A stretch of DNA of 64,000 nucleotides, from contig CALXRI010000003.1 in the NCBI GenBank assembly GCA_944390795.1, positions 7,100 through 71,099 on the forward strand, given 5' to 3'. The notes beneath the pieces were generated by a model. The model made no database searches. It saw only the letters and a list, made by a program, of their open reading frames with translations, and was not told the DNA's origin. The stretch comes from an uncultured Victivallales bacterium (GTDB taxonomy: Bacteria; Verrucomicrobiota; Lentisphaeria; Victivallales; UBA1829). Shown here one piece after another: positions 1 to 64,000 of the stretch. The first letter of the stretch is position 1. Every line of letters begins with the position of its first letter. The position numbers and the translations under genes were made by a program.

Positions 1-75
1 TTCCGGAGCCGTCAGACGACCCGGATGGAATTTCTGAAACTTATTGAAAAATAAAACGAAAAGGATGAGTGCGAC

Positions 76-996
76 ATGCGAATGCTGAAATCAATTGCAC
101 TGGGAGCGGTTCTTGCGGCTTCGACTGTGTGTTCCGCGAAGGACCTGAAAGTTCTGACGATCGGCAACAGTTTTGCGGAAAGCGCCTTCCGCTTTCTGCC
201 GTCGGTTGTGAAATCCGTGCCCGGATGCAAAATTGAAATGGAACGCGCGAATATCGGCGGCTGCACGCTGGAACGCCACTGGAAGGAACATCTCAAGGCG
301 GAACAGGATCCGCAGTACAAACCTTACGGCTGGGGCAAAAAGAAACGCTCCCTGCGGGAAATTCTCAGCTCGGAAAAATGGGATGTCGTCACGATCCAGC
401 AGGGAAGCCACGAAAGCTGGCGTCCGGAAACCTATGAACCCTATGCGGAAAATCTGATCAGGCTGGTCCGCGAACTTGCGCCGCAGGCCGAAATCGTCAT
501 TCAGGAGACCTGGGCCTACCGTCCCGACGACGGACGCCTGAAATCATGGAAGATCGGGCAGACCGAGATGTACGACCGTCTGACGAAGTGCTACCGCGAT
601 CTGGCGGAGAAATATCAGCTCCGCGTCATTCCGACCGGAACTGCCGTCCAGCTGACCCGCGCGAAAACGCCCGGCGATGAAAAATTCAAACCCTGCGATC
701 CCGCGCAGATGAAAACCTTCAAATGGCCGGATCTCCCGCGGCAGGCCGGCGACGTCGTCGGTCAGGCTTACTGGGGCAAGAACAGAAAAACCGGAGAAAT
801 GCAGATCTGGATCGATCCTTCGCATCTGAACCGGCGCGGAGACTATCTGCAGGCCTGCCTCTGGTTTGCCGCGCTTTACGGCAGAAAGACCTCGGAGATC
901 AAATTCATTCCAGCGATGATCGGAAAGAGCGACGCGGCGTTTCTGCAGGCCTGTGCGCAGGAAGCTCTGGACACCTTCCCGCAGGTCAAGAAATAA
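76..996 (+). CDS. Secreted DUF4886-like (SGNH/GDSL-fold) hydrolase
   Basis: 306-aa ORF with an N-terminal signal peptide ([21 protein letters not shown]). Motifs [29 protein letters not shown] and QETWAY match my memory of the DUF4886 family. Confidence 0.6.
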
Positions 997-1001
997 ATTT
1001 C

Positions 1002-1460
1002 ATGAAGGCTCTGGTGCAAAGAGTTTCGGAGGGTTCCGTCTCCATTGACGGCGAAGTTGTCGGAAGCATCGGACGGGGGCTGGTGATCCTGTTCGGGGCG
1101 GGACGCGGCGATACGGAGAAAGACGTTGTCTATCTCGCGGAAAAGTGCGCGAATCTGCGCATTTTCTGCGATGAGAACGGCAAGATGAACCGTTCGCTTC
1201 TGGATGTCGGCGGAGAGGCATTGATCATTTCGCAGTTCACGCTCTACGGGGACTGCCGCAAGGGACGGCGTCCCGGTTTCAGTGATGCGGCCGATCCGGC
1301 GGACGCCGAAAAATTCTACAGACAATTTGTGGAGCTCATGCGGAATCAGAAGATTGCCAGGGTGGAGACCGGGCGTTTCGGTGCGGATATGAAGGTGAAA
1401 ATCTTCAACGACGGTCCGGTGACGTTTCTGCTGGAGAGCAGGGGGGGCGTCGGCGTATGA
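1002..1460 (+). CDS. dtd: D-aminoacyl-tRNA deacylase
   Basis: In-frame ATG at 1002 inside ORF 723..1460. The 152-aa product MKALVQRV...ISQFTLYGD...GRRPGF...FNDGPVT is typical of Dtd. The stop overlaps the dxr start by 4 nt. Confidence 0.9.
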
Positions 1461-2626
1461 AACGCGTCGTGATTCTCGGTTCAACGGGTTCGGTCGGGAA
1501 AAACGCCTGCCGCGTCGCCGAAGCGCTGCATGACCGCGTTCAGGTGGTCGGGATTGCGGCGAAATCCAATGTCGGCGCTCTTGCGGAACAGGCGGGGAGG
1601 CTCGGCTGTTCCCATGCGTGCATCGGCGATGCTTCTCTGCGTGATGCGCTCGCGGCGGCTCTGCCGGAGAGGTGCCGGGCTCTTGCCGGGCCGGAAGGGC
1701 TTCTGGAGCTGGCGCGTCTGGAACAGGCGGACATGATTCTCTGCGCGATCGTCGGAACCGGGGGGCTGCTTCCCGTGATTGCGGCTCTTGAGGCGCGCAA
1801 GGAGATTGCGCTTGCCAGCAAGGAGGTTCTGGTGATGGCCGGATCCATTGTCATGCCGATGGTGAAACGGTATAATTCCCGGATGATTCCGGTTGACAGC
1901 GAACACAGCGCCATTTTTCAGTGTCTAGGGAGTCGTGCCCCGCACAATGTCGCGCGTCTGATCCTCACTGCGAGCGGCGGACCGTTCCGGAACGCGTCGC
2001 GCGCGGAGATGGAACACGCGACCTGGGAGCGCGCGCTGGCGCATCCGACGTGGTCGATGGGAGAAAAGGTTTCGCTGGATTCGGCGACACTGATGAACAA
2101 GGCGCTTGAGATGGTGGAGGCCTCGTTCCTCTTTGACGTGCCGGAAAGCCGGATTGATGTCGTCGTGCATCCGCAGTCGATCGTGCATTCGATGGTCGAG
2201 TTCACGGACGGCGTGCTGATCGCGCAGATGAGCATGCCGGACATGCGGTTTCCGATCCAGTATGCGTTCACGTTTCCGGAGCGGCGTCCGGGCGGCCTGG
2301 AGAGGCTGGATCTGACGCGGATCGGGAAACTGGAGTTTGAAGCGCCCGACACATCGCGTTTCCCGTCGCTGGATTTTGCGCGGGCGGCGCTGCGGGCAGG
2401 GGGCACGATGCCGTGCGTCATGAACGCCGCCAATGAAGTGGCGTTTGCGCGCTTCAGGAAAGGGGAAATTCCTTTCACGGGAATCTGGAGCGTGATCGAA
2501 AAGACGATGGAGGCGCACAGAAGTGTTGCAGGAGCCGGTCTTGCGGACATTCTGGCGGCGGACCGCTGGGCGCGGGAAAAAGCCGCCTCCGCAACCGTGC
2601 GGCGGCAGGAATGCAGTCTGGGATGA
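1457..2626 (+). CDS. dxr: 1-deoxy-D-xylulose-5-phosphate reductoisomerase
   Basis: 389 aa. N-terminal [14 protein letters not shown]-binding motif, plus [24 protein letters not shown] and NKALE signature blocks. Confidence 0.95.
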
Positions 2627-2648
2627 CAGGAACGAAAGGAGATCTCCG

Positions 2649-4334
2649 ATGCTGAGTGATATTTTATTGAAGACAGGCGCGATCGCCTTCATGGTGTTCT
2701 TTTTCGGCTTTTGCATTTTCATTCATGAACTGGGACATTTTCTTGCGGCGAAATGGCGCGGTCTGCACGTCATTGCCTTTTCGATCGGCTTCCGCAAAAT
2801 CTGGAGCCGGAAGATCGGCGGCGTGGAATACCGGATCGGCTGGATTCCGTTCGGCGGCTATGTGGAAATTCCGCAGGTGGATGCCAGCGGCGAGGCCCTG
2901 GACGAGAACGGCAAGCCCCTCCCGAAGGCGAAACCGCTTGACCGCATGATCGCTGTGGTCGCCGGACCCCTGTTCAATATTCTGTTCGGCTTTGCGCTCG
3001 GGATTGTGATCTGGATCTGCGGCGTGCCGCAGGACACGCCGACATTGAAGGAGATCGAGGTGGAGAGCATCGAGGAGAAAAGTCCCGAATACAATGCGGG
3101 GCTCCGCCGGGGGGACGTGATCTGCAAGCTCAACGGGGAAACGTTCGACACGACGTGGAACGGTTTCGTCAGCAAAATCCTGTTCACGATCGGCGAAGTG
3201 AAGCTTACGGTGCGGCGTGACGGGCGGGAATTCGAAGTCAGTTATTTTCCTGCGGTCAACCGCAAGATCAGTCCGGCGGAGGGAATCGCCTATCCGTTCT
3301 TCTTCCCGAAAATTCCGGTTTACCTTTACCCTGAGAAAGGCTCGCAGCTGGCGAAGCTCGGCGTGAAGGACGGCGACCGCCTGATCATGGTGAACGGGAA
3401 GAAAATCAATGAAGTCGGGGATCTCTCCGGCATTCTGCTGTTTGAAACGGACGGCAGGCCGGTGACCTTCACCGTGCAGCGCGGCGGACAGGATCTGACC
3501 ATTCCCGGAATCGCGCTCACGCCGGTCAGGGATGCCGACGGTTCCGAAGGGGGCTATTATCTCCGCATGAGCGAAAATCCGCTTCTGCGCGTTCCGGAGA
3601 ACTCCCCGCTGGAGAAGGCCGGATTGAAAAAGGGCGACCGCCTTGTCTCCCTGGACGGCGTGAAGATTGCAGATATCGCCGACGTGCGCGCTCTGCTTGA
3701 CAAGACCGCCGGAAAGACGCTCAAGGCGGTCTGCGAGCGGGACGGAAAAACCTTCGAAACCGAAATCACGCCGCAGTATGTGCGCTACTATGATCTCACG
3801 GGCGTCCGCTTCGCAATGCTGACGCATCCGACGCCGTGGGCGCAGTTCGAGAACGTTCTCGTCATGACCTGGAAGTCTCTTCGCGGCATCTGCGTGAGCA
3901 TCGGCAAGAAACTGAATCTGACGGAACAGTACACCACGATCGAGCCCAGGCACATGAGCGGTCCGATCGGCATCGGGCGTTATCTTTACACGTCGGTTTA
4001 CTACGGGTCGGTGATTCAGGGGCTGACGCTGGTGGTTCTGATCACCTTCAATCTCGGACTGCTGAACCTGCTTCCCATTCCGGTGCTGGACGGCGGTCAC
4101 ATTCTTCTGGCGCTTCTGGAAATCATCTTCCGGCGGCCGATGCCGCAGAAGATTCTGGAGCCGGTCACCATCGGATTTGTCGTGCTGCTGATCAGCTTCA
4201 TGCTGTTTGTCTCCTTCTACGACGTGAAGAAACTGGCGACGCCGCTCATCAAGTCCATAGAGAAGGACAAGACGCCCGCCGCGGAGAAAGTGGAGGCCGC
4301 GAATGACAAGGCGGACCCCGTCCCGGCAAATTAA
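2649..4334 (+). CDS. rseP: RIP site-2 zinc metalloprotease RseP
   Basis: ATG at 2649 inside ORF 2523..4334. HELGHF zinc motif in the first TM helix, PDZ-like central repeats, and the C-terminal LNLLPIPVLDGGH motif. Canonical position after dxr. Confidence 0.9.
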   Translation: MLSDILLKTGAIAFMVFFFGFCIFIHELGHFLAAKWRGLHVIAFSIGFRKIWSRKIGGVEYRIGWIPFGGYVEIPQVDASGEALDENGKPLPKAKPLDRMIAVVAGPLFNILFGFALGIVIWICGVPQDTPTLKEIEVESIEEKSPEYNAGLRRGDVICKLNGETFDTTWNGFVSKILFTIGEVKLTVRRDGREFEVSYFPAVNRKISPAEGIAYPFFFPKIPVYLYPEKGSQLAKLGVKDGDRLIMVNGKKINEVGDLSGILLFETDGRPVTFTVQRGGQDLTIPGIALTPVRDADGSEGGYYLRMSENPLLRVPENSPLEKAGLKKGDRLVSLDGVKIADIADVRALLDKTAGKTLKAVCERDGKTFETEITPQYVRYYDLTGVRFAMLTHPTPWAQFENVLVMTWKSLRGICVSIGKKLNLTEQYTTIEPRHMSGPIGIGRYLYTSVYYGSVIQGLTLVVLITFNLGLLNLLPIPVLDGGHILLALLEIIFRRPMPQKILEPVTIGFVVLLISFMLFVSFYDVKKLATPLIKSIEKDKTPAAEKVEAANDKADPVPAN

Positions 4335-5409
4335 GGTCGGCCCCGTCGCAATCGGCGGCGGCGCGCCCGTATCCATTCAGTCGATGACAAACACGGACAC
4401 GCGCGATGCGGCCGCGACTCTTGCGCAGATCGGCGGACTCGCCCGCGCGGGCTGTCAGATTGTCCGTGTCACGGTGCCGGACCGCCGCGCGGCGGAGGCG
4501 CTGCATGAAATCCTTGCGGGAACTCCTATTCCGGTGATTGCCGACATTCATTTCGATTACCGTCTGGCGATCGCTTCGATTCAGGCCGGCGTGCACGGCG
4601 TCCGGATCAATCCCGGCAACATCGGCGGGCGCGACCGGGCGGAAAAGGTCGCACAGGCCGCGGGAGCTGCGGGGATACCGATCCGTGTCGGAGCGAATTC
4701 CGGAAGCCTGCCCAAAGGGCTTCTGGAGTCGAAGCTGCGTGCGGGCATGACGCGCGACGCGGCGATGGCGGAGTCTCTGGTCGAGGCCGCTCTTGAACAG
4801 GTGAAAATTCTGGAGGATTTCGGTTTCCGTCAGATCAAGGTATCCCTGAAGGCAAGTTCCGTGCCCGTGACGGTGGCGGCCTGCCGCATGTTCGCGGAGC
4901 GTTCGGACCTTCCGCTGCATCTCGGCGTGACCGAGGCGGGAACCGCCTTCCGCGGCGCGATCAAGTCCGCGGTCGGGATCGGAGCGCTGCTTCTGGACGG
5001 AATCGGCGACACGATCCGGGTGAGCCTGAGCGCTCCGCCCGTGGAGGAGATCCGCGCGGCGCAGGCGATTCTCGAGGCGGCCGGACTGCGGGACTCCTCT
5101 CCGGAAATTGTCTCCTGCCCGACATGCGGAAGGACTTCCTACGACTTGATTTCGCTGGTGTCCCGCGTGGAGGATTTCATTGATTCCATCCGGGCGCGCG
5201 GCAAGAAAATCCGTCTCCGCAAGGTTGCCGTCATGGGGTGCGCGGTCAACGGTCCCGGCGAGGCGTCGGACGCGGACATCGGCATCGCGGGCGGCGCGGG
5301 CGGAGGGGAGCTTGTCCTGTTCAAAGCCGGCGTCCGGTTTGCGGTATTGCCCGAAGCCGAGGCGGTCCGGCTGCTGGAGGAGGAAATCCTGAAAGCCGTG
5401 GAGCAATAG
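4303..5409 (+). CDS. ispG: 4-hydroxy-3-methylbut-2-en-1-yl diphosphate synthase (flavodoxin)
   Basis: 368 aa. VGPVAIGGGAPVSIQSMTNTDTRD N-terminus, IRINPGNIG, and the C-terminal CPTCGR...GCAVNGPGE cluster ligands. Overlaps the rseP tail by 32 nt. Confidence 0.95.
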   Translation: MTRRTPSRQIKVGPVAIGGGAPVSIQSMTNTDTRDAAATLAQIGGLARAGCQIVRVTVPDRRAAEALHEILAGTPIPVIADIHFDYRLAIASIQAGVHGVRINPGNIGGRDRAEKVAQAAGAAGIPIRVGANSGSLPKGLLESKLRAGMTRDAAMAESLVEAALEQVKILEDFGFRQIKVSLKASSVPVTVAACRMFAERSDLPLHLGVTEAGTAFRGAIKSAVGIGALLLDGIGDTIRVSLSAPPVEEIRAAQAILEAAGLRDSSPEIVSCPTCGRTSYDLISLVSRVEDFIDSIRARGKKIRLRKVAVMGCAVNGPGEASDADIGIAGGAGGGELVLFKAGVRFAVLPEAEAVRLLEEEILKAVEQ

Positions 5410-5462
5410 GCCGCCGCAGCGCATGAAATCGGGCGTCTGAAATCCCGGGAATCGTATCCGAA

Positions 5463-5500
5463 CGGAGAACATTCCGCCGGATGTTTCCGTCGTTTTTTTT
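5463..5500 (+). terminator. Rho-independent terminator candidate after ispG
   Basis: CGGAGAACAT / ATGTTTCCG stem (9 bp with one bulge), loop tccgccgg, then tcgTTTTTTTT. Confidence 0.5.
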
Positions 5501-5634
5501 ACCGTTCTTCCGGCGCGTTCTGTGCTTCGCTTTTTTCGGAGATGCCATCCCGGAATTTGCATTTCGCGGAAACGGGATTATCTTATCGGAGAAGGCGACT
5601 TTTTTTTGAATTACAGCACAGAAAAAGGAAGAAA

Positions 5635-6870
5635 ATGAAACAGTTTGCAAAAATGGCAATTCTTTTTGCCGCCGCGGTGTTTCTCTCCGGCTGCCAGTCG
5701 GTCAAAAACAGCTCTGAAAACTCGGGAACCACCTTTGCGAAAGACGCTCTGATGCCTTTCGTGCAAAGCGGTCAGCTTCCGGGCGCGATCAATATCTTCT
5801 ACAAGAACGGCATCCAGGAAACCGCCTGCGTCGGATACGCCGATGTGGCTGCCCGGCGGCCCATCACAATGGACGACGTCTACATGCAGTGCTCCCAGAC
5901 CAAGGGCTTTTGCGGCGTGACAGTCGCCATGCTTGTCGAGGAAGGGAGAATTTCTCTGGATGATCCGGTTTCCAAGTATCTTCCGGAGTTCAAAACCCTC
6001 TGGGTTCTGACATCCGAGAAAGACGGCGTCCGGACGCTCGTAAAGGCGAAGAACACGCTTACGATCCGCATGGTCATGAATCACACCGGCGGTTTTCCCT
6101 TTGAGATCTGCGCGAAGCAGGGGAACATCAAGGGCGGCGGCTGGAGCGGAGGTGCGCCGATCCGGCAGACCGCAGCCATTGCCGCCGCATGTCCGCTTCT
6201 GTTTGAGCCCGGCACCAAGGTGCAGTATTCCAATACCGGCATTGATATTGGAGCCGCCGTCGTCGAGGTCGTGACGGGACAGCCCTGGGATGTTTTTCTC
6301 CGGGAGCGGGTTCTGATTCCTCTCGGAATGCATTCCACTTCGTTCCGTCCGACCGACAAACAGCTGGAAACGCAGGTTGAAATGTATGACTGCGTGAAGG
6401 ACGGTCCGGCGAAATACCGGAGACAGAACAATATGCAGCAGCGTCCCTACAACGGCTCCCATGTGTTTCCGTCGGCGGGCGCGGGACTCTGGACGACGGC
6501 GAACGATCAGCTGAAATTCTATAAGATGCTGATGAATCTGGGAGTGGGGGATAACGGGGCGAGAATCCTCAAGGAGGAGACTGTCCGGGAACTGCTGGCA
6601 AAGTCCACCCGCCCCAAAGGCATGGGCGGCTATTCCCTGGGACTCAGCGCGCCGGAGGTGGACCGGGAGGATTCCTGGTTCGGACATGGCGGCGCATGGG
6701 GGACCAACTGCATGGTCAACTGGCATCGCAGGGAATTGAAATTGTGGGTCGTGCAGCTTTGCGGTCAGCCGCGTCCCTGGGACAAGGCGCGTGTGGCGGC
6801 GGAGAAAAAATTCTTCCGGTATGTCATCGACAATGCCGGCGCGGACGCTTATACCGGACGAGTCAAGTAA
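5635..6870 (+). CDS. Serine hydrolase, beta-lactamase/PBP (class C-like) family lipoprotein
   Basis: ATG at 5635 inside ORF 5542..6870. Lipoprotein signal (MKQFAKMAILFAAAVFLSGC). S-x-x-K motif (CSQTKGF). Family-typical YSNTG and HGGAWG blocks. Confidence 0.8.
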   Translation: MKQFAKMAILFAAAVFLSGCQSVKNSSENSGTTFAKDALMPFVQSGQLPGAINIFYKNGIQETACVGYADVAARRPITMDDVYMQCSQTKGFCGVTVAMLVEEGRISLDDPVSKYLPEFKTLWVLTSEKDGVRTLVKAKNTLTIRMVMNHTGGFPFEICAKQGNIKGGGWSGGAPIRQTAAIAAACPLLFEPGTKVQYSNTGIDIGAAVVEVVTGQPWDVFLRERVLIPLGMHSTSFRPTDKQLETQVEMYDCVKDGPAKYRRQNNMQQRPYNGSHVFPSAGAGLWTTANDQLKFYKMLMNLGVGDNGARILKEETVRELLAKSTRPKGMGGYSLGLSAPEVDREDSWFGHGGAWGTNCMVNWHRRELKLWVVQLCGQPRPWDKARVAAEKKFFRYVIDNAGADAYTGRVK

Positions 6871-7007
6871 ATCCAGTTCCGGCATCTCCGCGAGGGGAAC
6901 GGAAAGCATTGCCGCAAGCCGTTCGGAGCGGATTCTATTCCGCCCCTCCTGTTTGCGCCGGAACGGACCGTAACGCGGGATTTCCCGCATCATGCAGGAT
7001 CTGCGCA

Positions 7008-7907
7008 ATGAGCAATGACATCGAGGTTTTGAATTTCGGATCGCTGAATATCGATCACGTGTATCATGTGTCGCATTTTGTCCGGCCGCAGGAGACGCTT
7101 GCCGTCGGCGGATACCGGAAATTCGCCGGAGGAAAGGGATTGAACCAGTCGGTGGCGCTTGCCCGCGCCGGTCTCCGCGTCGCGCATGCGGGAAAATGCG
7201 GAACGGACGGAGCCTTTCTGGCGGATACTCTCCGGGAGGCCGGAGTCGATGTCCGTTTTCTGCTGCGTTCCGGAGGACCTACGGGGCATGCCTGCATCCA
7301 GGTGGATTCCTCCGGCCAGAATGCCATTCTGGTCGCTCCCGGCGCCAATCAGGAGATCACCGGCCGCGAGGTCGATGAGACGCTTGCGGGAATTCCCGCC
7401 GGAACGCTTCTTCTGCTGCAGAACGAGATCAACGATATTCCCCTGCTGATGCGGAACGCCGCCCGGAAGGGACTCCGCATTGCCCTCAATCCCGCCCCCT
7501 GCGGCCCCGAGGTGGCGGACTATCCGCTGGAATTGTGCGATTTCCTGTTTGTCAATGAGGTGGAGGCCGCGCAGCTGACCGGGCTGGCCGTCTCGGATCC
7601 CGGTCTGCTGCTGGATGGGCTGGTCCGCCGCTGTCCCCGGTCCGAAGTGATTCTGACGCTCGGTGCGGACGGCGCGTGGTGCGCTTCGGAGGGCAGACGC
7701 TTTTACCGGGAGGCGTTTCCTGTCCGGGTTGTCGATACGACCTGCGCCGGCGATACGTTCATCGGTTATTTCCTTGCCGCAAGACTGCATGGCGCCTCCG
7801 TGGAAACGGCGATGCGGACAGCCTCCAGAGCCGGCGCCATGACGGTTTCCCGGGCAGGCGCGGCCGTCTCCATTCCCGCACTGGCGGAGGTCATGGCCGA
7901 ACCATAA
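7008..7907 (+). CDS. rbsK: Ribokinase (PfkB family)
   Basis: ATG at 7008 inside ORF 6696..7907. GSLNIDH, GGKGLNQSVA and the C-terminal DTTCAGDTFIGYF motif match ribokinase signatures. Confidence 0.8.
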   Translation: MSNDIEVLNFGSLNIDHVYHVSHFVRPQETLAVGGYRKFAGGKGLNQSVALARAGLRVAHAGKCGTDGAFLADTLREAGVDVRFLLRSGGPTGHACIQVDSSGQNAILVAPGANQEITGREVDETLAGIPAGTLLLLQNEINDIPLLMRNAARKGLRIALNPAPCGPEVADYPLELCDFLFVNEVEAAQLTGLAVSDPGLLLDGLVRRCPRSEVILTLGADGAWCASEGRRFYREAFPVRVVDTTCAGDTFIGYFLAARLHGASVETAMRTASRAGAMTVSRAGAAVSIPALAEVMAEP

Positions 7908-8044
7908 GGCTTTTTCCGTCCGTGTCATTCCTTCCGCCGCCGGAAAAAACGCGGATGGCGCGTCCTCGTTCTGGAATGCATGATGCGGCGTATCCGACAG
8001 GAAAATGCGGTGATGAGCGGAGACAGTATTTTCCTTTCCGGAAG

Positions 8045-9028
8045 TTATTTTCCGTTCAGCAGAATCAGATACAGGATCAGGACTGCCGCGGAGAGCCCCG
8101 TGAACCAGTTCACCTCCCTGATTTTTCCGGTGCAGATCTTGAGGAACGGATACAGAATGATGCCGATGGAGATTCCGCCGATGATGCTGTTGCTGAAGGG
8201 AATTCCCGCGAAAATCAGAAAGGCGGGAACTCCTTCCGTGCAATCGTCCCAGTTGATTCCGGAGACGGACTGCATCATCATGACTCCCACGGCGGCCAGC
8301 GCGCCGGAGGTGACCGGCGGATATCCCGCGACGGCCGTGATGAGCGGGGAAAAGAACATGGCCAGCAGAAAACAGAGTCCGATCACCACGGCTGTGAGTC
8401 CGGTTTTTCCGCCAGCTTCGACTCCCGCGGCGCTTTCCAGATAGGAGGTCACCGTGCTCTGTCCGCAGAGCGCGCCTGCAACGGTCGCGGTGGCGTCGGC
8501 GGCGAAGACCCGTTCCATCCGTTCGATCTCATTGTTCCGATTGAGAAGTTTTGCGCTTGTCGCCACGCCGATGACGGTTCCCATTGTATCGAACATGTCC
8601 ATGAAGAAACAGATGAAGATCAGCGGGAGCAGTTCAAGAATATGGCGGAGCACCGTGGCGACATCCGCTTTGAAGACGACCGGCATGGGGTTTGCAGGAA
8701 GTCCCACGATGCCGGAAAATGAGATTTTTCCGCAGAGAAAGGCGATCAGCGCGGAAATCAGGATTCCGATCAGAATGCCTCCCCTGATCCTGAAATGGCG
8801 CAGGACGGCAATGACGAGCAGTCCGGTGAAGAAAATGAGCGACGGCGGATCCGTTACGGCGGTTTTCAGTGTCATCTGTCCCGCTTCAATGCCGATGATG
8901 CCGCCGTTCTTCAGTCCGACCATGGCGATGAAGAGCCCGATACCCGCCACAATGGCATTTTTCAGAGAGGGACTCAGCGCGTTCAGCATCAGTCCGCGCA
9001 GTTTTGTGAACGACGTGAACGTTTTTTT
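8045..9028 (-). pseudogene. 5'-truncated NCS2/AzgA-type purine (adenine/guanine/hypoxanthine) permease
   Basis: ORF 8045..8989 (314 aa) covers only the C-terminal ~3/4 of this ~430-aa, 14-TM family (SLKNAIVAGIGLFIAMVGL, TSYLESAAGVEAGGKTGLTAVV). Permease-like sequence (KKTFTSFTKLRGLM) continues in frame upstream of the first Met to ~9028. The sequence beyond that point is unrelated, and a stop follows at 9080-9082. About 110 N-terminal residues are missing. Confidence 0.6.
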
Positions 9029-9191
9029 TAAGCTCCGGATGCTTCTCGATGTAATTGTAAAGCGACATCCGAGAGCATTTCAAACGTCTTGCAGCTGGCT
9101 GGATCAAACCGTAAAAAGTGTCCAGTGCTTCGCAAACATCCGAAACGGAAAACCTGTTTTCAAGGTTGCGGAGTGATTTTTTAACTCCCAT
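8886..9191 (-). CDS. Small helix-turn-helix ORF fragment (Fis-like or terminase-small-subunit-like HTH); only the first ~56 codons look protein-like
   Basis: ATG at 9191 is preceded by AAGGAG (8-nt spacer) and a TATAAT box (9224-9229, minus sense). The N-terminus is MGVKKSLRNLENRFSVSDVCEALDTFYGLIQPAARRLKCSRMSLYNYIEKHPELKK. From ~9025 the frame runs out of register into the permease remnant and gives nonsense (HRHGRTEERRHHRH). Confidence 0.35.
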   Translation of the reverse strand: MGVKKSLRNLENRFSVSDVCEALDTFYGLIQPAARRLKCSRMSLYNYIEKHPELKKNVHVVHKTARTDAERAESLSEKCHCGGYRALHRHGRTEERRHHRH

Positions 9192-9238
9192 GCTGAAATC
9201 TCCTTGACTTTTTATTTTTTTGTATTATAATATTGCTG

Positions 9239-9304
9239 TGAGCCACTCTAAGGCCGGTTGGGCAACGGCGAAAGCCGCCCTCGGAGAGTTTACGGAATGG
9301 CTCA
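9239..9304. other. Long imperfect GC-rich hairpin with a GAAA tetraloop, inside an AT-rich island
   Basis: Nested pairings: TGAGCCA(9239-45)/TGGCTCA(9298-9304); CTCT(9246-49)/AGAG(9285-88); CCGG(9254-57)/TCGG(9281-84); GGG(9260-62)/CCC(9278-80); CGGC(9266-69)-GAAA-GCCG(9274-77). On the + strand it is followed by ATTTCTTTGT. Confidence 0.5.
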
Positions 9305-9591
9305 TTTCTTTGTATAAGAATCATAAAAATATTTTCCATCCTGAAGTTCCCTTACTTTGATAGTAAAAGTATAACGTTTTCTGTTGATCTGTGAATTCGT
9401 TTCAAAAATGTGATAACGTTTTACTCCAGGAGAAAAACGGCATCGCCGAGGTTCTCATTCCGGACGACTTCCGGGCAGGGCAGAAGACATTATTTCGGAA
9501 CTTGTAAGCGGCAAACAGCGGGAGACAGTAAAACAGGAGGCTTTCCGGCGATCTTTTCAGACACGTTGTTCAGCCGGAGGGAAAGCGCTGC

Positions 9592-10203
9592 TCAGAGCTT
9601 TCTGATCTCCCGGCGGAAAGCCTTGAGCGTATCGGTATACAGATAGGGATTGGTCCGTTTCTGCACGCCGAGCGTTTCGAACGGCACATGTCCGTAATCA
9701 TGACCGGAATAAACGATCAGGGAATCCGGGAGGGGATACAGGACTTCACGCATTGTGCGGAACATGGTGTCCGGATCACAGTATCCGCAGCAGTCGATGA
9801 ACAGCGTATCCCCGGTGAAAATCGCGGAATCGTCTCCGAGCCGGTAGCAGACGCTGTCCGCCGTGTGTCCGGGCGTGAAAAGACACTCGATGCAGGAATC
9901 GCCGAATGGCAGACGCTGGTGGTCGGCCAGCGCGATATCCGGGTGCACCCTGCATTCCGGATGGGCGGCAACCGGAGCAGGAAAGGCTTTCCGTGCCTCG
10001 TCCAGTCCGGAAATATGGTCTCTGTGTCCGTGTGTAATCAGGATATACGCCGGATTTACACGGGCATGTTTTCGGATCGCAGCGAAAAGTCTTGACAGAT
10101 CGCCGCAGGGATCCACTATGGCGGAATCTCCATTCTCCGCATGAATCAGATAGGAAAAGTTGTCGTCCAGTCCACCGACGGCGAATTGTGTCACCTCGAA
10201 CAT
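9592..10203 (-). CDS. MBL-fold metallo-hydrolase (glyoxalase II-like)
   Basis: 203 aa. HxHxDH motif (THGHRDH), a downstream TPGHT block and the GDTLF motif. Confidence 0.85.
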   Translation of the reverse strand: MFEVTQFAVGGLDDNFSYLIHAENGDSAIVDPCGDLSRLFAAIRKHARVNPAYILITHGHRDHISGLDEARKAFPAPVAAHPECRVHPDIALADHQRLPFGDSCIECLFTPGHTADSVCYRLGDDSAIFTGDTLFIDCCGYCDPDTMFRTMREVLYPLPDSLIVYSGHDYGHVPFETLGVQKRTNPYLYTDTLKAFRREIRKL

Positions 10204-10211
10204 GGAGCCTC

Positions 10212-10415
10212 CTAAAATACAATGAAGAACAGTCCTGTCAGAAGAAACAGGGAGACAATGCCGCAGAAGATAAGGCGCCGGCGGCGGAAATCCCCCCCCA
10301 GTTCCTTCGGGCCCGCAATTTTCTTGAAGTTTCCGTTCCGCAGATATTCCGTCAGGCGCCTTCGCTCGTCCTCGCGTCTGAAATAGTCGATTTCCCGTCT
10401 CGGTTCGCGGCGCAT
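10212..10415 (-). CDS. Small tail-anchored membrane protein (hypothetical)
   Basis: 67 aa. Highly charged N-terminus and a single C-terminal TM helix (LIFCGIVSLFLLTGLFFIVF). Packed 1 nt after the upstream ORF stop and 8 nt before the MBL start. Confidence 0.4.
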   Translation of the reverse strand: MRREPRREIDYFRREDERRRLTEYLRNGNFKKIAGPKELGGDFRRRRLIFCGIVSLFLLTGLFFIVF

Positions 10416-10416
10416 G

Positions 10417-11127
10417 TCAGATCCCCAGGCGGAAGGTCAGGGCGATGATTCCGCCGATCAGGATGCTGCTTGCGATCAGCGCGATCAGCAGCGGCAGTCC
10501 GATGCCCAGTCCGATCCGGAAGAGCTGCGAAAAGGAAATGGAGGCCATTTCGGCAAAAAGATTGATTTCCGTTTTCGGCGCCGGATTGGAACGGGAGTCG
10601 GGATATTCCAGACGTCCCTTCCGGGAGATCATTTCCAGACGGATCAGCTCCAGGCTGCGGCAGGCCTCCGCCAGGCGGATCTGATAGTCATGGGCGTCGG
10701 CGGACGGTTCCGTCAGGTGTTCGATTTTTTTCAATGCCTCGGCGAATTGCATTTCCGCGGCATAGAATTCGTCCGCCGATTTGCGGTAGCGGACGGATGC
10801 GGCGGCGACTTCCGCCTCCGCCTCCGTCAGGCGTGCCGTCAGATCGGATTTGAAACGCAGGAACTCCTCATGACGCAGCCTGAGGGCGTGTTCCGTTTCA
10901 GAACTCATTTTTTTCCTTGTTCCCGCAGGATGTGAGCGCTGCGGCTCCTCCGGAAGCGTTTCCGGGGGATTTTCTCCGTCTCCCGGCATGCCGGATGGTT
11001 TGCGCGCGGCCTCCGCGATCTGGCCGCTGATCCGATGCAGATTGTCTGTCACAAAAACTTCTTTGCTCATTCCGAAGTCATCCCGTTTTCCTTGTCTCCA
11101 ATATAACATTCTCCGGCGGAAACTCAA
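10417..11127 (-). CDS. Coiled-coil protein with a C-terminal TM anchor (hypothetical)
   Basis: 236-aa ORF. The central region is heptad-like and rich in E, A, R and L. C-terminal hydrophobic helix LPLLIALIASSILIGGIIALTF. An alternative start is ATG 11070 (MSKEVFV). The antisense + ORF 10414..10935 has a non-protein-like composition. Confidence 0.45.
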   Translation of the reverse strand: MSFRRRMLYWRQGKRDDFGMSKEVFVTDNLHRISGQIAEAARKPSGMPGDGENPPETLPEEPQRSHPAGTRKKMSSETEHALRLRHEEFLRFKSDLTARLTEAEAEVAAASVRYRKSADEFYAAEMQFAEALKKIEHLTEPSADAHDYQIRLAEACRSLELIRLEMISRKGRLEYPDSRSNPAPKTEINLFAEMASISFSQLFRIGLGIGLPLLIALIASSILIGGIIALTFRLGI

Positions 11128-11294
11128 GAAAAAAAAGGCAAAGCATTTGAAAAAAGTTTGCGGATGGACGAGCGGCGTGCTAAATTGCGCGGATGGTTCG
11201 GCATCTGTTTGAACCGTTTGTCGTTTTGATATTTTTCTTTTGTTGCATTTTCAGAAATCTTTTTTCCGCACTTTCTTGAAAAAAAATATTTTTT

Positions 11295-12419
11295 GTGTAT
11301 ACTGCCATATACGCATTGGAGGAGGAACTGTTGAAACGGCATGGAAAAGTGGTCCGGCAATCGGAGATTACACGTTATGTGTACAGTTGTCTGATGCACA
11401 ATCCCTCCGACGAACCGCAGCCGCTCGGCGAACTGGAACTTGCGGAAAAATTCCGGACAAACCGTCTGACGATCCGCCGCGCGCTCTCCGCCTTTGAAAA
11501 CGACGGTCGTCTGATCCGGATTCCCGGACGGCGCGGCCTTTTCATGAATCCGGCTGCGGCAAGAGCCGTCGGCGACTATTATTTTCTCGGAATTATGACC
11601 CAGGAGCGTGCGAACCGTTATCTGGACAGCGGGACGCAGCTTCTCATCAGCGGTTTCTCCAGCAAACTGCGGAAAATGTCCGCCGACTATCATTATCTGG
11701 AAATCACATCGTCGGAACCGCAGGATGCCGTGGAGGAAATCCTGAACTGCGGACTGGACGGGCTGCTCTGGTGTTCTCCTCCGCTTCGCGACATCCCGAT
11801 CATCGAGGAACTTTCGCGCAGAAACTTTCCTTTCGTCGTCGTTGCGCCTCCGCACAAATCCAGTTATCCGCTCCCCGCAAAGAACTGCATTCAGCCTGAT
11901 TTCGCCCAGATCGGCATCCTTCGGGCGCAATGCGTGAGGGATGCAGGATGTGGCAGAATCGCGTATTTCGGAACGGAAAGCCCCACCTTTCAGGCCTTTC
12001 TTGATTTTTTCCCGTGTTCCGAACGGGAGTATATCATGAATCATCGCTGCACCAGACTGGAAAGCGGAATTGCCGGAATCCGCATGATTCTTGCCGACGG
12101 AGCGGATTGCCTGGTCGCCGACGGAAGAATTTTCTTTTTCCTGCCGGAACTGCACCGCTCCCTGCCGGAATTGCGGAATGTGACCCTCGTTCTGGATCCG
12201 GTTCCCCATGCGTTTCAGGTGCAGCGGAAATATCCGGATTTGAAGATCCGCATTTCCTCCTACGACTGGTCCGCCGTTCAGTGGAAACTGGGGGAGCGCG
12301 CAGCCATTCATTTGCTGAAATCGATGCGCGGAGGAGGGGGATTTCATTCGGAAATCATGCCCGTCCGCCATCCGGTGCGGCATAACGGTATTTTTAACAA
12401 AGGAGCAGATTCAGAATGA
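11295..12419 (+). CDS. GntR-type wHTH regulator fused to a LacI/PBP-like sugar-binding domain
   Basis: GntR wHTH block LGELELAEKFRTNRLTIRRALSAFENDGRLIRIPGRRGLFM, followed by a periplasmic-binding-protein-like domain. The start is uncertain. In-frame TTG 11331, preceded by GGAGGAGG, is attractive because a TTGAAA-N16-TATACT promoter-like pair (11276-11303) overlaps the first listed start. Confidence 0.7.
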   Translation: MYTAIYALEEELLKRHGKVVRQSEITRYVYSCLMHNPSDEPQPLGELELAEKFRTNRLTIRRALSAFENDGRLIRIPGRRGLFMNPAAARAVGDYYFLGIMTQERANRYLDSGTQLLISGFSSKLRKMSADYHYLEITSSEPQDAVEEILNCGLDGLLWCSPPLRDIPIIEELSRRNFPFVVVAPPHKSSYPLPAKNCIQPDFAQIGILRAQCVRDAGCGRIAYFGTESPTFQAFLDFFPCSEREYIMNHRCTRLESGIAGIRMILADGADCLVADGRIFFFLPELHRSLPELRNVTLVLDPVPHAFQVQRKYPDLKIRISSYDWSAVQWKLGERAAIHLLKSMRGGGGFHSEIMPVRHPVRHNGIFNKGADSE

Positions 12420-13522
12420 TCAGACTCGGACTCTACGGAACGGGGAACCGGACGAAGGCACTGCTGGATTCCCTGTGCAACGACGATTTCTACAAGGTGC
12501 ATGGGGCTTATGATCTCAACCAGGACTCCGCGGAAGCTCTCGCATCAAAATACGGAGGAACCGTATGCCGGACTCCGGAAGAGCTTGTTTCACTGGAAGG
12601 CGTTGACGCGTTTCTCATCAGCCTTTCGCCGTTTGCCCATGCGGAGGCCCTCAGGAGGACCATCCCGGCGGGCAAGCCTGTTTTTGTTGAAAAGCCGGTT
12701 TCCTTCTCCGCTTCGGAAGTTGCGGAACTCGCTGCGCTCGCGGAGCAGCGCCGCGTTCCGGTTCAGGTGGGATTCATGCGGCGGTATCTGCCGGAGTCAA
12801 TCGCCGCACTCGCCTATCTCAGGGAAAACGATCCGGGAAGGATTTTCTGCGTGGACTGCAACTGGTTCCATCACGGCGACACGGAGATGAATTTCTGTTT
12901 GTACCAGCAGCCGGGGAATTTCCGGCTTCAGGTTTCGCAGATTCCGTTTCACTGCTGCCATATGCTGGATCTCCTCCTGCTGATGGGCGGACCGGTGCGG
13001 CGAGTCTCCTCGCAGCGGATCAAAGTGACGGAGCGTCCCTATCCGAGTCCGGACGATCTGATTGCGAACATTGAATTTGCAAACGGGGCGAACGGGCGTT
13101 TCCACTATTCGAGCATGGTGTATTATACGGAGATGTCCTATCGTTTTCATGCGGAGAACTACAGCATTAAAATGAATGCGGGCATGAATCAGCTGGAGTT
13201 TTTCCGCCGTCCCAGATTCCGGACCTCGCAGCTCGGAAGTGCGCCCGCCCAGCGGAAGGACTTCCACAGTTTCAACGAATCGTATGAAAGTTTCTGCCGC
13301 CCGCAGATCGTCAATTTCTCCCAGTCTCTGAATGTCGCGAATGAAAACATCATGTATGATTTCGTGCGCATGGTCCGGGACGGAGTGCCTCCCGCGGCGG
13401 ATCTGCGGACCGCCGTCCGGGTGCAGGGACTTGCCGAAGCGATCGAGGAAAGCGGATGTCTCGGTCGTCCCGTTGAGCTTGCTCAGGATGGACAACCAGT
13501 CAAAGAGAAAGGCCTGTCATGA
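12416..13522 (+). CDS. Gfo/Idh/MocA family oxidoreductase
   Basis: 368 aa. N-terminal Rossmann motif IRLGLYGTGNR and an EKP motif (VFVEKPVS). ATGA overlap with the upstream regulator. Confidence 0.85.
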   Translation: MIRLGLYGTGNRTKALLDSLCNDDFYKVHGAYDLNQDSAEALASKYGGTVCRTPEELVSLEGVDAFLISLSPFAHAEALRRTIPAGKPVFVEKPVSFSASEVAELAALAEQRRVPVQVGFMRRYLPESIAALAYLRENDPGRIFCVDCNWFHHGDTEMNFCLYQQPGNFRLQVSQIPFHCCHMLDLLLLMGGPVRRVSSQRIKVTERPYPSPDDLIANIEFANGANGRFHYSSMVYYTEMSYRFHAENYSIKMNAGMNQLEFFRRPRFRTSQLGSAPAQRKDFHSFNESYESFCRPQIVNFSQSLNVANENIMYDFVRMVRDGVPPAADLRTAVRVQGLAEAIEESGCLGRPVELAQDGQPVKEKGLS

Positions 13523-13866
13523 TGGAAAAAAGATTTAAGAAACTGAAAATGTCGGATATTCCCCCGGTGCCTTGCCCCTGCGGGATGACGCGCCGCGCTT
13601 TTGCCGAAGAGTCCGGCGCGCGCGTTTCCTTTCATGTCGTTGACATCAGAAAGGACGCACAGCTGCACTATCATAAGAATCATATGGAGATTTACTATAT
13701 TCTGGAGGGGAGGGGAGCACTTGAAGTGGACGGGGAAACCGTTCCCGTGGAACCCGGCGTATCGGTTCTGATCCGGGAATGCTGCCGCCATCGCGCAGTC
13801 GGCGAGCTGAAGGTCGTGAATGTTTCCCTGCCGGCCTTTGACCCGGAGGACGAGTGGTTTGACTGA
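13519..13866 (+). CDS. Cupin domain protein
   Basis: 115 aa. Cupin motifs HYHKNHMEIYYILEG and VPVEPGVSVLI...HR. 4-nt overlap with the oxidoreductase stop. Confidence 0.7.
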   Translation: MMEKRFKKLKMSDIPPVPCPCGMTRRAFAEESGARVSFHVVDIRKDAQLHYHKNHMEIYYILEGRGALEVDGETVPVEPGVSVLIRECCRHRAVGELKVVNVSLPAFDPEDEWFD

Positions 13867-14038
13867 AATTCCGGTTTTTCAGTCCTTCTGCCGTTGAAAC
13901 AAACAAGGCGGAGAGCGTTTCATTGCCATTGCCGCGGTCCTTTCATGAACAGAAAAGAGAAAGCGCCTTTTCTCCGGAAACTGGACTCGGCGTGCCCTGA
14001 TAAACGGAAGAACTCCCGTATCATGCCTGCCGCAGTTC

Positions 14039-14212
14039 CGCTTCGGGGGGCGGCATTCTGTGAACTTTTACAACTCCAGGCGGATTCATTCGGCACTCCA
14101 ATATCGGACGCCGGATGAAGTCCACTTCGGAACTTGCAATCGGCATGCAATGGAATACCCATTCGGGAGATTCTCCCCGGCGGGGACTGGTGTTGTCATT
14201 ATGATATCATGA
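14039..14212 (+). mobile_element. C-terminal remnant of an rve (DDE integrase-core) transposase, IS3-like
   Basis: Hand translation in the frame of 14066 gives ...GRHFVNFYNSRRIHSALQYRTPDEVHFGT..., with a stop at 14210-14212. The xFYNxxRxHSALxYxTPxE block is the canonical C-terminal end of rve transposases. No upstream catalytic domain is present. The track ORF 13894..14118 is in a different frame. Confidence 0.45.
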
Positions 14213-14329
14213 CATCCGGATATCCGTGATGAAGATTCGTATGGAAAAAACGGAAATTTTTAGAGCGCCGCTTTGCGAATTTGCATTTCTGCTGTATTTT
14301 ACTCAAAATAAGAAACAGAAAGGCTTGCC

Positions 14330-15052
14330 ATGTCGAAATCAAAGCTTTTATATAAACGGGTGCTTCTGAAAATCAGCGGGGAGGCTCTGAAAGGAACGCA
14401 GGATCACGGATTTTCCCGGGAGGCCGTCGCGGATGTTGTCGCAAGGATTAAAGAGGCTCTTGACATGGGGGCGGAAGTCGCGCTCGTCGTCGGAGCCGGA
14501 AATCTCTGGCGGGGACTTGCCGGGTCGAAAGGCGGAATGGACCGTGTGACCGCCGACCATATGGGAATGCTGGCTACGGTAATGAATGCGCTCTGTCTCA
14601 AGGATGCTTTCCGGCAGTCCGGCGTGAAGTGCCATGTCCACTGCGCGGTCGCGATGGAACCTTTCGCGAAACGATTTGACCGGGAAGAGGCAATGAAACA
14701 GCTTTCCCGCGGAGAACTTGTGATTTTCGCCGCGGGAACGGGTGCGCCCTTTTTTACAACGGATACCACCGCCGCGCTGCGCGCGCTGGAGACCGGGTGT
14801 CAGGCCGTCATGAAGGCGACAAAAGTCAATGGAATTTATACCGCCGATCCGATGAAGGACAAAAGCGCTCTCAAGTTCGACAGACTCTCTTTCCAGGAGG
14901 CGCTTGCCGGGCACTACGCGGTGATGGATTCCGCGGCGTTTTCCCTCTGCGCGGACAACAATCTGCATATCATCGTGTTCAACTTCTCCGAGGATGGCGC
15001 CCTCTGCAAAGTGCTTTCCGGAGACTATTCCGTAGGAACCGTCGTCAGCTGA
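14330..15052 (+). CDS. pyrH: UMP kinase
   Basis: 240 aa. KRVLLKISGEAL and VVGAGNLWRG motifs, with a typical PyrH C-terminus. Confidence 0.95.
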   Translation: MSKSKLLYKRVLLKISGEALKGTQDHGFSREAVADVVARIKEALDMGAEVALVVGAGNLWRGLAGSKGGMDRVTADHMGMLATVMNALCLKDAFRQSGVKCHVHCAVAMEPFAKRFDREEAMKQLSRGELVIFAAGTGAPFFTTDTTAALRALETGCQAVMKATKVNGIYTADPMKDKSALKFDRLSFQEALAGHYAVMDSAAFSLCADNNLHIIVFNFSEDGALCKVLSGDYSVGTVVS

Positions 15053-15139
15053 GGTGTCCTGTCTGGAGATGGAATCGAGGAATCGGCAGAAAATTAAGGA
15101 AGACTGCAGGAATATAATAAGGCAAAAAGGAGATTGAAA

Positions 15140-15700
15140 ATGGCTATCGAAGACATTCTCGACACGATGGAAGAAGGCATGATGAACGCGGAAGAGGCAA
15201 TGAAGAACGATATTGCCGCCATCCGGACCGGAAAAGCTTCGACTGTTCTGGTGGAAAACCTCATGATTGAGTATTACGGAACGAACACCCGTCTCCGCGA
15301 CATCGCCGGACTCTCCACGCCGGATGCGCGCACCATCGCGATTCAGCCGTGGGATCAGAGCGCGGTTCATGCTATTGAAAAAGCGATCATCAATTCCAAT
15401 ATCGGGATTTCGCCTGTCAGCGACGGCAAGATCGTCCGGCTGCCGATTCCTCCGCTGAGCGAGGACCGCCGCATTGCCCTGGCCAAGCAGGTCAAGGCCC
15501 GCACCGAGGAGGCGCGGGTCGCCGTCCGCAACGCGAGACGCGATGCCAATGAGGCTGCGAAGAAGGCTCAGAAAGCTTCCGAGATCACCGAGGACGAACT
15601 CAAGAATGTGCTGGACAAAATCCAGAAGATGACTGATTCCTACATCGCGAACATCGACAAGCTCGCCGAGGAAAAGGAAAAGGAGCTGATGAAGGTTTGA
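15140..15700 (+). CDS. frr: Ribosome recycling factor
   Basis: ATG at 15140 with AAGGAG at 15127-15132. The track ORF starts at TTG 15134. Product contains IRTGKAS, IAIQPWD, LPIPPLSEDRR and VRNARRDAN blocks. Confidence 0.95.
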   Translation: MAIEDILDTMEEGMMNAEEAMKNDIAAIRTGKASTVLVENLMIEYYGTNTRLRDIAGLSTPDARTIAIQPWDQSAVHAIEKAIINSNIGISPVSDGKIVRLPIPPLSEDRRIALAKQVKARTEEARVAVRNARRDANEAAKKAQKASEITEDELKNVLDKIQKMTDSYIANIDKLAEEKEKELMKV

Positions 15701-17547
15701 AATACACCTCGGAAAAACTCTCGTTGTCCAGGAAAAACCGTTCCGTCCGGAAGGGCAGGGCGGTTTTTCCGTATGGACGCTTTTCCCGCATGCTCCTGCT
15801 GATTTCCGGCACAGGTGTCCTGATCCGGGTTCTTGTGTCCGTCCAGCTCGCCGCCGCGGATCCCGCCGTTTATGCTCCCGCCTCCATTACCGATATGGCA
15901 ACATACTGTGCGCTTGCCGATTCCATTCTGAGCGGAAAACTGCCGGAAACGTTTTACTATCAGCCGTTTTATTATTCAATTTTTCTGCCGTTCTGCCGCT
16001 TTTTCTCGACTGGCTCCGGGATGCTGATTGCCGTGCAGAGTCTTCTCGGCGGTGCGGTCATTTACCTCGCAGGGCTTGCCGGAGCCTGGATTTTCGGAAG
16101 AAAGGCCGGACTCTGGAGCGCTTCCCTCTGCGCGCTTTCGGCAATCCTGATTTACTTTACGCCGTATGCGCTGCTGGAAACGCTTCAATCCTTCTGGATT
16201 ATTCTGGTTTTTGTTCTGGTGCTTCTTGCGCTTCGAAGGGAAAAACTTCTTCTCTGGTGTCTTGCCGGATTTTTCCTCGGATGCTCCGTTTTGACGCGTG
16301 GCAATACATGGTGTTTTCTTCCGCCTGTTGTCATTGCCGCGTTTTATCAATGGCGCCCGGACTGGAAAAAGGCGCTGCTTCCGCTCCTGTTGTTTCTGGT
16401 TTTTGCGATTCTTCCGCAGCTGCCGTTTGCCGCCTATAACACGTTCCGGACGGGAACACTCTGCGGCCCTTCCACAGCGGGCGGCGCGGTGCTCTGCATC
16501 GGCAACAATCCGGAATCCGCGCCGGGAGGTCTGGACATTCCCTATCCGCCGACCTATGAGGCCTGGATGAAAACGGAAAAGAGCGTTTCCATCCCCGCGC
16601 GGATGTTCGAGTGGTTCAAGCGGGAACCCGGAGCTTTTCTCGAACTCCAGTTCAACAAGTTTCTGCTGTTCTGGGATTCGACGGAGTGGCCGAACAATAT
16701 TACCGAATACAACGCGCGGAAAAGCTCCGTGATGCGGACGCTGCATTTTCTGCCGACCGGATTTCTGCTGATGCTGGCGCTTGCCGGCGGATTCAGCGGC
16801 TTCTGTCAGCGCATGTTTCTGCGCAGGCAGAAGTTTCTGCTTCTCTGGTTTTTTCTTCTTTTTTACGCTTTTTCTGTGAGCGCGTTTTACATTCTTGCCC
16901 GTTTCCGCGTGCCGATTGTGCCACTTCTCTGTGTCAGCGGGGGCGTTTTTCTTGCGCAGATTCCCCGGATGCTGAACTCCCGGCGGATCGTCCATTTGCT
17001 GCTGATTCTGATTTCCGGCGCGCTGTTCGCCTATTTTGTTTATCCGGTCTATTCCGGGACGTATGAACCGATGCTGATGCGTTCGTTCCGCCCGTCTGGA
17101 ACACTCAGTCAGCTTGACGATGCGCACCTTCTCATCCAGGATCACACGCAGAGAATCCGGGGGGGCTGGGGGACGGTGACGCTTCAGGACGGAATGACAA
17201 TAGAAAAAACCTTTCTTCTTCCCCGCGGCGGACAGAGGGCGCGGATCAAACGTCTGACATTGCAGCTCCCCGTGGCGGGAACGGGCTTTTCCTTTCAGAT
17301 GGAGCTCAACGGTTCGCGGACGTTTCATGTGACGGAAAACCTTGTCACGATTGTGCTCCCGTTGTCCGGCGGAGAAGACAAAGTGCGGATTCAGCTGAGA
17401 ATCCGGAACGTGCAGGGGGATCCTCAGCTGTGTTTCGACACCCTGCGTGATTACGGACGCACTCAACTCGACGGAAAAACAGTGCCGTGCGAGCTGGTTG
17501 CGACTTTGATTGAGGAGTTCGCCTCGGACAAGGATGGTCGGAAATGA
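15697..17547 (+). CDS. Polytopic membrane glycosyltransferase, GT39/ArnT-PMT-like
   Basis: 616-aa ORF with many TM helices in the first ~430 aa, a family-like N-terminal loop (DMATYCALADSILSGKLPETFYYQPFYY), and a soluble C-terminal domain. TTG 15697 overlaps the frr stop. An alternative start is ATG 15790 (MLLLISG). Confidence 0.6.
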   Translation: MKYTSEKLSLSRKNRSVRKGRAVFPYGRFSRMLLLISGTGVLIRVLVSVQLAAADPAVYAPASITDMATYCALADSILSGKLPETFYYQPFYYSIFLPFCRFFSTGSGMLIAVQSLLGGAVIYLAGLAGAWIFGRKAGLWSASLCALSAILIYFTPYALLETLQSFWIILVFVLVLLALRREKLLLWCLAGFFLGCSVLTRGNTWCFLPPVVIAAFYQWRPDWKKALLPLLLFLVFAILPQLPFAAYNTFRTGTLCGPSTAGGAVLCIGNNPESAPGGLDIPYPPTYEAWMKTEKSVSIPARMFEWFKREPGAFLELQFNKFLLFWDSTEWPNNITEYNARKSSVMRTLHFLPTGFLLMLALAGGFSGFCQRMFLRRQKFLLLWFFLLFYAFSVSAFYILARFRVPIVPLLCVSGGVFLAQIPRMLNSRRIVHLLLILISGALFAYFVYPVYSGTYEPMLMRSFRPSGTLSQLDDAHLLIQDHTQRIRGGWGTVTLQDGMTIEKTFLLPRGGQRARIKRLTLQLPVAGTGFSFQMELNGSRTFHVTENLVTIVLPLSGGEDKVRIQLRIRNVQGDPQLCFDTLRDYGRTQLDGKTVPCELVATLIEEFASDKDGRK

Positions 17548-18407
17548 AAACAACAATCGGAATCATCGGAGTCGGCATGCTGGGCGCCTCTCTTGCGGCA
17601 AGTCTGCCGGAGGGCCGCTACCGCCGGCTCGGATGGGCGCGGCGGCACGAGGTCGGCGTCTGGGCGCTGAAGAACGGCGTGCTTGATTCGTTTTGTTCCA
17701 CTGCGGATGAGCTGTTGAAAGAGGCGGACATCGCCGTGATCTGTCTTCCTGTTCCGACAATCATCGAATACATTCAGAAATATGCGGTTCTGATGAAAGA
17801 GGAACGTGTGATCGTCACCGACATCGGAAGTGTGAAGGGATGCATTGAGAAGGCCGCGCTTGCCGAGGGAATCCGTTTCGTCGGCAGCCATCCGATGGCG
17901 GGGACGGAAAAATCCGGTCCCGAGGCGATGGTGCCCGGCATCTACGGCAACGCCACGGTGTTCATCGTGCCGCCTTACCGGGAGGATGCGGAGGCCGTGG
18001 AAAAGGTCGAGGCGATGTGGGAGAGCGTCGGCGGAAGGATTTTCCGGATTGATTCCGCCGCTCATGACCTCCTGGTTGCCCACACCAGTCATGTGCCGCA
18101 TATCGTTTCCTCCGCGCTTGCGCTGAGCGTGCTGGACGAACCCGATCCGATCGTGAAGGAACAGCGGTTCGCCGGCTGCGCCTCGGGATTCCGCGACACG
18201 ATCCGCGTGGCGGCGTCCTCCCCCCGGATGTGGCGGGACATCATCTCCCACAACAAGACCGCCGTCATCGAGGCGATCAACTCCTACGAGGAGCGCTGCA
18301 CGCTGATGAAGCGCATGATCCAGAACGACGATTTCGACGGATTCGAGCGCGAGTTCGGGCTCGGCAAGACCCTGATCGAGGAATGGCGCAGGGAAAAGAA
18401 ATGGTGA
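17544..18407 (+). CDS. tyrA: Prephenate/arogenate dehydrogenase
   Basis: 287 aa. IGIIGVGMLGASLA Rossmann motif, DIGSVK, GSHPMAG and AHDLLVAHTSHVPH blocks. ATGA overlap with the upstream gene. Confidence 0.85.
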   Translation: MKTTIGIIGVGMLGASLAASLPEGRYRRLGWARRHEVGVWALKNGVLDSFCSTADELLKEADIAVICLPVPTIIEYIQKYAVLMKEERVIVTDIGSVKGCIEKAALAEGIRFVGSHPMAGTEKSGPEAMVPGIYGNATVFIVPPYREDAEAVEKVEAMWESVGGRIFRIDSAAHDLLVAHTSHVPHIVSSALALSVLDEPDPIVKEQRFAGCASGFRDTIRVAASSPRMWRDIISHNKTAVIEAINSYEERCTLMKRMIQNDDFDGFEREFGLGKTLIEEWRREKKW

Positions 18408-19285
18408 ATCACCGCAAGGCGTTCCGCGCCGCCTATCTGGAGCTTGCGAACGTCTGCAACGGGAACTGCCCGTTCTGTCCGGGAACGACCCGGGGACCGC
18501 GTTTCATGGAGCGCGGACTCTTTCAGCGTCTCGCGTCCGAAACGGCTTCTCTTGCGGAGATCGCCTATCTGCACGTCATGGGCGAGGCATTGCTTCACCC
18601 GGAATTCCCGGATTTGATGCGCGATGCCGCGGACCGGGGGCTTGCGATGGGACTTACCACGAACGGCACGCTTTTTGCCGCGCCGAATGCCGAAGCGCTT
18701 TTTGCAGGCGACTTCCGGCAGATCAACGTCTCCATGCACAGCGGACTTTCCGACGGGCATCTGGAGGAGATTCTGGCTTTTACAGCCGAAGCGCTGCGGC
18801 GCCTTCCGCATGTCCGCGTCAACTACCGCTTCTGGAATCTCGGCACGGAGGCGAGTTCCTCCGCGGCGGAGTGTCTGGCGAGGATCGGAGAATATTTCGG
18901 CACAGTATGCGAAATTCCCGGAACGGGAAAGCCTGCCGCTCTTCATCCGGCGGAAGGGGTTTCCGTGCATTTCGAACGGCCGTTTGACTGGCCGGATCTG
19001 CATGCTTCTCCCGTTCCCGGTCCGGCGTTCTGCCATGGGATCAGGAGACAGTTTGCCGTGCTGGCGGACGGACAGGTCACGGCATGCTGTCTCGACCGTG
19101 ACGGAGCGATTCTGCTCGGGGATGCAAACCGGGAACCGCTCCGGACCATTCTGTCCGGCAGCCGGGCCAATGCAATGCGGCGCGCTTTTTTCCGCGGATG
19201 CGTTTCCGAGGAACTCTGCCGCCGCTGCCGCTATCGCACCCGTTTTCATCGGGAGGCGCCGGAGACGTCCGCGGTCTCCCGGTAA
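18401..19285 (+). CDS. Radical SAM / SPASM-domain protein
   Basis: ATG 18401 inside ORF 18230..19285, overlapping the tyrA stop by 7 nt. CxxxCxxC cluster (CNGNCPFC). Cys-rich SPASM-like C-terminal domain (ACCLDRDG...CRRCRY). Confidence 0.75.
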   Translation: MVNHRKAFRAAYLELANVCNGNCPFCPGTTRGPRFMERGLFQRLASETASLAEIAYLHVMGEALLHPEFPDLMRDAADRGLAMGLTTNGTLFAAPNAEALFAGDFRQINVSMHSGLSDGHLEEILAFTAEALRRLPHVRVNYRFWNLGTEASSSAAECLARIGEYFGTVCEIPGTGKPAALHPAEGVSVHFERPFDWPDLHASPVPGPAFCHGIRRQFAVLADGQVTACCLDRDGAILLGDANREPLRTILSGSRANAMRRAFFRGCVSEELCRRCRYRTRFHREAPETSAVSR

Positions 19286-19331
19286 GGAGGATTCCGGAGC
19301 GGAATTTCCCTGCCCTTGTCCGGAGGCTCCG

Positions 19332-20162
19332 CTATTTCTCAAGCCGCTTGCCCAGCAGGCATATCCTGTTCCATGATTCCGGATACGCGGAATATTTTTT
19401 CCGGTAATCCGCGGGAGTCAGGCAGGTCTCCTTCTTGAACTGCCGGTAGAATACCTCCAGGGATTCGAATCCGCAGAGATGGGCGATTTCCTTGATCGGC
19501 GTCAATCCGCCGGAAAGCAGCAGTTTCGCTTTGTCGATCCGCTGCCGCAGGATATAATGGTACGGCGTGGTTTTCATGTGTTCCCGGAAGAGGGAAAAGA
19601 GATAGGGACGGCTCAGATTCGATTTTTCCGCAATGTGTTCGGGATCGATCGGGGATGCGTAATGTTCCTGGATGTAGCCGAGCGCCCGTTTCAGCGGTTC
19701 CGGAAAAGCGATCTCCACGGGAGAGCTTTGCTTCGAGGATTTCCAGCGGATGGTGGAATAGGCGTAGTCGGAGAGCGCCTCCATGTCGGCGTTGCCGGCA
19801 TGAAACGCCTTGTGACATTCGGAGGCGAATTCAACGGCGGCGTCGGCGGAATCCCAGATGCTGACGCGGGGACCGGGGCGGGGGCCGCCGGATATCCTGA
19901 AGTGAAAGACAATGCAGCGGTAGGGATCGCCGGCGTCCGTTTCGCAGATGGTGTCCTCGCCCGCGCTGTGCCAGAAAACCGCTCCGCGCCCGAAGAGCTT
20001 GCGTTCCCCGTTCACTTCGAAGAAAAGTTTTCCTCCGGTCAGAATTTCGACACATTCGAAGGAGGGTGAGATTCTCGTCGGAACCACCCGGGTGACATTG
20101 GCGCAGGAGAAGTGTCCCACACGCATCAGCCTTGCTTCGCGCTCTTTCATAGTAAAAATCAA
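19332..20162 (-). CDS. AraC family regulator (cupin sensor + HTH)
   Basis: 276 aa. C-terminal double HTH (IAEKSNLSRPYLFSLFREHMKTTPYHYILRQRIDKAKLLL...IKEIAHLCGFESLEVFYRQFKKETCLTPADYR). Confidence 0.85.
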   Translation of the reverse strand: MIFTMKEREARLMRVGHFSCANVTRVVPTRISPSFECVEILTGGKLFFEVNGERKLFGRGAVFWHSAGEDTICETDAGDPYRCIVFHFRISGGPRPGPRVSIWDSADAAVEFASECHKAFHAGNADMEALSDYAYSTIRWKSSKQSSPVEIAFPEPLKRALGYIQEHYASPIDPEHIAEKSNLSRPYLFSLFREHMKTTPYHYILRQRIDKAKLLLSGGLTPIKEIAHLCGFESLEVFYRQFKKETCLTPADYRKKYSAYPESWNRICLLGKRLEK

Positions 20163-20182
20163 TAAAAAATACTTTCCGTCAA

Positions 20183-20210
20183 TTGTTTCCCCGTGATATT
20201 GTGATATAAT
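20183..20210 (+). promoter_or_regulatory. Sigma70-like promoter candidate for the TIM-barrel isomerase gene
   Basis: TTGTTT (20183-88), 16-nt spacer, TATAAT (20205-10) with an upstream TG. AAGGAG at 20256-61 lies 8 nt before ATG 20270. A direct repeat GTGATAT x2 overlaps the -10 region. Confidence 0.35.
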
Positions 20211-20269
20211 TTATACATCAGGATACTTTTAGTCAAATAAAAGTTAACAAAAAACAAGGAGTATTCACC

Positions 20270-21067
20270 ATGCTCAAACCGTTGTCAGTTCAGCTTTATT
20301 CGCTGAGGGACTATGCGAAGGACGACTTTGTCGGAGTCTTGAAGAAGGTTGCGGAAATCGGCTACAAGGGTGTCGAGCCCGCCGGATTCTGGGATCTGAA
20401 GCCCACCGAACTGAAGAAAATCGTTGAAGACCTTGGAATGAAAATCTATTCCTCTCATTCCCCCTGGGCGCGCGGAAACAACCTCGGCGAATGCATGGAA
20501 CTTGCAGACGCACTCGGACTCAAGACAATTGTCTGCGGATACGGCCCCGATGACTTCAAGGATCTTGACGCAATCAAGAAAACCGCGGAAAACACCAGCA
20601 GAATGCAGGAAGTCCTCGCCCGCAACGGCTATACGCTTTTCCAGCACAACCACTACTGGGAATTCGAGCGCATCGACGGCCGGCTCAAATATGAAATTTT
20701 TGCGGAACTCTGTCCGAATGTGAAGTTTGAAATCGATTCCTTCTGGTCTACGAACAAAGGAACCGAGGATCCTGTTGAAATGCTCCGGAAGTTTGCCGAC
20801 AGAACCATCCTCCTTCATATGAAGGACGGCGTCTGCAAGCAGAAAGCAGGCGGCGGCGAAATGGTCAACGGCCTCCTTGACATGAAGATCGACCTGATGC
20901 CGCTCGGAACCGGGACCCTCCCGATCCGGAAACTGGTCGAGGCCGCCCCCGCATCGGTCGAAACGATTGTCGTCGAGCTCGACTACTGTGACACCGAGAT
21001 GTACAAGGCCATTGAAATGAGCTATAAATTCATGACTGAAAGCGGTCTTGCCGCGGGCAATAAATAA
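20270..21067 (+). CDS. Sugar phosphate isomerase/epimerase (xylose-isomerase-like TIM barrel)
   Basis: 265 aa. VQLYSLRD start, GYKGVEPAG, and a typical AP-endonuclease-2/TIM-barrel layout. Confidence 0.85.
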   Translation: MLKPLSVQLYSLRDYAKDDFVGVLKKVAEIGYKGVEPAGFWDLKPTELKKIVEDLGMKIYSSHSPWARGNNLGECMELADALGLKTIVCGYGPDDFKDLDAIKKTAENTSRMQEVLARNGYTLFQHNHYWEFERIDGRLKYEIFAELCPNVKFEIDSFWSTNKGTEDPVEMLRKFADRTILLHMKDGVCKQKAGGGEMVNGLLDMKIDLMPLGTGTLPIRKLVEAAPASVETIVVELDYCDTEMYKAIEMSYKFMTESGLAAGNK

Positions 21068-21094
21068 CTAATTGTCCGACAAGAAGAACTGGAA

Positions 21095-21136
21095 CGGGAA
21101 AGCGTCCTCCGGCAAGGGGGGCTTTCCCGTTTTTTT
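21095..21136 (+). terminator. Rho-independent terminator
   Basis: CGGGAAAGC (21095-21103) pairs with GCTTTCCCG (21121-21129). The loop is 17 nt, followed by TTTTTTT (21130-21136). Confidence 0.6.
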
Positions 21137-21616
21137 CATGAAGAGGCAAAGAATCGAAACTTCGAAACTGAAACCGCAACTGACGGAACCGCATATTCCG
21201 CAGAATGCGCGGGAAAGGTGGTTTCCGGGAAAAAATTTCCGGCGGTTCGGAGCAAGGATGAAAAATGCACCGCCGCGCGGGTGACGCGGCAGTGTCGAAT
21301 AACCCCGGCTCCCGGCAGGGGCAGGAGATGGATGCCGGCAGAAGTCAGAAGAGGGAGTAAACTGTGCTTCTGCTTGAATCATCTTTGATCGCCTGCATCC
21401 CGCAAATGAGGGGTGAGCAGAGGTTATGGATTTATAATACATCGAAAAAAGAGAATGTCAAGCGGTTTCTGTGAATAAAAAAACGATTTGTTTTTGATTT
21501 TATTTTTCGTTGTGAAATAAATCACAGTGGTATCGGTTTCCATTCCGGCTCTCCGGTCTGCCGGAAAAGGGATTGATGAAGCGTCCGGAACGTGGAGCGC
21601 GGGAATGGAAAATTTC

Positions 21617-22789
21617 TCAGCGGCAGGCTCTCCGATAGTTCAGAATTCCCAGCACAATGGCGTTGACGATTTTCGCCTGATAATCCGCGCGGTTCAGGAG
21701 CGCCCCTTCCCGCTGGTTGGATATGAAGCCTGTTTCAACGAGAACGGCGGGACAGGAAGCATTGCGCAGCACAAAAAAGCGCGCATGCTTGACACCCCGG
21801 TCTTCCGCTTTTGTATTTCTGAGCAGGGCTTTCTGAATCTCATATGCAAGACGGTAGTTGTTTTTGTCGAAGGCGTTCCCGCTGCCTCGCACGCTGGACG
21901 GCCTGGAATCGCTGGAGGAAGCGCATCCGGCCGGAGTCATGGCAAATGTTTCGATGCCGCTGATCGTCTTCTGGGATGCGGCATTGCAGTGAATGGAAAT
22001 GAAAAGATCGGGGCGGAATTTTTTACAGAGGTCTGCGCGGGCCTGCAGGGACAGTGCGGAGTCTGCCGCCCGGGTCATGATCACCTGAAATCCGAGTTTC
22101 CGCAGCGCCGTCCGGAGTTTCATTGCCATGGAAAGATTCAGATTCTTCTCCAGAAGTCCGCTTTTGCCCGGAGCGCCCTTGTCCGCACCGCCGTGACCGG
22201 GGTCAATCATGATGGTGCGGATCGGATATTTTGCCAGCCCGCCTCCCCGCAGAAGCGGATCCAGAACAAGCAGCAGGTCTTTTTCATGCAGATATCCGTC
22301 CGTTCCCCGCAGAAGCGGCGCGAACGTGAGACAGATGGCGACACCGTTGACGGAGGCCGCCCGCCTGTTGTAGAAAAGATCAATCTTTCCGGCTCCCCGC
22401 AGGACGGTTCCGGCTTTTGTCCGGATCATGGACAATTTGTAGAACCTGGCGATATCGCGGATCAGGACATATCGCTGGGATTTGATCCAGGTGTAACGGA
22501 GTTTCGGCGCGGCTGCCGCCGCGGCTTTCGCTCTTTTTTCCGCAGCCTGCGCCGCCGCCGTTTTGGCCGCATTCCGTTCCGCATTTCTGCGCCGGATTTC
22601 CGCGATCCGCTGATTCTGGAGCCGCTGCTGTTCGGCCAGGCGGCGCTGCGCCTGTGTCGGCTGGTAGGTTTTTTCCGCCGCTTCGAGGCCGCGGGAGCAG
22701 ACGGAGAGAAGAAGAGCGGGGGGCATCATGATCCGGAAGAGTTCGGAAGGACGGAAGGGAATGAAGCGGACGATTCTCTTCAACAGCAT
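21617..22789 (-). CDS. N-acetylmuramoyl-L-alanine amidase (Amidase_3, AmiC-like)
   Basis: Start ATG 22789 (MLLKRIV...) lies 4 nt after the thiD stop. Catalytic block IMIDPGHGGADKGA...EKNLNLSMA...FISIHCNA. The N-terminal region is Ala/Lys/Gln-rich. Confidence 0.85.
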   Translation of the reverse strand: MLLKRIVRFIPFRPSELFRIMMPPALLLSVCSRGLEAAEKTYQPTQAQRRLAEQQRLQNQRIAEIRRRNAERNAAKTAAAQAAEKRAKAAAAAAPKLRYTWIKSQRYVLIRDIARFYKLSMIRTKAGTVLRGAGKIDLFYNRRAASVNGVAICLTFAPLLRGTDGYLHEKDLLLVLDPLLRGGGLAKYPIRTIMIDPGHGGADKGAPGKSGLLEKNLNLSMAMKLRTALRKLGFQVIMTRAADSALSLQARADLCKKFRPDLFISIHCNAASQKTISGIETFAMTPAGCASSSDSRPSSVRGSGNAFDKNNYRLAYEIQKALLRNTKAEDRGVKHARFFVLRNASCPAVLVETGFISNQREGALLNRADYQAKIVNAIVLGILNYRRACR

Positions 22790-22793
22790 GGTC

Positions 22794-23702
22794 TTACGCC
22801 TTTCCGATGGAGATGGTCTTTTCATATTCCGCGAGCGGGATTTCCGGCGGGAACATGGCGCAAAGCCCGGCGCCGGAAAGCATGACGGATTCCGCGAGCG
22901 ACGCCGTGACGAATGCCTTGGCGCGGAGCACAGCCTGTTCCCAGGGGGTCTTCCGCGCAAGGAGTGCGGTCAGGGCGGCGCTGAAGGTGCATCCGGTTCC
23001 GTGATCGGCGTTTTTCCCCGCGGGAATGCGTTTCGAGTGGAACAGGCGGAATTCCCCCTTGTGAAACACAAGGTCGTCCGCGCCGTTCCGGTCGTCCGCA
23101 TGTCCGCCTTTGATGATGACGGAGCAGTTCCATCGTTCGGAGAAGGAGGCCGCGATGCGTTTGCAGTCGTCGAGCGTCGTGATTGTTTCTCCGGCGAGCG
23201 CCTCCGCCTCGGGCAGGTTCGGCGTGATCCAGGTCGCCAGGGGAAGAATGTGTTTCCGGAGCGCGTCCGCCGCGGAATCAAGCAGCAGTTTTTTCCCGCT
23301 GGTTGAGATCATGACGGGATCCACTACAATTTCCCCCGGAAAGTCCGCAAGCGCCCGGGCCGCCGCAAGAATGACGGGACGGGAAAAGAGCATGCCCGTT
23401 TTTACGGCGGTGACGGGGATCTCCTCCATGACCGTCCGGATCTGAAGCTCGATGAAGCGCGGGCGGACCGCTTCAATTCCCGCGACTCGATGCGGGTTCT
23501 GCGCGGTGAGAGCGGCCGGAACGCATGTGCCGAACACGCGGAACCAGGCGAATGTCCGCAGATCCGCCTGGATTCCGGCGCCGCCGCCGCTGTCGCTTCC
23601 GGCAATCGTCATGACCGCCGGAAGAAGATGATGTTTCCTGATTTTCAATACCGCTCCCGCAAGACCTGAAAAAATAAACCGCAGTTGGTAAGATAGAGTC
23701 AT
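22794..23702 (-). CDS. thiD: Hydroxymethylpyrimidine/phosphomethylpyrimidine kinase
   Basis: TIAGSDSGGGAGIQADLRTF, ITPNLPEAEAL and HGTGCTFSAAL motifs. The N-terminus is ~25 aa longer than typical, so a later start (TTG giving MKIRKHH) is possible. Confidence 0.9.
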   Translation of the reverse strand: MTLSYQLRFIFSGLAGAVLKIRKHHLLPAVMTIAGSDSGGGAGIQADLRTFAWFRVFGTCVPAALTAQNPHRVAGIEAVRPRFIELQIRTVMEEIPVTAVKTGMLFSRPVILAAARALADFPGEIVVDPVMISTSGKKLLLDSAADALRKHILPLATWITPNLPEAEALAGETITTLDDCKRIAASFSERWNCSVIIKGGHADDRNGADDLVFHKGEFRLFHSKRIPAGKNADHGTGCTFSAALTALLARKTPWEQAVLRAKAFVTASLAESVMLSGAGLCAMFPPEIPLAEYEKTISIGKA

Positions 23703-23953
23703 TCCGGAAAAATCATAGGGGCGAAAAGAAAAAAAACGAAAGAAAATCAGCCTTTCACCCTTTTGATGCGGGGGGCACCGGAGATGATTGTTTCCGCGGA
23801 ACTTTCTTCCGGAAAAAATCCTGACTTTTCCTTTTCCCGTTTGAAGAAAAGTCTTGCGCGTCTATATTACGCTTCTGTATTTTCCGGGCGATGCGCCGCG
23901 GTGTTCCCGTCGGGCCGCGTCCGGAACGGATCGTGATACCCGGGTTGAAGGAT

Positions 23954-24748
23954 ATGATTTTCATCGACACACATTTTCACGCCGGGGATTTCATCCCGGA
24001 CATGAAACGCTACTGCATGGAAGCCGCGGAGGAGGGGGTGAAAACCCTGATTCTCTGCGCGGGGAATTATGCGGAATCGCTGACGGCTTCGCAGCTTGCA
24101 GCGGAAAATCCGGGCGTTTTTTTCGCCGCCGGCGTGCATCCGCACGAGGCGGACGGCATGACGGAAGGCATGGAACTCTTCCGGGAGCTGGCCGCGCGGG
24201 AGAAGTTTGCAGCCGTCGGGGAGATCGGTCTGGATTTTTATTACGACACATCCGACCGCACGGTTCAGCGGAAGGTCTTTGCCGCTTTTCTCTCCCTGGC
24301 TCTGGAGCTTGGCGTTCCGGCCCTGATCCACTGCCGCGACAGGGAGGATTCGACTCTGGCATACGATATCTCCTTTGAGATGCTGGCGGATTTCCACCAT
24401 GCGGGCGGACGGTATCTTCTGCATTGTTTCGCCGGCACGGAGGCGTATGCGGAAAAGTTCCTCGACATCGGCGCAATGTTCGGCGTCGGCGGAATGCTGA
24501 CCTTTAAAATGGCGGAGAACATCCGCCGGACGGTTTCCTCCATTCCGCCGGAACGTCTGGTTCTTGAAACCGATGCGCCTTATCTGGCTCCGGTTCCGTT
24601 CCGCGGCAGGCCGAATCATTCCCGGTACATTCCGCTGATTGCGGAGAAACTGGCGTTTCTCAAGGGGATTTCCCTGGAACAGTGCGCCGCGCGGACCACG
24701 GAGAACGCACGGCGTTTTTTCAACCTGCCGGAAGGAGCGGCATCATGA
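23954..24748 (+). CDS. tatD: TatD family metal-dependent hydrolase/DNase
   Basis: ATG 23954 inside ORF 23891..24748. FIDTHFH, GVHPHEA, GEIGLDFYY, HCRD and ETDAPYL motifs. Confidence 0.9.
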   Translation: MIFIDTHFHAGDFIPDMKRYCMEAAEEGVKTLILCAGNYAESLTASQLAAENPGVFFAAGVHPHEADGMTEGMELFRELAAREKFAAVGEIGLDFYYDTSDRTVQRKVFAAFLSLALELGVPALIHCRDREDSTLAYDISFEMLADFHHAGGRYLLHCFAGTEAYAEKFLDIGAMFGVGGMLTFKMAENIRRTVSSIPPERLVLETDAPYLAPVPFRGRPNHSRYIPLIAEKLAFLKGISLEQCAARTTENARRFFNLPEGAAS

Positions 24749-25656
24749 AGGATCTGACTGTTGCGGAAAAAATTTCCGCATGGGGACGTCTTCTGCGTCT
24801 TCCCAACCTGTTCACCGCCCCCTGGGATCCGGTCTGCGGATTCCTGATCGCGGGCGGAGCGGCGCATTCGGAGAAAATCGCATCTCTGGCCGCGGGCGCG
24901 CTCTGCGCCTATGCCTTCGGACTCCTGACCAACGACATCGCGGATCTGAAGACCGATGAGAAGGAACGTCCGGACCGTCCGCTCCCTGCCGGGGAAATCT
25001 CCCTGAAGGCGGCTTCCATTGCCGCTGTCGCGCTCTGTTTTCTTGCCCTGGAGCTGATCTCCATTGCCGGGCAGTACACCTGTTTCGGCATGATGGGACT
25101 TCTTGTCACGATTCTCCTTTACAACTACTGCGGACGGAGTCACAGTCTTCTGAGCCCGGCATTGATGGCGCTCTGCCGCATACTCAGTTTCGGCGTCGGC
25201 GTGATCGCCGCGCTTCCCGGAATCTCCCCGGTGAGCATGACGCTGTGCATTCTCTTCGCCTGCGGCTATTTTCTCCTTATTTTCGGCATCACCCTGGCTG
25301 CTCGGCGTGAAACCGATCTTCTGCCGTGCCGCCCGGGGAGAAATCTGCTTTTTTCCGGCGCGCTTCTGGCGGGATGCGCGGGCGCCGCATGGATCGGAAG
25401 CATGACATTTTCCATGATACAGGCCGTATCCTGTGTGTTTCTTCTGCTTTTTATCCTTGCCGTCGCCGCGCCATGGCGGCAGTTCCGGAAACAGCTGGAA
25501 CCTGCGGCGGTTCAGAAATGGATCGGGTTCCTGATCCGCAGCCTGATTCTTCTGCAGGGGGCGCTGATTCTGTCGGCCAGCCCCGTCTGCGGCATTGTTG
25601 TTCTCTGCTGTCTGCCCCTGGCTGTTCTTGCGTCGCGGAAATTTTACGGGAGCTGA
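24745..25656 (+). CDS. UbiA-family prenyltransferase
   Basis: ATG 24745 (ATGA overlap with the tatD stop). Polytopic. Asp-rich motif NDIADLKTDEKERPDRPLP. Confidence 0.75.
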   Translation: MKDLTVAEKISAWGRLLRLPNLFTAPWDPVCGFLIAGGAAHSEKIASLAAGALCAYAFGLLTNDIADLKTDEKERPDRPLPAGEISLKAASIAAVALCFLALELISIAGQYTCFGMMGLLVTILLYNYCGRSHSLLSPALMALCRILSFGVGVIAALPGISPVSMTLCILFACGYFLLIFGITLAARRETDLLPCRPGRNLLFSGALLAGCAGAAWIGSMTFSMIQAVSCVFLLLFILAVAAPWRQFRKQLEPAAVQKWIGFLIRSLILLQGALILSASPVCGIVVLCCLPLAVLASRKFYGS

Positions 25657-25658
25657 GC

Positions 25659-26006
25659 ATGGCGGACTGGATTGAGATACGCAAAGATCCGGACCATGTC
25701 GCAAGGGAAAGGAAAAAGGCCCGGGAGCTTCGGAGGAGCGCCTGGTGGCGGAGTCTGCTTGACCGGGGCGTCTGTCATTACTGCGGGAAGAAATTCAGGC
25801 CGGAAGAGCTGAGCATGGATCATGTGGTTCCCGTTTCCCGCGGCGGGCGTTCCGTCAAGGGCAATATCGTTCCCTGCTGCAAGGAGTGCAACAACCGGAA
25901 AAAATATCTGACTCCGGCGGAAATCATTCTCGAAGAGCTGGAGCGGGAGAACCGTTCCGCCTCGGAAAGCCTTCCTGCGGAAGACAGCCCGAATCCTGCA
26001 GACTGA
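25659..26006 (+). CDS. HNH endonuclease (small, stand-alone)
   Basis: 115 aa. CHYCGKKF...DHVVPVSRGG...NIVPCCKECNNRK. Starts 3 nt after the UbiA-family stop. Confidence 0.8.
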   Translation: MADWIEIRKDPDHVARERKKARELRRSAWWRSLLDRGVCHYCGKKFRPEELSMDHVVPVSRGGRSVKGNIVPCCKECNNRKKYLTPAEIILEELERENRSASESLPAEDSPNPAD

Positions 26007-26121
26007 ATCTTGCGCTGTTTCACGCCGTCCCATCCCCTCCGGTGCATGCCGGCGCGGTCCGCGGACCAGCCATCGCTGCCCCTCCTTTTTGGTGAATTGC
26101 AGTTTTTTTCGGATTCGGGAC

Positions 26122-26149
26122 TTGACAAAACCGTTTTCCCGAATATAAT
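26122..26149 (+). promoter_or_regulatory. Near-consensus sigma70-type promoter upstream of the LacI-family gene
   Basis: TTGACA (26122-27), 16-nt spacer, TATAAT (26144-49). The spacer contains the inverted repeat AAAAC-c-GTTTT. Confidence 0.5.
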
Positions 26150-26163
26150 AGAAAAAGACTTTG

Positions 26164-26177
26164 GTGAAGCGTTTCAC
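26164..26177. promoter_or_regulatory. Candidate LacI-family operator
   Basis: GTGAAGC|GTTTCAC is a 14-bp palindrome (6 of 7 per half-site) with a central CG. It lies ~15 nt downstream of the -10 box and 23 nt upstream of ATG 26200. Confidence 0.4.
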
Positions 26178-26199
26178 TAATTTTGCGGAGAAGGATGCA

Positions 26200-27258
26200 A
26201 TGAGTGTCACCTTGAAAGATGTGGCCGCACGGGCCGGGGTTGCGGTCAGCACAGCTTCCTATGTCATCAACGGGACCGGACTGCACAAGGTCGGGAAAGC
26301 CGCGCAGGAGCGGATTCTGCGGGCCTCCCGCGAACTGGGCTACACGCCCAATGTAGCGGGGCGCATTCTGAACGGGGGGCGTTCCGGCATGATCGGAATC
26401 GTCATTCCGATGCGGATGCCGCTGGTGTACAGCGAAGTGCCGTCGGACATCTGCGCCGCGTTGCGCGCGAAGGGGTATCAGGTCGCGTTCGGGGTCGCCT
26501 CCACGGCGGAGGAGCGCCTTGCCGTGATGAATGACCTGGCCGTGCGGAAGGTCGAGGGCATGCTTTTCTTCAACTGCGAAAAGGAGCTGGATCCGTATTA
26601 CGGCCGCTATCGGATCCCGTTTCTGCATTTCGACGGCATGGACGGCGAGATCCGGATGGGGCTTGAGGCGGGCCAGCTTCTGGCGATGCGTCATCTGATC
26701 CGGGATCACGGACACCGGAGGATCGGATGTTTTTCCTCTCTGCGCAGTTACAATGTCGCAAAGGTTGCCGGATACCGCAAGGCGTTCCGGGAGGCGGGGC
26801 TGGAGCATTCCACGGACTGGGAGATTGACGCTTTTCAGAATCCCCGCTGGATGGAGGAGACGCTGGAGATGATCCGGAAGCACCGGCTGACGGCGATGGT
26901 CTGCAACAATGACGATTATGCGGCGAATCTGATCGGCATGCTGATGCGGAACGGGATCCGTGTTCCCGACGATTGCGCCGTGATCGGTTATGACGGCGAC
27001 TGCTACGCGCCTTATCTGGCGGTTCCGCTCACGACTGTGGTTCAGCCGGTTTCCCTGCTTGCGCAGCGGATGGCGGAACGGATCCTGGAAAAAATCCGCG
27101 GACGGATTCTTGTCAAGCTGGAGCCGGAGGAGCTTCAGCCGTATCTTTCCATCGGACGTTCCTGCGGCTGCGAACTCTGCGGCGAGCTGCCGCTGCAGAA
27201 CTTTTCCGGATATTCCATTGACCGGAGAGGGCAGAATGCGGAACGAATACCGAAATGA
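26200..27258 (+). CDS. LacI family transcriptional regulator
   Basis: ATG 26200 inside ORF 26161..27258. [27 protein letters not shown]...[18 protein letters not shown], followed by a PBP-type effector domain. Confidence 0.9.
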
Positions 27259-27287
27259 CAGGGCAGAATCAAGGAAAGGAAAAACAG

Positions 27288-28016
27288 ATGAAAAAAAGTC
27301 CATGGTCTTCCCGGCGTTTCAGAGGCGCGGAAAGAAAAGCATTTACGTTGATAGAGCTTCTTGTCGTAATTGCAATCATTGCGATTCTGGCCTCGATGCT
27401 TCTGCCCGCCCTGAACAAGGCAAGGGAGACGGTGAGGAGGATCTCCTGCATGTCGAACGAGAGGAGTCTTGTTCTCGCCTCCAATCTTTACGCCGATGAT
27501 TATTCGGACTGTTTTCCGCCTTATCTGCTGGACGGCGCCGGAGCGTCAGGCATTGCAAACGGATGGATGGGTGCGGTGGCTCCTTATCTCCGGATCCGGG
27601 ATCTCTCCCGTCTGGGAAAAACCGCGTTTGAATGCCCGAGTCGGAGCAAGGCTCCGGAGGGATACTGGTTTATGCATTTTGCAATCAATCCGACCGCAGC
27701 CCCGACCAGGGGGGTGGACGGCGGCTCTTCCGCCCCGAACTGGACGAGCGCAAGCACGATGTGCCGGAGAAGAATCCGGAAACCGGCGACGACGTTTCTG
27801 TATACGGAAAACAAGGCGAGTTTCAAGGACACCACTTCCGCCAACCCGTTTGTCGGAGGCTGGCACAACATTGTCTCCGGCGCGGCTGTCGGGCTGATCC
27901 ATCTGAACCGCGCCAACTGGGGAATGGTCGACGGACACGTCGAGGCGATGAATCTTGCGGAGGCGACGATGCGCCTGGCTCGCTTAAGCACGAACTCCCA
28001 GCAGATGTGGGAATGA
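27288..28016 (+). CDS. Prepilin-type N-terminal methylation-domain protein, H-X9-DG (DUF1559-like) pseudopilin
   Basis: ATG 27288. N-terminus [32 protein letters not shown]-terminal [13 protein letters not shown], which reads H-x9-DG. Confidence 0.85.
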
Positions 28017-28092
28017 GAATGCCTGCATCCGGTTCCCATGATCCGAAAGTGATTTCTTCAGAAAAACAAATCAATATGGAAAGGATGGATTC

Positions 28093-29103
28093 ATGAAAAG
28101 AAAATTATTGTGGGCCGCGGCATTCTGCACGCTGGTTCTCGGGGCACAGGAGTTCCGGAACGACGGACTCAAGACGGCTGATCCCGGCGCCTATTTCTCC
28201 CCGCTCGGCGGAGCCGCGTTTGCAAACGGCACGCTCACGCTTCCCGCGGGCGCGCTCCATCAGGTCGCAACGCTTCCGTTCCCCGCAAAGGGCGGAGAAC
28301 GGTACAGACTCACTTTTCTTGCGCAGATTCAGGGACCGCATGTCATTGAGGAGAATCCGCAGTATGAACGGCTCTTTTTCTTCTTCCCGTGGACCAGAAA
28401 GCGCCTCGGCCAGCCGCTTGCGGCCTGGGAGATTGTCTTCCGCGATCGGAAACGGCAGATTGTCACTCCCGCAAAAACCTTCCTGCAGTTTTTCAACGTT
28501 GTCATGAGCAGGCGGAAGCGCGGATACTGCGAGGAGTTCCATACGCCTGCCGGAACCGCTTCGATCGAAGTGGTGTTCCGGAACGCCAACAAGGAGGACG
28601 CCCTCCTGATCGAGGATTTGAAATTCACGCGGATCGAGTCCGCCTCCACGCTCAACATCAATCCTGATTTTTCTCTGGGGAAAGACAACTATTCCGGCTG
28701 GAACGGGGCGGACAAGGCACGGATTGTCCCGTCTCCCGACGCTCCGGGAAAATTTCTTCTGAATGCCGCCAATACCGGCGTGATCGGCGATGGAATCCCG
28801 GTGAAGGCGGGCGACAGCATCCGTCTCGAATACCGGATGAAAAAAAGCGAGGACGCCAAAGGGAATGCCCGCATGCAGATTTTCACCTACAAGGACAATC
28901 TGCTCCGTGCGGACTGCCGGACCGGACAGCTCGCGCGCACCTTCTTTTTCGGCCCCCGGATGACGGAAGGAAACTATTCCTTCGTGGTGCCCGAAGGCAT
29001 CACGCTGCTGCGGCCTTATCTGGAGAACGTAACCGCCGAATATCTGCGTTTCGTCCGGGACGTCGGTGACGGAAAAGCAAACGCCGGGGAGGTCCGGAAA
29101 TGA
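28093..29103 (+). CDS. Secreted hypothetical protein with two CBM/jelly-roll-like modules
   Basis: 336 aa with a signal peptide (MKRKLLWAAAFCTLVLGAQE). Two modules each carry P-x-K-x-G-(E/D)-x-(Y/I)-R-L near the start (PAKGGERYRLTF; PVKAGDSIRLEY) and a hydrophobic closing strand (LLIEDLKFTRI; AEYLRFVRDV). Confidence 0.6.
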   Translation: MKRKLLWAAAFCTLVLGAQEFRNDGLKTADPGAYFSPLGGAAFANGTLTLPAGALHQVATLPFPAKGGERYRLTFLAQIQGPHVIEENPQYERLFFFFPWTRKRLGQPLAAWEIVFRDRKRQIVTPAKTFLQFFNVVMSRRKRGYCEEFHTPAGTASIEVVFRNANKEDALLIEDLKFTRIESASTLNINPDFSLGKDNYSGWNGADKARIVPSPDAPGKFLLNAANTGVIGDGIPVKAGDSIRLEYRMKKSEDAKGNARMQIFTYKDNLLRADCRTGQLARTFFFGPRMTEGNYSFVVPEGITLLRPYLENVTAEYLRFVRDVGDGKANAGEVRK

Positions 29104-29669
29104 AACGGACGTTTTTCCTGCTTTGCGCGGGATTACCCCTTTTCCTTCTGTCCGCGGCGCCGGAGGAGGAGCAGTATGGCGCAAGAATTTATTTCATGCA
29201 GGATGCTTTCGAACAGGGCAACTACCGGGATTATTTCCAGAAGGCGTTTGCCGGATCCCTCGTCCGCAACTGCGAGGGGAGGAAAGGCACCTTCGCCAAA
29301 GTGACATACGGAGACTCCAGGCCGTTCCGCGTGACGCCGGGAAAACGCTACCGCCTGAGCTTCGACGTTTTCAATCTGGGGGCGAAAGACCTGAAAAACC
29401 ACAATCCCGCGGGGGGAAAAGCGCCATTTCCGTTTTCGTTTCAGTTTCTGGACGACTCCTGGGGTGTGGTCCGCTCCGTAAAAGGAAAGGACATTCCGGG
29501 AGCGACCCTTTCCGAACCTCCGCCTGCCGCATGGTGCGCCCGTTCCTTTGTCTTCGATGCGCCTCCGAAGGCGGCGATGTTCACGTTTCACATCGTCAGC
29601 GCATGGAAAAACAACTGGGGTCCTTATCTGATTGCCAATGTGGAACTTACTGAAATCAAGGAGAAATAA
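29100..29669 (+). CDS. Secreted hypothetical protein with one CBM/jelly-roll-like module
   Basis: 189 aa with a signal peptide (MKRTFFLLCAGLPLFLLSA). TPGKRYRLSF and LIANVELTEI motifs parallel the upstream gene. ATGA overlap with it. Confidence 0.6.
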   Translation: MKRTFFLLCAGLPLFLLSAAPEEEQYGARIYFMQDAFEQGNYRDYFQKAFAGSLVRNCEGRKGTFAKVTYGDSRPFRVTPGKRYRLSFDVFNLGAKDLKNHNPAGGKAPFPFSFQFLDDSWGVVRSVKGKDIPGATLSEPPPAAWCARSFVFDAPPKAAMFTFHIVSAWKNNWGPYLIANVELTEIKEK

Positions 29670-31919
29670 ATGCGTGTCCTTGCACTGCTGCTTTGCATTT
29701 TCTGCGCCGCTGCGTCCGCGGAAGATATTTTCATCGTGAAGGACGGAAAAGCGTCCTCGGTCATCGTTCTTCCGGAAAAAGCGGGATTGACGGAGGAGTT
29801 TGCCGCGGAGCAGCTCTCCTACTGGGTCCGCGAAATCACCGGAACTCCGCTTGAAATTGTCCGCAAACCCTCTCCGGACCGGACCGGCATCCATATCGGC
29901 CGCGCCTTTGCGGAGGGAAAATTCGCCGGCGATCTCCGCTTTCTGGAGGATTCGGAAGGCTTTGCGGTCCGTTCGGACGGAAAAAGTCTGTATCTCTTCG
30001 GCGCCCGTCCGGTCGGGAGCGTATTCGCCGTTTATGATCTTCTGGAAAAGAACACCGACATCATCTGGCCCAGCCTCGTCGAGGGCATGGACCGGGTTTT
30101 CACTCCAGTAAAAAATCTGAAGGCGGGGAAAAGCGATTACCGGGAGAAACCGGCCTTCCGGGAGCGCGCCTGGGGAATCAACAACGGATATTATTACAAT
30201 CATCCCCGGACGGAGTATTTCTGTCTGCGCCTGAAAACAAACGGCGCGAACGCTCCGGAAGCACCGAGAAGGCGCTTCGGTTTTTCCGACGACGATTACA
30301 ACTGCCACAATCTCTGGCGCTATCTTCCATGGGAAAAATATGCCGCGGAACACCCGGAATACTACTGTCTGGTCGACGGGAAACGGGTGAAACCCGGCTA
30401 TCAGGCCAATCTCTGTTTCAGCGCCCCGGGCGGCGCCGAAGAGTTCGCGCGGAATTTCATGCGGGACCGCATTGAGTCCGGACTGCGCTGCGGAATTGCC
30501 GGAATCGGCGTGGAGGACACCAACATCACCTGCTCCTGCAAAACCTGCATGGAGCCGATCCGGCTTCCGGACGGAAAACTTCTTGCATACAAGGAGGATG
30601 AGAAGAAGTTTCTTTCCGCCCGGTATTACCTGTGGCTGAACCGTGTCGCCCGGGAGGTCCGGAAAAAATATCCGGATTTCAGGATCGCCACCATCGCCTA
30701 TATGTTCGCCACCACTCCGCCGCCGGTTGCCATCGAAGACAACATCGTCATTGTCTTCTGTCCCATCGGGAAGAACATGAAGCAGGATTTCAACGGCTCC
30801 ACCAACCGTTCCGTTCTGGAAACTCTCCGGGAGTGGAACCGTCTCTGCTCCTCCTTTGCCGTCTATGAATATTACGGCTGCGCGGCGGATTATCCGCGCC
30901 CGGTGAGCTACGTGATCCGGAAGGATCTCCAGATCATGCGGAAGATGAAGATCTTCAGAATTTATTCGGAGTGGATCCACAAGAACAATGCCGAATATCT
31001 GTCCGCCATGGAGTTCTGGGTGACATGCAGACTGCTCTGGAATCCCGATCTGGATGTGGATGCGCTCCGGGAGGAGTATCTGCAAAAGACCTTCCGCGGC
31101 GCGGCGGGGGAGATGAAGAAGTTTTTCGACATCGTGAGAGACACCTGGTTCGCGGACGGGGCGTCCAGCTACTACTATGACAATGCCGTGAAATCCACCG
31201 CCTACTATCTGCTGCAGGACCGGAAGAACGAGCGGGCCTGCCGGGCCGCCTTGCAGAACGCCGTGGCAAAGGCGGATCATCCGGTCTCGAAACGCTTCGC
31301 CTCCAAAATTCTGGAGATTTTCGAGTCTTATGTGAAGCAGGCCGAAAAGACCATGGTCAAGTCGGAAACCCTGACGGTGCCGCTGATCCGGGATGCGTCG
31401 CTTGCTTCGATGGAGGGAGGCGCGTGGGCAAATGCCGCCGAGGTCACCGATTTCTTCAATCTCATGGCTCCGAAACAGAAGACCGGCGTTCCGGTTTCCG
31501 TCCGGATTGCGCATGACGGAAAGGCGCTGTTCTTCAAATTCCATGCCGAAGGTGTGACTTTCCCGCTGAAAAATCCCGCAAGCATGTTCTCCCGGGAACA
31601 CTGGGAAATCTTTCTCCAGACGGACGCCTCCAACCCCTCGGTTCCCTACTATCACATGGCATTCGACACGGACGGGCGGAAATACAATGCGATTGCCTTC
31701 GGCATCAAGTGGAGCCACCCCTGGAAGGTTTCCGTCCGGAAGAACGAAAGCTCCTGGGATGCGCTCGTGACGGTTCCGACGGAGGGACTGAATCTCCGCA
31801 ACGCTTCCGCGAAACTGCATTTCCTGCACCATTCCTTCCAAAACAAGGTCAACGGAGTCTGGAACGGCGGTCAGGTTCATGATCCCGGCAGCATGACGAA
31901 AATCATACTTGGAAAATGA
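29670..31919 (+). CDS. DUF4838 domain protein (GH20-like fold glycoside hydrolase candidate) with a CBM9-like C-terminus
   Basis: 749 aa with a signal peptide. N-terminal IVLPEKAGLTEEFAAEQLSYWVREITG...FAVR..GKSLYLFGARPVGSVFAVYDLLEK, as in DUF4838 proteins. Starts 1 nt after the previous stop. Confidence 0.65.
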   Translation: MRVLALLLCIFCAAASAEDIFIVKDGKASSVIVLPEKAGLTEEFAAEQLSYWVREITGTPLEIVRKPSPDRTGIHIGRAFAEGKFAGDLRFLEDSEGFAVRSDGKSLYLFGARPVGSVFAVYDLLEKNTDIIWPSLVEGMDRVFTPVKNLKAGKSDYREKPAFRERAWGINNGYYYNHPRTEYFCLRLKTNGANAPEAPRRRFGFSDDDYNCHNLWRYLPWEKYAAEHPEYYCLVDGKRVKPGYQANLCFSAPGGAEEFARNFMRDRIESGLRCGIAGIGVEDTNITCSCKTCMEPIRLPDGKLLAYKEDEKKFLSARYYLWLNRVAREVRKKYPDFRIATIAYMFATTPPPVAIEDNIVIVFCPIGKNMKQDFNGSTNRSVLETLREWNRLCSSFAVYEYYGCAADYPRPVSYVIRKDLQIMRKMKIFRIYSEWIHKNNAEYLSAMEFWVTCRLLWNPDLDVDALREEYLQKTFRGAAGEMKKFFDIVRDTWFADGASSYYYDNAVKSTAYYLLQDRKNERACRAALQNAVAKADHPVSKRFASKILEIFESYVKQAEKTMVKSETLTVPLIRDASLASMEGGAWANAAEVTDFFNLMAPKQKTGVPVSVRIAHDGKALFFKFHAEGVTFPLKNPASMFSREHWEIFLQTDASNPSVPYYHMAFDTDGRKYNAIAFGIKWSHPWKVSVRKNESSWDALVTVPTEGLNLRNASAKLHFLHHSFQNKVNGVWNGGQVHDPGSMTKIILGK

Positions 31920-31932
31920 AAGGGTGAATTCA

Positions 31933-33186
31933 ATGGACATTCAGCCTGACATCGGCGGCTTCATGCGCGACCGCTTCGGCATGTTCCTGCACTGGGGATG
32001 CTATTCGCAGCTCGGCAAAGGGGAGTGGAACATGTTTTTCGAGAGAACCCCCGTGGAGGAATATGCGAAACTCGCCGCGACTTTCGATCCGCGCGCCTTC
32101 AATCCGCGGGAGTGGGCGCGGACTGCGAAGGCTGCGGGAATGCGCTACATGGTGCTGACGGCAAGGCATCATGACGGCTTCTGCCTGTTCGACAGCCGTG
32201 TTTCGGACTTCACGTCCGTGAAATGTTCTCCCGGACACAGGGATTATGTCGCGGAATATGTGGAGGCATGCCGCGGGGAGGGCCTGAAAGTCGGGCTCTA
32301 TTATTCCGAAATGGACTGGCGCTTCCCGGGCTATTTTCACTATCGGACGGATCTGAAAAGCGCCGAGGCCATGCGAAGGCAGTGCCATGAACAGGTGATT
32401 GAGCTGATGAGCAACTATGGCAGAATCGACATCCTCTGGTATGACGGACTCTGGCTGGCGCATGATCCGAAAACGGATGCCGAGATTTCTCCCGCCTTCT
32501 GGCAGGGGAGGGCGCTGAACGGGCGGGTTCGCCGCCTCCAGCCTCAGATCGTCATCAACAACCGACTTGGGGATCCGGCGGATTTCGACACGCCGGAAGG
32601 ACGGATTGCGCCTCCGGCGGATCCCCGGCGTCCCTGGGAATGCTGCAAGACAATGACGCACGGATGGGGATATTACGGGGGTACCCCGGACGTGTTTGCC
32701 CGATCCGCCGCGGAGGTTCTCAAAGATCTGATCGACTGCGTGTCGCAGGGCGGAAATTATCTCGTGAACATCGGCGTCGCTCCGGATGGAAGTCTGCCCG
32801 TCGAGGCGGTGCGGACCCTGCACGAAGTCGGAGAATGGATGGCGGTGAACGGCGAATCCATCTACGGAGCGTCCTCCATTGATTTCCAGAAGGATCATTA
32901 TGCATGGACGCGCAGAGGGGATGTTTATTACTATCATATGTATTCCTATCCGCTGGACGGACGGAAGGTGTTTCCCCTGATGGATGCCAAGGTCAGAGAC
33001 GTTTCCATTCTGGGATCGGATCATGTTCCCCGGGTGGAATATGCGTCGAACGGGCGTCTTGTCATTGCTGATCTGCCGTCTTCGCCGCCGATTCCTCCTT
33101 TTCTGACCTTGCGGATCGAATTTGAATCCGAACCTCGGAAACGGGAGGAAAAAGATCCCGGCGCCTGGCTGACCGGACGGGCGTGA
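31933..33186 (+). CDS. Alpha-L-fucosidase (GH29)
   Basis: ATG 31933 (the track ORF begins at TTG 31909). FGMFLHWGCYS, AGMRYMVLTARHHDGFCLFDS and ILWYDG motifs typical of GH29. No obvious signal peptide. Confidence 0.9.
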   Translation: MDIQPDIGGFMRDRFGMFLHWGCYSQLGKGEWNMFFERTPVEEYAKLAATFDPRAFNPREWARTAKAAGMRYMVLTARHHDGFCLFDSRVSDFTSVKCSPGHRDYVAEYVEACRGEGLKVGLYYSEMDWRFPGYFHYRTDLKSAEAMRRQCHEQVIELMSNYGRIDILWYDGLWLAHDPKTDAEISPAFWQGRALNGRVRRLQPQIVINNRLGDPADFDTPEGRIAPPADPRRPWECCKTMTHGWGYYGGTPDVFARSAAEVLKDLIDCVSQGGNYLVNIGVAPDGSLPVEAVRTLHEVGEWMAVNGESIYGASSIDFQKDHYAWTRRGDVYYYHMYSYPLDGRKVFPLMDAKVRDVSILGSDHVPRVEYASNGRLVIADLPSSPPIPPFLTLRIEFESEPRKREEKDPGAWLTGRA

Positions 33187-33264
33187 TTCCGGTTTGTCCG
33201 GCGGCGTCGGGATTCCATGGAGATCCGGGGGATTGCCGGGAGATGGATTGCTGCTGGCGCGAGC

Positions 33265-33304
33265 GCGGCTGCGTGGATGAGGAAGGCAGCCGCTGATGTT
33301 TTCG
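33265..33304 (+). terminator. Terminator-like hairpin after the GH29 gene
   Basis: GCGGCTGC (33265-72) pairs with GCAGCCGC (33286-93), with a 13-nt loop. It is followed by tgatgTTTTc; the U-tract is short and offset. Confidence 0.35.
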
Positions 33305-33316
33305 CAGACGGGACTT

Positions 33317-33841
33317 TCAGCGTCGGATCCAGGGTGTCCGGCGGGGAAGAAAGCGCGGCACGTTGCGGCAGTATTCCTCGTATTCGGCACCGAAGCGTTT
33401 GCGCAGTCCCGGTTCTTCGGAGAGAGGGAAATAGACGGCGTTGAGAAGGACGAAGAATCCGAACCAGAGAGCAATCGCTTCGGATTGTGCGGCAATCGCC
33501 TCCGCGAGAAGAATCAGGAACACCCCTGAAAGCATGGGATTGCGGACATAAGCATAAGGACCGCTGACTATCAGCCTTTTCGTCGGATCCCACGGCGCAA
33601 GCGTTCCCTTTCCGACATGCATGAAAAGGCGGATTGTCCAGATCAGCAGTCCGAGTCCGGCCGCACCGATGGGAATTGCAATGACAAGCGGCCACGCCTT
33701 CCAGTTCGTTTTCGGCCAGGTCAGTGCGCCCCATAAAAACAAGGGAATCAGAACCGTTGCGGAGAAAGGCAATATGAGAATTGCCCGGATATGCCGCATC
33801 TGCCATTTCATTGTGTCCGTCATAAAGTTTTTCTCCGTCAT
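33317..33841 (-). CDS. Isoprenylcysteine carboxyl methyltransferase (ICMT/PEMT) family membrane protein
   Basis: 174 aa, polytopic. GPYAYVRNPMLSG...EEPGLRKRFGAEYEEYCRNVPRF signature. Confidence 0.8.
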   Translation of the reverse strand: MTEKNFMTDTMKWQMRHIRAILILPFSATVLIPLFLWGALTWPKTNWKAWPLVIAIPIGAAGLGLLIWTIRLFMHVGKGTLAPWDPTKRLIVSGPYAYVRNPMLSGVFLILLAEAIAAQSEAIALWFGFFVLLNAVYFPLSEEPGLRKRFGAEYEEYCRNVPRFLPRRTPWIRR

Positions 33842-34173
33842 CCCGGAATACGAGCGCTCACTGGCGATTGGACATTACAATAACTTCGGTTTTCAGATTT
33901 TGCAATTCAAGTTCCGGAGATCGTTTTGCGCAAATGCCTGGATGGAAACCCGTTTTTTCCGAGTCCGGACAAGGTGTTCCGCCGCGGACGGCACACGTTG
34001 CGCTGTCAGGAAGCGTTCTTGTTCTTTCGGAGCAAATGCCCTTCCGGTCTTCTCTCAGATTCCGAAAACGGCTTTACGCCTTCTCAGAGACCGTCATGCC
34101 AGTCATTTGTCCGAATCGCCGGACCGCCGCGGACGGAATGCGCAGACGCGGCAAATATCGGAGAAAACTCTGT

Positions 34174-34198
34174 CATGCGGCATTTTTCCTGCCGCATG
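34174..34198 (-). terminator. Hairpin downstream of the giant GH gene (possible terminator)
   Basis: CATGCGGCA (34174-82) pairs with TGCCGCATG (34190-98), with a 7-nt loop. In the minus sense it is followed by acagaGTTTTCT. Confidence 0.4.
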
Positions 34199-34221
34199 GC
34201 AGCATGTTTTTCCGGAGCGTC

Positions 34222-37200
34222 TCATCTCAGGACAAAGGCTTTTTCCGCAGTGACGCCGCTGTTGACATTGACAACGCGGAGCGTCCATTTCCCCGCGGGA
34301 TCATTGCATGCCGTCTGCATGGAGATTTCCCCTTTTCCCGTATCGGAGAAGACATTGCGTCTGTACATCGCAGGAGATTTCCCGTCCGGGCGGATCAGGG
34401 AGATATGGAAGGTCTGAGCTCCCGGGGCTCCTTTTTCCGCAACAGCACGGAAGCCGATCTTCATTCCGCTGCCGGGCTTCACGGCTGCGGGAGAGTCGAT
34501 TTCCAGGCCTGTGATCCTCTCCTGCAGAATCGCATAGAGATATCCCCATGCGGGAACCAGTTTCAGGCGGATTTCATCGCCGCTTCCCAGGTATTTTTTC
34601 TCCCGGACATTGTAAATGTGCCCCTTGACCGGCAGTTTTACAACGACATCCTCTCCGCTGTTCATGTCGAAGGTGTTGCCGTCCTCCGTGAATTTCAGCA
34701 GTCCGAAAATGTAGTTGTTTCCGGTATTCCGCAGCATGGTCTGACAGGGATAATCCCGACTGTTTCCGGCAAGTGTGACTTTGCAGCGGATGCGGACATC
34801 GCTTCCGGTCAGAAGACCGCCGATCAGACGCCGCAGATTCCCGCAGAATTCCTCTGCTCCGGAGATTTGCGTGGCACGTTCACCGCCGACGCCTGTCAGA
34901 AGGACAGCCTGATATCCGTTGAGCATCATGTTCATCAGTATGGCTTTCCCTTTGCCGGTATGCCTGACGTTCATGACGGGAAGTTCGCCGCTTCCAATTC
35001 GGAAGGAGCCTTTGATTCCGGGAATTCCGGACTCCGGAACAGCTTTGAGTGTCAGGTCTTTTCCTGTCAGCGCCGGAGCCGCGTCCGTGGACGCGATTCC
35101 GAACAGACGGGCAAGGCGTGCATTGTTTCCGCGTTTCCCGTGTTCATCAAAGGAGCCTGTCAGAAAATCCGCGATCACGGTTCCGCCGTTTTTCACAAAC
35201 AGTTCGATCTTTTCCGTCTGCTCCGGGGAAATCGCCAGCGCGCAGGGGAGGATCAGCACTTTGTATTTTCCGTTGTCCAGGCCCTCCGTCAGCATTTCAC
35301 TGGAGACGAAACGGCAGTTGACATGCAGGTCTTCCAGCAGTGCATTCCAGGCGGAATAGGCGTTCTGCCATTCGCTGATCCCGATTGTCCCCAGCGCGGC
35401 GAAAAGGGAGGGCTGGGAATACAGCACGGCGACATTCTCAGCCGCGGGAGGAGAAGTCAGCACCATTTTCGCGATGCCCTGTTTCATTTCACGGAATACG
35501 CGGCTGTAGACTTCAATGTTCGAATTCAGGGAAAGATCTCCGTTGATTGTGCTTCCGCAGGCATACGCCGCCGCCATGTTCGCACCCCGGAGCAGATCGC
35601 GCCAGAGAATTGCATTCTGATACTGATTCCTGCGGATGGAAGGGTTGACGTAACCGCAGCCCCACTGTCCTTTGATCAGGTTTTCCCCTCCGAAATCATG
35701 CACGAGTTTGATCTGGACTCCGCCGTAGTAGGCGATGAAATTGATTTCCTTCATCAGCTGCGCCCAGTCATAGGTGTAGCCCGGCGGCTGGGTGCCGGAA
35801 ATCCCGCAGCGCACGTTCGGGACAATCCGATTGAGCGCATGCCGGATGAACCCGATGTTCTGATGTGCAAAAACCCCCGCCATGAACACCTTGTGATCCA
35901 GCCACCGGGAAAGATTGTTTTTGTTTTTCAGCTCGCTGAGCTGGCACGGGATCACGTCGTTCCAGGTCCGGAAGGAGCTTTCCCATTCCCTGTTGAGCGC
36001 GTCGAGGGAAGGATACTGTTTTTTCAAACTCTCCCGGAATGCTTTCAGGCAGTGTTCCGAATAGCAGACCGTGCTTCCGAGAAACATTTCGTCTCCAAGG
36101 AAAAAGTGCTTCAGCTGAAAATATTTCCAGTTCTGTTTCCTGGACTGTTCCAGGAAGGATGCCTGAATTTTCCGGTGCCGGGCAGGGTCGGAATAACATG
36201 GATTCCGTACCGGGTCCGTCGGCTTGTCTCCGCGGTAAATCGACTGGAATCCGCTATCATGTCCGCAACCGATGGACAGGGAAGCGAGATTGAGGTTGGA
36301 ATGGGCGCGCTGTGTTATTCCCGCCTGAAAGTATCCGGTGGAGAGCAGGTCGAATCCCAGTTCCTTCAGGATCGGCGTCATTTCCGGTCGTCCGTGCCAG
36401 ACCATGGCTGTCAGGTCCCTGGGGTCGAAATCCTGCCCGGTCAGGGCGAACTCTCCGTGCTGCATTGACACAACACGTTTTCCTGCGATCTGATCGATCA
36501 TGATCCGGTAAAGTTTTGTATAGGGCGCCTGAAGTGTGACGGAACAGGAATTGACTGTCTCCGTCCGGCGCGTTTCCTCGTGAACAATCCGGAAATCCGT
36601 GTCCTCGATCCGGATTTTCAGTCTGCTGCCGGGAACCGGGGTCGGGACATGAATGGAAAAGGAGATCTGCGGAGTTGCATAAATCCTGTCCGCATTGACG
36701 AAGTCCAGACGGATCGGAGAGGTGTCCGGAAGATCCACGCGGGTGGCTCCCGCGTCAAAGACCCTGTTTCCGGAATTGAGCAGACGGTATTCCGCCACCA
36801 TGGTTCCTCCGGGCAGTTCCGGCATGGGAATCCTCAGATTCTGCATGCCGCCCTTGAGCGCGACTTTCCGACGGGTCTGCCCGATGTTCCGGCGGTGCAG
36901 ATCCTTGTAAACGACTTCCATCTCCGCCGCCGTGTCCGTCTCCGCGCGGATCTGGAAGTGCAGCGATTTTTCATCCGCCGTGCATTTCCTGATTTCCGCT
37001 CCTGTTTTCGTTCCGGCGAGCCAGCGCAGCGCCTTCATCATGGGCAGATACGTGTATTCCCAGTAGGGGAAGTCACGGCTGACATAGGCGGGAACGAGTT
37101 CCCCTTTCTGTTCCGGAAGGGAGAAGGGCAGGAGCCGGGCATAGTAATAAAAATTGTCTTTGCTGAACTGCAGGACAGCCGCTTTTCTGTTCCCGTTCCG

Positions 37201-39534
37201 ATAAACGCTCAGAAAATCGTCCTGCTCCTCCGGAGTCGTCTTCCGCATTTCCGGGACAAGCATCATTCCCTCGGGACGGCCGATTTTCCTTCCCAGACAG
37301 CGTTCCGGGATGTTGCGGCAGTTGACGAACAGGACAGCCGCGCCTGTTTTTTCCTGAATTTCCGCCAGCCATCCGGTGAATGTCCCGTTGTCATGCGCCT
37401 TGAAATCCAGTCCCTGGATCACCGCGACTTTCGGAGGCGTTTTCAGGGATTTCAGGCATTCCATCGTATATGCTTCAAGCTCGTTGCCGCAGGTCATTTC
37501 ATTGGTGACGACTCCCATGGTGCCGAACGGGATGTTCAGCACCTTGATCAGCAGCGGGATGTATCTGTAAGAGAGATCCATCCGCTGTGCGAGTTCAAGA
37601 ATGGTGCGGCGTTTCGTCGATTCCATCTCGCCGCGCAGAAACGGCAGGAAAAGGACCTCCGGCATCTCAAACGCAGACGGCTTGAGCCATGTTGTATGCA
37701 GCGTCACATATTCGGGGGAAAGTTTTTCCATGCTGTCAAGAGGGGTGTACCAGAGACTTTTTGTCTGGTCGCGCATCCGTTCCAGCCTGCTCCTGGGAAC
37801 GCCGCGGATATCTTCCGGAACGATCCTGATATCGTCGATGGACACATGCTGATCCCTGATTCCGAAGACCTGGAAGAGGAATTTCATTTTCACTGCTCCT
37901 TTCGGAACGTAGAAGCTGTGTTCCTTGGTTTCCCAGTCATGGCTTTTCCGGGATGCACGGTAGAATTCCCTGGTTGCGCCTTTGATGAGTTTTCCGTCCT
38001 TGTCGTAGAATTCCGCCAGCGTGCGGGCGATTCCGTTTGCGCGGTCGTCATTGCGGATCCTGTAGGACACGGTCAGTTTTTCCTCTTCTCTGGTAAGAAT
38101 GGAAATCCGGAATGCGGTCCAGTCCCCGGGGCCGGGGCGTGTCATAATGATCGCGCCGTCCCTGTATTCATACCATTTGCGGTTCCGGAAAGCCCATCCC
38201 CAGTAGAAGCCGTCCGGCCAGTCTCCATAGGGGGCTTTTTTCGTAAAACTCCCATTGTAGACAAGATCCGGTCCTCCGCTGAAATCAAACGCGGGAGCCT
38301 GCCTGTCCGGGGCGCGGTCCAGAAGGATCTGCACGCTGTATTCCCTGTGTCCGAGGTAACGTCCGTCGGTGCCCCTGGCGTATCCTTCCTGATCGAATTT
38401 GACCCACTCGTCCCCCTTGTTGTTGAACCCGGGGACCTTGAACAGAAGCTGATACTCTCCGGAATCCAGCTTCCGGACCCGGAACGGAACCGGGATGGAA
38501 TCGTCCGGACGGCCGTTGTTGATCTCATGAACGGAAACCCGCTCCGGGTTCGCATCCGCCGGAAGGCGCACGGCCCGGACGGAATCGAAATACTGACGGA
38601 GAACCGTCACATTCATGGATCTTCCGCTGTCCTGAAGTGTCTGTCCGGCCGCCTGAGAAACTTTCAGGTTTTTGATTTTTCCTGCATAGAATTCCGGAAG
38701 CCAGAGTTTTTCCCCTTTCGGATGCTCTGAAACCCGGAAGGATTTCAGGTCCTTGAGCGCCGCGGCAATGTTTTTTTCAAAAAATCTGGCTTCGACTTCG
38801 AATTTGACGCTTCCTCCGGCGGGGATTGTCTGCTGGCGGAGAAACCATTCCAGCGTCGAGACGCTTCGGGACAGGTCGAACCAGCTGTAACAGGCGCTGA
38901 GCAGATCCCGGGGAAGAAGAACTGCCGTTCCCGCGTGATCCTGATTCCCCTCCACCGCCAGAAAGGCAAGTCCCGGCTCCAGACTCCATTCATCCATTGC
39001 AATTCCCCTGCCGGGATGAGTGAGCTGCCGGATTTCCGTTCCGCGCGGCTGATAGAAGGTATTCGGAACGTCCAGTCCGTTGTCGCCGCGGCGCAGGAAC
39101 GTCCGGCACCAGATTCCCGCCGCATGTTCCGTCCGGTCCACGTTTTCCAGCAGATATTCCAGCTTGAGGGAAGCTCCGTTTTTCTGGAAGCGGTAGGTCT
39201 TTGTCACCTTGAGCCAGCTGAACGCGGCCACTCCGCGGACGGAGAACACCACTTTGTAATCCGGAGCATGATAGCTGTTTTCAACCAGTTTGTAGTCCAG
39301 TTTTTCGAAGAATTCGACCAGAGCCTCTTTTTCAGATCCGTTCCGATGATTCGCCACAAGGCGTTCCGTGAACGAGTTTTTCTCCTGGACCATGGATTTA
39401 CCCCGGAAACTGAGTCCGGTAATGGATCCTCCGCGCGTGTCAAACTGGATCTTGCAGCTTCCGCTGTCGACGGAAATTTCCGCCGCGGATAAAGACAGGG
39501 CGATCATGAACAGCGGCCATATGATTTTTTTCAT
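34222..39534 (-). CDS. Giant secreted multidomain protein (1770 aa) with a GH42-like beta-galactosidase core
   Basis: ATG 39534 (MKKIIWPLFMIALSLSAAE signal peptide) inside ORF 34222..39606. GH42-like blocks are CYSEHCLKAFRESLKKQYPSLDALNREWESSF (~35990-36070) and the trimerisation/GATase-like block KYKVLILPCALAISPEQTEKIELFVKNGGTVIADF (~35150-35290). The N-terminal ~1000 aa match no family I recognise. Confidence 0.7.
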   Translation of the reverse strand: MKKIIWPLFMIALSLSAAEISVDSGSCKIQFDTRGGSITGLSFRGKSMVQEKNSFTERLVANHRNGSEKEALVEFFEKLDYKLVENSYHAPDYKVVFSVRGVAAFSWLKVTKTYRFQKNGASLKLEYLLENVDRTEHAAGIWCRTFLRRGDNGLDVPNTFYQPRGTEIRQLTHPGRGIAMDEWSLEPGLAFLAVEGNQDHAGTAVLLPRDLLSACYSWFDLSRSVSTLEWFLRQQTIPAGGSVKFEVEARFFEKNIAAALKDLKSFRVSEHPKGEKLWLPEFYAGKIKNLKVSQAAGQTLQDSGRSMNVTVLRQYFDSVRAVRLPADANPERVSVHEINNGRPDDSIPVPFRVRKLDSGEYQLLFKVPGFNNKGDEWVKFDQEGYARGTDGRYLGHREYSVQILLDRAPDRQAPAFDFSGGPDLVYNGSFTKKAPYGDWPDGFYWGWAFRNRKWYEYRDGAIIMTRPGPGDWTAFRISILTREEEKLTVSYRIRNDDRANGIARTLAEFYDKDGKLIKGATREFYRASRKSHDWETKEHSFYVPKGAVKMKFLFQVFGIRDQHVSIDDIRIVPEDIRGVPRSRLERMRDQTKSLWYTPLDSMEKLSPEYVTLHTTWLKPSAFEMPEVLFLPFLRGEMESTKRRTILELAQRMDLSYRYIPLLIKVLNIPFGTMGVVTNEMTCGNELEAYTMECLKSLKTPPKVAVIQGLDFKAHDNGTFTGWLAEIQEKTGAAVLFVNCRNIPERCLGRKIGRPEGMMLVPEMRKTTPEEQDDFLSVYRNGNRKAAVLQFSKDNFYYYARLLPFSLPEQKGELVPAYVSRDFPYWEYTYLPMMKALRWLAGTKTGAEIRKCTADEKSLHFQIRAETDTAAEMEVVYKDLHRRNIGQTRRKVALKGGMQNLRIPMPELPGGTMVAEYRLLNSGNRVFDAGATRVDLPDTSPIRLDFVNADRIYATPQISFSIHVPTPVPGSRLKIRIEDTDFRIVHEETRRTETVNSCSVTLQAPYTKLYRIMIDQIAGKRVVSMQHGEFALTGQDFDPRDLTAMVWHGRPEMTPILKELGFDLLSTGYFQAGITQRAHSNLNLASLSIGCGHDSGFQSIYRGDKPTDPVRNPCYSDPARHRKIQASFLEQSRKQNWKYFQLKHFFLGDEMFLGSTVCYSEHCLKAFRESLKKQYPSLDALNREWESSFRTWNDVIPCQLSELKNKNNLSRWLDHKVFMAGVFAHQNIGFIRHALNRIVPNVRCGISGTQPPGYTYDWAQLMKEINFIAYYGGVQIKLVHDFGGENLIKGQWGCGYVNPSIRRNQYQNAILWRDLLRGANMAAAYACGSTINGDLSLNSNIEVYSRVFREMKQGIAKMVLTSPPAAENVAVLYSQPSLFAALGTIGISEWQNAYSAWNALLEDLHVNCRFVSSEMLTEGLDNGKYKVLILPCALAISPEQTEKIELFVKNGGTVIADFLTGSFDEHGKRGNNARLARLFGIASTDAAPALTGKDLTLKAVPESGIPGIKGSFRIGSGELPVMNVRHTGKGKAILMNMMLNGYQAVLLTGVGGERATQISGAEEFCGNLRRLIGGLLTGSDVRIRCKVTLAGNSRDYPCQTMLRNTGNNYIFGLLKFTEDGNTFDMNSGEDVVVKLPVKGHIYNVREKKYLGSGDEIRLKLVPAWGYLYAILQERITGLEIDSPAAVKPGSGMKIGFRAVAEKGAPGAQTFHISLIRPDGKSPAMYRRNVFSDTGKGEISMQTACNDPAGKWTLRVVNVNSGVTAEKAFVLR

Positions 39535-39690
39535 GGTGTATCCTTTCTTTCTGTTTTCCGGTTTTCGCCGAAGACTTTCATGTCTGTTTCTGATTTTCTG
39601 TTTCATGCGGAAGCATGTCCGGCATTGCGGCGTGAAACCGTCATCCGGAAACGTCTTTCCATTCCGGCAGTTTCATGAATGTCATTGTTC

Positions 39691-40491
39691 TTACATCCCG
39701 CTTTTCTGCCACCAGAAGGGTTTTGTCCGCGCAGTCGTATCGGCCTCCTGATTCGGAACTTCGCTCATCCGCAGCGAGGCGGCATGGCCGTCGCAGAACA
39801 GGAAGTTCGCCTTGCCGTTATGCCGGAAAACGATGGGATCCGTACTGTGCGTGAACGGCTTGTCGTAGCTCAGAAGTCCGCTTTTCGAATCCCCCATGAG
39901 CATCAGCTGCGAAGGATGCTTATAGCCGGACTGTTTGAACATTTTGTAGTCCTTTACAGTTTCCCAGTAATATCTGGTGAACCATCCGTTGTATCCCATG
40001 GTGTAATATGCCTGCCATGAACCCAGCTGACCGACGTCCGCGCTCGGGCATGCGTAGGGGGATTTGAGGATCTCCGTTCCGATGTTCAGATGTGTGCCGT
40101 AACGTTCATTGGTCGCATTCGATTTTTTGGCGGGCGCCGGCCAGTAGGCGCTCATGATATTGCCTGGCAGATAACCGTAAAACGTGCTGGCGGCACTGTA
40201 ATAGGGGAGGAAATCCTGATAGTCGGATGCATAGAAGATCAGACTCTTCCCCGCCTGGGAAAAATTGTTGAGACAATGGAGCGCATGTCCTTTCTCGCGG
40301 ACTTTGCTGAGCGCGGGCAGAAGCATTCCCGCCAGAATCGCGATGATCGCAATAACGATGAGAAGCTCGATCAATGTAAAATTCTTTCCATTTTTTCCGC
40401 TGTTTCGGCGAAACGAGGTGCCTGCATCTGCCATTTGTTTCTCCATTTCTGTCCGGAATTCCGCCGGGCCGTTTATGTTCTTTGCAATCAT
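39691..40491 (-). CDS. Prepilin-type N-terminal methylation-domain protein, H-X9-DG (DUF1559-like) pseudopilin
   Basis: [32 protein letters not shown]-terminal segment and C-terminal HNGKANFLFCDGH. The start is uncertain (Met candidates at 40491 or further downstream). Lies 156 nt upstream of the giant GH gene on the same strand. Confidence 0.85.
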   Translation of the reverse strand: MIAKNINGPAEFRTEMEKQMADAGTSFRRNSGKNGKNFTLIELLIVIAIIAILAGMLLPALSKVREKGHALHCLNNFSQAGKSLIFYASDYQDFLPYYSAASTFYGYLPGNIMSAYWPAPAKKSNATNERYGTHLNIGTEILKSPYACPSADVGQLGSWQAYYTMGYNGWFTRYYWETVKDYKMFKQSGYKHPSQLMLMGDSKSGLLSYDKPFTHSTDPIVFRHNGKANFLFCDGHAASLRMSEVPNQEADTTARTKPFWWQKSGM

Positions 40492-40789
40492 GAAGATCCA
40501 TTCTGCGTAAGAGTCATTCTTCCGGAAAGGCCGTCCGTTTCCGGTAAAATGAACGGGAGAGGAATGAAATCTGAACGATTGCCGCCGAAATCCTCATGCG
40601 CATTTCGCAGAGTAAGGCCCGCCGCATCGTCTCCCCTCGTTTTCCGGCATCCCGGCCCGTGTGGTGCGGGACGGGAGTCTCCTCAATGACTCTCAGAATT
40701 TCCTTTCTGTATTCCATGGCAAATTCTTCCGTTTTTCCAGTTGCAGGAATTTCAACCTGTAAAAAACCGCGTTTGTATTCGGCATAAGA

Positions 40790-41872
40790 TCATGGATTCC
40801 GGGATTCTTCATGCATTTTCTTCTGGAAAAATGAAAATGAGATTTCTCTGTCAGTCTGTGCGTTCGAATCTCCCTGAGCTGCAAGAATGAGATCATGAAG
40901 TTCCGCTTCATATGCCGGGGAGCGGGGGTTTTCCTTCTTTCCCCGGACGTAATCCGCAAAATCCTTCATCATGACGTCATAGCGCCGGAAAGGCGGAAAA
41001 GTAATGGACTTGCTTCCTTCCGCATAGGGATGGTCGTTGTTGTCTGTCATTCGGAGTTGCGCAGTGTAATAACCGTTTTCTTCGGGCTTTTCAAGAGGCC
41101 GTATTTCGATGGCGCCTTTTGTGCCGGCCAGGGAAATGCAGCGTCTGGCGAACCCGTTGAATTCCGAGGCGGAGGCTTTGACAAAACCGAAGGCGTCCGG
41201 ATAGCGGAAGAGACAGAATCCGTGATCTCTGCATTCCACGCCGCAGGCGTGCGTCGCAATATTCAGCGGAAGGAGCCGATCGGGGAATCCGCAGAAGCCG
41301 ACCATCAGATCTATGATATGGCAGCCGAGGTAATACATCATTCCTCCCGGGAAGCGCTTCAGTTTTTCATGATATCCGGCGTTTCCCATGCAGCTCATCT
41401 GTCCTTCAAAACTTACGATTCTGCCTAAAAGCCCGTCATTCACCATCTCCATGGCTTTTCGAACCGCCGGATTCCCGCGGAACATGTAGCCCGTGGAAAA
41501 AGGCAGTTTTTTTTCTTCGGCGATCCGGCACATCCGGTGAAAGTCCGCGGAGGAACCGCTGCCCGGCTTGTCCATGAATACGGGGAAGCCCTCTTCCAGC
41601 ACGCGGATTGCCGTCGGCACCAGACGGAGCTCATCCGTTTCCACAAGAAACGCGTCCGGCCGCAGTGCAAAAGCTTCCGCGCTGCTGAGAAAAGGCACTC
41701 CCTGAAAAGCGGTCTTCCGTTCCGCCGCCAGCTTCTGAACGGGATCTGTTTCCACGACTCCCAGAAGCTGATAATCCTCCCGCAATTGCCGGACAGTTTC
41801 CGCGACAGGGGCTGCATGCACCGTGGAACCTGTTCCGATCTGCACAACTCTCAGGGGATTCAAGCACGTCAT
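40790..41872 (-). CDS. Gfo/Idh/MocA family oxidoreductase
   Basis: 360 aa. LRVVQIGTGS Rossmann start and FMDKPGS (EKP-like) motif. Confidence 0.85.
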   Translation of the reverse strand: MTCLNPLRVVQIGTGSTVHAAPVAETVRQLREDYQLLGVVETDPVQKLAAERKTAFQGVPFLSSAEAFALRPDAFLVETDELRLVPTAIRVLEEGFPVFMDKPGSGSSADFHRMCRIAEEKKLPFSTGYMFRGNPAVRKAMEMVNDGLLGRIVSFEGQMSCMGNAGYHEKLKRFPGGMMYYLGCHIIDLMVGFCGFPDRLLPLNIATHACGVECRDHGFCLFRYPDAFGFVKASASEFNGFARRCISLAGTKGAIEIRPLEKPEENGYYTAQLRMTDNNDHPYAEGSKSITFPPFRRYDVMMKDFADYVRGKKENPRSPAYEAELHDLILAAQGDSNAQTDREISFSFFQKKMHEESRNP

Positions 41873-41876
41873 GATC

Positions 41877-42950
41877 TCATTCCGCCCAATGATATTGAGG
41901 ATTCTGTTTTTTCACGATTTCCGTGATTCTGACGACTTCAAGCGCCTGTCCGCTTGTCACCGGAAACGGTGCAATCCCGTTGACGGCCTTCCAGAGGAAA
42001 TCCGCGAGCGCCTTTTCCACAAGGTCTACAATACTTCCCTCCGGCGTCACTTTTCTTGTTTCCGTCACCCATGGCAGGCTGACTTCCCCGGTCCAGACAT
42101 AATCCGGGGAAGGGGCCTCCGGAAACGCCTTCAGGTCCGGCATTCGGAATTGCGGTTCCAGATAGCGGAGTTCCAGTTCCTTCTGGGTTTCGTCATAGCG
42201 GATGGCTCCCCGGGTTCCGCACAGGACACAGTACGGCTGCGGAATTGCGACGGCGTTGCTGACCTCGATTTCTCCAACAGTTCCGTTTTCAGCGCGCAGC
42301 ATGATCCGGAAATGATCGTCCGCATCCCCGGGTGTCAGAATGGATTTCAGATCGCTCCAGACGTCTTTGACCGGGGAACCCAGAAAATGCAGCGTCTGAT
42401 CGATGACATGAGGGCCCCATACGCTCAGCTGTCCTCCTCCCTCGGAAAGCAGCATCTGCCAGTCGCAGCGGGGGGCGAACGGATGAGCCTTGCTGATCCG
42501 CACCGTGTGAAGACGCCCGATCAGACCGGAGCGGACCAGATCATACGCCATCATATGAGCCGGTTCAAACCGGTGATTCTGCCCGAAAAAAAGTCTGCCG
42601 TCATACTGCTTTGCCAGACTCCTGATTTCCTGATAATCCGCACCGGTTACCGCAATCGGTTTTTCCAGAAGGACAATTTTTCCGGCTTCCAGCGCCTCTC
42701 TGGCGTTTCTGACATGATCCAGGGAACGTGTCGCGATGATTACCAGTTCCATATCCGTGTTTTTCAGAAATTCCGCATAATCGCAGTAGGCCTGTCCTCC
42801 GTATTCCCGAGCGGCCTTGCCCGCACGTTCCAAAGAAAAATCGCAGAACGCCGCGGGGGTGTAGTGACTCTTCTTTTGAGCAAAATAACGCGCATGCAGG
42901 ACTCCCATCCGCCCCATTCCGCAAATCCCGTATTTTATGGCCCGTGTCAT
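41877..42950 (-). CDS. Gfo/Idh/MocA family oxidoreductase
   Basis: ATG 42950 (MTRAIKYGICGMGRMG) inside ORF 41877..43043. LLEKPIA motif. Confidence 0.85.
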   Translation of the reverse strand: MTRAIKYGICGMGRMGVLHARYFAQKKSHYTPAAFCDFSLERAGKAAREYGGQAYCDYAEFLKNTDMELVIIATRSLDHVRNAREALEAGKIVLLEKPIAVTGADYQEIRSLAKQYDGRLFFGQNHRFEPAHMMAYDLVRSGLIGRLHTVRISKAHPFAPRCDWQMLLSEGGGQLSVWGPHVIDQTLHFLGSPVKDVWSDLKSILTPGDADDHFRIMLRAENGTVGEIEVSNAVAIPQPYCVLCGTRGAIRYDETQKELELRYLEPQFRMPDLKAFPEAPSPDYVWTGEVSLPWVTETRKVTPEGSIVDLVEKALADFLWKAVNGIAPFPVTSGQALEVVRITEIVKKQNPQYHWAE

Positions 42951-43161
42951 TTGATTTTCTCCGATCGTTTTCCGTTTTTCATGCGGGAGCCATTCTCCCC
43001 GTTCATGCCTGCACACCGCGCGGGGCAGTGGGTGTTCCTGCATCCGGCAGCATGACAGAATTCAGGTTTATCCTTATATATTATATGATGAAACGGAAAA
43101 AACACCAATAGAGATAATGATAAAAACATGAGGATTATAATCATATTGCGGGAAAATACTC

Positions 43162-43467
43162 TTTATTCAAAAAATTTAGGTTAATACCGCGATGCTCTGC
43201 ATCGCCAAAAATTACTTCGTGCAGGACTCTCAGTCCTGCCGCGGTCCAGCTGCGCAAGCTGGTCGCCGGAGGCGAAATCCCTAATACCGCGCCTGCTTGC
43301 ATCGCTGTAATTTATTCAAAAAAATTTAGGTTAATACCGCGATGCTCTGCATCGCCAAAAATTGCTTCGTGCAGGACTCTCAGTCCTGCCGCGGTCCAGC
43401 TGCGCAAGCTGGTCGCCGGAGGCGAAATCCCTAATACCGCGCCTGCTTGCATCGCTGTAATTTATTG
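43162..43467 (+). repeat. Tandem duplication (2 x ~150 nt) of an intergenic repeat unit
   Basis: Copy A is 43162-43310 and copy B is 43311-43460. By eye they are identical except one A/G substitution (43214 vs 43364) and one extra A in the poly-A tract. A third unit starts (tttatt) at 43461. Hairpins in the unit: GCGATGC-tct-GCATCGC, GCAGGACT-ctc-AGTCCTGC and CCAGCT-gcgca-AGCTGG. There is an internal half-repeat TAATACCGCG...GCATCGC. Confidence 0.9.
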
Positions 43468-43741
43468 AATGAACTCTGCATCATGTGTGCTGGATGGCCC
43501 TCATGACATGTTTGGGATGTCCGCGGTTTGCTGTCGGATTTTTTGCATGGAGAGAGATTTCAGGCGAGTTTCCGGAGTGGCCGGAAGGCGGATTCGCCCC
43601 CGCAAGGCGATCCGGAGCGGAAGCCGAGACGGCATCCGACGCGGAACATTTCGATTTTCCGCACTTTGTTCAAAAAATATCCGATCCTCCTGTGCAGTCA
43701 AGCTGCAATCCGGCATAATCGTTCATGAATGCTCCCTTTCC

Positions 43742-43822
43742 ATTCAAACAATATCAGATTAATAGTGCGATGCTCCGTGTTGCAAAAATTGCTTCGCGCT
43801 CTCCTGCCAGTCCAGCTTCAGG
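43742..43822 (+). repeat. Degenerate partial copy of the same repeat unit
   Basis: cattcaaacaatatcagattaatagtgcgatgctccgtgttgcaaaaattgcttcgcgc...tcctgccagtccagcttcaggg aligns by eye to the 5' two-thirds of the unit, with substitutions and a deletion. Confidence 0.6.
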
Positions 43823-44057
43823 GCATCTGAATAAACTTGCCGCCGCAGACTGAAGTCCCGTGCCCAGGGAGTTTTATGCCGGGACGGATCATGCAGAATC
43901 AATGGATTTTACCGCATTCCGGTGATTTTTCAAAGGAGCGATGTCCGTCCTCTGCTTTTTCCGAAAATTTTTCTGTGCAGCCTTCTTTTTATGAGTCTTT
44001 TTCTGAAGCGCGACTCTGTTTTCCCGTTTCCCGCAGATTGGCAGAACTCTTTGCCTT

Positions 44058-45944
44058 TCACGGATTATTCGGATTTTTTTTCTGTTGCCAGACGGCCAGA
44101 ACGTATAACAGCCAGAGGAAATACTGGTTATTCCTGCGTTCCAGCCAATGATCCTCCAGAAGCTTCCGGATGAATTCCGGGTTGAAATTCCATTCCCGGT
44201 GTATGGTTTCCGGGGTGAGCAGCTGTCGGGAGGAATCTTTGAGTGCTGTGCGGAACCAGTCGCCGAGCGGGGTGGAGAAACCCTGTTTTGGGCGATCCCA
44301 CAGCGTTCTCGGGATGTAACGCTCCAGCACCTTTTTCAGAATTCTTTTTCCTCCGTGACGGCGATCATATTGATAGGAGAAGGGCAGGGAAATTGCGAAT
44401 TCCACAATTCTGTGATCCAGCAGGGGCGGACGCACCTCCAGGGAATGCGCCATACTGGCCCGGTCGACCTTGCAGCAGATGTCGTCGGGAAGATAAAGCG
44501 CCATGTCGAGGAATGGCGCCAGGTATCGGGACGGGACCTGTTTTTCAAATTCCTTCAGCGTCCGGCGCAGCACCGAGTGTGCGGAGTCAAACCTGCGGCC
44601 GGTCAGGTGCTCGAAGCGCAACCAGGAGTAAATGCCGGAAATCATGCCGTACATGTCATCAAACCGGTCATAGGAAACCACCGCTCCGCATCTGCCCGGA
44701 AGGCATCCCGTTCCGAACAGTTTTTCCAGGATTTTTCCTCCGCAGCGGCGCAGAAGGCGAGGGACATACTCGTCAATCCATGCAAATTTCCATAAAACGG
44801 AGAGATTATTGTATCCGAAAAACAGTTCATCTCCGCCGTCGCCGGAAAGCGCGGTTGTGACCTGTTTTCTTGCCACGGCGGACAGCAGATAAGTCGGCAT
44901 GGCGGAATCGTCGCCGTACGGTTCGTCATAGATGTCCGGCAGTCTCGGCAGAATGGCGAAGAGGTCCTTTTCCGTCATGATTTCGCAGGTGTGATCCACG
45001 CCCAGATATTCCGCGATTTTTGCCGCATGACGACTTTCGTCTTCCTGTTTTGTCTCAAAGCCGATGGTGAAGGTTTTCAGCTTCCCTGCACTGAGATGAC
45101 GCTGGGCGATTGCGCAGATCAGGCTGGAGTCGATTCCTCCGGAAAGAAAAGCGCCGAGGGGCACGTCGGACATCAGCTCCTCCCGGACCGCCTCGTTCAG
45201 AAGACGGTCCAGTTCGTCGGCGGCATCCTCCGGCGTTCCGGAGAATTTCGTTTCCGGGATCCGGATTTTCCAGTAGGTTTCGGTCCGGCATTTCCCGTTT
45301 TCAAAAACCGCATATTGTCCGGGAGAAACTTTGAAGGTGTTTTTATAGATGGTCAGCGGGGAGGGGATATAGCGCAGCAGCAGATAATGATCCAGAGCGA
45401 CGGGATCCGTCTTTTCCCGGCATTCCGGCAAAGCGGTAATCGCCTTGAGTTCCGAGGCGAAGACAAGCGTTTCGGCGCGGAGGTGGTAGTAAAGGGGTTT
45501 GATTCCCATCCTGTCTCGGAGCAGAAGCAGGCGGGGAGAGCTGTTTCTGCGATCCCATACAGCCGCGGCGTACATCCCGCGCAGCCGGCGGAAGAATGAT
45601 TCCCCGTTGAAACAGAACCCCCAGAGAAGAACTTCGGAATCGGAGTTCGAGCGGAAATGCGCGCCCTGTTTTTCCAGCTCCTCCCGCAGTTCGCGGTAAT
45701 TGTAGATTTCCCCGTTGACGGCGACTGTGACACGGCGGTCCGGTGTGACGAAGGGCTGCCTCCCCGCCTCGGAAAGATCAAGAATGCTCAGGCGGCGGTG
45801 TCCCATCCAGAGTTTCCAGTCCGTTTCCGTGTCGGAAAAGATTCCCTCCTGGTCCGGCCCCCTGTGCCGGAGTGTATCCAGCGCCGTTTTCATTTTGTCT
45901 TCATCGGGGATATTTCGCCCCGCATATCCGAAAATTCCGCACAT
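44058..45944 (-). CDS. asnB: Asparagine synthase (glutamine-hydrolysing), glycan-cluster type
   Basis: 628 aa. MCGIFGY Ntn-amidotransferase start, HRGPD, and the SGGIDSS PP-loop motif. Confidence 0.9.
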   Translation of the reverse strand: MCGIFGYAGRNIPDEDKMKTALDTLRHRGPDQEGIFSDTETDWKLWMGHRRLSILDLSEAGRQPFVTPDRRVTVAVNGEIYNYRELREELEKQGAHFRSNSDSEVLLWGFCFNGESFFRRLRGMYAAAVWDRRNSSPRLLLLRDRMGIKPLYYHLRAETLVFASELKAITALPECREKTDPVALDHYLLLRYIPSPLTIYKNTFKVSPGQYAVFENGKCRTETYWKIRIPETKFSGTPEDAADELDRLLNEAVREELMSDVPLGAFLSGGIDSSLICAIAQRHLSAGKLKTFTIGFETKQEDESRHAAKIAEYLGVDHTCEIMTEKDLFAILPRLPDIYDEPYGDDSAMPTYLLSAVARKQVTTALSGDGGDELFFGYNNLSVLWKFAWIDEYVPRLLRRCGGKILEKLFGTGCLPGRCGAVVSYDRFDDMYGMISGIYSWLRFEHLTGRRFDSAHSVLRRTLKEFEKQVPSRYLAPFLDMALYLPDDICCKVDRASMAHSLEVRPPLLDHRIVEFAISLPFSYQYDRRHGGKRILKKVLERYIPRTLWDRPKQGFSTPLGDWFRTALKDSSRQLLTPETIHREWNFNPEFIRKLLEDHWLERRNNQYFLWLLYVLAVWQQKKNPNNP

Positions 45945-45962
45945 GACTCTAATCCCTTTGAG

Positions 45963-46949
45963 TTAAAGAAGTTGATCCCGCAGAAAAGCCCTCCATCCGG
46001 TTCCGATGCGGAAATAATCCTGAATCAGGGGCTTGGTCAATGCGAAGAAACGGAACGGACGTTTTATTGCGCGAAGTTTCTGGCGTTCCTGAAAATAATG
46101 AAGATTGGATTCAAGAAAATCACGATTTTTTTGCGGAAGGGAAAGAGGAAAATCATTGCTGCAGCTCATGAGCGCCTTGAACAGATCAATCGTCTGCTCG
46201 ATATCCTGATCTGTCCGCATGACTTCCTGCAGACGGGAAATTCCGAACGGGATATTTGTCCGATTCGCAGGTGCTGATGCGTTGTTTGCATGAACCCGGT
46301 AAAGAGTCAGTGTCCGGTTCACATAACGCAAGGATTCAAAAAGTGCGGCGGTTTGTCCTGCCCAGACATCATGATATCGTAATGTTTCCGGCATACGCAG
46401 GAACAGGGGAACCATCGCGCGTTTCATCGCCATTGCATGGCCTGGAATAATCAGCTTGAGAGAAATCATGCACGGAAATGCATTCCCGCTGTTAATGGCT
46501 TGAAAAAGAGGTTCGGCATTTTTTAAATCGGCCGGAATGGTCGCGTGAATCGGATTCAGATTACTGTCGACCATTTCACTGTTGCAGGCCACAAGCAGAG
46601 CCTCCGGATGCGTTTCCAGTTCTCCGGCCAGAACTTCAACTTTTTCCGGCAGCCAGACATCATCCTGATCGCAGAGAAAAACAATGTCACCGGTTGTTCT
46701 GCGGACCGCGTTGCGGAAATTGCCTTCAATTCCAAGAACAGCCGGATTCCGGCTGTATTGCAGTCTGCCGTTCCATTCCTTCATGACCTGCCGGACGACG
46801 AGTTCCGTCCGGTCATTCCGGGAATCGTCGGTGATGATGATTTCATCAGGAGGTCTTGTCTGCTGAAAAAGACTTCGCAGCTGGTCTGCGATATATTTTT
46901 CTCCATTCCATGCGGCAATGGCGATTGAAATTCTGCTTGTCTGTTTCAT
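45963..46949 (-). CDS. Glycosyltransferase family 2
   Basis: 328 aa. ISIAIAAWNGEKYIADQL, EIIITDDSRND and CDQDDVW (DxD) motifs. Confidence 0.85.
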   Translation of the reverse strand: MKQTSRISIAIAAWNGEKYIADQLRSLFQQTRPPDEIIITDDSRNDRTELVVRQVMKEWNGRLQYSRNPAVLGIEGNFRNAVRRTTGDIVFLCDQDDVWLPEKVEVLAGELETHPEALLVACNSEMVDSNLNPIHATIPADLKNAEPLFQAINSGNAFPCMISLKLIIPGHAMAMKRAMVPLFLRMPETLRYHDVWAGQTAALFESLRYVNRTLTLYRVHANNASAPANRTNIPFGISRLQEVMRTDQDIEQTIDLFKALMSCSNDFPLSLPQKNRDFLESNLHYFQERQKLRAIKRPFRFFALTKPLIQDYFRIGTGWRAFLRDQLL

Positions 46950-46964
46950 GATGTATCCCTTGTT

Positions 46965-47735
46965 TCAATAACATTTGTCCCAGGAAATCCCTGCCCGGAG
47001 ATAGAGAAGATAAAGACGCGACAGCAGGAGATGGCTGTAAGCAAAACGACAGCATCGAACGGGAAGCGCCCGTCTGATGATTTGCCTGTGGGGATGAACG
47101 AAGGTATTGTAAAACTCTTTTGTCCAGAAATGTGCCGGAACAAGTCTCGTTTTCCATAAAGCATAGGAAACACTCATCTGATCCCGGTAGGAATAGTGCG
47201 AATAAAAGTCCCACCATAAGGAGGAAAATTCCTTGATATGTTCATTATTGTGCCTGCGCAGCATGCAGCAGCAGACAAAGAGCCCGAATTTTTCCGGCAT
47301 TCCGGCTTGCAGCAGATATTTTACCTGACGGTAAATGATTCCCGGGTTGTCGATCAGGCGCCGGGTGAGACAACGGGCCTCCTGATAAACGCAGATGCGA
47401 TTCGGATGCGGGAGCATTGCCAGAATCTCATTTTTCGCAATCAGTTCATCCGCCCTTTTGAAAATCTCCTCTTTCAGATCCAGATTTGCATCGACCCATA
47501 GGCTGTAATCATACTCAGGCAGCAGCAGGTGCGGATTCAGCTTCGGGTAACGGGTAAGGCGTGTCCCGGACGCGGAGGAGTAAGGAATTCTCCGGATTTG
47601 CCAGATTCCGATTTTTTCCTCCGGGATGTCATTGCTGAAGCAGATATAATCGTAATCCGGGCGAACCAGATCCGGCTGCTTCAGATCATCGTAACCGAGA
47701 GTCAGCGAGGTATAGACGACTTTTGAGTTCTTCAT
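46965..47735 (-). CDS. DUF616 (TOD1/MUCI70-like) glycosyltransferase-domain protein
   Basis: ATG 47735 (MKNSKVVYT) with an ATGA overlap onto the upstream stop. DYDYICFSND, YPKLNPHLLLPEYDYSLWVD and RDQMSVSYAL blocks. Confidence 0.65.
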   Translation of the reverse strand: MKNSKVVYTSLTLGYDDLKQPDLVRPDYDYICFSNDIPEEKIGIWQIRRIPYSSASGTRLTRYPKLNPHLLLPEYDYSLWVDANLDLKEEIFKRADELIAKNEILAMLPHPNRICVYQEARCLTRRLIDNPGIIYRQVKYLLQAGMPEKFGLFVCCCMLRRHNNEHIKEFSSLWWDFYSHYSYRDQMSVSYALWKTRLVPAHFWTKEFYNTFVHPHRQIIRRALPVRCCRFAYSHLLLSRLYLLYLRAGISWDKCY

Positions 47736-48610
47736 TTCTCTTTGTCCCTCTCCTGGAAAGACCTTTCCGAGACAATCATCCAGGGAAAACGCAGCATGTG
47801 GCAGGAGTGTTGTTTGAAAGGCCATTTTTTTAATTTTCTTTTCGCTGTCAACAGAGAACGGGATAAATGATGTTCCCCGAGAAAAGGCTTTTTTTCATAC
47901 TGGCGGATTTTCCAGCCGGTCCGAATAAAGTTGATCCCGCACTTTTCCAGATATCGTCTGAAAAATACATCGTCCCCGTAGTATCCCGAAAATTCCTCGT
48001 CATATCCATGATATTGCAGAAACGTATGTCTTCTCATACAGAAGATATTGGGGGGGACGTAAACCGGAGATTCCCATTCCAGAAGATACAGTTCATTATC
48101 CCGGATATCGGCTTCCATGCAGTTCCGGATGGTTTCTTCCGGGACGAAATGATCGATGTCGCAAAATAAGATTTTTTCAATCGTTGTATAGCAAGCACCC
48201 AGATTTCTGGCTCCTCCGCCGTTCCAGGGAATATCTTCTTGAATCCGCAGCAGGGTGATATTCAAATTCACATCCGGCAATTCTATCGGAATTTTGGAAC
48301 CGTCATCCACGATAATGATTGTCAGGAGCCGCAGAATGTCAGGTGAAAACTTTTCATATTTCCGGAGCTGCTTTTCCATTTCACTGAAATCGGAATGCTG
48401 ATAATAAACATTGTAAACAAGAGCCAAGGGGGTTTTCTCCGGCAATTTTCTTATTCCGTGAGAGCAGGGGAGAGTATTGAAATTCAGAAGTCCGGCCGAG
48501 ATGTCCCGACCGTCGAAAAAGCGTAAAATGCGTCTTGCCGTATTTTCTGCACGGACAGCCAGAGGTTCCGGCAGTTTTCTTAACTGTTTTTTTAGGAAGT
48601 CTTTTATCAT
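47732..48610 (-). CDS. Glycosyltransferase family 2-like
   Basis: IIIVDDGS, GGGARNLG, FCDIDHF (DxD) and GYDEEFSGYYGDDVFF motifs. ATG 48610 (MIKDFLKK) is preceded by AAGGAA. The track ORF extends to 48682. Confidence 0.7.
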   Translation of the reverse strand: MIKDFLKKQLRKLPEPLAVRAENTARRILRFFDGRDISAGLLNFNTLPCSHGIRKLPEKTPLALVYNVYYQHSDFSEMEKQLRKYEKFSPDILRLLTIIIVDDGSKIPIELPDVNLNITLLRIQEDIPWNGGGARNLGACYTTIEKILFCDIDHFVPEETIRNCMEADIRDNELYLLEWESPVYVPPNIFCMRRHTFLQYHGYDEEFSGYYGDDVFFRRYLEKCGINFIRTGWKIRQYEKKPFLGEHHLSRSLLTAKRKLKKWPFKQHSCHMLRFPWMIVSERSFQERDKEK

Positions 48611-48653
48611 AAATTCAATTCCTTGCAGGGGGAAATATCCCATTTTCAGAATA

Positions 48654-49652
48654 TTAACTCGAAGATGCCTGATGGAAATCACATTCGCAGCGATTTAAAT
48701 TCCGCAGACATGACGGATATTTCAGGAGCAATAAGTATTCCCAGCCATCGGAAAGTGTCCGGCAGATGAAATCATGAAGCATGGTTTTCCGTTTGTATCC
48801 GTATTGAAAATAACGGGAAAGATCATCGGCAGAAAAACGCAATGAGCGAAAATATGATGGGAAGAACAGGATTTTTCTGCGTTTGTCCGAAAAACGGACG
48901 AGTCCTGATAGATATCGGAATTTTCCCGGAATATGGCCGGAATGTTTCCCGGGACAGACTCTCTGAAAATCGCACAGACCGCATTTCCCCAGTGTGAATA
49001 CACGCAGTTTTTTTGCATGGGGCATGTCTCGTTTCTTCGAACAGGACATCTGCAGTTTCAAATGCTGGACATGAAACAGAAGTGCCTTGATCTGAAATGG
49101 ATGCATATTGCATTCCAATGGTTTCTTCCGCACAAGATCATGTCCGCCCACAGGAATATCCCCGGTTACAGCAGGGGAAAACGCTCCTCCCGTGTTGTTC
49201 CTGTGTATGTCTTTGGAGGTCCAGGTATAATGTCTGAACATTGCACCCCTGGGCAGATTGAGAAACGGATCGCTGCAGGAACTGTCGCAGATAAGCAGAT
49301 TGCGGGAAGGACTTGATTCCATGAATTGACTCATTACCGCGATTTTTCCCGGATGCCGGATATCGCCCTGATCGGAGAAGAAAATACGATCTCTTTCGGC
49401 TTTCAGCGCAAGGCAGGTGAAAATTCTTGCAAGATCAGCCCATTCCTGCTTCCTGATATATCGGAGCGTCTCTGGATCCTGATGTCGGAGCGATCTCAAA
49501 AACTGATGCACAGCATGATTTCCCGAATCTTCGCCGATCAGGATTTCATCCGGAAGCCGCCTCTGCCTGAAAAGGCTTTCCGGCAGCTCTCCGGTATCTT
49601 TTCTTGCATGACAGGGGGAAAGCAGAACAAATGTTTTATTTCCGGATTTCAT
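48654..49652 (-). CDS. Divergent GT2-like paralogue with degenerate catalytic motifs (possible pseudoenzyme or decaying copy)
   Basis: 332-aa open frame collinear with the 45963..46949 product, but with changed motifs: DEILIGEDSGN vs DEIIITDDSRND, and FSDQGDIRHP vs LCDQDDVWLP. The second half is rich in Cys, His and Arg. The start overlaps the upstream gene by 17 nt. Confidence 0.45.
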   Translation of the reverse strand: MKSGNKTFVLLSPCHARKDTGELPESLFRQRRLPDEILIGEDSGNHAVHQFLRSLRHQDPETLRYIRKQEWADLARIFTCLALKAERDRIFFSDQGDIRHPGKIAVMSQFMESSPSRNLLICDSSCSDPFLNLPRGAMFRHYTWTSKDIHRNNTGGAFSPAVTGDIPVGGHDLVRKKPLECNMHPFQIKALLFHVQHLKLQMSCSKKRDMPHAKKLRVFTLGKCGLCDFQRVCPGKHSGHIPGKFRYLSGLVRFSDKRRKILFFPSYFRSLRFSADDLSRYFQYGYKRKTMLHDFICRTLSDGWEYLLLLKYPSCLRNLNRCECDFHQASSS

Positions 49653-50430
49653 GATTCCCCTGCTGTTGCTTTAAACTGCGGATTCCATAACGATAATAAA
49701 GAATCTTCAGACGAATAATCGCAAGATAACGCAGCATGTTTTCTTGGAAAGACAAATTGCTGATTCCTTTTCTTTTCTTTTTGTGAGGATAGATGTTTTT
49801 ACTGTAAAAGGAAGACGGAAACATGATTTCCGGAGTAAGACGCGCTTGATGCAGAGCATAGGTGACACCCATTTGATCTCTGGATGAAAACTTATTGTAA
49901 AGTTCCCACCAGCATTGTGAAAATTTTACGATATCCGGGTAATTATGTTTTCGAAATAGGACCGCAGTATCATAAAAACCATAATTTCTCGGGAAGTTGT
50001 TTTGCAATAAAAATTTAGTTTGCAGATAAATCTTCTTTGGATCCCCAACTTTCCAGGCTGTCAGGATCATTGCTTCCTGATAAACGCAGCTGCGCTCCGG
50101 ATGCGGAATCATTGCCAGGGAGACGTCCCGTTCAACCAGTTGACAAATCCTGTCATTTAAAATTTGCCGGAGAGCGACCTTTGCATCCAGATAAAGACTG
50201 TAATCATAATTGGGTAGAAGCAGATGCGGATTCAATTTCGGATAATGACTTGCCCGTCCGGAATGTGCATTGTTGTAATCAAACCTGCGGATTTCCCATA
50301 TGCCGATCTGCTTCTCCGGGATATCATTGCTGAAACAGATGTAATCCCAGTCGGTCAGGATTGCTTCCGGCTGCCGCAGCTCATCATAATCATTTACAAG
50401 CACAGTATAAATACATTTCGAATTTTTCAT
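49636..50430 (-). CDS. DUF616 (TOD1/MUCI70-like) glycosyltransferase-domain protein, paralogue of 46965..47735
   Basis: 264 aa. MKNSKCIYT, DWDYICFSND, YPKLNPHLLLPNYDYSLYLD and RDQMGVTYAL. By eye about half the residues are identical to the paralogue. Confidence 0.65.
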   Translation of the reverse strand: MKNSKCIYTVLVNDYDELRQPEAILTDWDYICFSNDIPEKQIGIWEIRRFDYNNAHSGRASHYPKLNPHLLLPNYDYSLYLDAKVALRQILNDRICQLVERDVSLAMIPHPERSCVYQEAMILTAWKVGDPKKIYLQTKFLLQNNFPRNYGFYDTAVLFRKHNYPDIVKFSQCWWELYNKFSSRDQMGVTYALHQARLTPEIMFPSSFYSKNIYPHKKKRKGISNLSFQENMLRYLAIIRLKILYYRYGIRSLKQQQGNHEIRK

Positions 50431-50434
50431 CGTT

Positions 50435-51721
50435 TTAATATCTCCATGGAAATATAGAGTGAAATGTCTTTTTTAAAGCAGAACATTTCAGATCAGCAAA
50501 TTTTTTCCTGATTCCTGATGAACAACGGTAAATCAATCTTTCATACTGCAGATTCCATATGCTGTTCTGTAAAAGAAGCGCATGCACCAATTCATCTGTC
50601 TGAACACACCCTTTCCGGTGAGCCGCCAGTTCCATCAGAATTTTTTCCTGTGCGTAAATTACGGCATAATATTTCAGAAAATCGCGGATATAGTGGTCCG
50701 GGAAAAACTGGATTCCAAAGGTATTCAATCCGAAATCATGACAGAACATTTGCAATTCCGGTGTTACTCCGACAATAAAAGGTCCATGCGCATGATTTAC
50801 AGGAAAAGGATTGGCATGCACCTTGATGAGAAACCAGTCCATTTTTAGCGCTTCATTTATAATGTATTGAGAATCATATTCTTCATTGCGATTTAAGAAT
50901 ATCAATTGTTTTTTTCCAGAAGTAAAAAGCACATTATGAAACGCGGTCCCATTTATCCCCGCAATCATTTCCGCTCCCTTAAAAGTGGCAATTTGTTCTT
51001 GGAGAGACATTTGTTCCGGCATTATAGAATGAAAACCATTTTTACGAAACAGTTCTTCTAATTTTTCTTCTCCGAAGCATTTTGCCAGACCATTCCATTT
51101 TTTCCGGCTGATGAAAATTTTTTTGTGGTTTGCCGGAGGAATATTCTCTGCTGCCCGCTGAAATGGCAGAATATAGTCTTCTGTATAGTCAACATAGTAT
51201 CTGCTGGAAAGAGGTGGCAGAATCAATGTCTTGAAACGGGTGTAAGACGATAAAATAAGAAGTCGTGACCATGGGATGTGCAGCAGGTTGAAAAAATCAT
51301 ATATATACTTCGGAATAGGTGTATCTGCATTTCCCGTGACAAAGCAGAGACGCCAATTGAGTTCCGGATGTTTTAAGCAATAATATAAACGAGCTGTGCT
51401 CTGCAGCAGAAAATGTCCATAATGAAGTATCAGCATTCCGCAGTAGATAACAGTCTCATCTATATAAGGAATCGGAATCGCTGGCAGCGACACTTTTTTT
51501 TTGATAGATATACTGGTGCTTTGGATATAATGACCATATTGATCAAAAACGCCAGCCTCACTTTCTCTTCTCCCATTAGCTTCATCAAAAACTTCAAATG
51601 GAGGAGTTACAACTGCATTCTCCAGAGTCAAAACAGGAAGCTGTTCCTGTCGTAAGTGACTGGTTCCCCAGTCTTTTTGAAAAGCTTCCGCCTGTTTTTG
51701 AGGATAATAGATGCGCTTCAT
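50435..51721 (-). CDS. GT61/DUF563-like glycosyltransferase
   Basis: 428 aa. YGHFLLQSTARL block, IFISRK...GAEMIAGINGTAFHNVLF C-terminal pattern as in the DUF563 capsular GT family. Confidence 0.6.
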   Translation of the reverse strand: MKRIYYPQKQAEAFQKDWGTSHLRQEQLPVLTLENAVVTPPFEVFDEANGRRESEAGVFDQYGHYIQSTSISIKKKVSLPAIPIPYIDETVIYCGMLILHYGHFLLQSTARLYYCLKHPELNWRLCFVTGNADTPIPKYIYDFFNLLHIPWSRLLILSSYTRFKTLILPPLSSRYYVDYTEDYILPFQRAAENIPPANHKKIFISRKKWNGLAKCFGEEKLEELFRKNGFHSIMPEQMSLQEQIATFKGAEMIAGINGTAFHNVLFTSGKKQLIFLNRNEEYDSQYIINEALKMDWFLIKVHANPFPVNHAHGPFIVGVTPELQMFCHDFGLNTFGIQFFPDHYIRDFLKYYAVIYAQEKILMELAAHRKGCVQTDELVHALLLQNSIWNLQYERLIYRCSSGIRKKFADLKCSALKKTFHSIFPWRY

Positions 51722-51727
51722 GATTTT

Positions 51728-52591
51728 TTAAAGTTTTCTTTTGGAAAATGCAATGATATTTCCCTGAATGTCAGGAACGGTATGATGACATGTGACAATA
51801 AAATCGGTGTCAGTTAGAATTTTTGTTATCGCAGCATAACAACCGAAATGCCATTCCAGCAAAATCAGATCCACATCTTTCAAAATGCCGGAATGCTGAA
51901 GGTTTGCCAGAATTTCTTCCTCAGCGCCTTCACAATCTATTTTTAAGAATTTCTTCAGATTATGATATTTTGCAAAAATGGGAGCTAGCACGTCTGATGC
52001 AGATTTAATTTGAATTGTTTCTGATATTCCGAAATCAGCGTAAAGATCTTTTACGGTACTCATACTGCCTGGAAGGTCGGCATTGTAATGAATTATCTTC
52101 TCCTTCGTTGAATTGCCAAGTCCAAAAGGATTGGCGCAGATCTTGTCTTTGCAAGAAGGATTCTGCTCAATATTCTTCAACGCCTGCTGATAGGTTTTCA
52201 GAAAAGGTTCATATCCATAAATTTTTTTAATGTTCTCTTTTTGTGCAAAGTAGATGGATGCTACACCGATATTCAGTCCGATATCAATCATAAGATAATC
52301 TGCAGTATCGGTGAAATCATATTCTTTTTCACAAAAAATTCCAAATGTAGTCCATATTGTATTGGGAGAATTCCCGCTTATGATGAGGTTGTCATTGGAA
52401 ATTCTGATTTCGTCTCTGAATATTCTTAAGGAATAACCATATTTTTCAAATTTCCACCAATATTGATAAAAAGCATCCCATTTCTGCTTGTATTTGGAAT
52501 CAGGAAGGTAATGGACCAGAATACGATGAACCCGCCGTTTGAATTTGATACAGAATAAATCCCATATGGGTTTCAAAACTGCAGCTTTCAT
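51728..52591 (-). CDS. FkbM family methyltransferase
   Basis: 287 aa. MIDIGLNIGVASIYFA SAM motif and FLKIDCEGAEEEIL motif. Confidence 0.8.
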   Translation of the reverse strand: MKAAVLKPIWDLFCIKFKRRVHRILVHYLPDSKYKQKWDAFYQYWWKFEKYGYSLRIFRDEIRISNDNLIISGNSPNTIWTTFGIFCEKEYDFTDTADYLMIDIGLNIGVASIYFAQKENIKKIYGYEPFLKTYQQALKNIEQNPSCKDKICANPFGLGNSTKEKIIHYNADLPGSMSTVKDLYADFGISETIQIKSASDVLAPIFAKYHNLKKFLKIDCEGAEEEILANLQHSGILKDVDLILLEWHFGCYAAITKILTDTDFIVTCHHTVPDIQGNIIAFSKRKL

Positions 52592-53238
52592 TTGTATGCC
52601 TCTATTCTGGTATCCCTGTTTTGATATCCAGGGTGATACTGGGTAGGCAAAACAGAGATTTTGCGAAATCCTGCTTTCTGGAGTTCCTTGCAGATATGCA
52701 TGGCAGACCAGGCGAAAATGTATTTCGCATAATCTTTGTCCAGCTGTTCTGTCTCAAAATTCAAGGCAAAGATAGGACGAATGCATTCCAGATATTCATA
52801 AAGTGTGTTTTCGTCTTCACAGGAATCAAAAGTAAGTATTTTTGCCGCGATTTTCTGGATATCAGGAAATTCCAGAATCAGTGGTGCATTGTCTTTCAAT
52901 ATATGAAAGGCGGATCGGAAAAAACTGCGTGCATCTTTCAGATTAAGATATGAAATGACATGAGAAAGCAAAATTGCATCGACACTGCAAGTTGGAAAGT
53001 ATGCGGCAATATTACGCAAGTCTCCATAAAAATCTGCACGAACGGTTTTATCATTATCCAGGTTAATCCATGCATCCATATAGATACAATTACAACCTAA
53101 ATTCAATCTCACAGGAGCATCCGGATATTTTTTTTTATATAAAGTATAAAAAAGATTATGATAGATAGAACTTCTCCTGATCCGATAAAGAATGCTCCAT
53201 TTTACGCGGTAGCAAAAATGGTTCAGGCATGCTTGCAT
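52588..53238 (-). CDS. Class I SAM-dependent methyltransferase
   Basis: 216 aa. LNLGCN motif I-like and DAILLSHVISYL / LILEFPD motifs. ATGA-type overlap with the downstream FkbM gene. Confidence 0.6.
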   Translation of the reverse strand: MQACLNHFCYRVKWSILYRIRRSSIYHNLFYTLYKKKYPDAPVRLNLGCNCIYMDAWINLDNDKTVRADFYGDLRNIAAYFPTCSVDAILLSHVISYLNLKDARSFFRSAFHILKDNAPLILEFPDIQKIAAKILTFDSCEDENTLYEYLECIRPIFALNFETEQLDKDYAKYIFAWSAMHICKELQKAGFRKISVLPTQYHPGYQNRDTRIEAYK

Positions 53239-53266
53239 TTTACATTCTCCAAATTAGTCATGAGCA

Positions 53267-54400
53267 TTACCAGCCTTGCTGAATTATGTTGCAAATTCGA
53301 TACACATCACCGGTTGTCAAGTGCGTATGCAGAGGAAGAATCAGATACTTTTCCTCTACGGCATCCATGTTCGGACAGTTTTTCACTCTTCCTCCGAAAA
53401 TCGTATAACGGTCATTGCGGAAATGTACCTGATTGGATTCAACTCCATGTTCCCGGAGCTTGTTCTGCAATCCCTCGCGATTTTCCACCAGCACGGTGCA
53501 CAGCCAGGCAGCGTGGCCATGTCCGATAAAATCCGCTCCCACAACCTGGATTCCGGGCACTTTTTCAAGGCTGTCTTTATAAATGGCAAGCAGCTTCTGA
53601 CGAAGTTCCATCTTGCTGTCGAATGTTTTCAGGCTCGCCAGCCCCATTGCGGCGGCCACGTCTGTCATCTGGTATTTGAAACCGACTTCCGTAATGTCAT
53701 TTTTCCAGATCCCATTCTGTTTCGCATAACGGTCGATTCCAAACCAGCGCAGGCGTTTCAATTTGCGCTCCGTCTCCGTGCCCTGCAGAGAAATCATTCC
53801 GCCGTCAGCTGTTGTGATATGCTTGATGGCCTGAAAAGAAAACGCGGTATAGTCTGCAAGCGTACCGACAGGCCTGCCTTTGTAAAAACCGCCGAGACTC
53901 TGTGCCGCATCTTCAATAACCGGAATATGATATTCGTCCGCAATGGAACGGAGTTCCTCCATCGGGCAGAGACATCCCCCGTAGTCGACGCAGACAATCG
54001 CTCTTGTCTTTTCCGAGATCAGTTCCCTTACGTGTTTTGCGGAAATATTCATCGTTTCCGGGTCGATATCGGCAAAAACGGGTTTTGCGCCGCAGTGCAG
54101 CAGCGGAATATTTGTCGCGGTGCAGGTGAACACGGGAGTGATTACCTCATCTCCGGGCCGGATGCCGGCTGCAAGATAGGAAAGATGCAGCGCAGACGTG
54201 CCGGCATTCACCGCCACGGTTTTCCAGCCGGGGGTGAATTTCGCCGCGAATTCTCTTTCAAATTGATCCACTCGCGGACCCTGGCCGATCCAGCGTCCAT
54301 GCAGCGTTTCAACTACTTCCGGAATGACGTCTTCCGGAATGTTGGGATAGAAAAGCACAATGTTCCCCTTATTTTCCTGCATTAATGGCAAATCGCTCAT
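53267..54400 (-). CDS. DegT/DnrJ/EryC1/StrS family PLP-dependent sugar aminotransferase
   Basis: ATG 54400 (MSDLPL) with AAGGAG 10 nt upstream. The track ORF starts at 54424. GTSALHL, DEVITPVFTCTAT and the SFQAIKHITTADGG (PLP-Lys) block. Confidence 0.9.
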   Translation of the reverse strand: MSDLPLMQENKGNIVLFYPNIPEDVIPEVVETLHGRWIGQGPRVDQFEREFAAKFTPGWKTVAVNAGTSALHLSYLAAGIRPGDEVITPVFTCTATNIPLLHCGAKPVFADIDPETMNISAKHVRELISEKTRAIVCVDYGGCLCPMEELRSIADEYHIPVIEDAAQSLGGFYKGRPVGTLADYTAFSFQAIKHITTADGGMISLQGTETERKLKRLRWFGIDRYAKQNGIWKNDITEVGFKYQMTDVAAAMGLASLKTFDSKMELRQKLLAIYKDSLEKVPGIQVVGADFIGHGHAAWLCTVLVENREGLQNKLREHGVESNQVHFRNDRYTIFGGRVKNCPNMDAVEEKYLILPLHTHLTTGDVYRICNIIQQGW

Positions 54401-54552
54401 AAAATCACATCTCCTTTCCGGCATTGGAATACCGAGCGGATTTTTTTTCTGTTTCTTGTCCTGCTGAGTTGTTTTGAATGCATTTCAAATCCATATCAGT
54501 CAAGTATTTGATACATCGTCATTCCCACTGGCGAATCATTCTTCCCCCAAGT

Positions 54553-55566
54553 TCAAGTCTGATAGAACGCGCGGTACCAGGCAACGAAATTGCCGACACC
54601 TTCCTCTAACGGCGTGGATGGCGAAAAGTCATAATCACGCTTCAGTTTCGTTGTGTCCGCCCAGGTGCGGTACATGTCGCCGGGCTGAAGCGGGAGAAGA
54701 TTCAGCTGCGCTGTTTTTCCCGTCGCCTTTTCCAGAGCGTGAACAAAGTCCATCAGTCCGACGGGGTGACCGTTGCCGATGTTGTAAACCCGGAACGGAA
54801 CCTCATCCGCCTTGCAGAGCGGCTTTTGCAGGACGCGCACGACTCCTTCCACAATGTCGCCGATGTAGGTGAAATCCCGCTGCATGTCTCCGTGGTTGTA
54901 AAGCGGAATCGGTTTTCCTTCCAGAATGGCTCTGGTAAAACGGAAGAGCGCCATGTCCGGACGTCCCCAGGGGCCGTAAACCGTGAAGAAACGTAGTCCC
55001 GTGGAAACCAGTCCGAACAGCGACGCGTAGGAGGAAACCATCAGTTCGCTGCTTTTTTTCGTCGCGGCATACAGACTGACCGGATTCGCCAGCGGATCAT
55101 CCTCGGAAAACGGAATATTGGGGGAACTCCCGTAGACACTGGAGCTGGAGGCGAAGACAAAATGTTCCACGGGATTTTCACGGCATCCTTCCAGAATATT
55201 GAAAAAGCCGTCGATATTGCTCTGAATGTAGACGGACGGATTTTCCACGCTGTAGCGGACACCCGCCTGAGCGGCCAGATGGCACACCCCGTCAAAACGC
55301 TCCCTGTGAAACAGTTTGACAATGGATGCCGCGTCTTCCAGGCTCATCTGGCAGAACCTGCCGCCGGAAGGCGCGGAAAGCATCCGTCCGTAAGCGATTG
55401 ATTCCGGCTCGAAACCGCAGTCTTTCAGACGGGCCAGCTTGAGATTCACGTCGTAGTAGTTGTTGAGGTTGTCAATCCCGAGCACGTCATAGCCCATGGA
55501 GACAAGCCGCTTGTAAAGATGATGACCGATGAAGCCGGCCGCGCCTGTCACAAGAATTTTCTGCAT
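54553..55566 (-). CDS. NAD-dependent nucleotide-sugar epimerase (UDP-glucuronate 4-epimerase-like SDR)
   Basis: ATG 55566 (MQKILVTGAAGFIGHH). DNLNNYYDV and YAATK catalytic motifs. Confidence 0.85.
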   Translation of the reverse strand: MQKILVTGAAGFIGHHLYKRLVSMGYDVLGIDNLNNYYDVNLKLARLKDCGFEPESIAYGRMLSAPSGGRFCQMSLEDAASIVKLFHRERFDGVCHLAAQAGVRYSVENPSVYIQSNIDGFFNILEGCRENPVEHFVFASSSSVYGSSPNIPFSEDDPLANPVSLYAATKKSSELMVSSYASLFGLVSTGLRFFTVYGPWGRPDMALFRFTRAILEGKPIPLYNHGDMQRDFTYIGDIVEGVVRVLQKPLCKADEVPFRVYNIGNGHPVGLMDFVHALEKATGKTAQLNLLPLQPGDMYRTWADTTKLKRDYDFSPSTPLEEGVGNFVAWYRAFYQT

Positions 55567-55570
55567 GAAA

Positions 55571-56671
55571 TCAACTGCCGAGTTCTGAAAAAAGTTTTTT
55601 ATACTGTTTGACGACAACTTCCACGGAATGATGCCCTTCCACATAGTTCCGGGCTTCATTCCCCAGTTTTTCCCGCAGAGCGGGATTTTCCGCCAGTCTT
55701 ATAAGACCCCGTGCGCCGGCCTGAATGTCGCCTTTCGGAAAAAGCAGACCGGTCCGCCCCTCGTGAATCACTTCCGATGTCCCGTCCACATCGCTTGCCA
55801 GAATCGCGAGCGATGCCGCCATCCCTTCCAGCAGAACATTGGCAAGCGGTTCCCAGTGCGCCGTGTGGAGCAGGATGTCCATTGCCCCGTAGACGGATTC
55901 CACATCTTTCCGGAATGGAAGAAACACCACGGAATCCTGAATCCCGAGTTCTCCTGTTTCCTGTTGCAGTTTTTCTTTCAGTTCTCCGTCCCCCAGCAGG
56001 AAGAACCGGAGGTCCGGAACTTGCTTCAGTGCGAGCGATGCGATGCGCAGGTAATCGCTCTGCGCCTTCTGCGGCATGAACCTGCCCGCGTTCAGCACTG
56101 CGATTGAACGGTCGGAAAGTCCCAGTTCCTCCCGCAGCCGGCGTCGTTGAGCGGCGGGGGGGCGGCGGAAACGGTCCGGTTCCACGAAGTTGCGGATGAT
56201 GCAGATTCTGCTGTCCGGAATTCCGCGCGCCAGCAGCTGCCTGCGGATTGCATCCGAAACCGCCAGCGCCTTTGTATTGAATGAAGTGAACAGCCGGTCC
56301 AGCCATGGAAAACTGCACCATCCGCGGACCGACATGTTTCTGGACATGTTGATCCGTTCCACGCAGGGCACATGCGCCAGCCTTGCCGCCAGGGCGATAA
56401 AACGCGAGGCATGCAGATAGATGACATCCGGATGTTCCTTCCTGAGCTCACGAATCATGAAAAGGAGAAAAAATGGATTTTCCGGGGAAAAAGGCATGAT
56501 TCTGCAGGGGATGTTCCGTTTCCTCATTTCCTCTTCCAGAGGGCCTTTCCGGAAAAGCCAGCAGGAAAAGTGAACCGGGGAATCGGCGGCCATGGCGTCA
56601 ATCAGTTTCAACAGAAAAACCTGACTTCCGCCCAACTCGCCGTATGTGACCGGCACCAGTATCTTCAACAT
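55571..56671 (-). CDS. Glycosyltransferase family 4 (GT-B)
   Basis: 366 aa. MLKILVPVTYGELGGSQV start and the HTAHWEPLANVLLEGMA (E-x7-E region) motif. GGAGGAAGGAG lies upstream of the ATG. Confidence 0.85.
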   Translation of the reverse strand: MLKILVPVTYGELGGSQVFLLKLIDAMAADSPVHFSCWLFRKGPLEEEMRKRNIPCRIMPFSPENPFFLLFMIRELRKEHPDVIYLHASRFIALAARLAHVPCVERINMSRNMSVRGWCSFPWLDRLFTSFNTKALAVSDAIRRQLLARGIPDSRICIIRNFVEPDRFRRPPAAQRRRLREELGLSDRSIAVLNAGRFMPQKAQSDYLRIASLALKQVPDLRFFLLGDGELKEKLQQETGELGIQDSVVFLPFRKDVESVYGAMDILLHTAHWEPLANVLLEGMAASLAILASDVDGTSEVIHEGRTGLLFPKGDIQAGARGLIRLAENPALREKLGNEARNYVEGHHSVEVVVKQYKKLFSELGS

Positions 56672-57146
56672 CCAAAACTCCTTCCTCCGGATGACAGCGG
56701 CTCAAGTATCTCATCCGCCATCCGCCGCTGACATGCCGTGCATCACTTCGTCGGTGAATATAATCCGGATCGTCTCCGAATGCAAGTCTGCGGCGTTGTT
56801 TTTTTGTGGCAAAAAGAACTGTTTCCGACCGGGATTTCCCGGAAATGGCGGATGCCCGCGAACGTGCGGAAACTGCCGCCGGTCCGTTATGAGGCGGAAT
56901 ATGCGGCCCGGTGATTCCGCCGTCTACCTGCATTGTCTCCTGCGGTTTTCCGGATTGACGGGGCAGGAATTTGCATTCTCGCGGCGCGGTCAATGCCGAG
57001 TTCCTGATGGCGTTCGGGGAGCATTTCCGCTTTGCAGAAAAACGGACGTCGGGGAAACGGCTGCAGAGACAGGCGCGCCCGAGGCATGATGCGACCATGG
57101 ACGTTGAAAAACCTTTCCGGATTCCTTCCGTTTCCTGTTTGCCGAT

Positions 57147-58166
57147 TCAGGGAGCAGAGGCGGTTCTAGGAGGAACCGTGGATTCCCTTGCGATCAGGCG
57201 CCGTTTCACCCGGCAGACGGACCGGGGTGCGGACGGTTCCTCCATCCGGTGCAGGAGCGTGGTGACAAGTGCGTCCGCCAGCGTGTCTTCGGAAAGTTCT
57301 CCGAAACTGGTCAGCGTCGGCGTCACGACTTCCGTAAACGGAATGTTGTCGCAGCCGGTTACACTCAGATCCTCCGGCAGGTGATAGCCGCGGCAGGTCA
57401 TCTCGCGCATGAAATAAATGGCAAGCATGTCGGTGGGAAACACGATGGCCGTCGGGCGGTCCCGCATTGCCTCATACCAGTCCGCCACCAGCCTTGCGAG
57501 ATGCGGCAGATTCGACTGCGACAGAACGGAAAATCCGTCGAATTCCCCCATCCACTGTGTCGAGAGCCCGTGCGCGGTCAGTTCTGCTGCAAAGTGTTCG
57601 GTCAGGCTTCTGTAATGCGGCGCCAGAATGCTGGAATAGGGATAGGCGATCCGGCGATGCCCCAGAGCGTGAAGATATGCGACCACCTGCGTGAAAATAT
57701 CCCTGCCGTCGAAATCGACCACGTCAAAACGGGGGTCGTCCGTAATCAGGGAGACCACGGGAATATTGGCGTCTTCCGGAATATGGCGGGGTTCCACGGT
57801 GATGATGCCGGACGGACAGCGGCAGAGGATGCTTTCCGCCGCCCGTTCCTGCCCCCTGCTGTCTTTCCAGAAGGCGAAGGAGGAAAGATAGCCGTGTCCC
57901 TCCAGAAGAGGGCCCAGCGCACCTGTCAGATAACTGTAGATGTTGTTTGTCGGAACGGGGAGCAGGATTCCGACGGAGAGGCTTTTGCCCAGACGCAGTT
58001 CCTGCGCCGCCAGATTCCGGCGGTAGCCGAGGCGCTTGGCCGTCTCCATGATTTTCCTTGCGGTTTTTTCACTGATTCTGCGCCGCCGGCCCTGTCCGGA
58101 AAGCACCGCCGAAACCGCTGTCTGGCTGACACCTGCAAGCGCGGCAATGTCTTTGGTCGTGATCAT
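57147..58166 (-). CDS. LacI family transcriptional regulator
   Basis: ATG 58166 (MITTKDIAALAGVSQTAVSAVLSG) with AAGGAG upstream, inside ORF 57147..58253. PBP-type effector domain. Confidence 0.9.
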   Translation of the reverse strand: MITTKDIAALAGVSQTAVSAVLSGQGRRRRISEKTARKIMETAKRLGYRRNLAAQELRLGKSLSVGILLPVPTNNIYSYLTGALGPLLEGHGYLSSFAFWKDSRGQERAAESILCRCPSGIITVEPRHIPEDANIPVVSLITDDPRFDVVDFDGRDIFTQVVAYLHALGHRRIAYPYSSILAPHYRSLTEHFAAELTAHGLSTQWMGEFDGFSVLSQSNLPHLARLVADWYEAMRDRPTAIVFPTDMLAIYFMREMTCRGYHLPEDLSVTGCDNIPFTEVVTPTLTSFGELSEDTLADALVTTLLHRMEEPSAPRSVCRVKRRLIARESTVPPRTASAP

Positions 58167-58337
58167 TATGCTCCTTTCCGGATTTTTTCCCCCGCTGCTG
58201 CTACGCAACAGCTTCTCTTGTTTCATTATAATCACATTTCGGGAAAAAAGCAATAGGTCCGGCAGGAAAAAATGATTTTTTCAGATATGGCGGAGCGGAA
58301 AAGGCTTCCGGAAAAGGGCAGGGGAGTTCTTTCCGGA

Positions 58338-58487
58338 AAATGAATCGCCGCGACGCAGGCATGCGCGGTATCGGGGATTTCGCCTGCGGCGACCAGCTTG
58401 CGCAGCTGGACCGCGGCAGGACTGAGAGGAAGGCACGAAATATTTTTGCGATGCAGTGCATCGCGGGACGAGCTGATTTTTTTAATC
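58338..58487 (-). repeat. Inverted-orientation copy of the ~150-nt repeat unit
   Basis: The reverse complement aligns along the whole unit. A 42-nt core (58387-58428; ctctcagtcctgccgcggtccagctgcgcaagctggtcgccg) is identical to both tandem copies, while the flanks carry many substitutions. The copy abuts the IclR stop codon (palindrome CTGATTaaaaaAATCAG). Confidence 0.85.
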
Positions 58488-59262
58488 AGAAGCCATTTCC
58501 CGCGCATCTCAAATGACGCATGACGGAGGCCGCCGCCCGCTTCAGGTGCGCGAGGATGATGCGGTCGCGTGATTCTCCCGCATGTTCGGGAAGTGTATAG
58601 ACTCCCAGTGCGCCGGCAATCTCTCCCCCCGGGGCGAACACCGGCACGGCATAACTGTAAGTCCGGTAACGCTTGCGGAGCGTGATGCAGTATCCCCGCG
58701 TGCGGATCCGTTTCACTTCATCCTCGTAATCGGGCCAGTAAAATTCGGGCATGCCGTTTTCCTCCATGAGAAGCTGCCGGCGTTCCGGTGATGAAAAGGC
58801 GAAGATGACCTTCCCCGTTGCGGTCTCATAGAGATAAAACCGGCGGACGGTTTCCACATCCGGGCGTTGGAGATCGCCGCGCGGGCCGACGTTCACGAAT
58901 GTGGTCCAGACATTGTTTTCCAGAAGGATGTAAGTCATTCCCTCTCCGATTTCTTTTACGTGGCGCAGGAGAGTGTCTGTCACGCGCGACTGGAAACGGC
59001 AGGTCGCGGTCTGATTGCGGTAGGCGATTTTCCTGCACTGGCATCCCGTCGTGTAATTGCCGAATCCGTCTTTTTCGATGTAGCCGCAGGCTGCCATTGT
59101 CTTCAGCAGATTGTGAGCTGTCTTGACGGAAATGCCCTGTTTCTGGGCGAGTGTTTTCAGACGCATGGAATTTCCGCGCGGATTGTCAAACAGCAGAATG
59201 GACAGCATGTCCAGCGCCTTTTTCACCGATTTGACGGGCACTTCATCCTTTTTTCCCCTCAT
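58486..59262 (-). CDS. IclR family transcriptional regulator
   Basis: ATG 59262 (MRGKKDEVPVKSVKKALDMLSILL...). wHTH plus an IclR effector-domain layout, 258 aa. It is the only protein-like part of the 1246-aa track ORF 58486..62226. Confidence 0.85.
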   Translation of the reverse strand: MRGKKDEVPVKSVKKALDMLSILLFDNPRGNSMRLKTLAQKQGISVKTAHNLLKTMAACGYIEKDGFGNYTTGCQCRKIAYRNQTATCRFQSRVTDTLLRHVKEIGEGMTYILLENNVWTTFVNVGPRGDLQRPDVETVRRFYLYETATGKVIFAFSSPERRQLLMEENGMPEFYWPDYEDEVKRIRTRGYCITLRKRYRTYSYAVPVFAPGGEIAGALGVYTLPEHAGESRDRIILAHLKRAAASVMRHLRCAGNGF

Positions 59263-59325
59263 GGAGCATCTCCCCTTTGTTTTCCGGAAACAATAGCCGG
59301 CCGTGGCGGGATTTGCAACTTCATA

Positions 59326-59357
59326 TTTCCCGTAATATGGGAAAATATCGTTTTCCC
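59326..59357. promoter_or_regulatory. Candidate IclR operator in the divergent IclR / GH89 intergenic region
   Basis: TTTCCC (59326-31), N7, GGGAAAA (59339-45), N5, TTTTCCC (59351-57). These form two overlapping inverted repeats that share the central half-site. Confidence 0.4.
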
Positions 59358-59478
59358 GTTGCTTTTCCGTCCCGCCGGACGGATAGTAAAAAGAGAAATC
59401 CCGGACAGGCGCGTTTCCTGCCCCAGTGCGTCTTTTCCGGGGAGAAAGACAATCAGTTATCTGAAAGGAGAGTCTGCC

Positions 59479-61812
59479 ATGTTTAGAATTCTGATTCCGG
59501 AAGAGAGTGCGGGAATTCACCGGATCGCAGCGGATGTCCTTGCCGCCTGCACGCGGGAGATCACCGGACGGACGCCGGAGACCGTTGTGCGCGACGATGC
59601 GGAAAGCGATCTTGTCGTGCTGGGTTCCGATGCGGAAAATCCCTTTGCGCTCGACCTGCTGCTGGCGGGGAAGCTTGACCAGCCCCGTATCCGCTGCGGC
59701 AGCGACGACTATTCCCTGACGAGTCTGCGCGACGGCGGGCGGAAACTGCTTCTGATTGCGGGCGGCCGGGGGAGGGCTCTCCTTTACGGCGTCTATGATT
59801 ATCTGGAACGCTGCGGCTGTTCCTGGTTCTGGGATGCGGATCTTTTTCCGAAACTGGACGAACTGCCCCTGGAAAACTTCCATGTCTGCGGGAGACCCCG
59901 TTTCGAATACCGCGGACTGCGTTATTTCGCGCACCGCAGTCTGCACCGCTTTCAGGCGGAGCACTGGAATCTGGAAGACTGGAAGCGGGAGATCGACTGG
60001 ATTCTGAAAAAACGCCTGAACTTCTTCATGCTCCGCATCGGTCTGGACGATCTCTTCCAGAAGGCCTTCCCGGAGATTGTCCCCTATCCCGCTCCGGAAG
60101 GGAGCTCCGCGACGGACATTCCGCGCTCGTTCAACGACCGCACGCAGTTCTGGAGTCTTGCGGAACGGGGGAGACTGCGGGAGGCTCTTCTCCGGTACGC
60201 GCGGGAACGGGATCTCATGCATCCCGAGGACACCGGGACGATGACGCACTGGTACAGCCGGACCCCGCAGGAGTTCCTGGACGCCGTGAAACCGGAGTTC
60301 ATGCCCCAGGCGAACGAAAAGCAGTACGGCGAACCTTCCGGACTCGTCTGGGATATCCGGAAGGACAGGAATCTGGACAACTATTTCCGGCTTACGGAGG
60401 CGCACATCGCACTCGGCGGTCCTCCGGAACTGTTTCATACCATCGGCCTTGCCGAACGTCTCTGTTTTCACGATCATGCCCGGAATCATGCACTGAAACT
60501 CTACACCTACCGCAGGATCATCGGAAAACTGCGTTCGCGCCATCCCCTCCCGCCGCTGCTGATCGCCTCCTGGGATTTTCTCTGTTCCTGGACGCCGGAG
60601 GAGGTCCGCGGCCTGCTTGCCGAACTGGACGCCGGGAACACTCTGATTCTCGATTACACCTCCGACAGCTGCGATGAACGCAACAACTTCCTGAACTGGA
60701 ATCTGCCCGGAAAGTTCCCTTGGATCTTCGGCATCTTCCACGCGTTTGAATCCAATACGGAGATGCGCGGCAATTACGATGTGATTGAACGCCGCCTGCC
60801 CGTCGCCGCGGAGGATCCCATGTGCAGGGGAATGATCTTCTGGCCGGAGAGTTCCCATACGGACACCCTCATGCTGGAGTACTTTGCCGCCAACGCCTGG
60901 AATCCCGCACATGTCCGGATTGTGGAGTATCTGGAACTTTTCTGCGCCCGGCGTTACCGCGGCGCGGAAGCCGGACAAATGACTCCAGTCTGGCGTGTCA
61001 TGCTGCCCCTGATCCGGAGCAACTACTGGCGTCAGAACCGGCAGATGCCCATACGCGGAGCCCTCTATCAGGATTATGTCTTTCACATTCTTGGGTATGC
61101 CATGACGGATCTTTATCCCGTCTGGCTGGAAAATCATGAAGCAATCACGAGGGAGCTTGGAAGGGCGATTCATGCCGCGCCCGTCTGTTGGCGCATGCTT
61201 GGAAAGACGGACTATTGCTCGTTGAGCGCCCATGCAAAACGGGACTGGATCGATCTGGCGCGCTGCGCCGCTTCGCGTCTCTCCAATTTCGCATGCGGCG
61301 TTCTTGCCCTGCATATGGAGGCGTGGAGGAACGGAGAGACAAATTCCGAATCCGTTCTGGGGTATGCGGAAGCCATCGGCGAACTCCTCCGGATGGAAAA
61401 GATGCTGCTCGGAGCCCATGAGGATTATTCGCTTTATGCCTCTCTTCTCCGGATGCGGGAGAGCGCACCGGTCAATCCCGCTTTCGAGTCTGCCCTGAAA
61501 GGCAATGCGGAAAATGAATACTGCCGCAGTTTTGCAAGCGAACTCTTTGACGCCTGCTATCTGCCGGAATTCGAGTGTTACCGGAAATGGCTGGAGCGGA
61601 AAATCTCTTCCGGGGACCGTTCCCCCTGGCGTTATCCGGAAGCGTTGTTCACCCGGGAGAAGAAACGGATCGAGGACCGTTTTTATGAGACGGCTCTGGC
61701 GGCTTTCGCCCCGGATCGGGAGGACTGCATTGCGGCGCTTCCAGCGACCTTGTCGAATCTGGAAGGGATCGCGGCGAAGCTGCTCTCCGGCATTGGCGCG
61801 ATTTACGTCTGA
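59479..61812 (+). CDS. GH89-like alpha-N-acetylglucosaminidase (divergent)
   Basis: ATG 59479 with AAGGAG at 59465-70, inside ORF 58867..61812. Blocks align by eye to NAGLU-family landmarks: LLYGVYDYLERCGCSWFW; WNLEDWKREIDWILKKRLNFF; LILDYTSDS...FPWIFGIFHAFESN; YLELFCARRYRG. No signal peptide. Confidence 0.7.
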   Translation: MFRILIPEESAGIHRIAADVLAACTREITGRTPETVVRDDAESDLVVLGSDAENPFALDLLLAGKLDQPRIRCGSDDYSLTSLRDGGRKLLLIAGGRGRALLYGVYDYLERCGCSWFWDADLFPKLDELPLENFHVCGRPRFEYRGLRYFAHRSLHRFQAEHWNLEDWKREIDWILKKRLNFFMLRIGLDDLFQKAFPEIVPYPAPEGSSATDIPRSFNDRTQFWSLAERGRLREALLRYARERDLMHPEDTGTMTHWYSRTPQEFLDAVKPEFMPQANEKQYGEPSGLVWDIRKDRNLDNYFRLTEAHIALGGPPELFHTIGLAERLCFHDHARNHALKLYTYRRIIGKLRSRHPLPPLLIASWDFLCSWTPEEVRGLLAELDAGNTLILDYTSDSCDERNNFLNWNLPGKFPWIFGIFHAFESNTEMRGNYDVIERRLPVAAEDPMCRGMIFWPESSHTDTLMLEYFAANAWNPAHVRIVEYLELFCARRYRGAEAGQMTPVWRVMLPLIRSNYWRQNRQMPIRGALYQDYVFHILGYAMTDLYPVWLENHEAITRELGRAIHAAPVCWRMLGKTDYCSLSAHAKRDWIDLARCAASRLSNFACGVLALHMEAWRNGETNSESVLGYAEAIGELLRMEKMLLGAHEDYSLYASLLRMRESAPVNPAFESALKGNAENEYCRSFASELFDACYLPEFECYRKWLERKISSGDRSPWRYPEALFTREKKRIEDRFYETALAAFAPDREDCIAALPATLSNLEGIAAKLLSGIGAIYV

Positions 61813-62774
61813 CTCCCGGCTGTCCGCTGTTTTTCCTTCCCGCAAGGAAACCGTCCTGCATCCGGGAGCTCTTCCTCTTCCGGATCGGGTGCGGCGACGG
61901 GAAATTCCGGAACTGTTCCGTTTCGCGCGGCGGATGGAGAACACCGGAGGTGTTTCCGGAAGACTTTCCACATATGGCTGTAGTTGTAGAACCCGCACTG
62001 GAACGCGATGGAATCGTTTGTCAGAGAGGTTTCGCGCAGAAGCGAGATCGCGCGGTTGACGCGCAGTCTCTGCAGATATTCCGAAGGACGCATGCCCAGG
62101 ATCTGCTTGAATTTCCGCTGCAGTGCGCTCATGCTCATGCCGGAGTGCTTTGCGAGGCTTTCGATGCGGAACGCGCTGTCGCCGAGATGGTCGTTCATCA
62201 TCCGGATCACCGTGTTCAGCGTCCATTTCTGCGACGGGGAATTCTGCGCCCTGCAGTAGTAGGCAAGCAGAATGACCGCGGCGGTGAACAGGGAGATGAT
62301 GATGGTCTGATAACCGGGACGCCGGGTTTTCAGTTCGGAACGGATCGTCCGGAGGAAGAAGGTGATTTTATCCAGGTCGCGTTTCCGGATGTTTCCCAGA
62401 ACTCCTGCAAACGCCCCTCCTTTGCCGCCGCCCGGATAGAGCAGATGCAGGAACGGGGATTTTGTCAGCAGAATCATCGGGATCGGGACACTGGAATTGT
62501 AGAGAATGTTGTAGATGAGCGTTCCCTCCTGCATCTGCGAGTAGGCGTGCTTCATCCCGGGATGGATCAGGAGAAAATCCCCTTTTTTCAGAGAATGGAT
62601 CTCGTTTCCGCAATGATGAGTGATGCCTCCTTCGGCGATCAGGATGATTTCCGAGAAATCGTGGGAGTGAAGCAGAATCTGGGAACAGTTCAGATTGTTC
62701 TCCAGTGTCATTGTCGTGACGGAAATCGGGAAATAGGAATCCTCGATGTAGTTTTTCAGGCTTAGATTCAGCAT
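61803..62774 (-). CDS. AraC family regulator (cupin sensor + HTH)
   Basis: Likely start is ATG 62774 (MLNLSLKNY). HSHDFSEIILIAEG cupin. C-terminal SLAKHSGMSMSALQRKFKQILGMRPSEYLQRLRVNRAISLL...IAFQCGFYNYSHMWKVFRKH. The tail overlaps the GH89 stop by 10 nt. Confidence 0.85.
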   Translation of the reverse strand: MLNLSLKNYIEDSYFPISVTTMTLENNLNCSQILLHSHDFSEIILIAEGGITHHCGNEIHSLKKGDFLLIHPGMKHAYSQMQEGTLIYNILYNSSVPIPMILLTKSPFLHLLYPGGGKGGAFAGVLGNIRKRDLDKITFFLRTIRSELKTRRPGYQTIIISLFTAAVILLAYYCRAQNSPSQKWTLNTVIRMMNDHLGDSAFRIESLAKHSGMSMSALQRKFKQILGMRPSEYLQRLRVNRAISLLRETSLTNDSIAFQCGFYNYSHMWKVFRKHLRCSPSAARNGTVPEFPVAAPDPEEEELPDAGRFPCGKEKQRTAGSQT

Positions 62775-62818
62775 CTCTCCTCCCCGTTTTCCGTAACAGA
62801 TAGACAGCGTTTCGTGAT

Positions 62819-62929
62819 ATTGCAAGAGAAAAACCTCAAAAAAAGCTTATTTTATAGATGTAATTGCTGTTTTTGTAGATTGCAAAAAAAATTTTCCGGT
62901 TATAATTTACAGAAGAAGACATCATTGCA
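62819..62929. promoter_or_regulatory. Repeated ATTGC(A/T) hexamers and a promoter-like elements pair between the AraC gene and the pseudopilin gene
   Basis: ATTGCA at 62819, 62879 and 62924, and ATTGCT at 62863. Direct repeat TTT(A/G)TAGAT at 62851 and 62872. TTGCAA (62880-85), N15, TATAAT (62901-06). Confidence 0.35.
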
Positions 62930-62964
62930 GGATTTCGTTTGTCAATCTTTCAAGAGGGGACATT

Positions 62965-63738
62965 ATGAAAATGAAGAGTCCGTCGTCACTGCAGATCAGA
63001 CATTGTTTCACCTTGATCGAGCTCCTGGTCGTGATTGCGATCATCGCGATTCTGGCCTCCATGCTTCTGCCTGCGCTGAACAAGGCAAAGCAGACGGCGC
63101 AGAACATTTACTGCACAAACAATTCCAAAACCATCATGCAGGGAATGCTTCTCTATGCGGATACTTACCAGTATTTCCCATACCGGGACATCGAAGTCGG
63201 GAATCCGGAAGGAAGATTCTGGTATCAGATGATTTACGGAATGCTGACCGGAGACAAGGGGAATAATCTGAAATTCTATCAGCGGTCCGCTTTTTACAAA
63301 TGTCCCGCCTATCGCTACACGGGCGATATCGGCTATCAAACCATCGCCTATGGGAAAAACGACTGGCTGGGAACAGCCATTTCTGCCTCTACCAATTCTC
63401 CGGTGAGACCGGAACAGGTGAAACGGTCTTCCCGCGTCATTGCCGTAGGAGACAGTGACGATGACGCCTATTTCGGGATGATTATTGCCGACAGCACTTA
63501 TCCGCTGGGCAACCGTCACGGCGGCAAGGCGACGGCGGCGTTTGCGGACGGACATGCGGAAATCGTTCTTTCCCGGGATTGGCTTGCTCCCGGAGTGACA
63601 TATGGCGCCATGGACTATGCGACGGGGACAAGTCTTGTCCATTCCAGCTCTTCCCCCGTCGCCACTACGCTCAGGGCCCCGGAACACCTTTGTAAATGGG
63701 GCGCCCGCGGAGCGGGATACGATTATCTGACAAAATAA
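62965..63738 (+). CDS. Prepilin-type N-terminal methylation-domain protein, H-X9-DG (DUF1559-like) pseudopilin
   Basis: 257 aa. [32 protein letters not shown]-terminal segment and C-terminal HGGKATAAFADGH. Confidence 0.85.
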   Translation: MKMKSPSSLQIRHCFTLIELLVVIAIIAILASMLLPALNKAKQTAQNIYCTNNSKTIMQGMLLYADTYQYFPYRDIEVGNPEGRFWYQMIYGMLTGDKGNNLKFYQRSAFYKCPAYRYTGDIGYQTIAYGKNDWLGTAISASTNSPVRPEQVKRSSRVIAVGDSDDDAYFGMIIADSTYPLGNRHGGKATAAFADGHAEIVLSRDWLAPGVTYGAMDYATGTSLVHSSSSPVATTLRAPEHLCKWGARGAGYDYLTK

Positions 63739-63773
63739 TAACGGAATAACAGAACAGAAAGGATTCATTTGAA

Positions 63774-64000
63774 ATGAAATGCGGAACACTCTCTCTTCTC
63801 CTGGGCGCCGCGCTGCTTGCCGGCGCGCCGTCGGTTTTCTGCGGCGACGCCGCGGGCAAGAATGCCGGTGACAGAATCTTCCTTGCCGATCTTTCCGGGA
63901 AAACTCCCCTTGCGGCGCAATGGCAGGTGAAGGCGAATCTGAAAGTGGAGAACGGGGAACTCACGTTGAAAGGCACGGTGGCAGATCCGAAAGTCACTCT
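63774..64000 (+). CDS. Secreted protein, 5' partial (runs off the window); LamG/DUF1080-like start
   Basis: Hand translation from ATG 63774 gives MKCGTLSLLLGAALLAGAPSVFCGDAAGKNAGDRIFLADLSGKTPLAAQWQVKANLKVENGELTLKGTVADPKVT. It has a signal peptide. It is open to the window end, so it is absent from the track. Confidence 0.5.
   Translation, partial: MKCGTLSLLLGAALLAGAPSVFCGDAAGKNAGDRIFLADLSGKTPLAAQWQVKANLKVENGELTLKGTVADPKVT

Follow-up and report, generated by a model that had tools for sequence, protein, structure and literature searches.

Characterised prepilin peptidases require Gly at the residue preceding the cleavage site (−1), and the buried Glu of pilins serves assembly. To our knowledge, a cargo-specific pseudopilin is known in no T2SS. 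In Akkermansia, the type IV-like pilus genes of MUL2 are required for mucin accumulation and have been proposed to play a role in fucoidan uptake (PMC12418764, PMC13174399), and TonB-dependent uptake systems were not found in the Kiritimatiella genome (PMC5148204). The H-X9-DG/DUF1559 family of prepilin-type proteins is also known, and two papers termed DUF1559 a solute-binding family (PMC2754498, PMC4807772). Descriptions of an operon role or of a non-Gly site in this family were not found in the literature.

The window, i.e., the whole 64-kb stretch of DNA that was analysed, contains exactly three prepilin-type H-X9-DG/DUF1559 genes, hereafter pp1 (27288..28016, + strand, 242 aa), pp2 (39691..40491, − strand, 266 aa as called) and pp3 (62965..63738, + strand, 257 aa). 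The first-pass annotation had claimed that the three share an N-terminal motif and an H-x9-DG motif, and this was borne out by the ORF translations, a six-frame scan and the model scores. The translations have FTLIELL(V/I)VIAIIAILA(S/G)MLLPAL(N/S)K in common and carry the H-X9-DG region (sequence including HGGKATAAFADGH). The N-terminal motif occurs only three times in the 64 kb, and the bare H-x9-DG, which is present about 24 times by chance, falls in the right ORFs only for pp1, pp2 and pp3. TIGR02532 (scores of 31.0, 21.3 and 22.3 for pp1, pp2 and pp3, respectively; cut-off 16.3) and PF07963 were above their cut-offs in the three proteins. PF07596 (cut-off 23.3) gave 31.8 for pp1, 23.4 for pp3 and no hit for pp2, and TIGR04294 (cut-off 19) gave 28.8 for pp2, 16.9 for pp1 and no hit for pp3. 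The pp1, pp2 and pp3 products are thus type-IV-pilin-like members of the H-X9-DG/DUF1559 family. The residues at −1 are those previously annotated, namely Ala in pp1, which has an 18-letter leader before FTLIELL, Asn in pp2 and Cys in pp3. Exact copies of pp2 were found on seven contigs in the same context.

These proteins have a two-part architecture, with a constant assembly module and a variable, indel-rich head. The constant module comprises an N-terminal helix, with invariant Phe+1 and Glu+5, and a C-terminal β-hairpin bearing H-X9-DG-H and one conserved Cys pair. F19, L21, I22, E23 and P40 were invariant in 112 sequences; conservation exceeded 3 bits per column at residues 19–60 and reached 2–2.5 bits at H-X9-DG, and residues 81–200 showed 0.5–1.7 bits per column with indels. 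The AF2 model of pp1 (pLDDT 79) displays a long N-terminal helix (residues 21–71) and a small α/β head. The family profile matched the solved PilA, geopilin, PilE and GspG over the alpha-1 helix only (down to E = 1.8e-14), as did Foldseek, by which the pp1 head matched no solved fold. The earlier view that these proteins are unlike generic pilus subunits therefore holds for the head, which is paralogue-specific, but not for the N-terminal 40–60 residues (F1, E5 and a Pro22-type LLPAL), which are as pilin-like as the helices of PilA and GspG. Assembly into a type IV filament machine, or docking on it, is the simplest expectation.

All three genes stand first among the structural genes of their sugar-regulated operons. 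Cassette 1 is one tight co-directional run on the + strand, according to Pfam and independent gene calls, formed by LacI, pp1, a 336-aa protein, a 189-aa protein, DUF4838 and GH29, with gaps of 29 bp (LacI to pp1) and 76 bp, a 4-bp overlap and 0 bp, and no strong terminator was found inside it. Its first gene (26200..27258), called on metagenome contigs, encodes a LacI-family sugar regulator of 352 aa (Pfam LacI and Peripla_BP_3) and stops 29 bp before pp1. A candidate sigma-70-type promoter (TTGACA, 16 nt spacer, TATAAT; 26122..26149, + strand), proposed from its 12/12 consensus match, sits shortly 5′ of the LacI gene. Directly 3′ of pp1, a gene at 28093..29103 encodes a secreted non-catalytic protein of 336 aa (signal peptide MKRKLLWAAAFCTLVLGA) that models as a tandem CBM fold with two CBM-like β-sandwiches (AF2 pLDDT 64). 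Its best PDB match by Foldseek was the tandem CBM22 4xup (E = 6e-12), followed by SGBP-B 7kwb (E = 2e-10), CBM4-2 and CBM51; Pfam and NCBIfam gave no matches and the search returned only five homologues. The start of the next gene (29100..29669), for a secreted 189-aa protein of unknown family (signal peptide MKRTFFLLCAGLPLFLLSAA; no Pfam match), overlaps the stop of the 336-aa gene by 4 bp; it is kept in the orthologous cassette and its sequence pattern suggests a CBM-like fold. A secreted DUF4838 protein of 749 aa (29670..31919; PF16126, E = 2.9e-47; signal peptide MRVLALLLCIFCAAASA), a family found again in other pilin-led cassettes, precedes the gene closing the cassette (31933..33186), called as a GH29 α-L-fucosidase of 417 aa (PF01120, E = 5.5e-78; N-terminus MDIQPDIGGFMRDRF), which is probably cytoplasmic because a signal peptide is absent.

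In cassette 2, pp2 lies 156 bp upstream of its cargo gene (34222..39534, − strand), which was called as a secreted protein of 1770 aa (signal peptide MKKIIWPLFMIALSLSAA) whose GH42-like catalytic region (PF02449, PF08532) lies close to the C-terminus. Upstream of pp2 and co-directional with it are two GFO/IDH/MocA oxidoreductase genes (40790..43043, − strand) without a signal or Tat motif. The region between cassettes 2 and 3 (44–56.7 kb) is a polysaccharide biosynthesis cluster, not a degradation one. In cassette 3, pp3 is divergent from a gene for an AraC-family regulator of 323 aa with cupin and HTH_18 domains (61803..62774, − strand; Pfam and gene call) and is followed by the start of a signal-peptide protein of 205 aa, cut by the window end (63774..64000, + strand; MKCGTLSLLLGAALLAGAPSVFC). 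On longer contigs (L095, L096) the pp3 operon comprises this 205-aa secreted protein, a 1158-aa protein and a CE7/AXE1 esterase. The 205-aa protein had been described as LamG-like; its signal peptide stands, but the LamG label does not, as it had no Pfam match. A neighbouring GH89/NAGLU-like gene (59479..61812, + strand, 777 aa, without signal peptide), divergent from an IclR-family regulator gene (58486..59262, − strand), had been counted as part of this cassette; it sits beyond the divergent AraC gene, outside the pp3 transcription unit, and so is not downstream of pp3. Regulators were indeed identified near two of the three cassettes, as annotated (LacI, AraC and IclR), and cassette 2 has no adjacent one. 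The claim that the pilin genes lie upstream of secreted glycan-active genes is right in that all three have co-directional Sec-signal proteins downstream, but GH29 and the GH89/NAGLU-like protein lack a signal peptide.

The same layout was observed in related genomes, in which 78 loci were compared (39 from Lentisphaerota, 34 from Verrucomicrobiota and 5 others). In the 39 Lentisphaerota loci, the +1 gene was co-directional with the pilin gene in 41/46 cases, and a median of 18 bp separated the two genes. With home-made heuristics as signal-peptide detector and gene caller, 28/46 of the +1 genes had a signal peptide, compared with 67/316 for all genes (p = 1e-7) and 7/44 at −1 (p = 1e-5). A signal-peptide protein was present within three downstream genes for 35/50 Lentisphaerota members, and about 30% had no detectable one; some +1 genes encode cytoplasmic enzymes or transporters (SHMT, Ldh_2, MFS, SSF). 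Among 72 upstream genes from the 78 loci there were 14 GntR, 12 Peripla_BP_3, 4 AraC and 3 LacI matches, and GntR was found in at most 1/140 distant controls (p = 1e-6). Pfam matches at positions +1 to +3 included Laminin_G_3, CBM9, GH20, GH42, PL8, GH106, DUF4838, AXE1, melibiase and a carrageenase-like propeller. The Pfam summaries cover the 25 families most often matched in each set and so give a minimum for the CAZyme fraction; in them no GH or CBM family had two or more matches in the 140 distant control genes, although single GH matches may occur there. The flanks are thus asymmetric, with sugar regulators upstream and Sec-exported CBM/lectin/GH proteins downstream, and the distant controls are not. 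In Pfam-annotated loci of other genomes, 11/12 family members were in glycan operons.

The regulator-pilin-cargo order is also conserved. A pp1 orthologue with 68% identity is found in a cassette of the same order (LacI, 336-aa, 190-aa, DUF4838, GH29), and two GntR, pilin, CBM96/LamG ... GH32 cassettes from different genomes have pilins 85% identical, whereas paralogous pilins within one genome share 30–36% identity. By these sequence comparisons, pilin-cargo pairs are inherited as units between species. Together with the flank asymmetry and the glycan-operon setting of 11/12 members, this supports the proposal that glycan-degradation loci use these genes as accessory modules tied to single operons. 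Nevertheless, its extension to the PVC group was too broad, because the pattern, strong in Lentisphaerota, was not detectable in the Verrucomicrobiota relatives.

As the first-pass annotation had stated, no gene for T2SS or T4P machinery (secretin, ATPase, platform protein or prepilin peptidase) turned up among the tested ORFs of the window, and none appeared in the Pfam summaries (25 commonest families per set) of genes from 1.07 Mb of related loci. The reading that we tentatively prefer, to which we give slightly less than an even chance, is that the pilin-like proteins are operon-specific adaptor subunits, not bulk fibre subunits, and serve a common type IV filament or T2SS machine whose genes lie in another part of the genome. 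A regulator of the LacI, GntR or AraC type would sense its sugar, and the operon would then be expressed, yielding the pilin-like subunit and the Sec-exported CBM/lectin proteins and enzymes that belong to that operon. The subunit would enter the shared filament or T2SS-type machine, and its head would couple the exoproteins of the operon to the filament, so that they either cross the outer membrane or are tethered there. What we infer in this scheme is that the subunit is processed, that it uses a shared machine, that it physically touches its cargo and in which direction transport runs.

The association data fit equally well a glycan-capture or import role, which we regard as possible though rather unlikely. 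A substrate-induced pilin on a retractile type IV-like fibre would bind glycan, directly or through a CBM/lectin partner, and the glycan would be drawn up to the outer membrane or across it; functionally, such a fibre would parallel SusD/SGBP and the Akkermansia MUL2 pilus. The pilin neighbour is often a non-catalytic binder (here the tandem CBM-like protein with its SGBP-B structural match, and elsewhere LamG, CBM9, CBM96 or CBM_4_9), some cassettes join the pilin with the inner-membrane sugar transporters SSF and MFS, and both the MUL2 pilus genes, as a PVC precedent (PMC12418764, PMC13174399), and the Kiritimatiella genome without TonB-dependent uptake systems (PMC5148204) point in this direction. 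However, no lectin-like fold was detected by Foldseek in the pp1 model, and MUL2 is one PilM-linked locus per genome, not an operon-by-operon expansion, with no homology to the H-X9-DG family as far as tested. The likeness to SusD, earlier advanced as surface capture or hand-over, is a functional analogy, no fold or sequence relation having been found.

The non-Gly residue at −1 raises a doubt about processing for glycan capture as well, and it argues for an unprocessed inner-membrane anchor. The prepilin site of Lentisphaerota would have decayed, the helix would be a mere signal-anchor without filament assembly, and the periplasmic head would, in an operon-specific manner, bind or sense the co-encoded exported proteins or their products, or assist folding. 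In the Lentisphaerota relatives Gly precedes Phe in 2/51 and Ala in 1/51, the others having S, K, R, T, N, I, Y, Q, D or C, in contrast to Gly or Ala in 38/39 Verrucomicrobiota relatives; of the close homologues 3/118 have Gly, as do 19/134 further representatives. Leaders are frequently just MKK or MKKN, and machinery genes are absent nearby. The absence of Gly(−1) from the window proteins and its rarity in Lentisphaerota cast doubt on prepilin processing, and hence on filament assembly. However, Phe+1, Thr+2, Leu+3, Ile+4 and Glu+5 show little or no variation although −1 is free, and in a plain membrane anchor nothing would keep a buried Glu invariant. The sharp conservation boundary falls exactly at Phe+1, an indication that the mature protein still begins there, and we consider the anchor unlikely.

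Far less probable is that these are generic, interchangeable pseudopilin paralogues, all feeding one pseudopilus whatever the substrate and lying next to CAZymes because the genomes are CAZyme-rich. The family is certainly huge, a search of 1.84 billion representatives giving 71,478 clusters at E ≤ 1e-30 and 248,174 at E ≤ 1e-10. In related genomes the surroundings of a member hold about 27 others per Mb, so that three copies in 38 kb are roughly the normal genomic density and not a local hotspot. But regulators at −1 and signal-peptide and CBM/GH proteins at +1, an asymmetry that control genes of the same loci lack, the cross-species pilin-cargo pairing kept against about 30% identity between paralogues, and the hypervariable head argue against it. 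A role as transporter-associated solute-binding proteins, implied by the Pfam identifier SBP_bac_10 and by the naming of DUF1559 in two papers on Planctomycetes (PMC2754498, PMC4807772), can hardly be maintained, with ABC permease or ATPase families absent among the commonest families at −1 and +1 and a fold of pilin-type helix and small head unlike that of periplasmic binding proteins.

The recurrence of the three-cassette layout across related genomes suggests an undescribed way of equipping every glycan operon with a specificity subunit of its own.

The three prepilin-type genes of the window, pp1 (27288-28016, + strand), pp2 (39691-40491, − strand) and pp3 (62965-63738, + strand), were recognised in translated ORFs by their N-terminal and H-x9-DGH motifs. 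In each product a short basic leader precedes FTLIELL(V/I)VIAIIAILA(S/G)MLLPAL(N/S)K. As the first-pass annotation had reported, this helix motif is common to the three genes, with no fourth occurrence in a six-frame scan of the 64-kb window, and all three translated ORFs carry the exact H-x9-D-G-H motif at the C-terminal end. The TIGR02532 model (cut-off 16.3 bits) recognised the three proteins (pp1 31.0, pp2 21.3 and pp3 22.3 bits). With PF07963 (cut-off 21.2) pp1 alone passed (31.1 bits), pp2 (21.0) and pp3 (20.8) being just short of it. The H-X9-DG model TIGR04294 (cut-off 19) was passed solely by pp2 (28.8), pp1 scoring 16.9 and pp3 giving no match, and the DUF1559 model PF07596 (cut-off 23.3) matched pp1 (31.8) and marginally pp3 (23.4), both restricted to the first 45–65 of its 268 profile positions, with no match to pp2. 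The GspG, GspH, ComGC and PilA models reached the first 30–60 residues only, with scores far under their cut-offs. Full-length BLASTP alignments with family members had 30–35% identity.

Close relatives appear in the databases as "DUF1559 domain-containing protein" (Victivallaceae, Victivallales, Lentisphaeria) or "putative major pilin subunit", the latter being the name of the closest named relative of pp1, from Lentisphaerae bacterium ADurb.Bin242. Membership of the three products in the known H-X9-DG/DUF1559 family is well supported. They share with it the FTLIELL-type helix, the C-terminal H-X9-DG-H, a length of about 220–300 aa and the massive paralogous expansion in PVC bacteria and, being members, they show no difference in kind; the additions made here are their context, at the head of sugar-regulated exoprotein operons, and the loss, specific to Lentisphaerota, of Gly or Ala before the presumed cleavage bond. 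When 1.84 billion cluster representatives were searched exhaustively with the family profile, 386,090 of them matched at E ≤ 1e-3, 248,174 at E ≤ 1e-10 and 71,478 at E ≤ 1e-30; a word-indexed homologue search gave at least 8000 candidates. In Planctopirus, DUF1559/H-X9-DG proteins form the largest paralogue group (PMC10632474), and in published papers the function of the DUF1559 family is given as unknown or as "solute-binding" (PMC2754498, PMC4807772). Several metagenome contigs contain exact copies of the pp1, pp2 and pp3 proteins in an unchanged context. A local hotspot of pilin-like genes in the window was ruled out because their density is roughly that of related genomes.

The first of the three cassettes headed by these genes is opened on the + strand by a LacI gene (26200-27258), followed by pp1, the genes of a 336-aa protein (28093-29103, +) and a 189-aa protein, a DUF4838 gene (749 aa) and a GH29 gene (31933-33186, +), with successive intergenic gaps of 29 bp, 76 bp, a 4-bp overlap, 0 bp and 13 bp. 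Classical signal peptides were found in the 336-aa, 189-aa and DUF4838 proteins; the GH29 protein is devoid of one. Just 5′ of the LacI gene, at 26122-26149 (+), the sequence TTGACA-16 nt-TATAAT is a candidate promoter matching the sigma-70 consensus at 12/12 positions; such matches are rare, the best elsewhere in the scanned region being 9/12. The second cassette (− strand) consists of two GFO/IDH/MocA genes, a 67-aa ORF, pp2 and the gene of a 1770-aa signal-peptide protein with a GH42-like region, and no regulator adjoins pp2. No other terminator-like structure in the scanned region is as strong as a 13-pair GC-rich hairpin at 34170-34202, 20 bp past the stop codon of the 1770-aa gene, where the pp2 operon probably ends.

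In the third cassette pp3 is divergent from an AraC gene (61803-62774, −) and directly followed by the gene of a 205-aa signal-peptide protein cut by the window end; in longer contigs a 1158-aa protein and then a CE7/AXE1 esterase follow. On the far side of AraC from pp3 there is a GH89/NAGLU-like gene (59479-61812, +), whose product is without signal peptide, and past it an IclR gene and a second LacI gene. The GH89-like gene had been assigned to the pp3 cassette, but this has to be corrected, since the longer contigs show that the pp3 operon runs in the opposite direction, away from it. A 1246-aa ORF at 58486-62226 (−) is an artefact: its last ~258 codons, the IclR gene (58486-59262), are real and the remainder is the antisense shadow of the plus-strand NAGLU-like gene. 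Longest-ORF gene picking selected such antisense shadows at the 54.5% GC of the 64-kb window and was replaced by a codon-usage caller.

The first 26 kb of the window contain housekeeping genes. They also include, at 11295-13866 (+), a GntR-like regulator (weak match), a GFO/IDH/MocA oxidoreductase and a 115-aa gene, a sugar-type regulon lacking a pilin-like gene, and therefore such a gene does not accompany every regulator-led unit. A 12.6-kb co-directional polysaccharide biosynthesis cluster (44058-56671, −) is placed between the degradation cassettes and is separate from them; it encodes the asparagine synthase AsnB, several GT2, GT61, GT4, an FkbM methyltransferase, a DegT aminotransferase, an NAD epimerase/dehydratase and two TOD1/MUCI70-like glycosyltransferase-like proteins.

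The 336-aa protein encoded next to pp1 had no Pfam or NCBIfam match and is nearly an orphan, with five homologues among 5.8 billion clustered proteins, all of which seem to come from one narrow lineage. Its AF2 model, of modest confidence (pLDDT 64), consists of two beta-sandwiches and had as best PDB match the tandem CBM22-1-CBM22-2 of Xyn10C (4xup, E = 6e-12), followed by the Bacteroides surface glycan-binding protein B (7kwb, E = 2e-10) and, more weakly, CBM4-2 and CBM51 modules. Because of these matches, the "CBM-like" label already given to this protein is supported. Secreted DUF4838 proteins were observed repeatedly in pilin-led cassettes of several genomes (29670-31919 in the window; 3478-6186 and 12361-14610 in locus L087, 4828-7350 in L091, 7620-9974 in L099 and 5251-7668 in L100), some of them with GH2_N or GH67_N-like regions. 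This recurrence points to an uncharacterised glycoside-hydrolase-like family typical of pilin-led operons.

A one-genome-per-species scan, in which the best match was 35% identical, gave 80 related loci. The 78 long enough for gene calls (39 from Lentisphaerota, 34 from Verrucomicrobiota and 5 from others) contained 100 family members among 808 called genes. Genes were called with a home-made, self-trained codon model, which agrees with independent gene calls except at overlapping starts, and signal peptides with a home-made heuristic. Comparisons were position-resolved within the 78 loci, the controls being same-locus genes five or more positions away from the nearest member, and the Pfam content of each set was taken from its 25 commonest families.

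In Lentisphaerota the gene downstream of the pilin-like gene was co-directional in 41 of 46 cases, at a median gap of 18 bp. By the heuristic, a signal peptide was present in 28 of 46 downstream neighbours, in contrast to 7 of 44 upstream neighbours (Fisher, p = 1e-5) and 67 of all 316 genes (p = 1e-7). This downstream enrichment was absent from the Verrucomicrobiota relatives (9/26 vs 74/296). Among the 62 downstream neighbours of the 78 pooled loci the commonest families were Laminin_G_3 (5), GH20, GH42 and CBM9 (3 each), and PL8, GH106, rhamnosidase, DUF4838 and M4 peptidase were also found. The second and third downstream genes in Lentisphaerota add GH42, GH20, DUF4838, AXE1, melibiase, a carrageenase-like propeller and MFS sugar transporters. 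The 72 upstream neighbours of the pooled loci included GntR (14), Peripla_BP_3 (12), AraC (4) and LacI (3). No GntR, LacI, GH or CBM family was matched twice among the families listed for the 140 control genes, and the upstream frequency of GntR (14/72 vs at most 1/140 in controls) was significant (p = 1e-6).

In the Pfam-annotated contigs of seven other genomes, 11 of 12 family members shared an operon with GH, CBM, sulfatase, DUF4838 or BNR proteins, and 10–11 of the same 12 had a GntR, LacI or AraC gene just upstream or divergent. Examples of these arrangements are GntR, pilin and GH20b/GH84; GntR, pilin, CBM96/LamG, a second pilin and, further on, GH32; AraC divergent from pilin, GH123 and, further on, BNR and PIG-L; GntR, two pilins, sulfatase, GH130 and, further on, GH106; and LacI, pilin and a 1517-aa CBM4_9/CBM9 protein. 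Two pilin-like genes per operon, in tandem or interleaved with the cargo genes (those of the exported proteins encoded directly downstream), were observed in loci L100 (10001-11456) and L091 (10001-14674), as well as in L007, which has three members, a hint that one operon may employ more than one adaptor. It is well supported that Lentisphaerota members of the family lead sugar-regulated operons of Sec-exported glycan-binding and glycan-degrading proteins.

The association between pilin and cargo is also inherited. An orthologue 68% identical to pp1 heads a cassette of the same composition (LacI, pilin, 336-aa, 190-aa, DUF4838 and GH29), and there is 85% identity between two pilins, from different genomes, that head CBM96/LamG ... 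GH32 operons, whereas paralogues of one genome have only 30–36% identity. Therefore, the paralogues are old and each one travels with its own operon, and the stability of the pilin-cargo pairing across species is well supported.

An alignment of 112 sequences showed that F19, L21, I22, E23 and P40 in the helix and the C54/C116 pair are invariant, and that H205, N210, D215, G216 and H217 are conserved at 90% or more. The information content exceeded 3 bits per column at residues 19–60 and was 2–2.5 bits over the H-X9-DG hairpin, compared with 0.5–1.7 bits, with indels, at residues 81–200. In the AF2 model (pLDDT 79) a 50-residue N-terminal helix is followed by a small alpha/beta head whose last beta-hairpin is the H-X9-DG motif. 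The helix, which aligns to solved pilins and has the Phe +1, Glu +5 and hydrophobic alpha-1N segment of canonical type IV prepilins, was the only part matched in the PDB; the head gave no match by Foldseek or family profile. From the constant helix and hairpin and the variable central residues it follows that a constant pilin-type assembly module is joined to a variable head. A solute-binding function, as implied by the Pfam name SBP_bac_10, was rejected: the model shows a pilin-type helix with a small head and no periplasmic-binding-protein fold, and no ABC families were among the commonest neighbours listed.

We tentatively favour, with somewhat less than even confidence, that these proteins are operon-specific adaptors. 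Each pilin-like subunit would link the exoproteins of its own operon to a common machine, a type IV filament or one of T2SS type, into which the subunit would plug. That this machinery is encoded elsewhere than beside the pilin-like genes is well supported. The absence of pilus and secretion machinery, gsp genes included, from the 64-kb window was borne out when its ORFs, those of the first 26 kb among them, were tested, and a Walker-A pattern scan for the secretion ATPase in 1.2 Mb of loci gave a single, FtsK-like match. The subunits resemble the T2SS pseudopilin GspG/PulG in their alpha-1 helix (Phe +1, Glu +5 and Pro22; 5wda matched over residues 1–59) and in their association with Sec-exported degradative enzymes. 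However, the GspG model TIGR01710 (cut-off 88.85 bits) matched just the N-terminal 50–60 residues (pp1 24.3, pp2 21.9 and pp3 26.5 bits), the head has no detectable relation to that of GspG, the genes are outside a gsp operon, Gly is not found at −1, and, in place of a single copy, a genome has hundreds of divergent ones. Streptococcus sanguinis is a system with established glycan binding at its pilus, which has the modular, lectin-bearing minor type IV pilins PilB and PilC (PMC9934059). These also consist of a pilin helix bearing a specificity module, but in them the lectin is a fused module of the pilin, with its gene in the pil locus; in the present case the CBM/lectin proteins are separate Sec-exported products and the pilin genes are scattered among catabolic operons.

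Rather unlikely, in our opinion, is a role of this subunit in capturing or importing glycan by way of its CBM partner, like that proposed for the pilus of the Akkermansia MUL2 locus (Amuc_1099-1102), whose type IV-like pilus genes are required to acquire complex glycan (PMC12418764, PMC13174399). The likeness is that of a PVC bacterium employing pilus-type genes in glycan acquisition. Nevertheless, compared by description, MUL2 occurs as one conserved locus that includes PilM, its pilin fold is of archaeal type, it has not been multiplied from operon to operon, and no H-X9-DG motif has been reported in it. In Bacteroidota PULs, too, each glycan locus has its own non-catalytic gene for specificity (SusD/SGBP), which is regulated together with the enzymes, and SGBP-B is a structural match of the 336-aa partner model. 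However, the pilin-like proteins have no sequence or fold relation to SusD and no SusC/TonB partner, and SusD/SusC Pfam families were found neither in the window nor among the commonest neighbour families listed, the analogy being functional only. Type IV pilins have been linked to cellulose or xylan attachment in Ruminococcus albus, Fibrobacter and Caldicellulosiruptor. There, pilin genes are tied to polysaccharide-degradation loci or substrate adhesion, but in complete pilus loci having one or few pilins with canonical Gly(−1) and with no operon-by-operon expansion.

Both the adaptor and the capture readings were weighed against that of an unprocessed, membrane-anchored periplasmic protein, which we consider quite improbable. 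Canonical prepilins have Gly, rarely Ala, at −1, the residue before the presumed cleavage bond, Phe being +1. The translated ORFs confirmed Ala in pp1, Asn in pp2 and Cys in pp3, so that none has the canonical Gly. The 51 Lentisphaerota members had S (9), K (9), R (6), T (4), N, I, Y and Q (3 each) and others at this position, with G in two and A in one; on the contrary, 38 of the 39 Verrucomicrobiota members had G (21) or A (17). Gly was present in 3 of the 118 closest homologues and, among 134 further representatives, in 19, with Ala in 7. Leaders in Lentisphaerota often have just 3–5 residues (MKK, MKKN, MKKS). Despite this sharp split between the two phyla at −1, Phe +1 and Glu +5 are invariant in both (loci L007-L086 and the window). 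Because conservation starts exactly at Phe +1 and Glu +5 is invariant, cleavage at the Phe +1 bond by a peptidase with relaxed −1 specificity seems, judging from these alignments, likelier than no processing. Finally, the positional asymmetry and the control genes speak against chance adjacency to glycan genes.

The H-X9-DG/DUF1559 family and its expansion were already known; its operon-leader role, its association with regulators and cargo in CAZyme operons and the loss of Gly/Ala(−1) in Lentisphaerota were not found in open-access papers or bioRxiv preprints. With more than 70,000 clusters at 50% identity, this is among the largest PVC families of unknown function, and its reproducible tie to sugar-regulated exoprotein operons provides a concrete functional hypothesis for it. 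The lineage-wide non-Gly residue at −1, in spite of invariant Phe +1 and Glu +5, poses a sharp biochemical question on prepilin processing. A broader and more doubtful proposal is that glycan utilisation in Lentisphaerota could depend on a single type IV filament machine common to all substrates, which hundreds of pilin-like adaptors, encoded in the operons and induced by their substrates, would equip anew. Every adaptor would fit the exported CBM/lectin proteins and enzymes of its own operon, and all would be processed by a prepilin peptidase freed of the Gly(−1) requirement. If true, this would amount to a pilus-based counterpart of the SusC/D system of Bacteroidota and would define a new specificity class among prepilin peptidases. 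To our knowledge, Sus-type uptake across the outer membrane plays no part when Lentisphaerota and related bacteria break down complex glycans in guts, digesters and sediments. The finding bears on their outer-membrane traffic, that is, on how enzymes exit and glycans enter. In addition, the pilin-like lead gene could serve as a marker delimiting glycan operons, as SusC/D pairs do in Bacteroidota.

Follow-up and report, generated by a model that had tools for sequence, protein, structure and literature searches.

A probable REP/BIME/BOX-like family of repeats built from hairpin modules in intergenic DNA of Victivallales

Families of small palindromic repeats have been well studied in Proteobacteria and in a few Firmicutes. 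BOX of Streptococcus pneumoniae (boxA-boxB(n)-boxC), ERIC/IRU, RUP and Correia/NEMIS are modular, non-coding intergenic repeats of 100–300 nt; repeats of the BOX type have a variable number of internal modules, a strong predicted structure, no ORF and a mobilising enzyme that is unknown. MITEs are multi-copy elements shorter than 600 bp and free of ORFs, and are marked by terminal inverted repeats, a target-site duplication and an autonomous parent insertion sequence. The ends of IS200/IS605 elements and of PATEs carry subterminal hairpins in the same orientation and at asymmetric spacing, with neither terminal inverted repeats nor target-site duplications; insertion takes place 3' of a fixed tetra- or pentanucleotide, and the elements have a cognate TnpA. 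BIMEs (bacterial interspersed mosaic elements) are clusters of REP units in alternating orientation with linker motifs, and RAYTs are Y1 transposases of the IS200/IS605 kind whose genes have inverted REPs on either side. The REP and BIME repeats of Proteobacteria have been linked to RAYT transposases (PMC2817692; PMC3733652), and next to their palindrome, at one end, REPs carry a tetranucleotide tag, GTAG or CGTC, that is unpaired (PMC3733652).

The window analysed here, a stretch of 64,000 nt from an uncultured Victivallales bacterium (G+C content 54.5%), contained repeat units A, B, C and D, which are listed with their parts in Table 1. The tandem pair A/B was recovered by repeat search as 150 nt at 99% identity, and B was 98.7% identical to A by blastn. 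The two units differ by a single A/G substitution (ATTACTTCG versus ATTGCTTCG) and by the length of an A-run (A6 versus A7), and the closing TTATT of A, from 43312 onward, is common to B. The near-identity of these copies, described in an earlier note on this DNA, was thus found again by repeat search, blastn and alignment.

The same note had reported a full copy in the opposite orientation 15 kb away, and unit C was indeed retrieved there. When unit A was searched against the window by blastn, C matched on the minus strand at 87% over 119 nt, and in the repeat search each of the tandem copies gave an inverted match of 109 nt at 84–85% to 58339-58447. Unit D, which had been taken for a degenerate partial copy, proved to be degenerate (70% identity to A over 43742-43859 by blastn) but not partial, as it runs over the full length to about 43870. 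Its left end, Ha, TTCGCGCTCTCC, GTCCAGCT and a remnant resembling H3/GAAAT were recognisable in the alignment.

The 42-nt core, stated earlier to be identical in A, B and C, had exactly three exact matches in the window. It was absent from 100 dinucleotide-preserving shuffles even when three mismatches were allowed, so that 0 matches are expected by chance. The 3' arm of H3 and the GAAA(T) tail lie immediately beyond this core.

Table 1. Repeat units, core copies, hairpins and neighbouring genes in the window. R1 denotes the covariance model of H2+H3.
Feature	Position	Strand	Description
Unit A (type-1)	43163..43316	+	Order: TTATT + A-run, Ha, H1, H2, H3, GAAAT, Hb, TTATT; R1 match 43239-43278
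Unit B	43312..43466	+	Head-to-tail tandem copy of A; 98.7–99% identity; R1 match 43389-43428
Unit D	43742..43870	+	Decayed full-length copy, oriented like A and B; blastn 70%; four-way alignment
Unit C (type-1)	58339..58488	-	H1 5' arm replaced; R1 match 58377-58416; present in all same-species contigs spanning the site
42-nt identical core in A	43227..43268	+	H1 loop and 3' arm, H2, 5' half of H3
42-nt core in B	43377-43418	+	Exact match
42-nt core in C	58387-58428	-	Exact match
Ha in A	43189..43205	+	GCGATGC-TCT-GCATCGC; aligned copies GCGATGC-N3-GCATCGC
H1 in A	43221..43239	+	GCAGGACT-CTC-AGTCCTGC; aligned copies GCAGGACT-N3-AGTCCTGC
H2 in A	43246..43262	+	Family signature; CCAGCT-GCGCA-AGCTGG; aligned copies CCAGCT-GCGYA-AGCTGG
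H3 in A	43264..43278	+	CGCC-GGA-GGCG, then GAAAT; aligned copies e.g. CGCC-GNA-GGCG
Hb in A	43286..43308	+	ACCGCG.cTGC-TT-GCAT.CGCtGT
Asparagine-synthase-like gene	44058-45944	-	
Gfo/Idh/MocA oxidoreductase gene	likely start 42950	-	GGAG precedes the start

The type-1 unit, about 150 nt long, strings together five hairpins (Ha, H1, H2, H3 and Hb) and has a T[G/T/C]ATT pentamer at either end. Across the aligned copies the order was T[G/T/C]ATT with an A-run, Ha, TTCGTGC, H1, CGCGGT, H2, TCG, H3, GAAAT, Hb and TT[C/T]ATT. The two hairpins singled out earlier, GCGATGC-N3-GCATCGC and CCAGCT-GCGCA-AGCTGG, are both present in the unit and correspond to Ha and H2. In tandem arrays, observed in the window and in the related loci L011 and L017, neighbouring units have one terminal pentamer in common.

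Hairpin Hb carries two disrupting substitutions in A and B and is intact in C and in most relatives, its forms among the aligned copies being ACCGCG.ATGC-TT-GCAT.CGCGGT or, alternatively, CCCCG...GTGC-TCT-GCAC-CGGGG. It repeats the palindrome of Ha in direct orientation, and both are preceded by TAATACC in unit A and by RATAC(C) across the aligned copies. The 'half-repeat' noticed earlier and the apparent terminal inverted repeat of the unit follow from the occurrence of a single palindrome twice in the same orientation, as Ha and as Hb.

At the H1 position, relatives had other stems (CAAGGGyC/GrCCCTTG, GAGCTGG/CCAGCTC) or had lost the 5' arm. In C, the 5' arm of the GCAGGACT/AGTCCTGC hairpin is not conserved, as had been pointed out, and reads CCTTCCT; this is a family variant (CTCTCCT and similar) found in more than 12 copies elsewhere.

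Units D, B and A are placed in a 1.1-kb spacer between the asparagine-synthase-like gene and the Gfo/Idh/MocA oxidoreductase gene, and C lies between IclR-like and LacI-like genes, both on the minus strand. All copies were intergenic, in keeping with the earlier note, with one exception: C opens with TGATT..., and its initial TGA doubles as the stop codon of the IclR-like gene upstream (58486-58488). Between the end of C and the start codon of the LacI-like gene downstream there are about 170 nt. The genes on either side run in the same direction at both sites; C is sense to them and A, B and D are antisense, so the units have no fixed orientation relative to their neighbours, which is also what the note had described. 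No sigma-70-type promoter or intrinsic terminator was predicted inside the units, and no tRNA or tmRNA gene was found in a scan of the window. A coding reading was worked out by hand and rejected, as the 30-aa ORF of A and B is frame-shifted in C.

The exact H2 22-mer (GGTCCAGCTGCGCAAGCTGGTC, a piece of the core) was scanned over one genome per GTDB species, yielding 54 loci in four assemblies: the Lentisphaeria MAG CASEFP01, the Victivallales MAG CALXSJ01, the Ruminococcus-labelled MAG JAFURN01 and an Erysipelotrichaceae isolate with one site. Core copies counted by regular expression in the fetched 8-kb loci numbered 66, 31 and 9 for CASEFP, CALXSJ and JAFURN, respectively, with 3 in the window. 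Model R1 gave about 127 significant copies in 393 kb of fetched loci; within the window it recognised A, B and C only and missed D. Core copies in the fetched loci lay almost entirely outside ORFs, and many copies were situated at contig ends. None of the 54 loci was syntenic with the window; the repeat alone matched, and the window therefore belongs to yet another genome.

A simpler explanation would be a local duplication combined with a match due to chance or gene conversion, with no family behind it. Only three intact copies within the window would be in line with this, whereas the zero matches expected by chance and the more than 100 copies in other genomes refute it.

The copies in the Ruminococcus MAG showed the same hairpin order and an identical H2, combined with different H0, H1 and H3 stems, and formed an element of about 630 nt with 169-nt inverted arms. 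The contig is genuinely of Firmicute origin, the best homologues of its Lgt being from Ruminococcus and Porcipelethomonas. In a metagenome scan with a 21-mer, 33 loci were obtained, of which about 10 were family members from a few gut-type assemblies. The remaining two thirds of the matches were coding sequence (...QLRKLV...) of high-GC soil bacteria and do not belong to the family; a short core alone is therefore not diagnostic. A viral contig collection contained no copy, and no similarity was found in plasmid and phage collections.

At gathering thresholds, Rfam gave 0 matches for the whole window and 18 related loci, and in E-value mode (window, local region and related loci) matches were at chance level only. 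The candidates Cyano-2, Rubella_3, the c-di-AMP riboswitch, mir-186 and SNORD38 scored far short of their thresholds and were rejected, and the earlier failure to assign the unit to an Rfam family was thereby upheld. A hammerhead-like reading of a hairpin followed by GAAA was also dismissed, since there is no CUGAUGA box and Rfam ribozymes gave no match. No paper was found in a full-text search of a literature library for the core sequence, and no description of such a family was found for Lentisphaerota. The family appears to be undescribed and confined to a narrow lineage of the gut/rumen, apart from a related form carried by a Firmicute.

In related MAGs, the H2-H3-GAAA module was common to several unit types, and its neighbours differed between units. 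One of these types has an AATTTGC-N4-GCAAATT hairpin upstream, and in another there are GGAAnAATGC-N3-GCATTnTTCC, CGGGG and a different H1 (TCAAGGGyC...GrCCCTTG). In both types the next element was frequently a three-way-junction module (CCGGCGGC / GGTTCCACC / GACGAG-hairpin-CGAGA / GCCGCCGG), which also occurred in a second, covarying version with the junction bases conserved.

The modules were strung together in arrays of 150–800 nt, often as two convergent arms folding as a long rod, and a composite of about 400 nt recurred in a dozen loci at 72–96% identity. At the end of one array there was a clear intrinsic terminator, located on the strand of the core. Clusters of alternating orientation were observed in related loci (L016, L020, L006 and L028), and the cluster in the window is direct (D...B-A).

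Differences in copy number were found between closely related sequences. The same-species contigs L055 and L056, 99.9% identical to the window over 8–10 kb, contained a single unit where the window has A and B, a difference of exactly 150 nt, due either to true variation in copy number or to the collapse of nearly identical tandem units during assembly. Other same-species contigs ended inside units, L057 in unit B and four Logan contigs in the core of C.

Orthologous proteins of CASEFP and CALXSJ were 91–94% identical for most pairs and 65% for one. In the orthologous spacer of L010 and L052, one versus two core units were present, together with one versus three copies of the terminator-bearing module. 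In L018 and L043, the downstream modules were entirely different after the first unit.

Upstream of oxidoreductase orthologues at 93%, 83% and 61% identity, no core copy was found; the orthologue at 93% shared the proximal ~125 nt of the leader and had a different neighbouring gene. The element was likewise absent from the relatives of the Ruminococcus locus. Since the neighbours differ, no clean filled/empty pair was recovered via the oxidoreductase or Ruminococcus Lgt orthologues. These comparisons show that the presence of copies is lineage-specific.

No target-site duplication was observed, the flanks of about 20 single copies being without matching direct repeats, and the T[N]ATT pentamers at the two ends differed within copies. 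The left pentamer tracked the subfamily, with TGATT accompanying ...ATCAGTTYCATACA and TTATT accompanying ...TTTAGGTTAATACC, and it therefore belongs to the element; its interpretation as a target site was rejected on account of this co-variation.

No recurrent neighbouring gene was identified, as the ORF clusters in the loci were either spurious ORFs across arrays or common paralogue families. The clusters of N-methyl/DUF1559-like, Gfo/Idh/MocA, AraC and LacI genes were set aside as such families and not as associated genes. The genes flanked by copies were ordinary, e.g., those for an EpmA-like protein and EF-P. Neither a transposase nor a recombinase was detected in the vicinity of copies in the fetched loci, and phmmer gave no match to RayT or IS200 TnpA in the six-frame ORFs of the window and the 54 loci, a weak test because the query sequences were approximate.

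Genomic context was counted with an amino-acid-composition gene caller, a crude method that replaced a codon-usage caller found to be too weak. By these crude gene calls, type-1 units were evenly spread: 4 were in co-directional spacers running with the core and 4 in co-directional spacers running against it, and convergent and divergent spacers had 4 and 5, respectively. For core copies, the same crude calls gave 23 in convergent versus 5 in divergent spacers, and 52 after a co-oriented versus 26 after an opposed gene, which is the pattern reported for REPs (PMC3733652).

Conservation of structure was evaluated by pair counts in the model-fitted alignment of 135 matches (93 distinct). Stem cells were paired in 98.4% of cases, compared to 16–41% with the partners slid. 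Among the H3 pairs, one was CG in 54 and UA in 25 copies and another GC in 40, AU in 7 and UA in 2, and an H2 pair was AU in 74 and GC in 7. The H3 stem varied with compensation in the family (CGCGC/GCGCG, CGTGC/GCACG, CGCAC/GTGCG and longer forms), and 19 copies in the loci, with H2' (CCAGCG-GCGAAA-CGCTGG) or CCGGCG...CGCCGG, were compensated at two stem positions.

Almost no covariation was observed when type-1 units were taken alone, because these copies are too similar, and the 'invariance' of H2 is partly an effect of ascertainment, since the search used the exact H2 22-mer. As a model-fitted alignment leans to the structure of its model, the support for the hairpins is clear, not quantitative; with this qualification, the aligned sequences indicate that compensatory changes have preserved H2 and H3 as hairpins in the wider family. 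The earlier view of the core as conserved at the level of sequence and not purely of structure needs to be corrected accordingly, and the perfect identity over 42 nt in the window is attributed mainly to common descent of the family copies.

The unpaired motifs TTCGTGC and GAAAT were also conserved. Together with the compensatory changes, they are also compatible with a functional RNA or a protein-binding site.

It is conceivable that the units are genes or cis-elements of a structured RNA (an sRNA, mRNA-stabilising 3' structures or riboregulators), with H2-H3-GAAA as a protein-bound RNA motif. The predicted folding of the unit was strong on either strand (z about -4.1), and a Firmicute has the same hairpin order. 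One array in the relatives ends in the intrinsic terminator mentioned above. This explanation keeps some weight in view of the compensated stems of H2 and H3, the conserved unpaired GAAA(T) after H3 and the junction module of relatives, with its covarying stems and conserved junction bases.

Several observations argued against such an RNA and, in particular, against the sRNA under selection that the earlier note had considered. The units of the window are oppositely oriented relative to co-directional flanking genes, type-1 units showed no orientation bias, and no promoter or terminator consensus was found in or beside the units. A strand-specific RNA is expected to tolerate G·U and to avoid A·C. 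Single-step stem departures on the core strand comprised 7 G·U and 11 A·C (the latter being G·U on the other strand), i.e., they were equally frequent, as expected for a DNA palindrome. Rfam gave no match even at permissive thresholds, and the arrays were grossly different at orthologous sites of close relatives. A structured RNA as the function of the units is therefore considered unlikely.

Another possibility is that the core is bound as DNA by a host protein (a nucleoid protein, gyrase, an IHF-like protein or a regulator) or serves as a site of site-specific or homologous recombination, in which case A/B and C could invert the 15 kb between them. H2 consists of inverted arms of 6–9 bp around an asymmetric 5-nt spacer, the units adjoin promoter-like ATTATAAT boxes upstream of two genes, and the 42 identical bases in inverted A/B and C are enough for RecA-dependent inversion. 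However, no inverted junction was seen, since the same-species contigs spanning C (L098, L099 and L105) and A/B (L055 and L056) were all collinear with the window. Moreover, about 100 copies in varying module context are unlike a regulon, and H3 varies in sequence with its structure kept, which a double-stranded DNA site would not require. A protein-binding or recombination site was accordingly judged very unlikely.

The units are thus best read, with a probability somewhat above even, as a REP/BIME/BOX-like family of non-autonomous repeats that consist of hairpin modules and act at the DNA level. They would behave as selfish or neutral palindromic DNA elements, like REP/BIME or BOX, multiplying through local tandem duplication via the shared terminal pentamers and through recombination between modules. 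Mobilisation might be performed in trans by an enzyme recognising H2/H3 as hairpins of single-stranded DNA, an enzyme that is only inferred here. Effects on neighbouring genes, such as hairpins at mRNA 3' ends or insulation, would be secondary.

A more far-reaching interpretation is that H2-H3-GAAA, preserved with compensation and found in an unchanged hairpin order in Victivallales and a Ruminococcus, is the recognition element of a new hairpin-specific enzyme or RNA-binding machinery, the repeats being a new class of non-autonomous mobile element or structured RNA that moves between gut phyla, with the ~400-nt palindromic composites carrying the three-way junction as its full-length form. 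This class would be distinct from REP/RAYT, MITEs and the PATEs of IS200/IS605; at present it is regarded as quite improbable.

For the annotation of the window, the units should be recorded as repeats and not as sRNA genes or riboswitches linked to the adjacent regulator and sugar-metabolism genes. The family explains many contig breaks in Victivallales MAGs, and it offers a lineage marker as well as a modular system for asking how such repeats spread. The same hairpin order in a Firmicute of the same habitat, the ruminant gut, is a hint that a non-coding element has moved horizontally. Should an enzyme recognising H2/H3 exist, it would constitute a new partnership of the REP/RAYT kind.

When compared with MITEs, the repeats are similarly small, non-coding, multi-copy and located in AT-rich intergenic DNA. 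Complementary sequences lie near the two ends (TACCGCGATGC / GCATCGCGGTA), and the Ruminococcus form has its 169-nt inverted arms. However, the complementarity between the 5' arm of Ha and the 3' arm of Hb, 11–14 nt long, is subterminal and results from the presence of the same palindrome twice in direct orientation. As there is no target-site duplication, the repeats are not MITEs in the strict sense; a parent insertion sequence is not known for them, and plasmid and phage collections gave no match.

The layout of the type-1 unit recalls the ends of IS200/IS605 elements and PATEs, as a resemblance and not as membership. The sequence RATAC(C)GCG(C)ATGC-loop-GCATCGC is present in Ha and again, in the same orientation, in Hb, at unequal distances of about 21–24 nt from the left end and 8 nt from the right end. 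Classical terminal inverted repeats and target-site duplications are lacking in the type-1 unit as in those elements, and head-to-tail copies share a terminal pentamer. In contrast to PATEs, no TnpA/TnpB was associated in the fetched DNA, the left pentamer is part of the element, and the central H1-H2-H3 block is not known to have a counterpart.

With BOX, the Victivallales units have in common that they are modular, intergenic, non-coding, in the size range of 100–300 nt, variable in the number of internal modules, strongly folded by prediction and without an ORF. There is no sequence relationship, and the Victivallales modules, each of them a hairpin, are shuffled far more freely, in arrays that reach 800 nt and are often palindromic overall.

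From REP/BIME the repeat of the window differs in being a 150-nt composite of five different hairpins, whereas a REP is a palindrome of 20–40 nt. No GTAG or CGTC was found beside Ha, H1, H2, H3 or Hb in A, B, C and the aligned relatives, the motifs flanking the hairpins being TTCGTGC, CGCGGT, TCG and GAAAT, and without this tag the units are not REPs in the strict sense. The host also differs, being a member of Lentisphaerota with a related form in a Firmicute, and no RAYT gene was found in the search of the fetched DNA.

There are also likenesses to REP/BIME. REPs are small palindromes (20–40 bp), and the modules Ha, H1, H2, H3 and Hb are likewise small palindromes, hairpins of 11–23 nt; in both cases the modules are GC-rich, extragenic and present in many copies. 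Both are arranged in mosaic arrays with alternating orientation that fold into larger structures, are enriched between convergent or co-directional genes, and are lineage-specific and fast-changing. The REP/MITE-like element proposed in the earlier note therefore does not stand in the strict sense, which would include a tag, a target-site duplication and a transposase, and it does stand in the broad sense of a dispersed, intergenic, hairpin-built repeat with 66, 31 and 9 core copies in the loci fetched from three MAGs.

A box reading ATTATAATCAyATTkCGGGAAAA was found at both repeat loci of the window, in plus orientation in each case. Read on the minus strand, it corresponds to TTTTCCCG.AAT.TGATTATAAT. 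The box was located approximately 185–210 nt upstream of the start of the oxidoreductase gene and approximately 60–85 nt upstream of that of the LacI-like gene. It adjoins unit A and lies about 85 nt from unit C, yet these two repeat units are oppositely oriented. The shared box is a possible promoter, in which TATAAT would be the −10 element.

Unit C also overlaps the end of the IclR-like gene, the TGA stop codon of which forms the first three bases of the unit (TGATT...); the same TGATT start was observed in several other type-1 copies. An ORF of 1246 aa, antisense to a plus-strand NAGLU-family glycosidase gene, is mostly spurious, the real IclR-like gene comprising only its last 258 codons.

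Two further kinds of match were noted in the window. Between units B and D, the c-di-AMP riboswitch model gave a weak match (13.6 bits, E = 3.2; gathering score, 38), which is most likely due to chance. Three shorter repeats represent coding-sequence paralogy and are unrelated to the ~150-nt family; two paralogous genes encoding a prepilin-type N-terminal methylation motif are each overlapped at the 5′ end by one of these repeats.

Coordinates of features in the window and in the fetched loci (L-numbers)
Feature	Location	Remarks
Shared box	window 43134-43160; 58225-58252	plus orientation
c-di-AMP riboswitch match	window 43503-43673 (-)	
IclR-like stop codon	window 58486-58488	
1246-aa ORF	window 58486-62226 (-)	
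80-109-nt repeats	window 27342-27450; 40293-40381; 63006-63115	78-83% identity
Paralogous genes	window 39691-40491 (-); 62965-63738 (+)	
~400-700-nt composite	L016 3436-4126; L020 4450-5092; L007 467-866; L013 3883-4681	two tandem copies in L013
~100-nt module	L052 7000-7330; L010 3880-3990	ends in canonical intrinsic terminator (GGCAGGCAAGCCTGCC + T-run)
~630-nt Ruminococcus MAG element	L028 3289-3918; L002 727-1407; L021, both contig ends	
Exact H2 hairpin, Erysipelotrichaceae RD49	L039 3100-3300	near contig end

Outside Victivallales, the identical H2 hairpin is contained in the 169-nt inverted arms (89% complementary) of the Ruminococcus element. Its outer ends carry AAATTGTAGTTTA, which includes GTAG, and inverted copies of the element bound one 6-kb contig. 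In Erysipelotrichaceae RD49, the exact hairpin was present at a single non-coding site, preceded by other hairpins and followed by a TGCC-GAAG-GCA hairpin; this site may be a family member or a chance resemblance. Pattern hits alone over-count the family, because the 21-mer TCCAGCTGCGCAAGCTGGTCG is also part of protein-coding genes in high-GC soil bacteria, specifying ...QLRKLV... there (L058, L060, L062–L065 and other metagenome loci).

The terminator-bearing module follows immediately after the core array, with a single copy in one MAG and three tandem copies in the second MAG at the orthologous position.

The ~400-700-nt composite recurs at no fewer than 12 loci. It is built of two convergent arms with a central hairpin where they meet; in each arm the core module precedes a three-way-junction module (GACGAG...CGAGA), the stems of which covary. 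The predicted fold is a rod (z = −13). When compared with Rfam, the composite gave no match; it may represent the repeat family in full length or a separate structured RNA.
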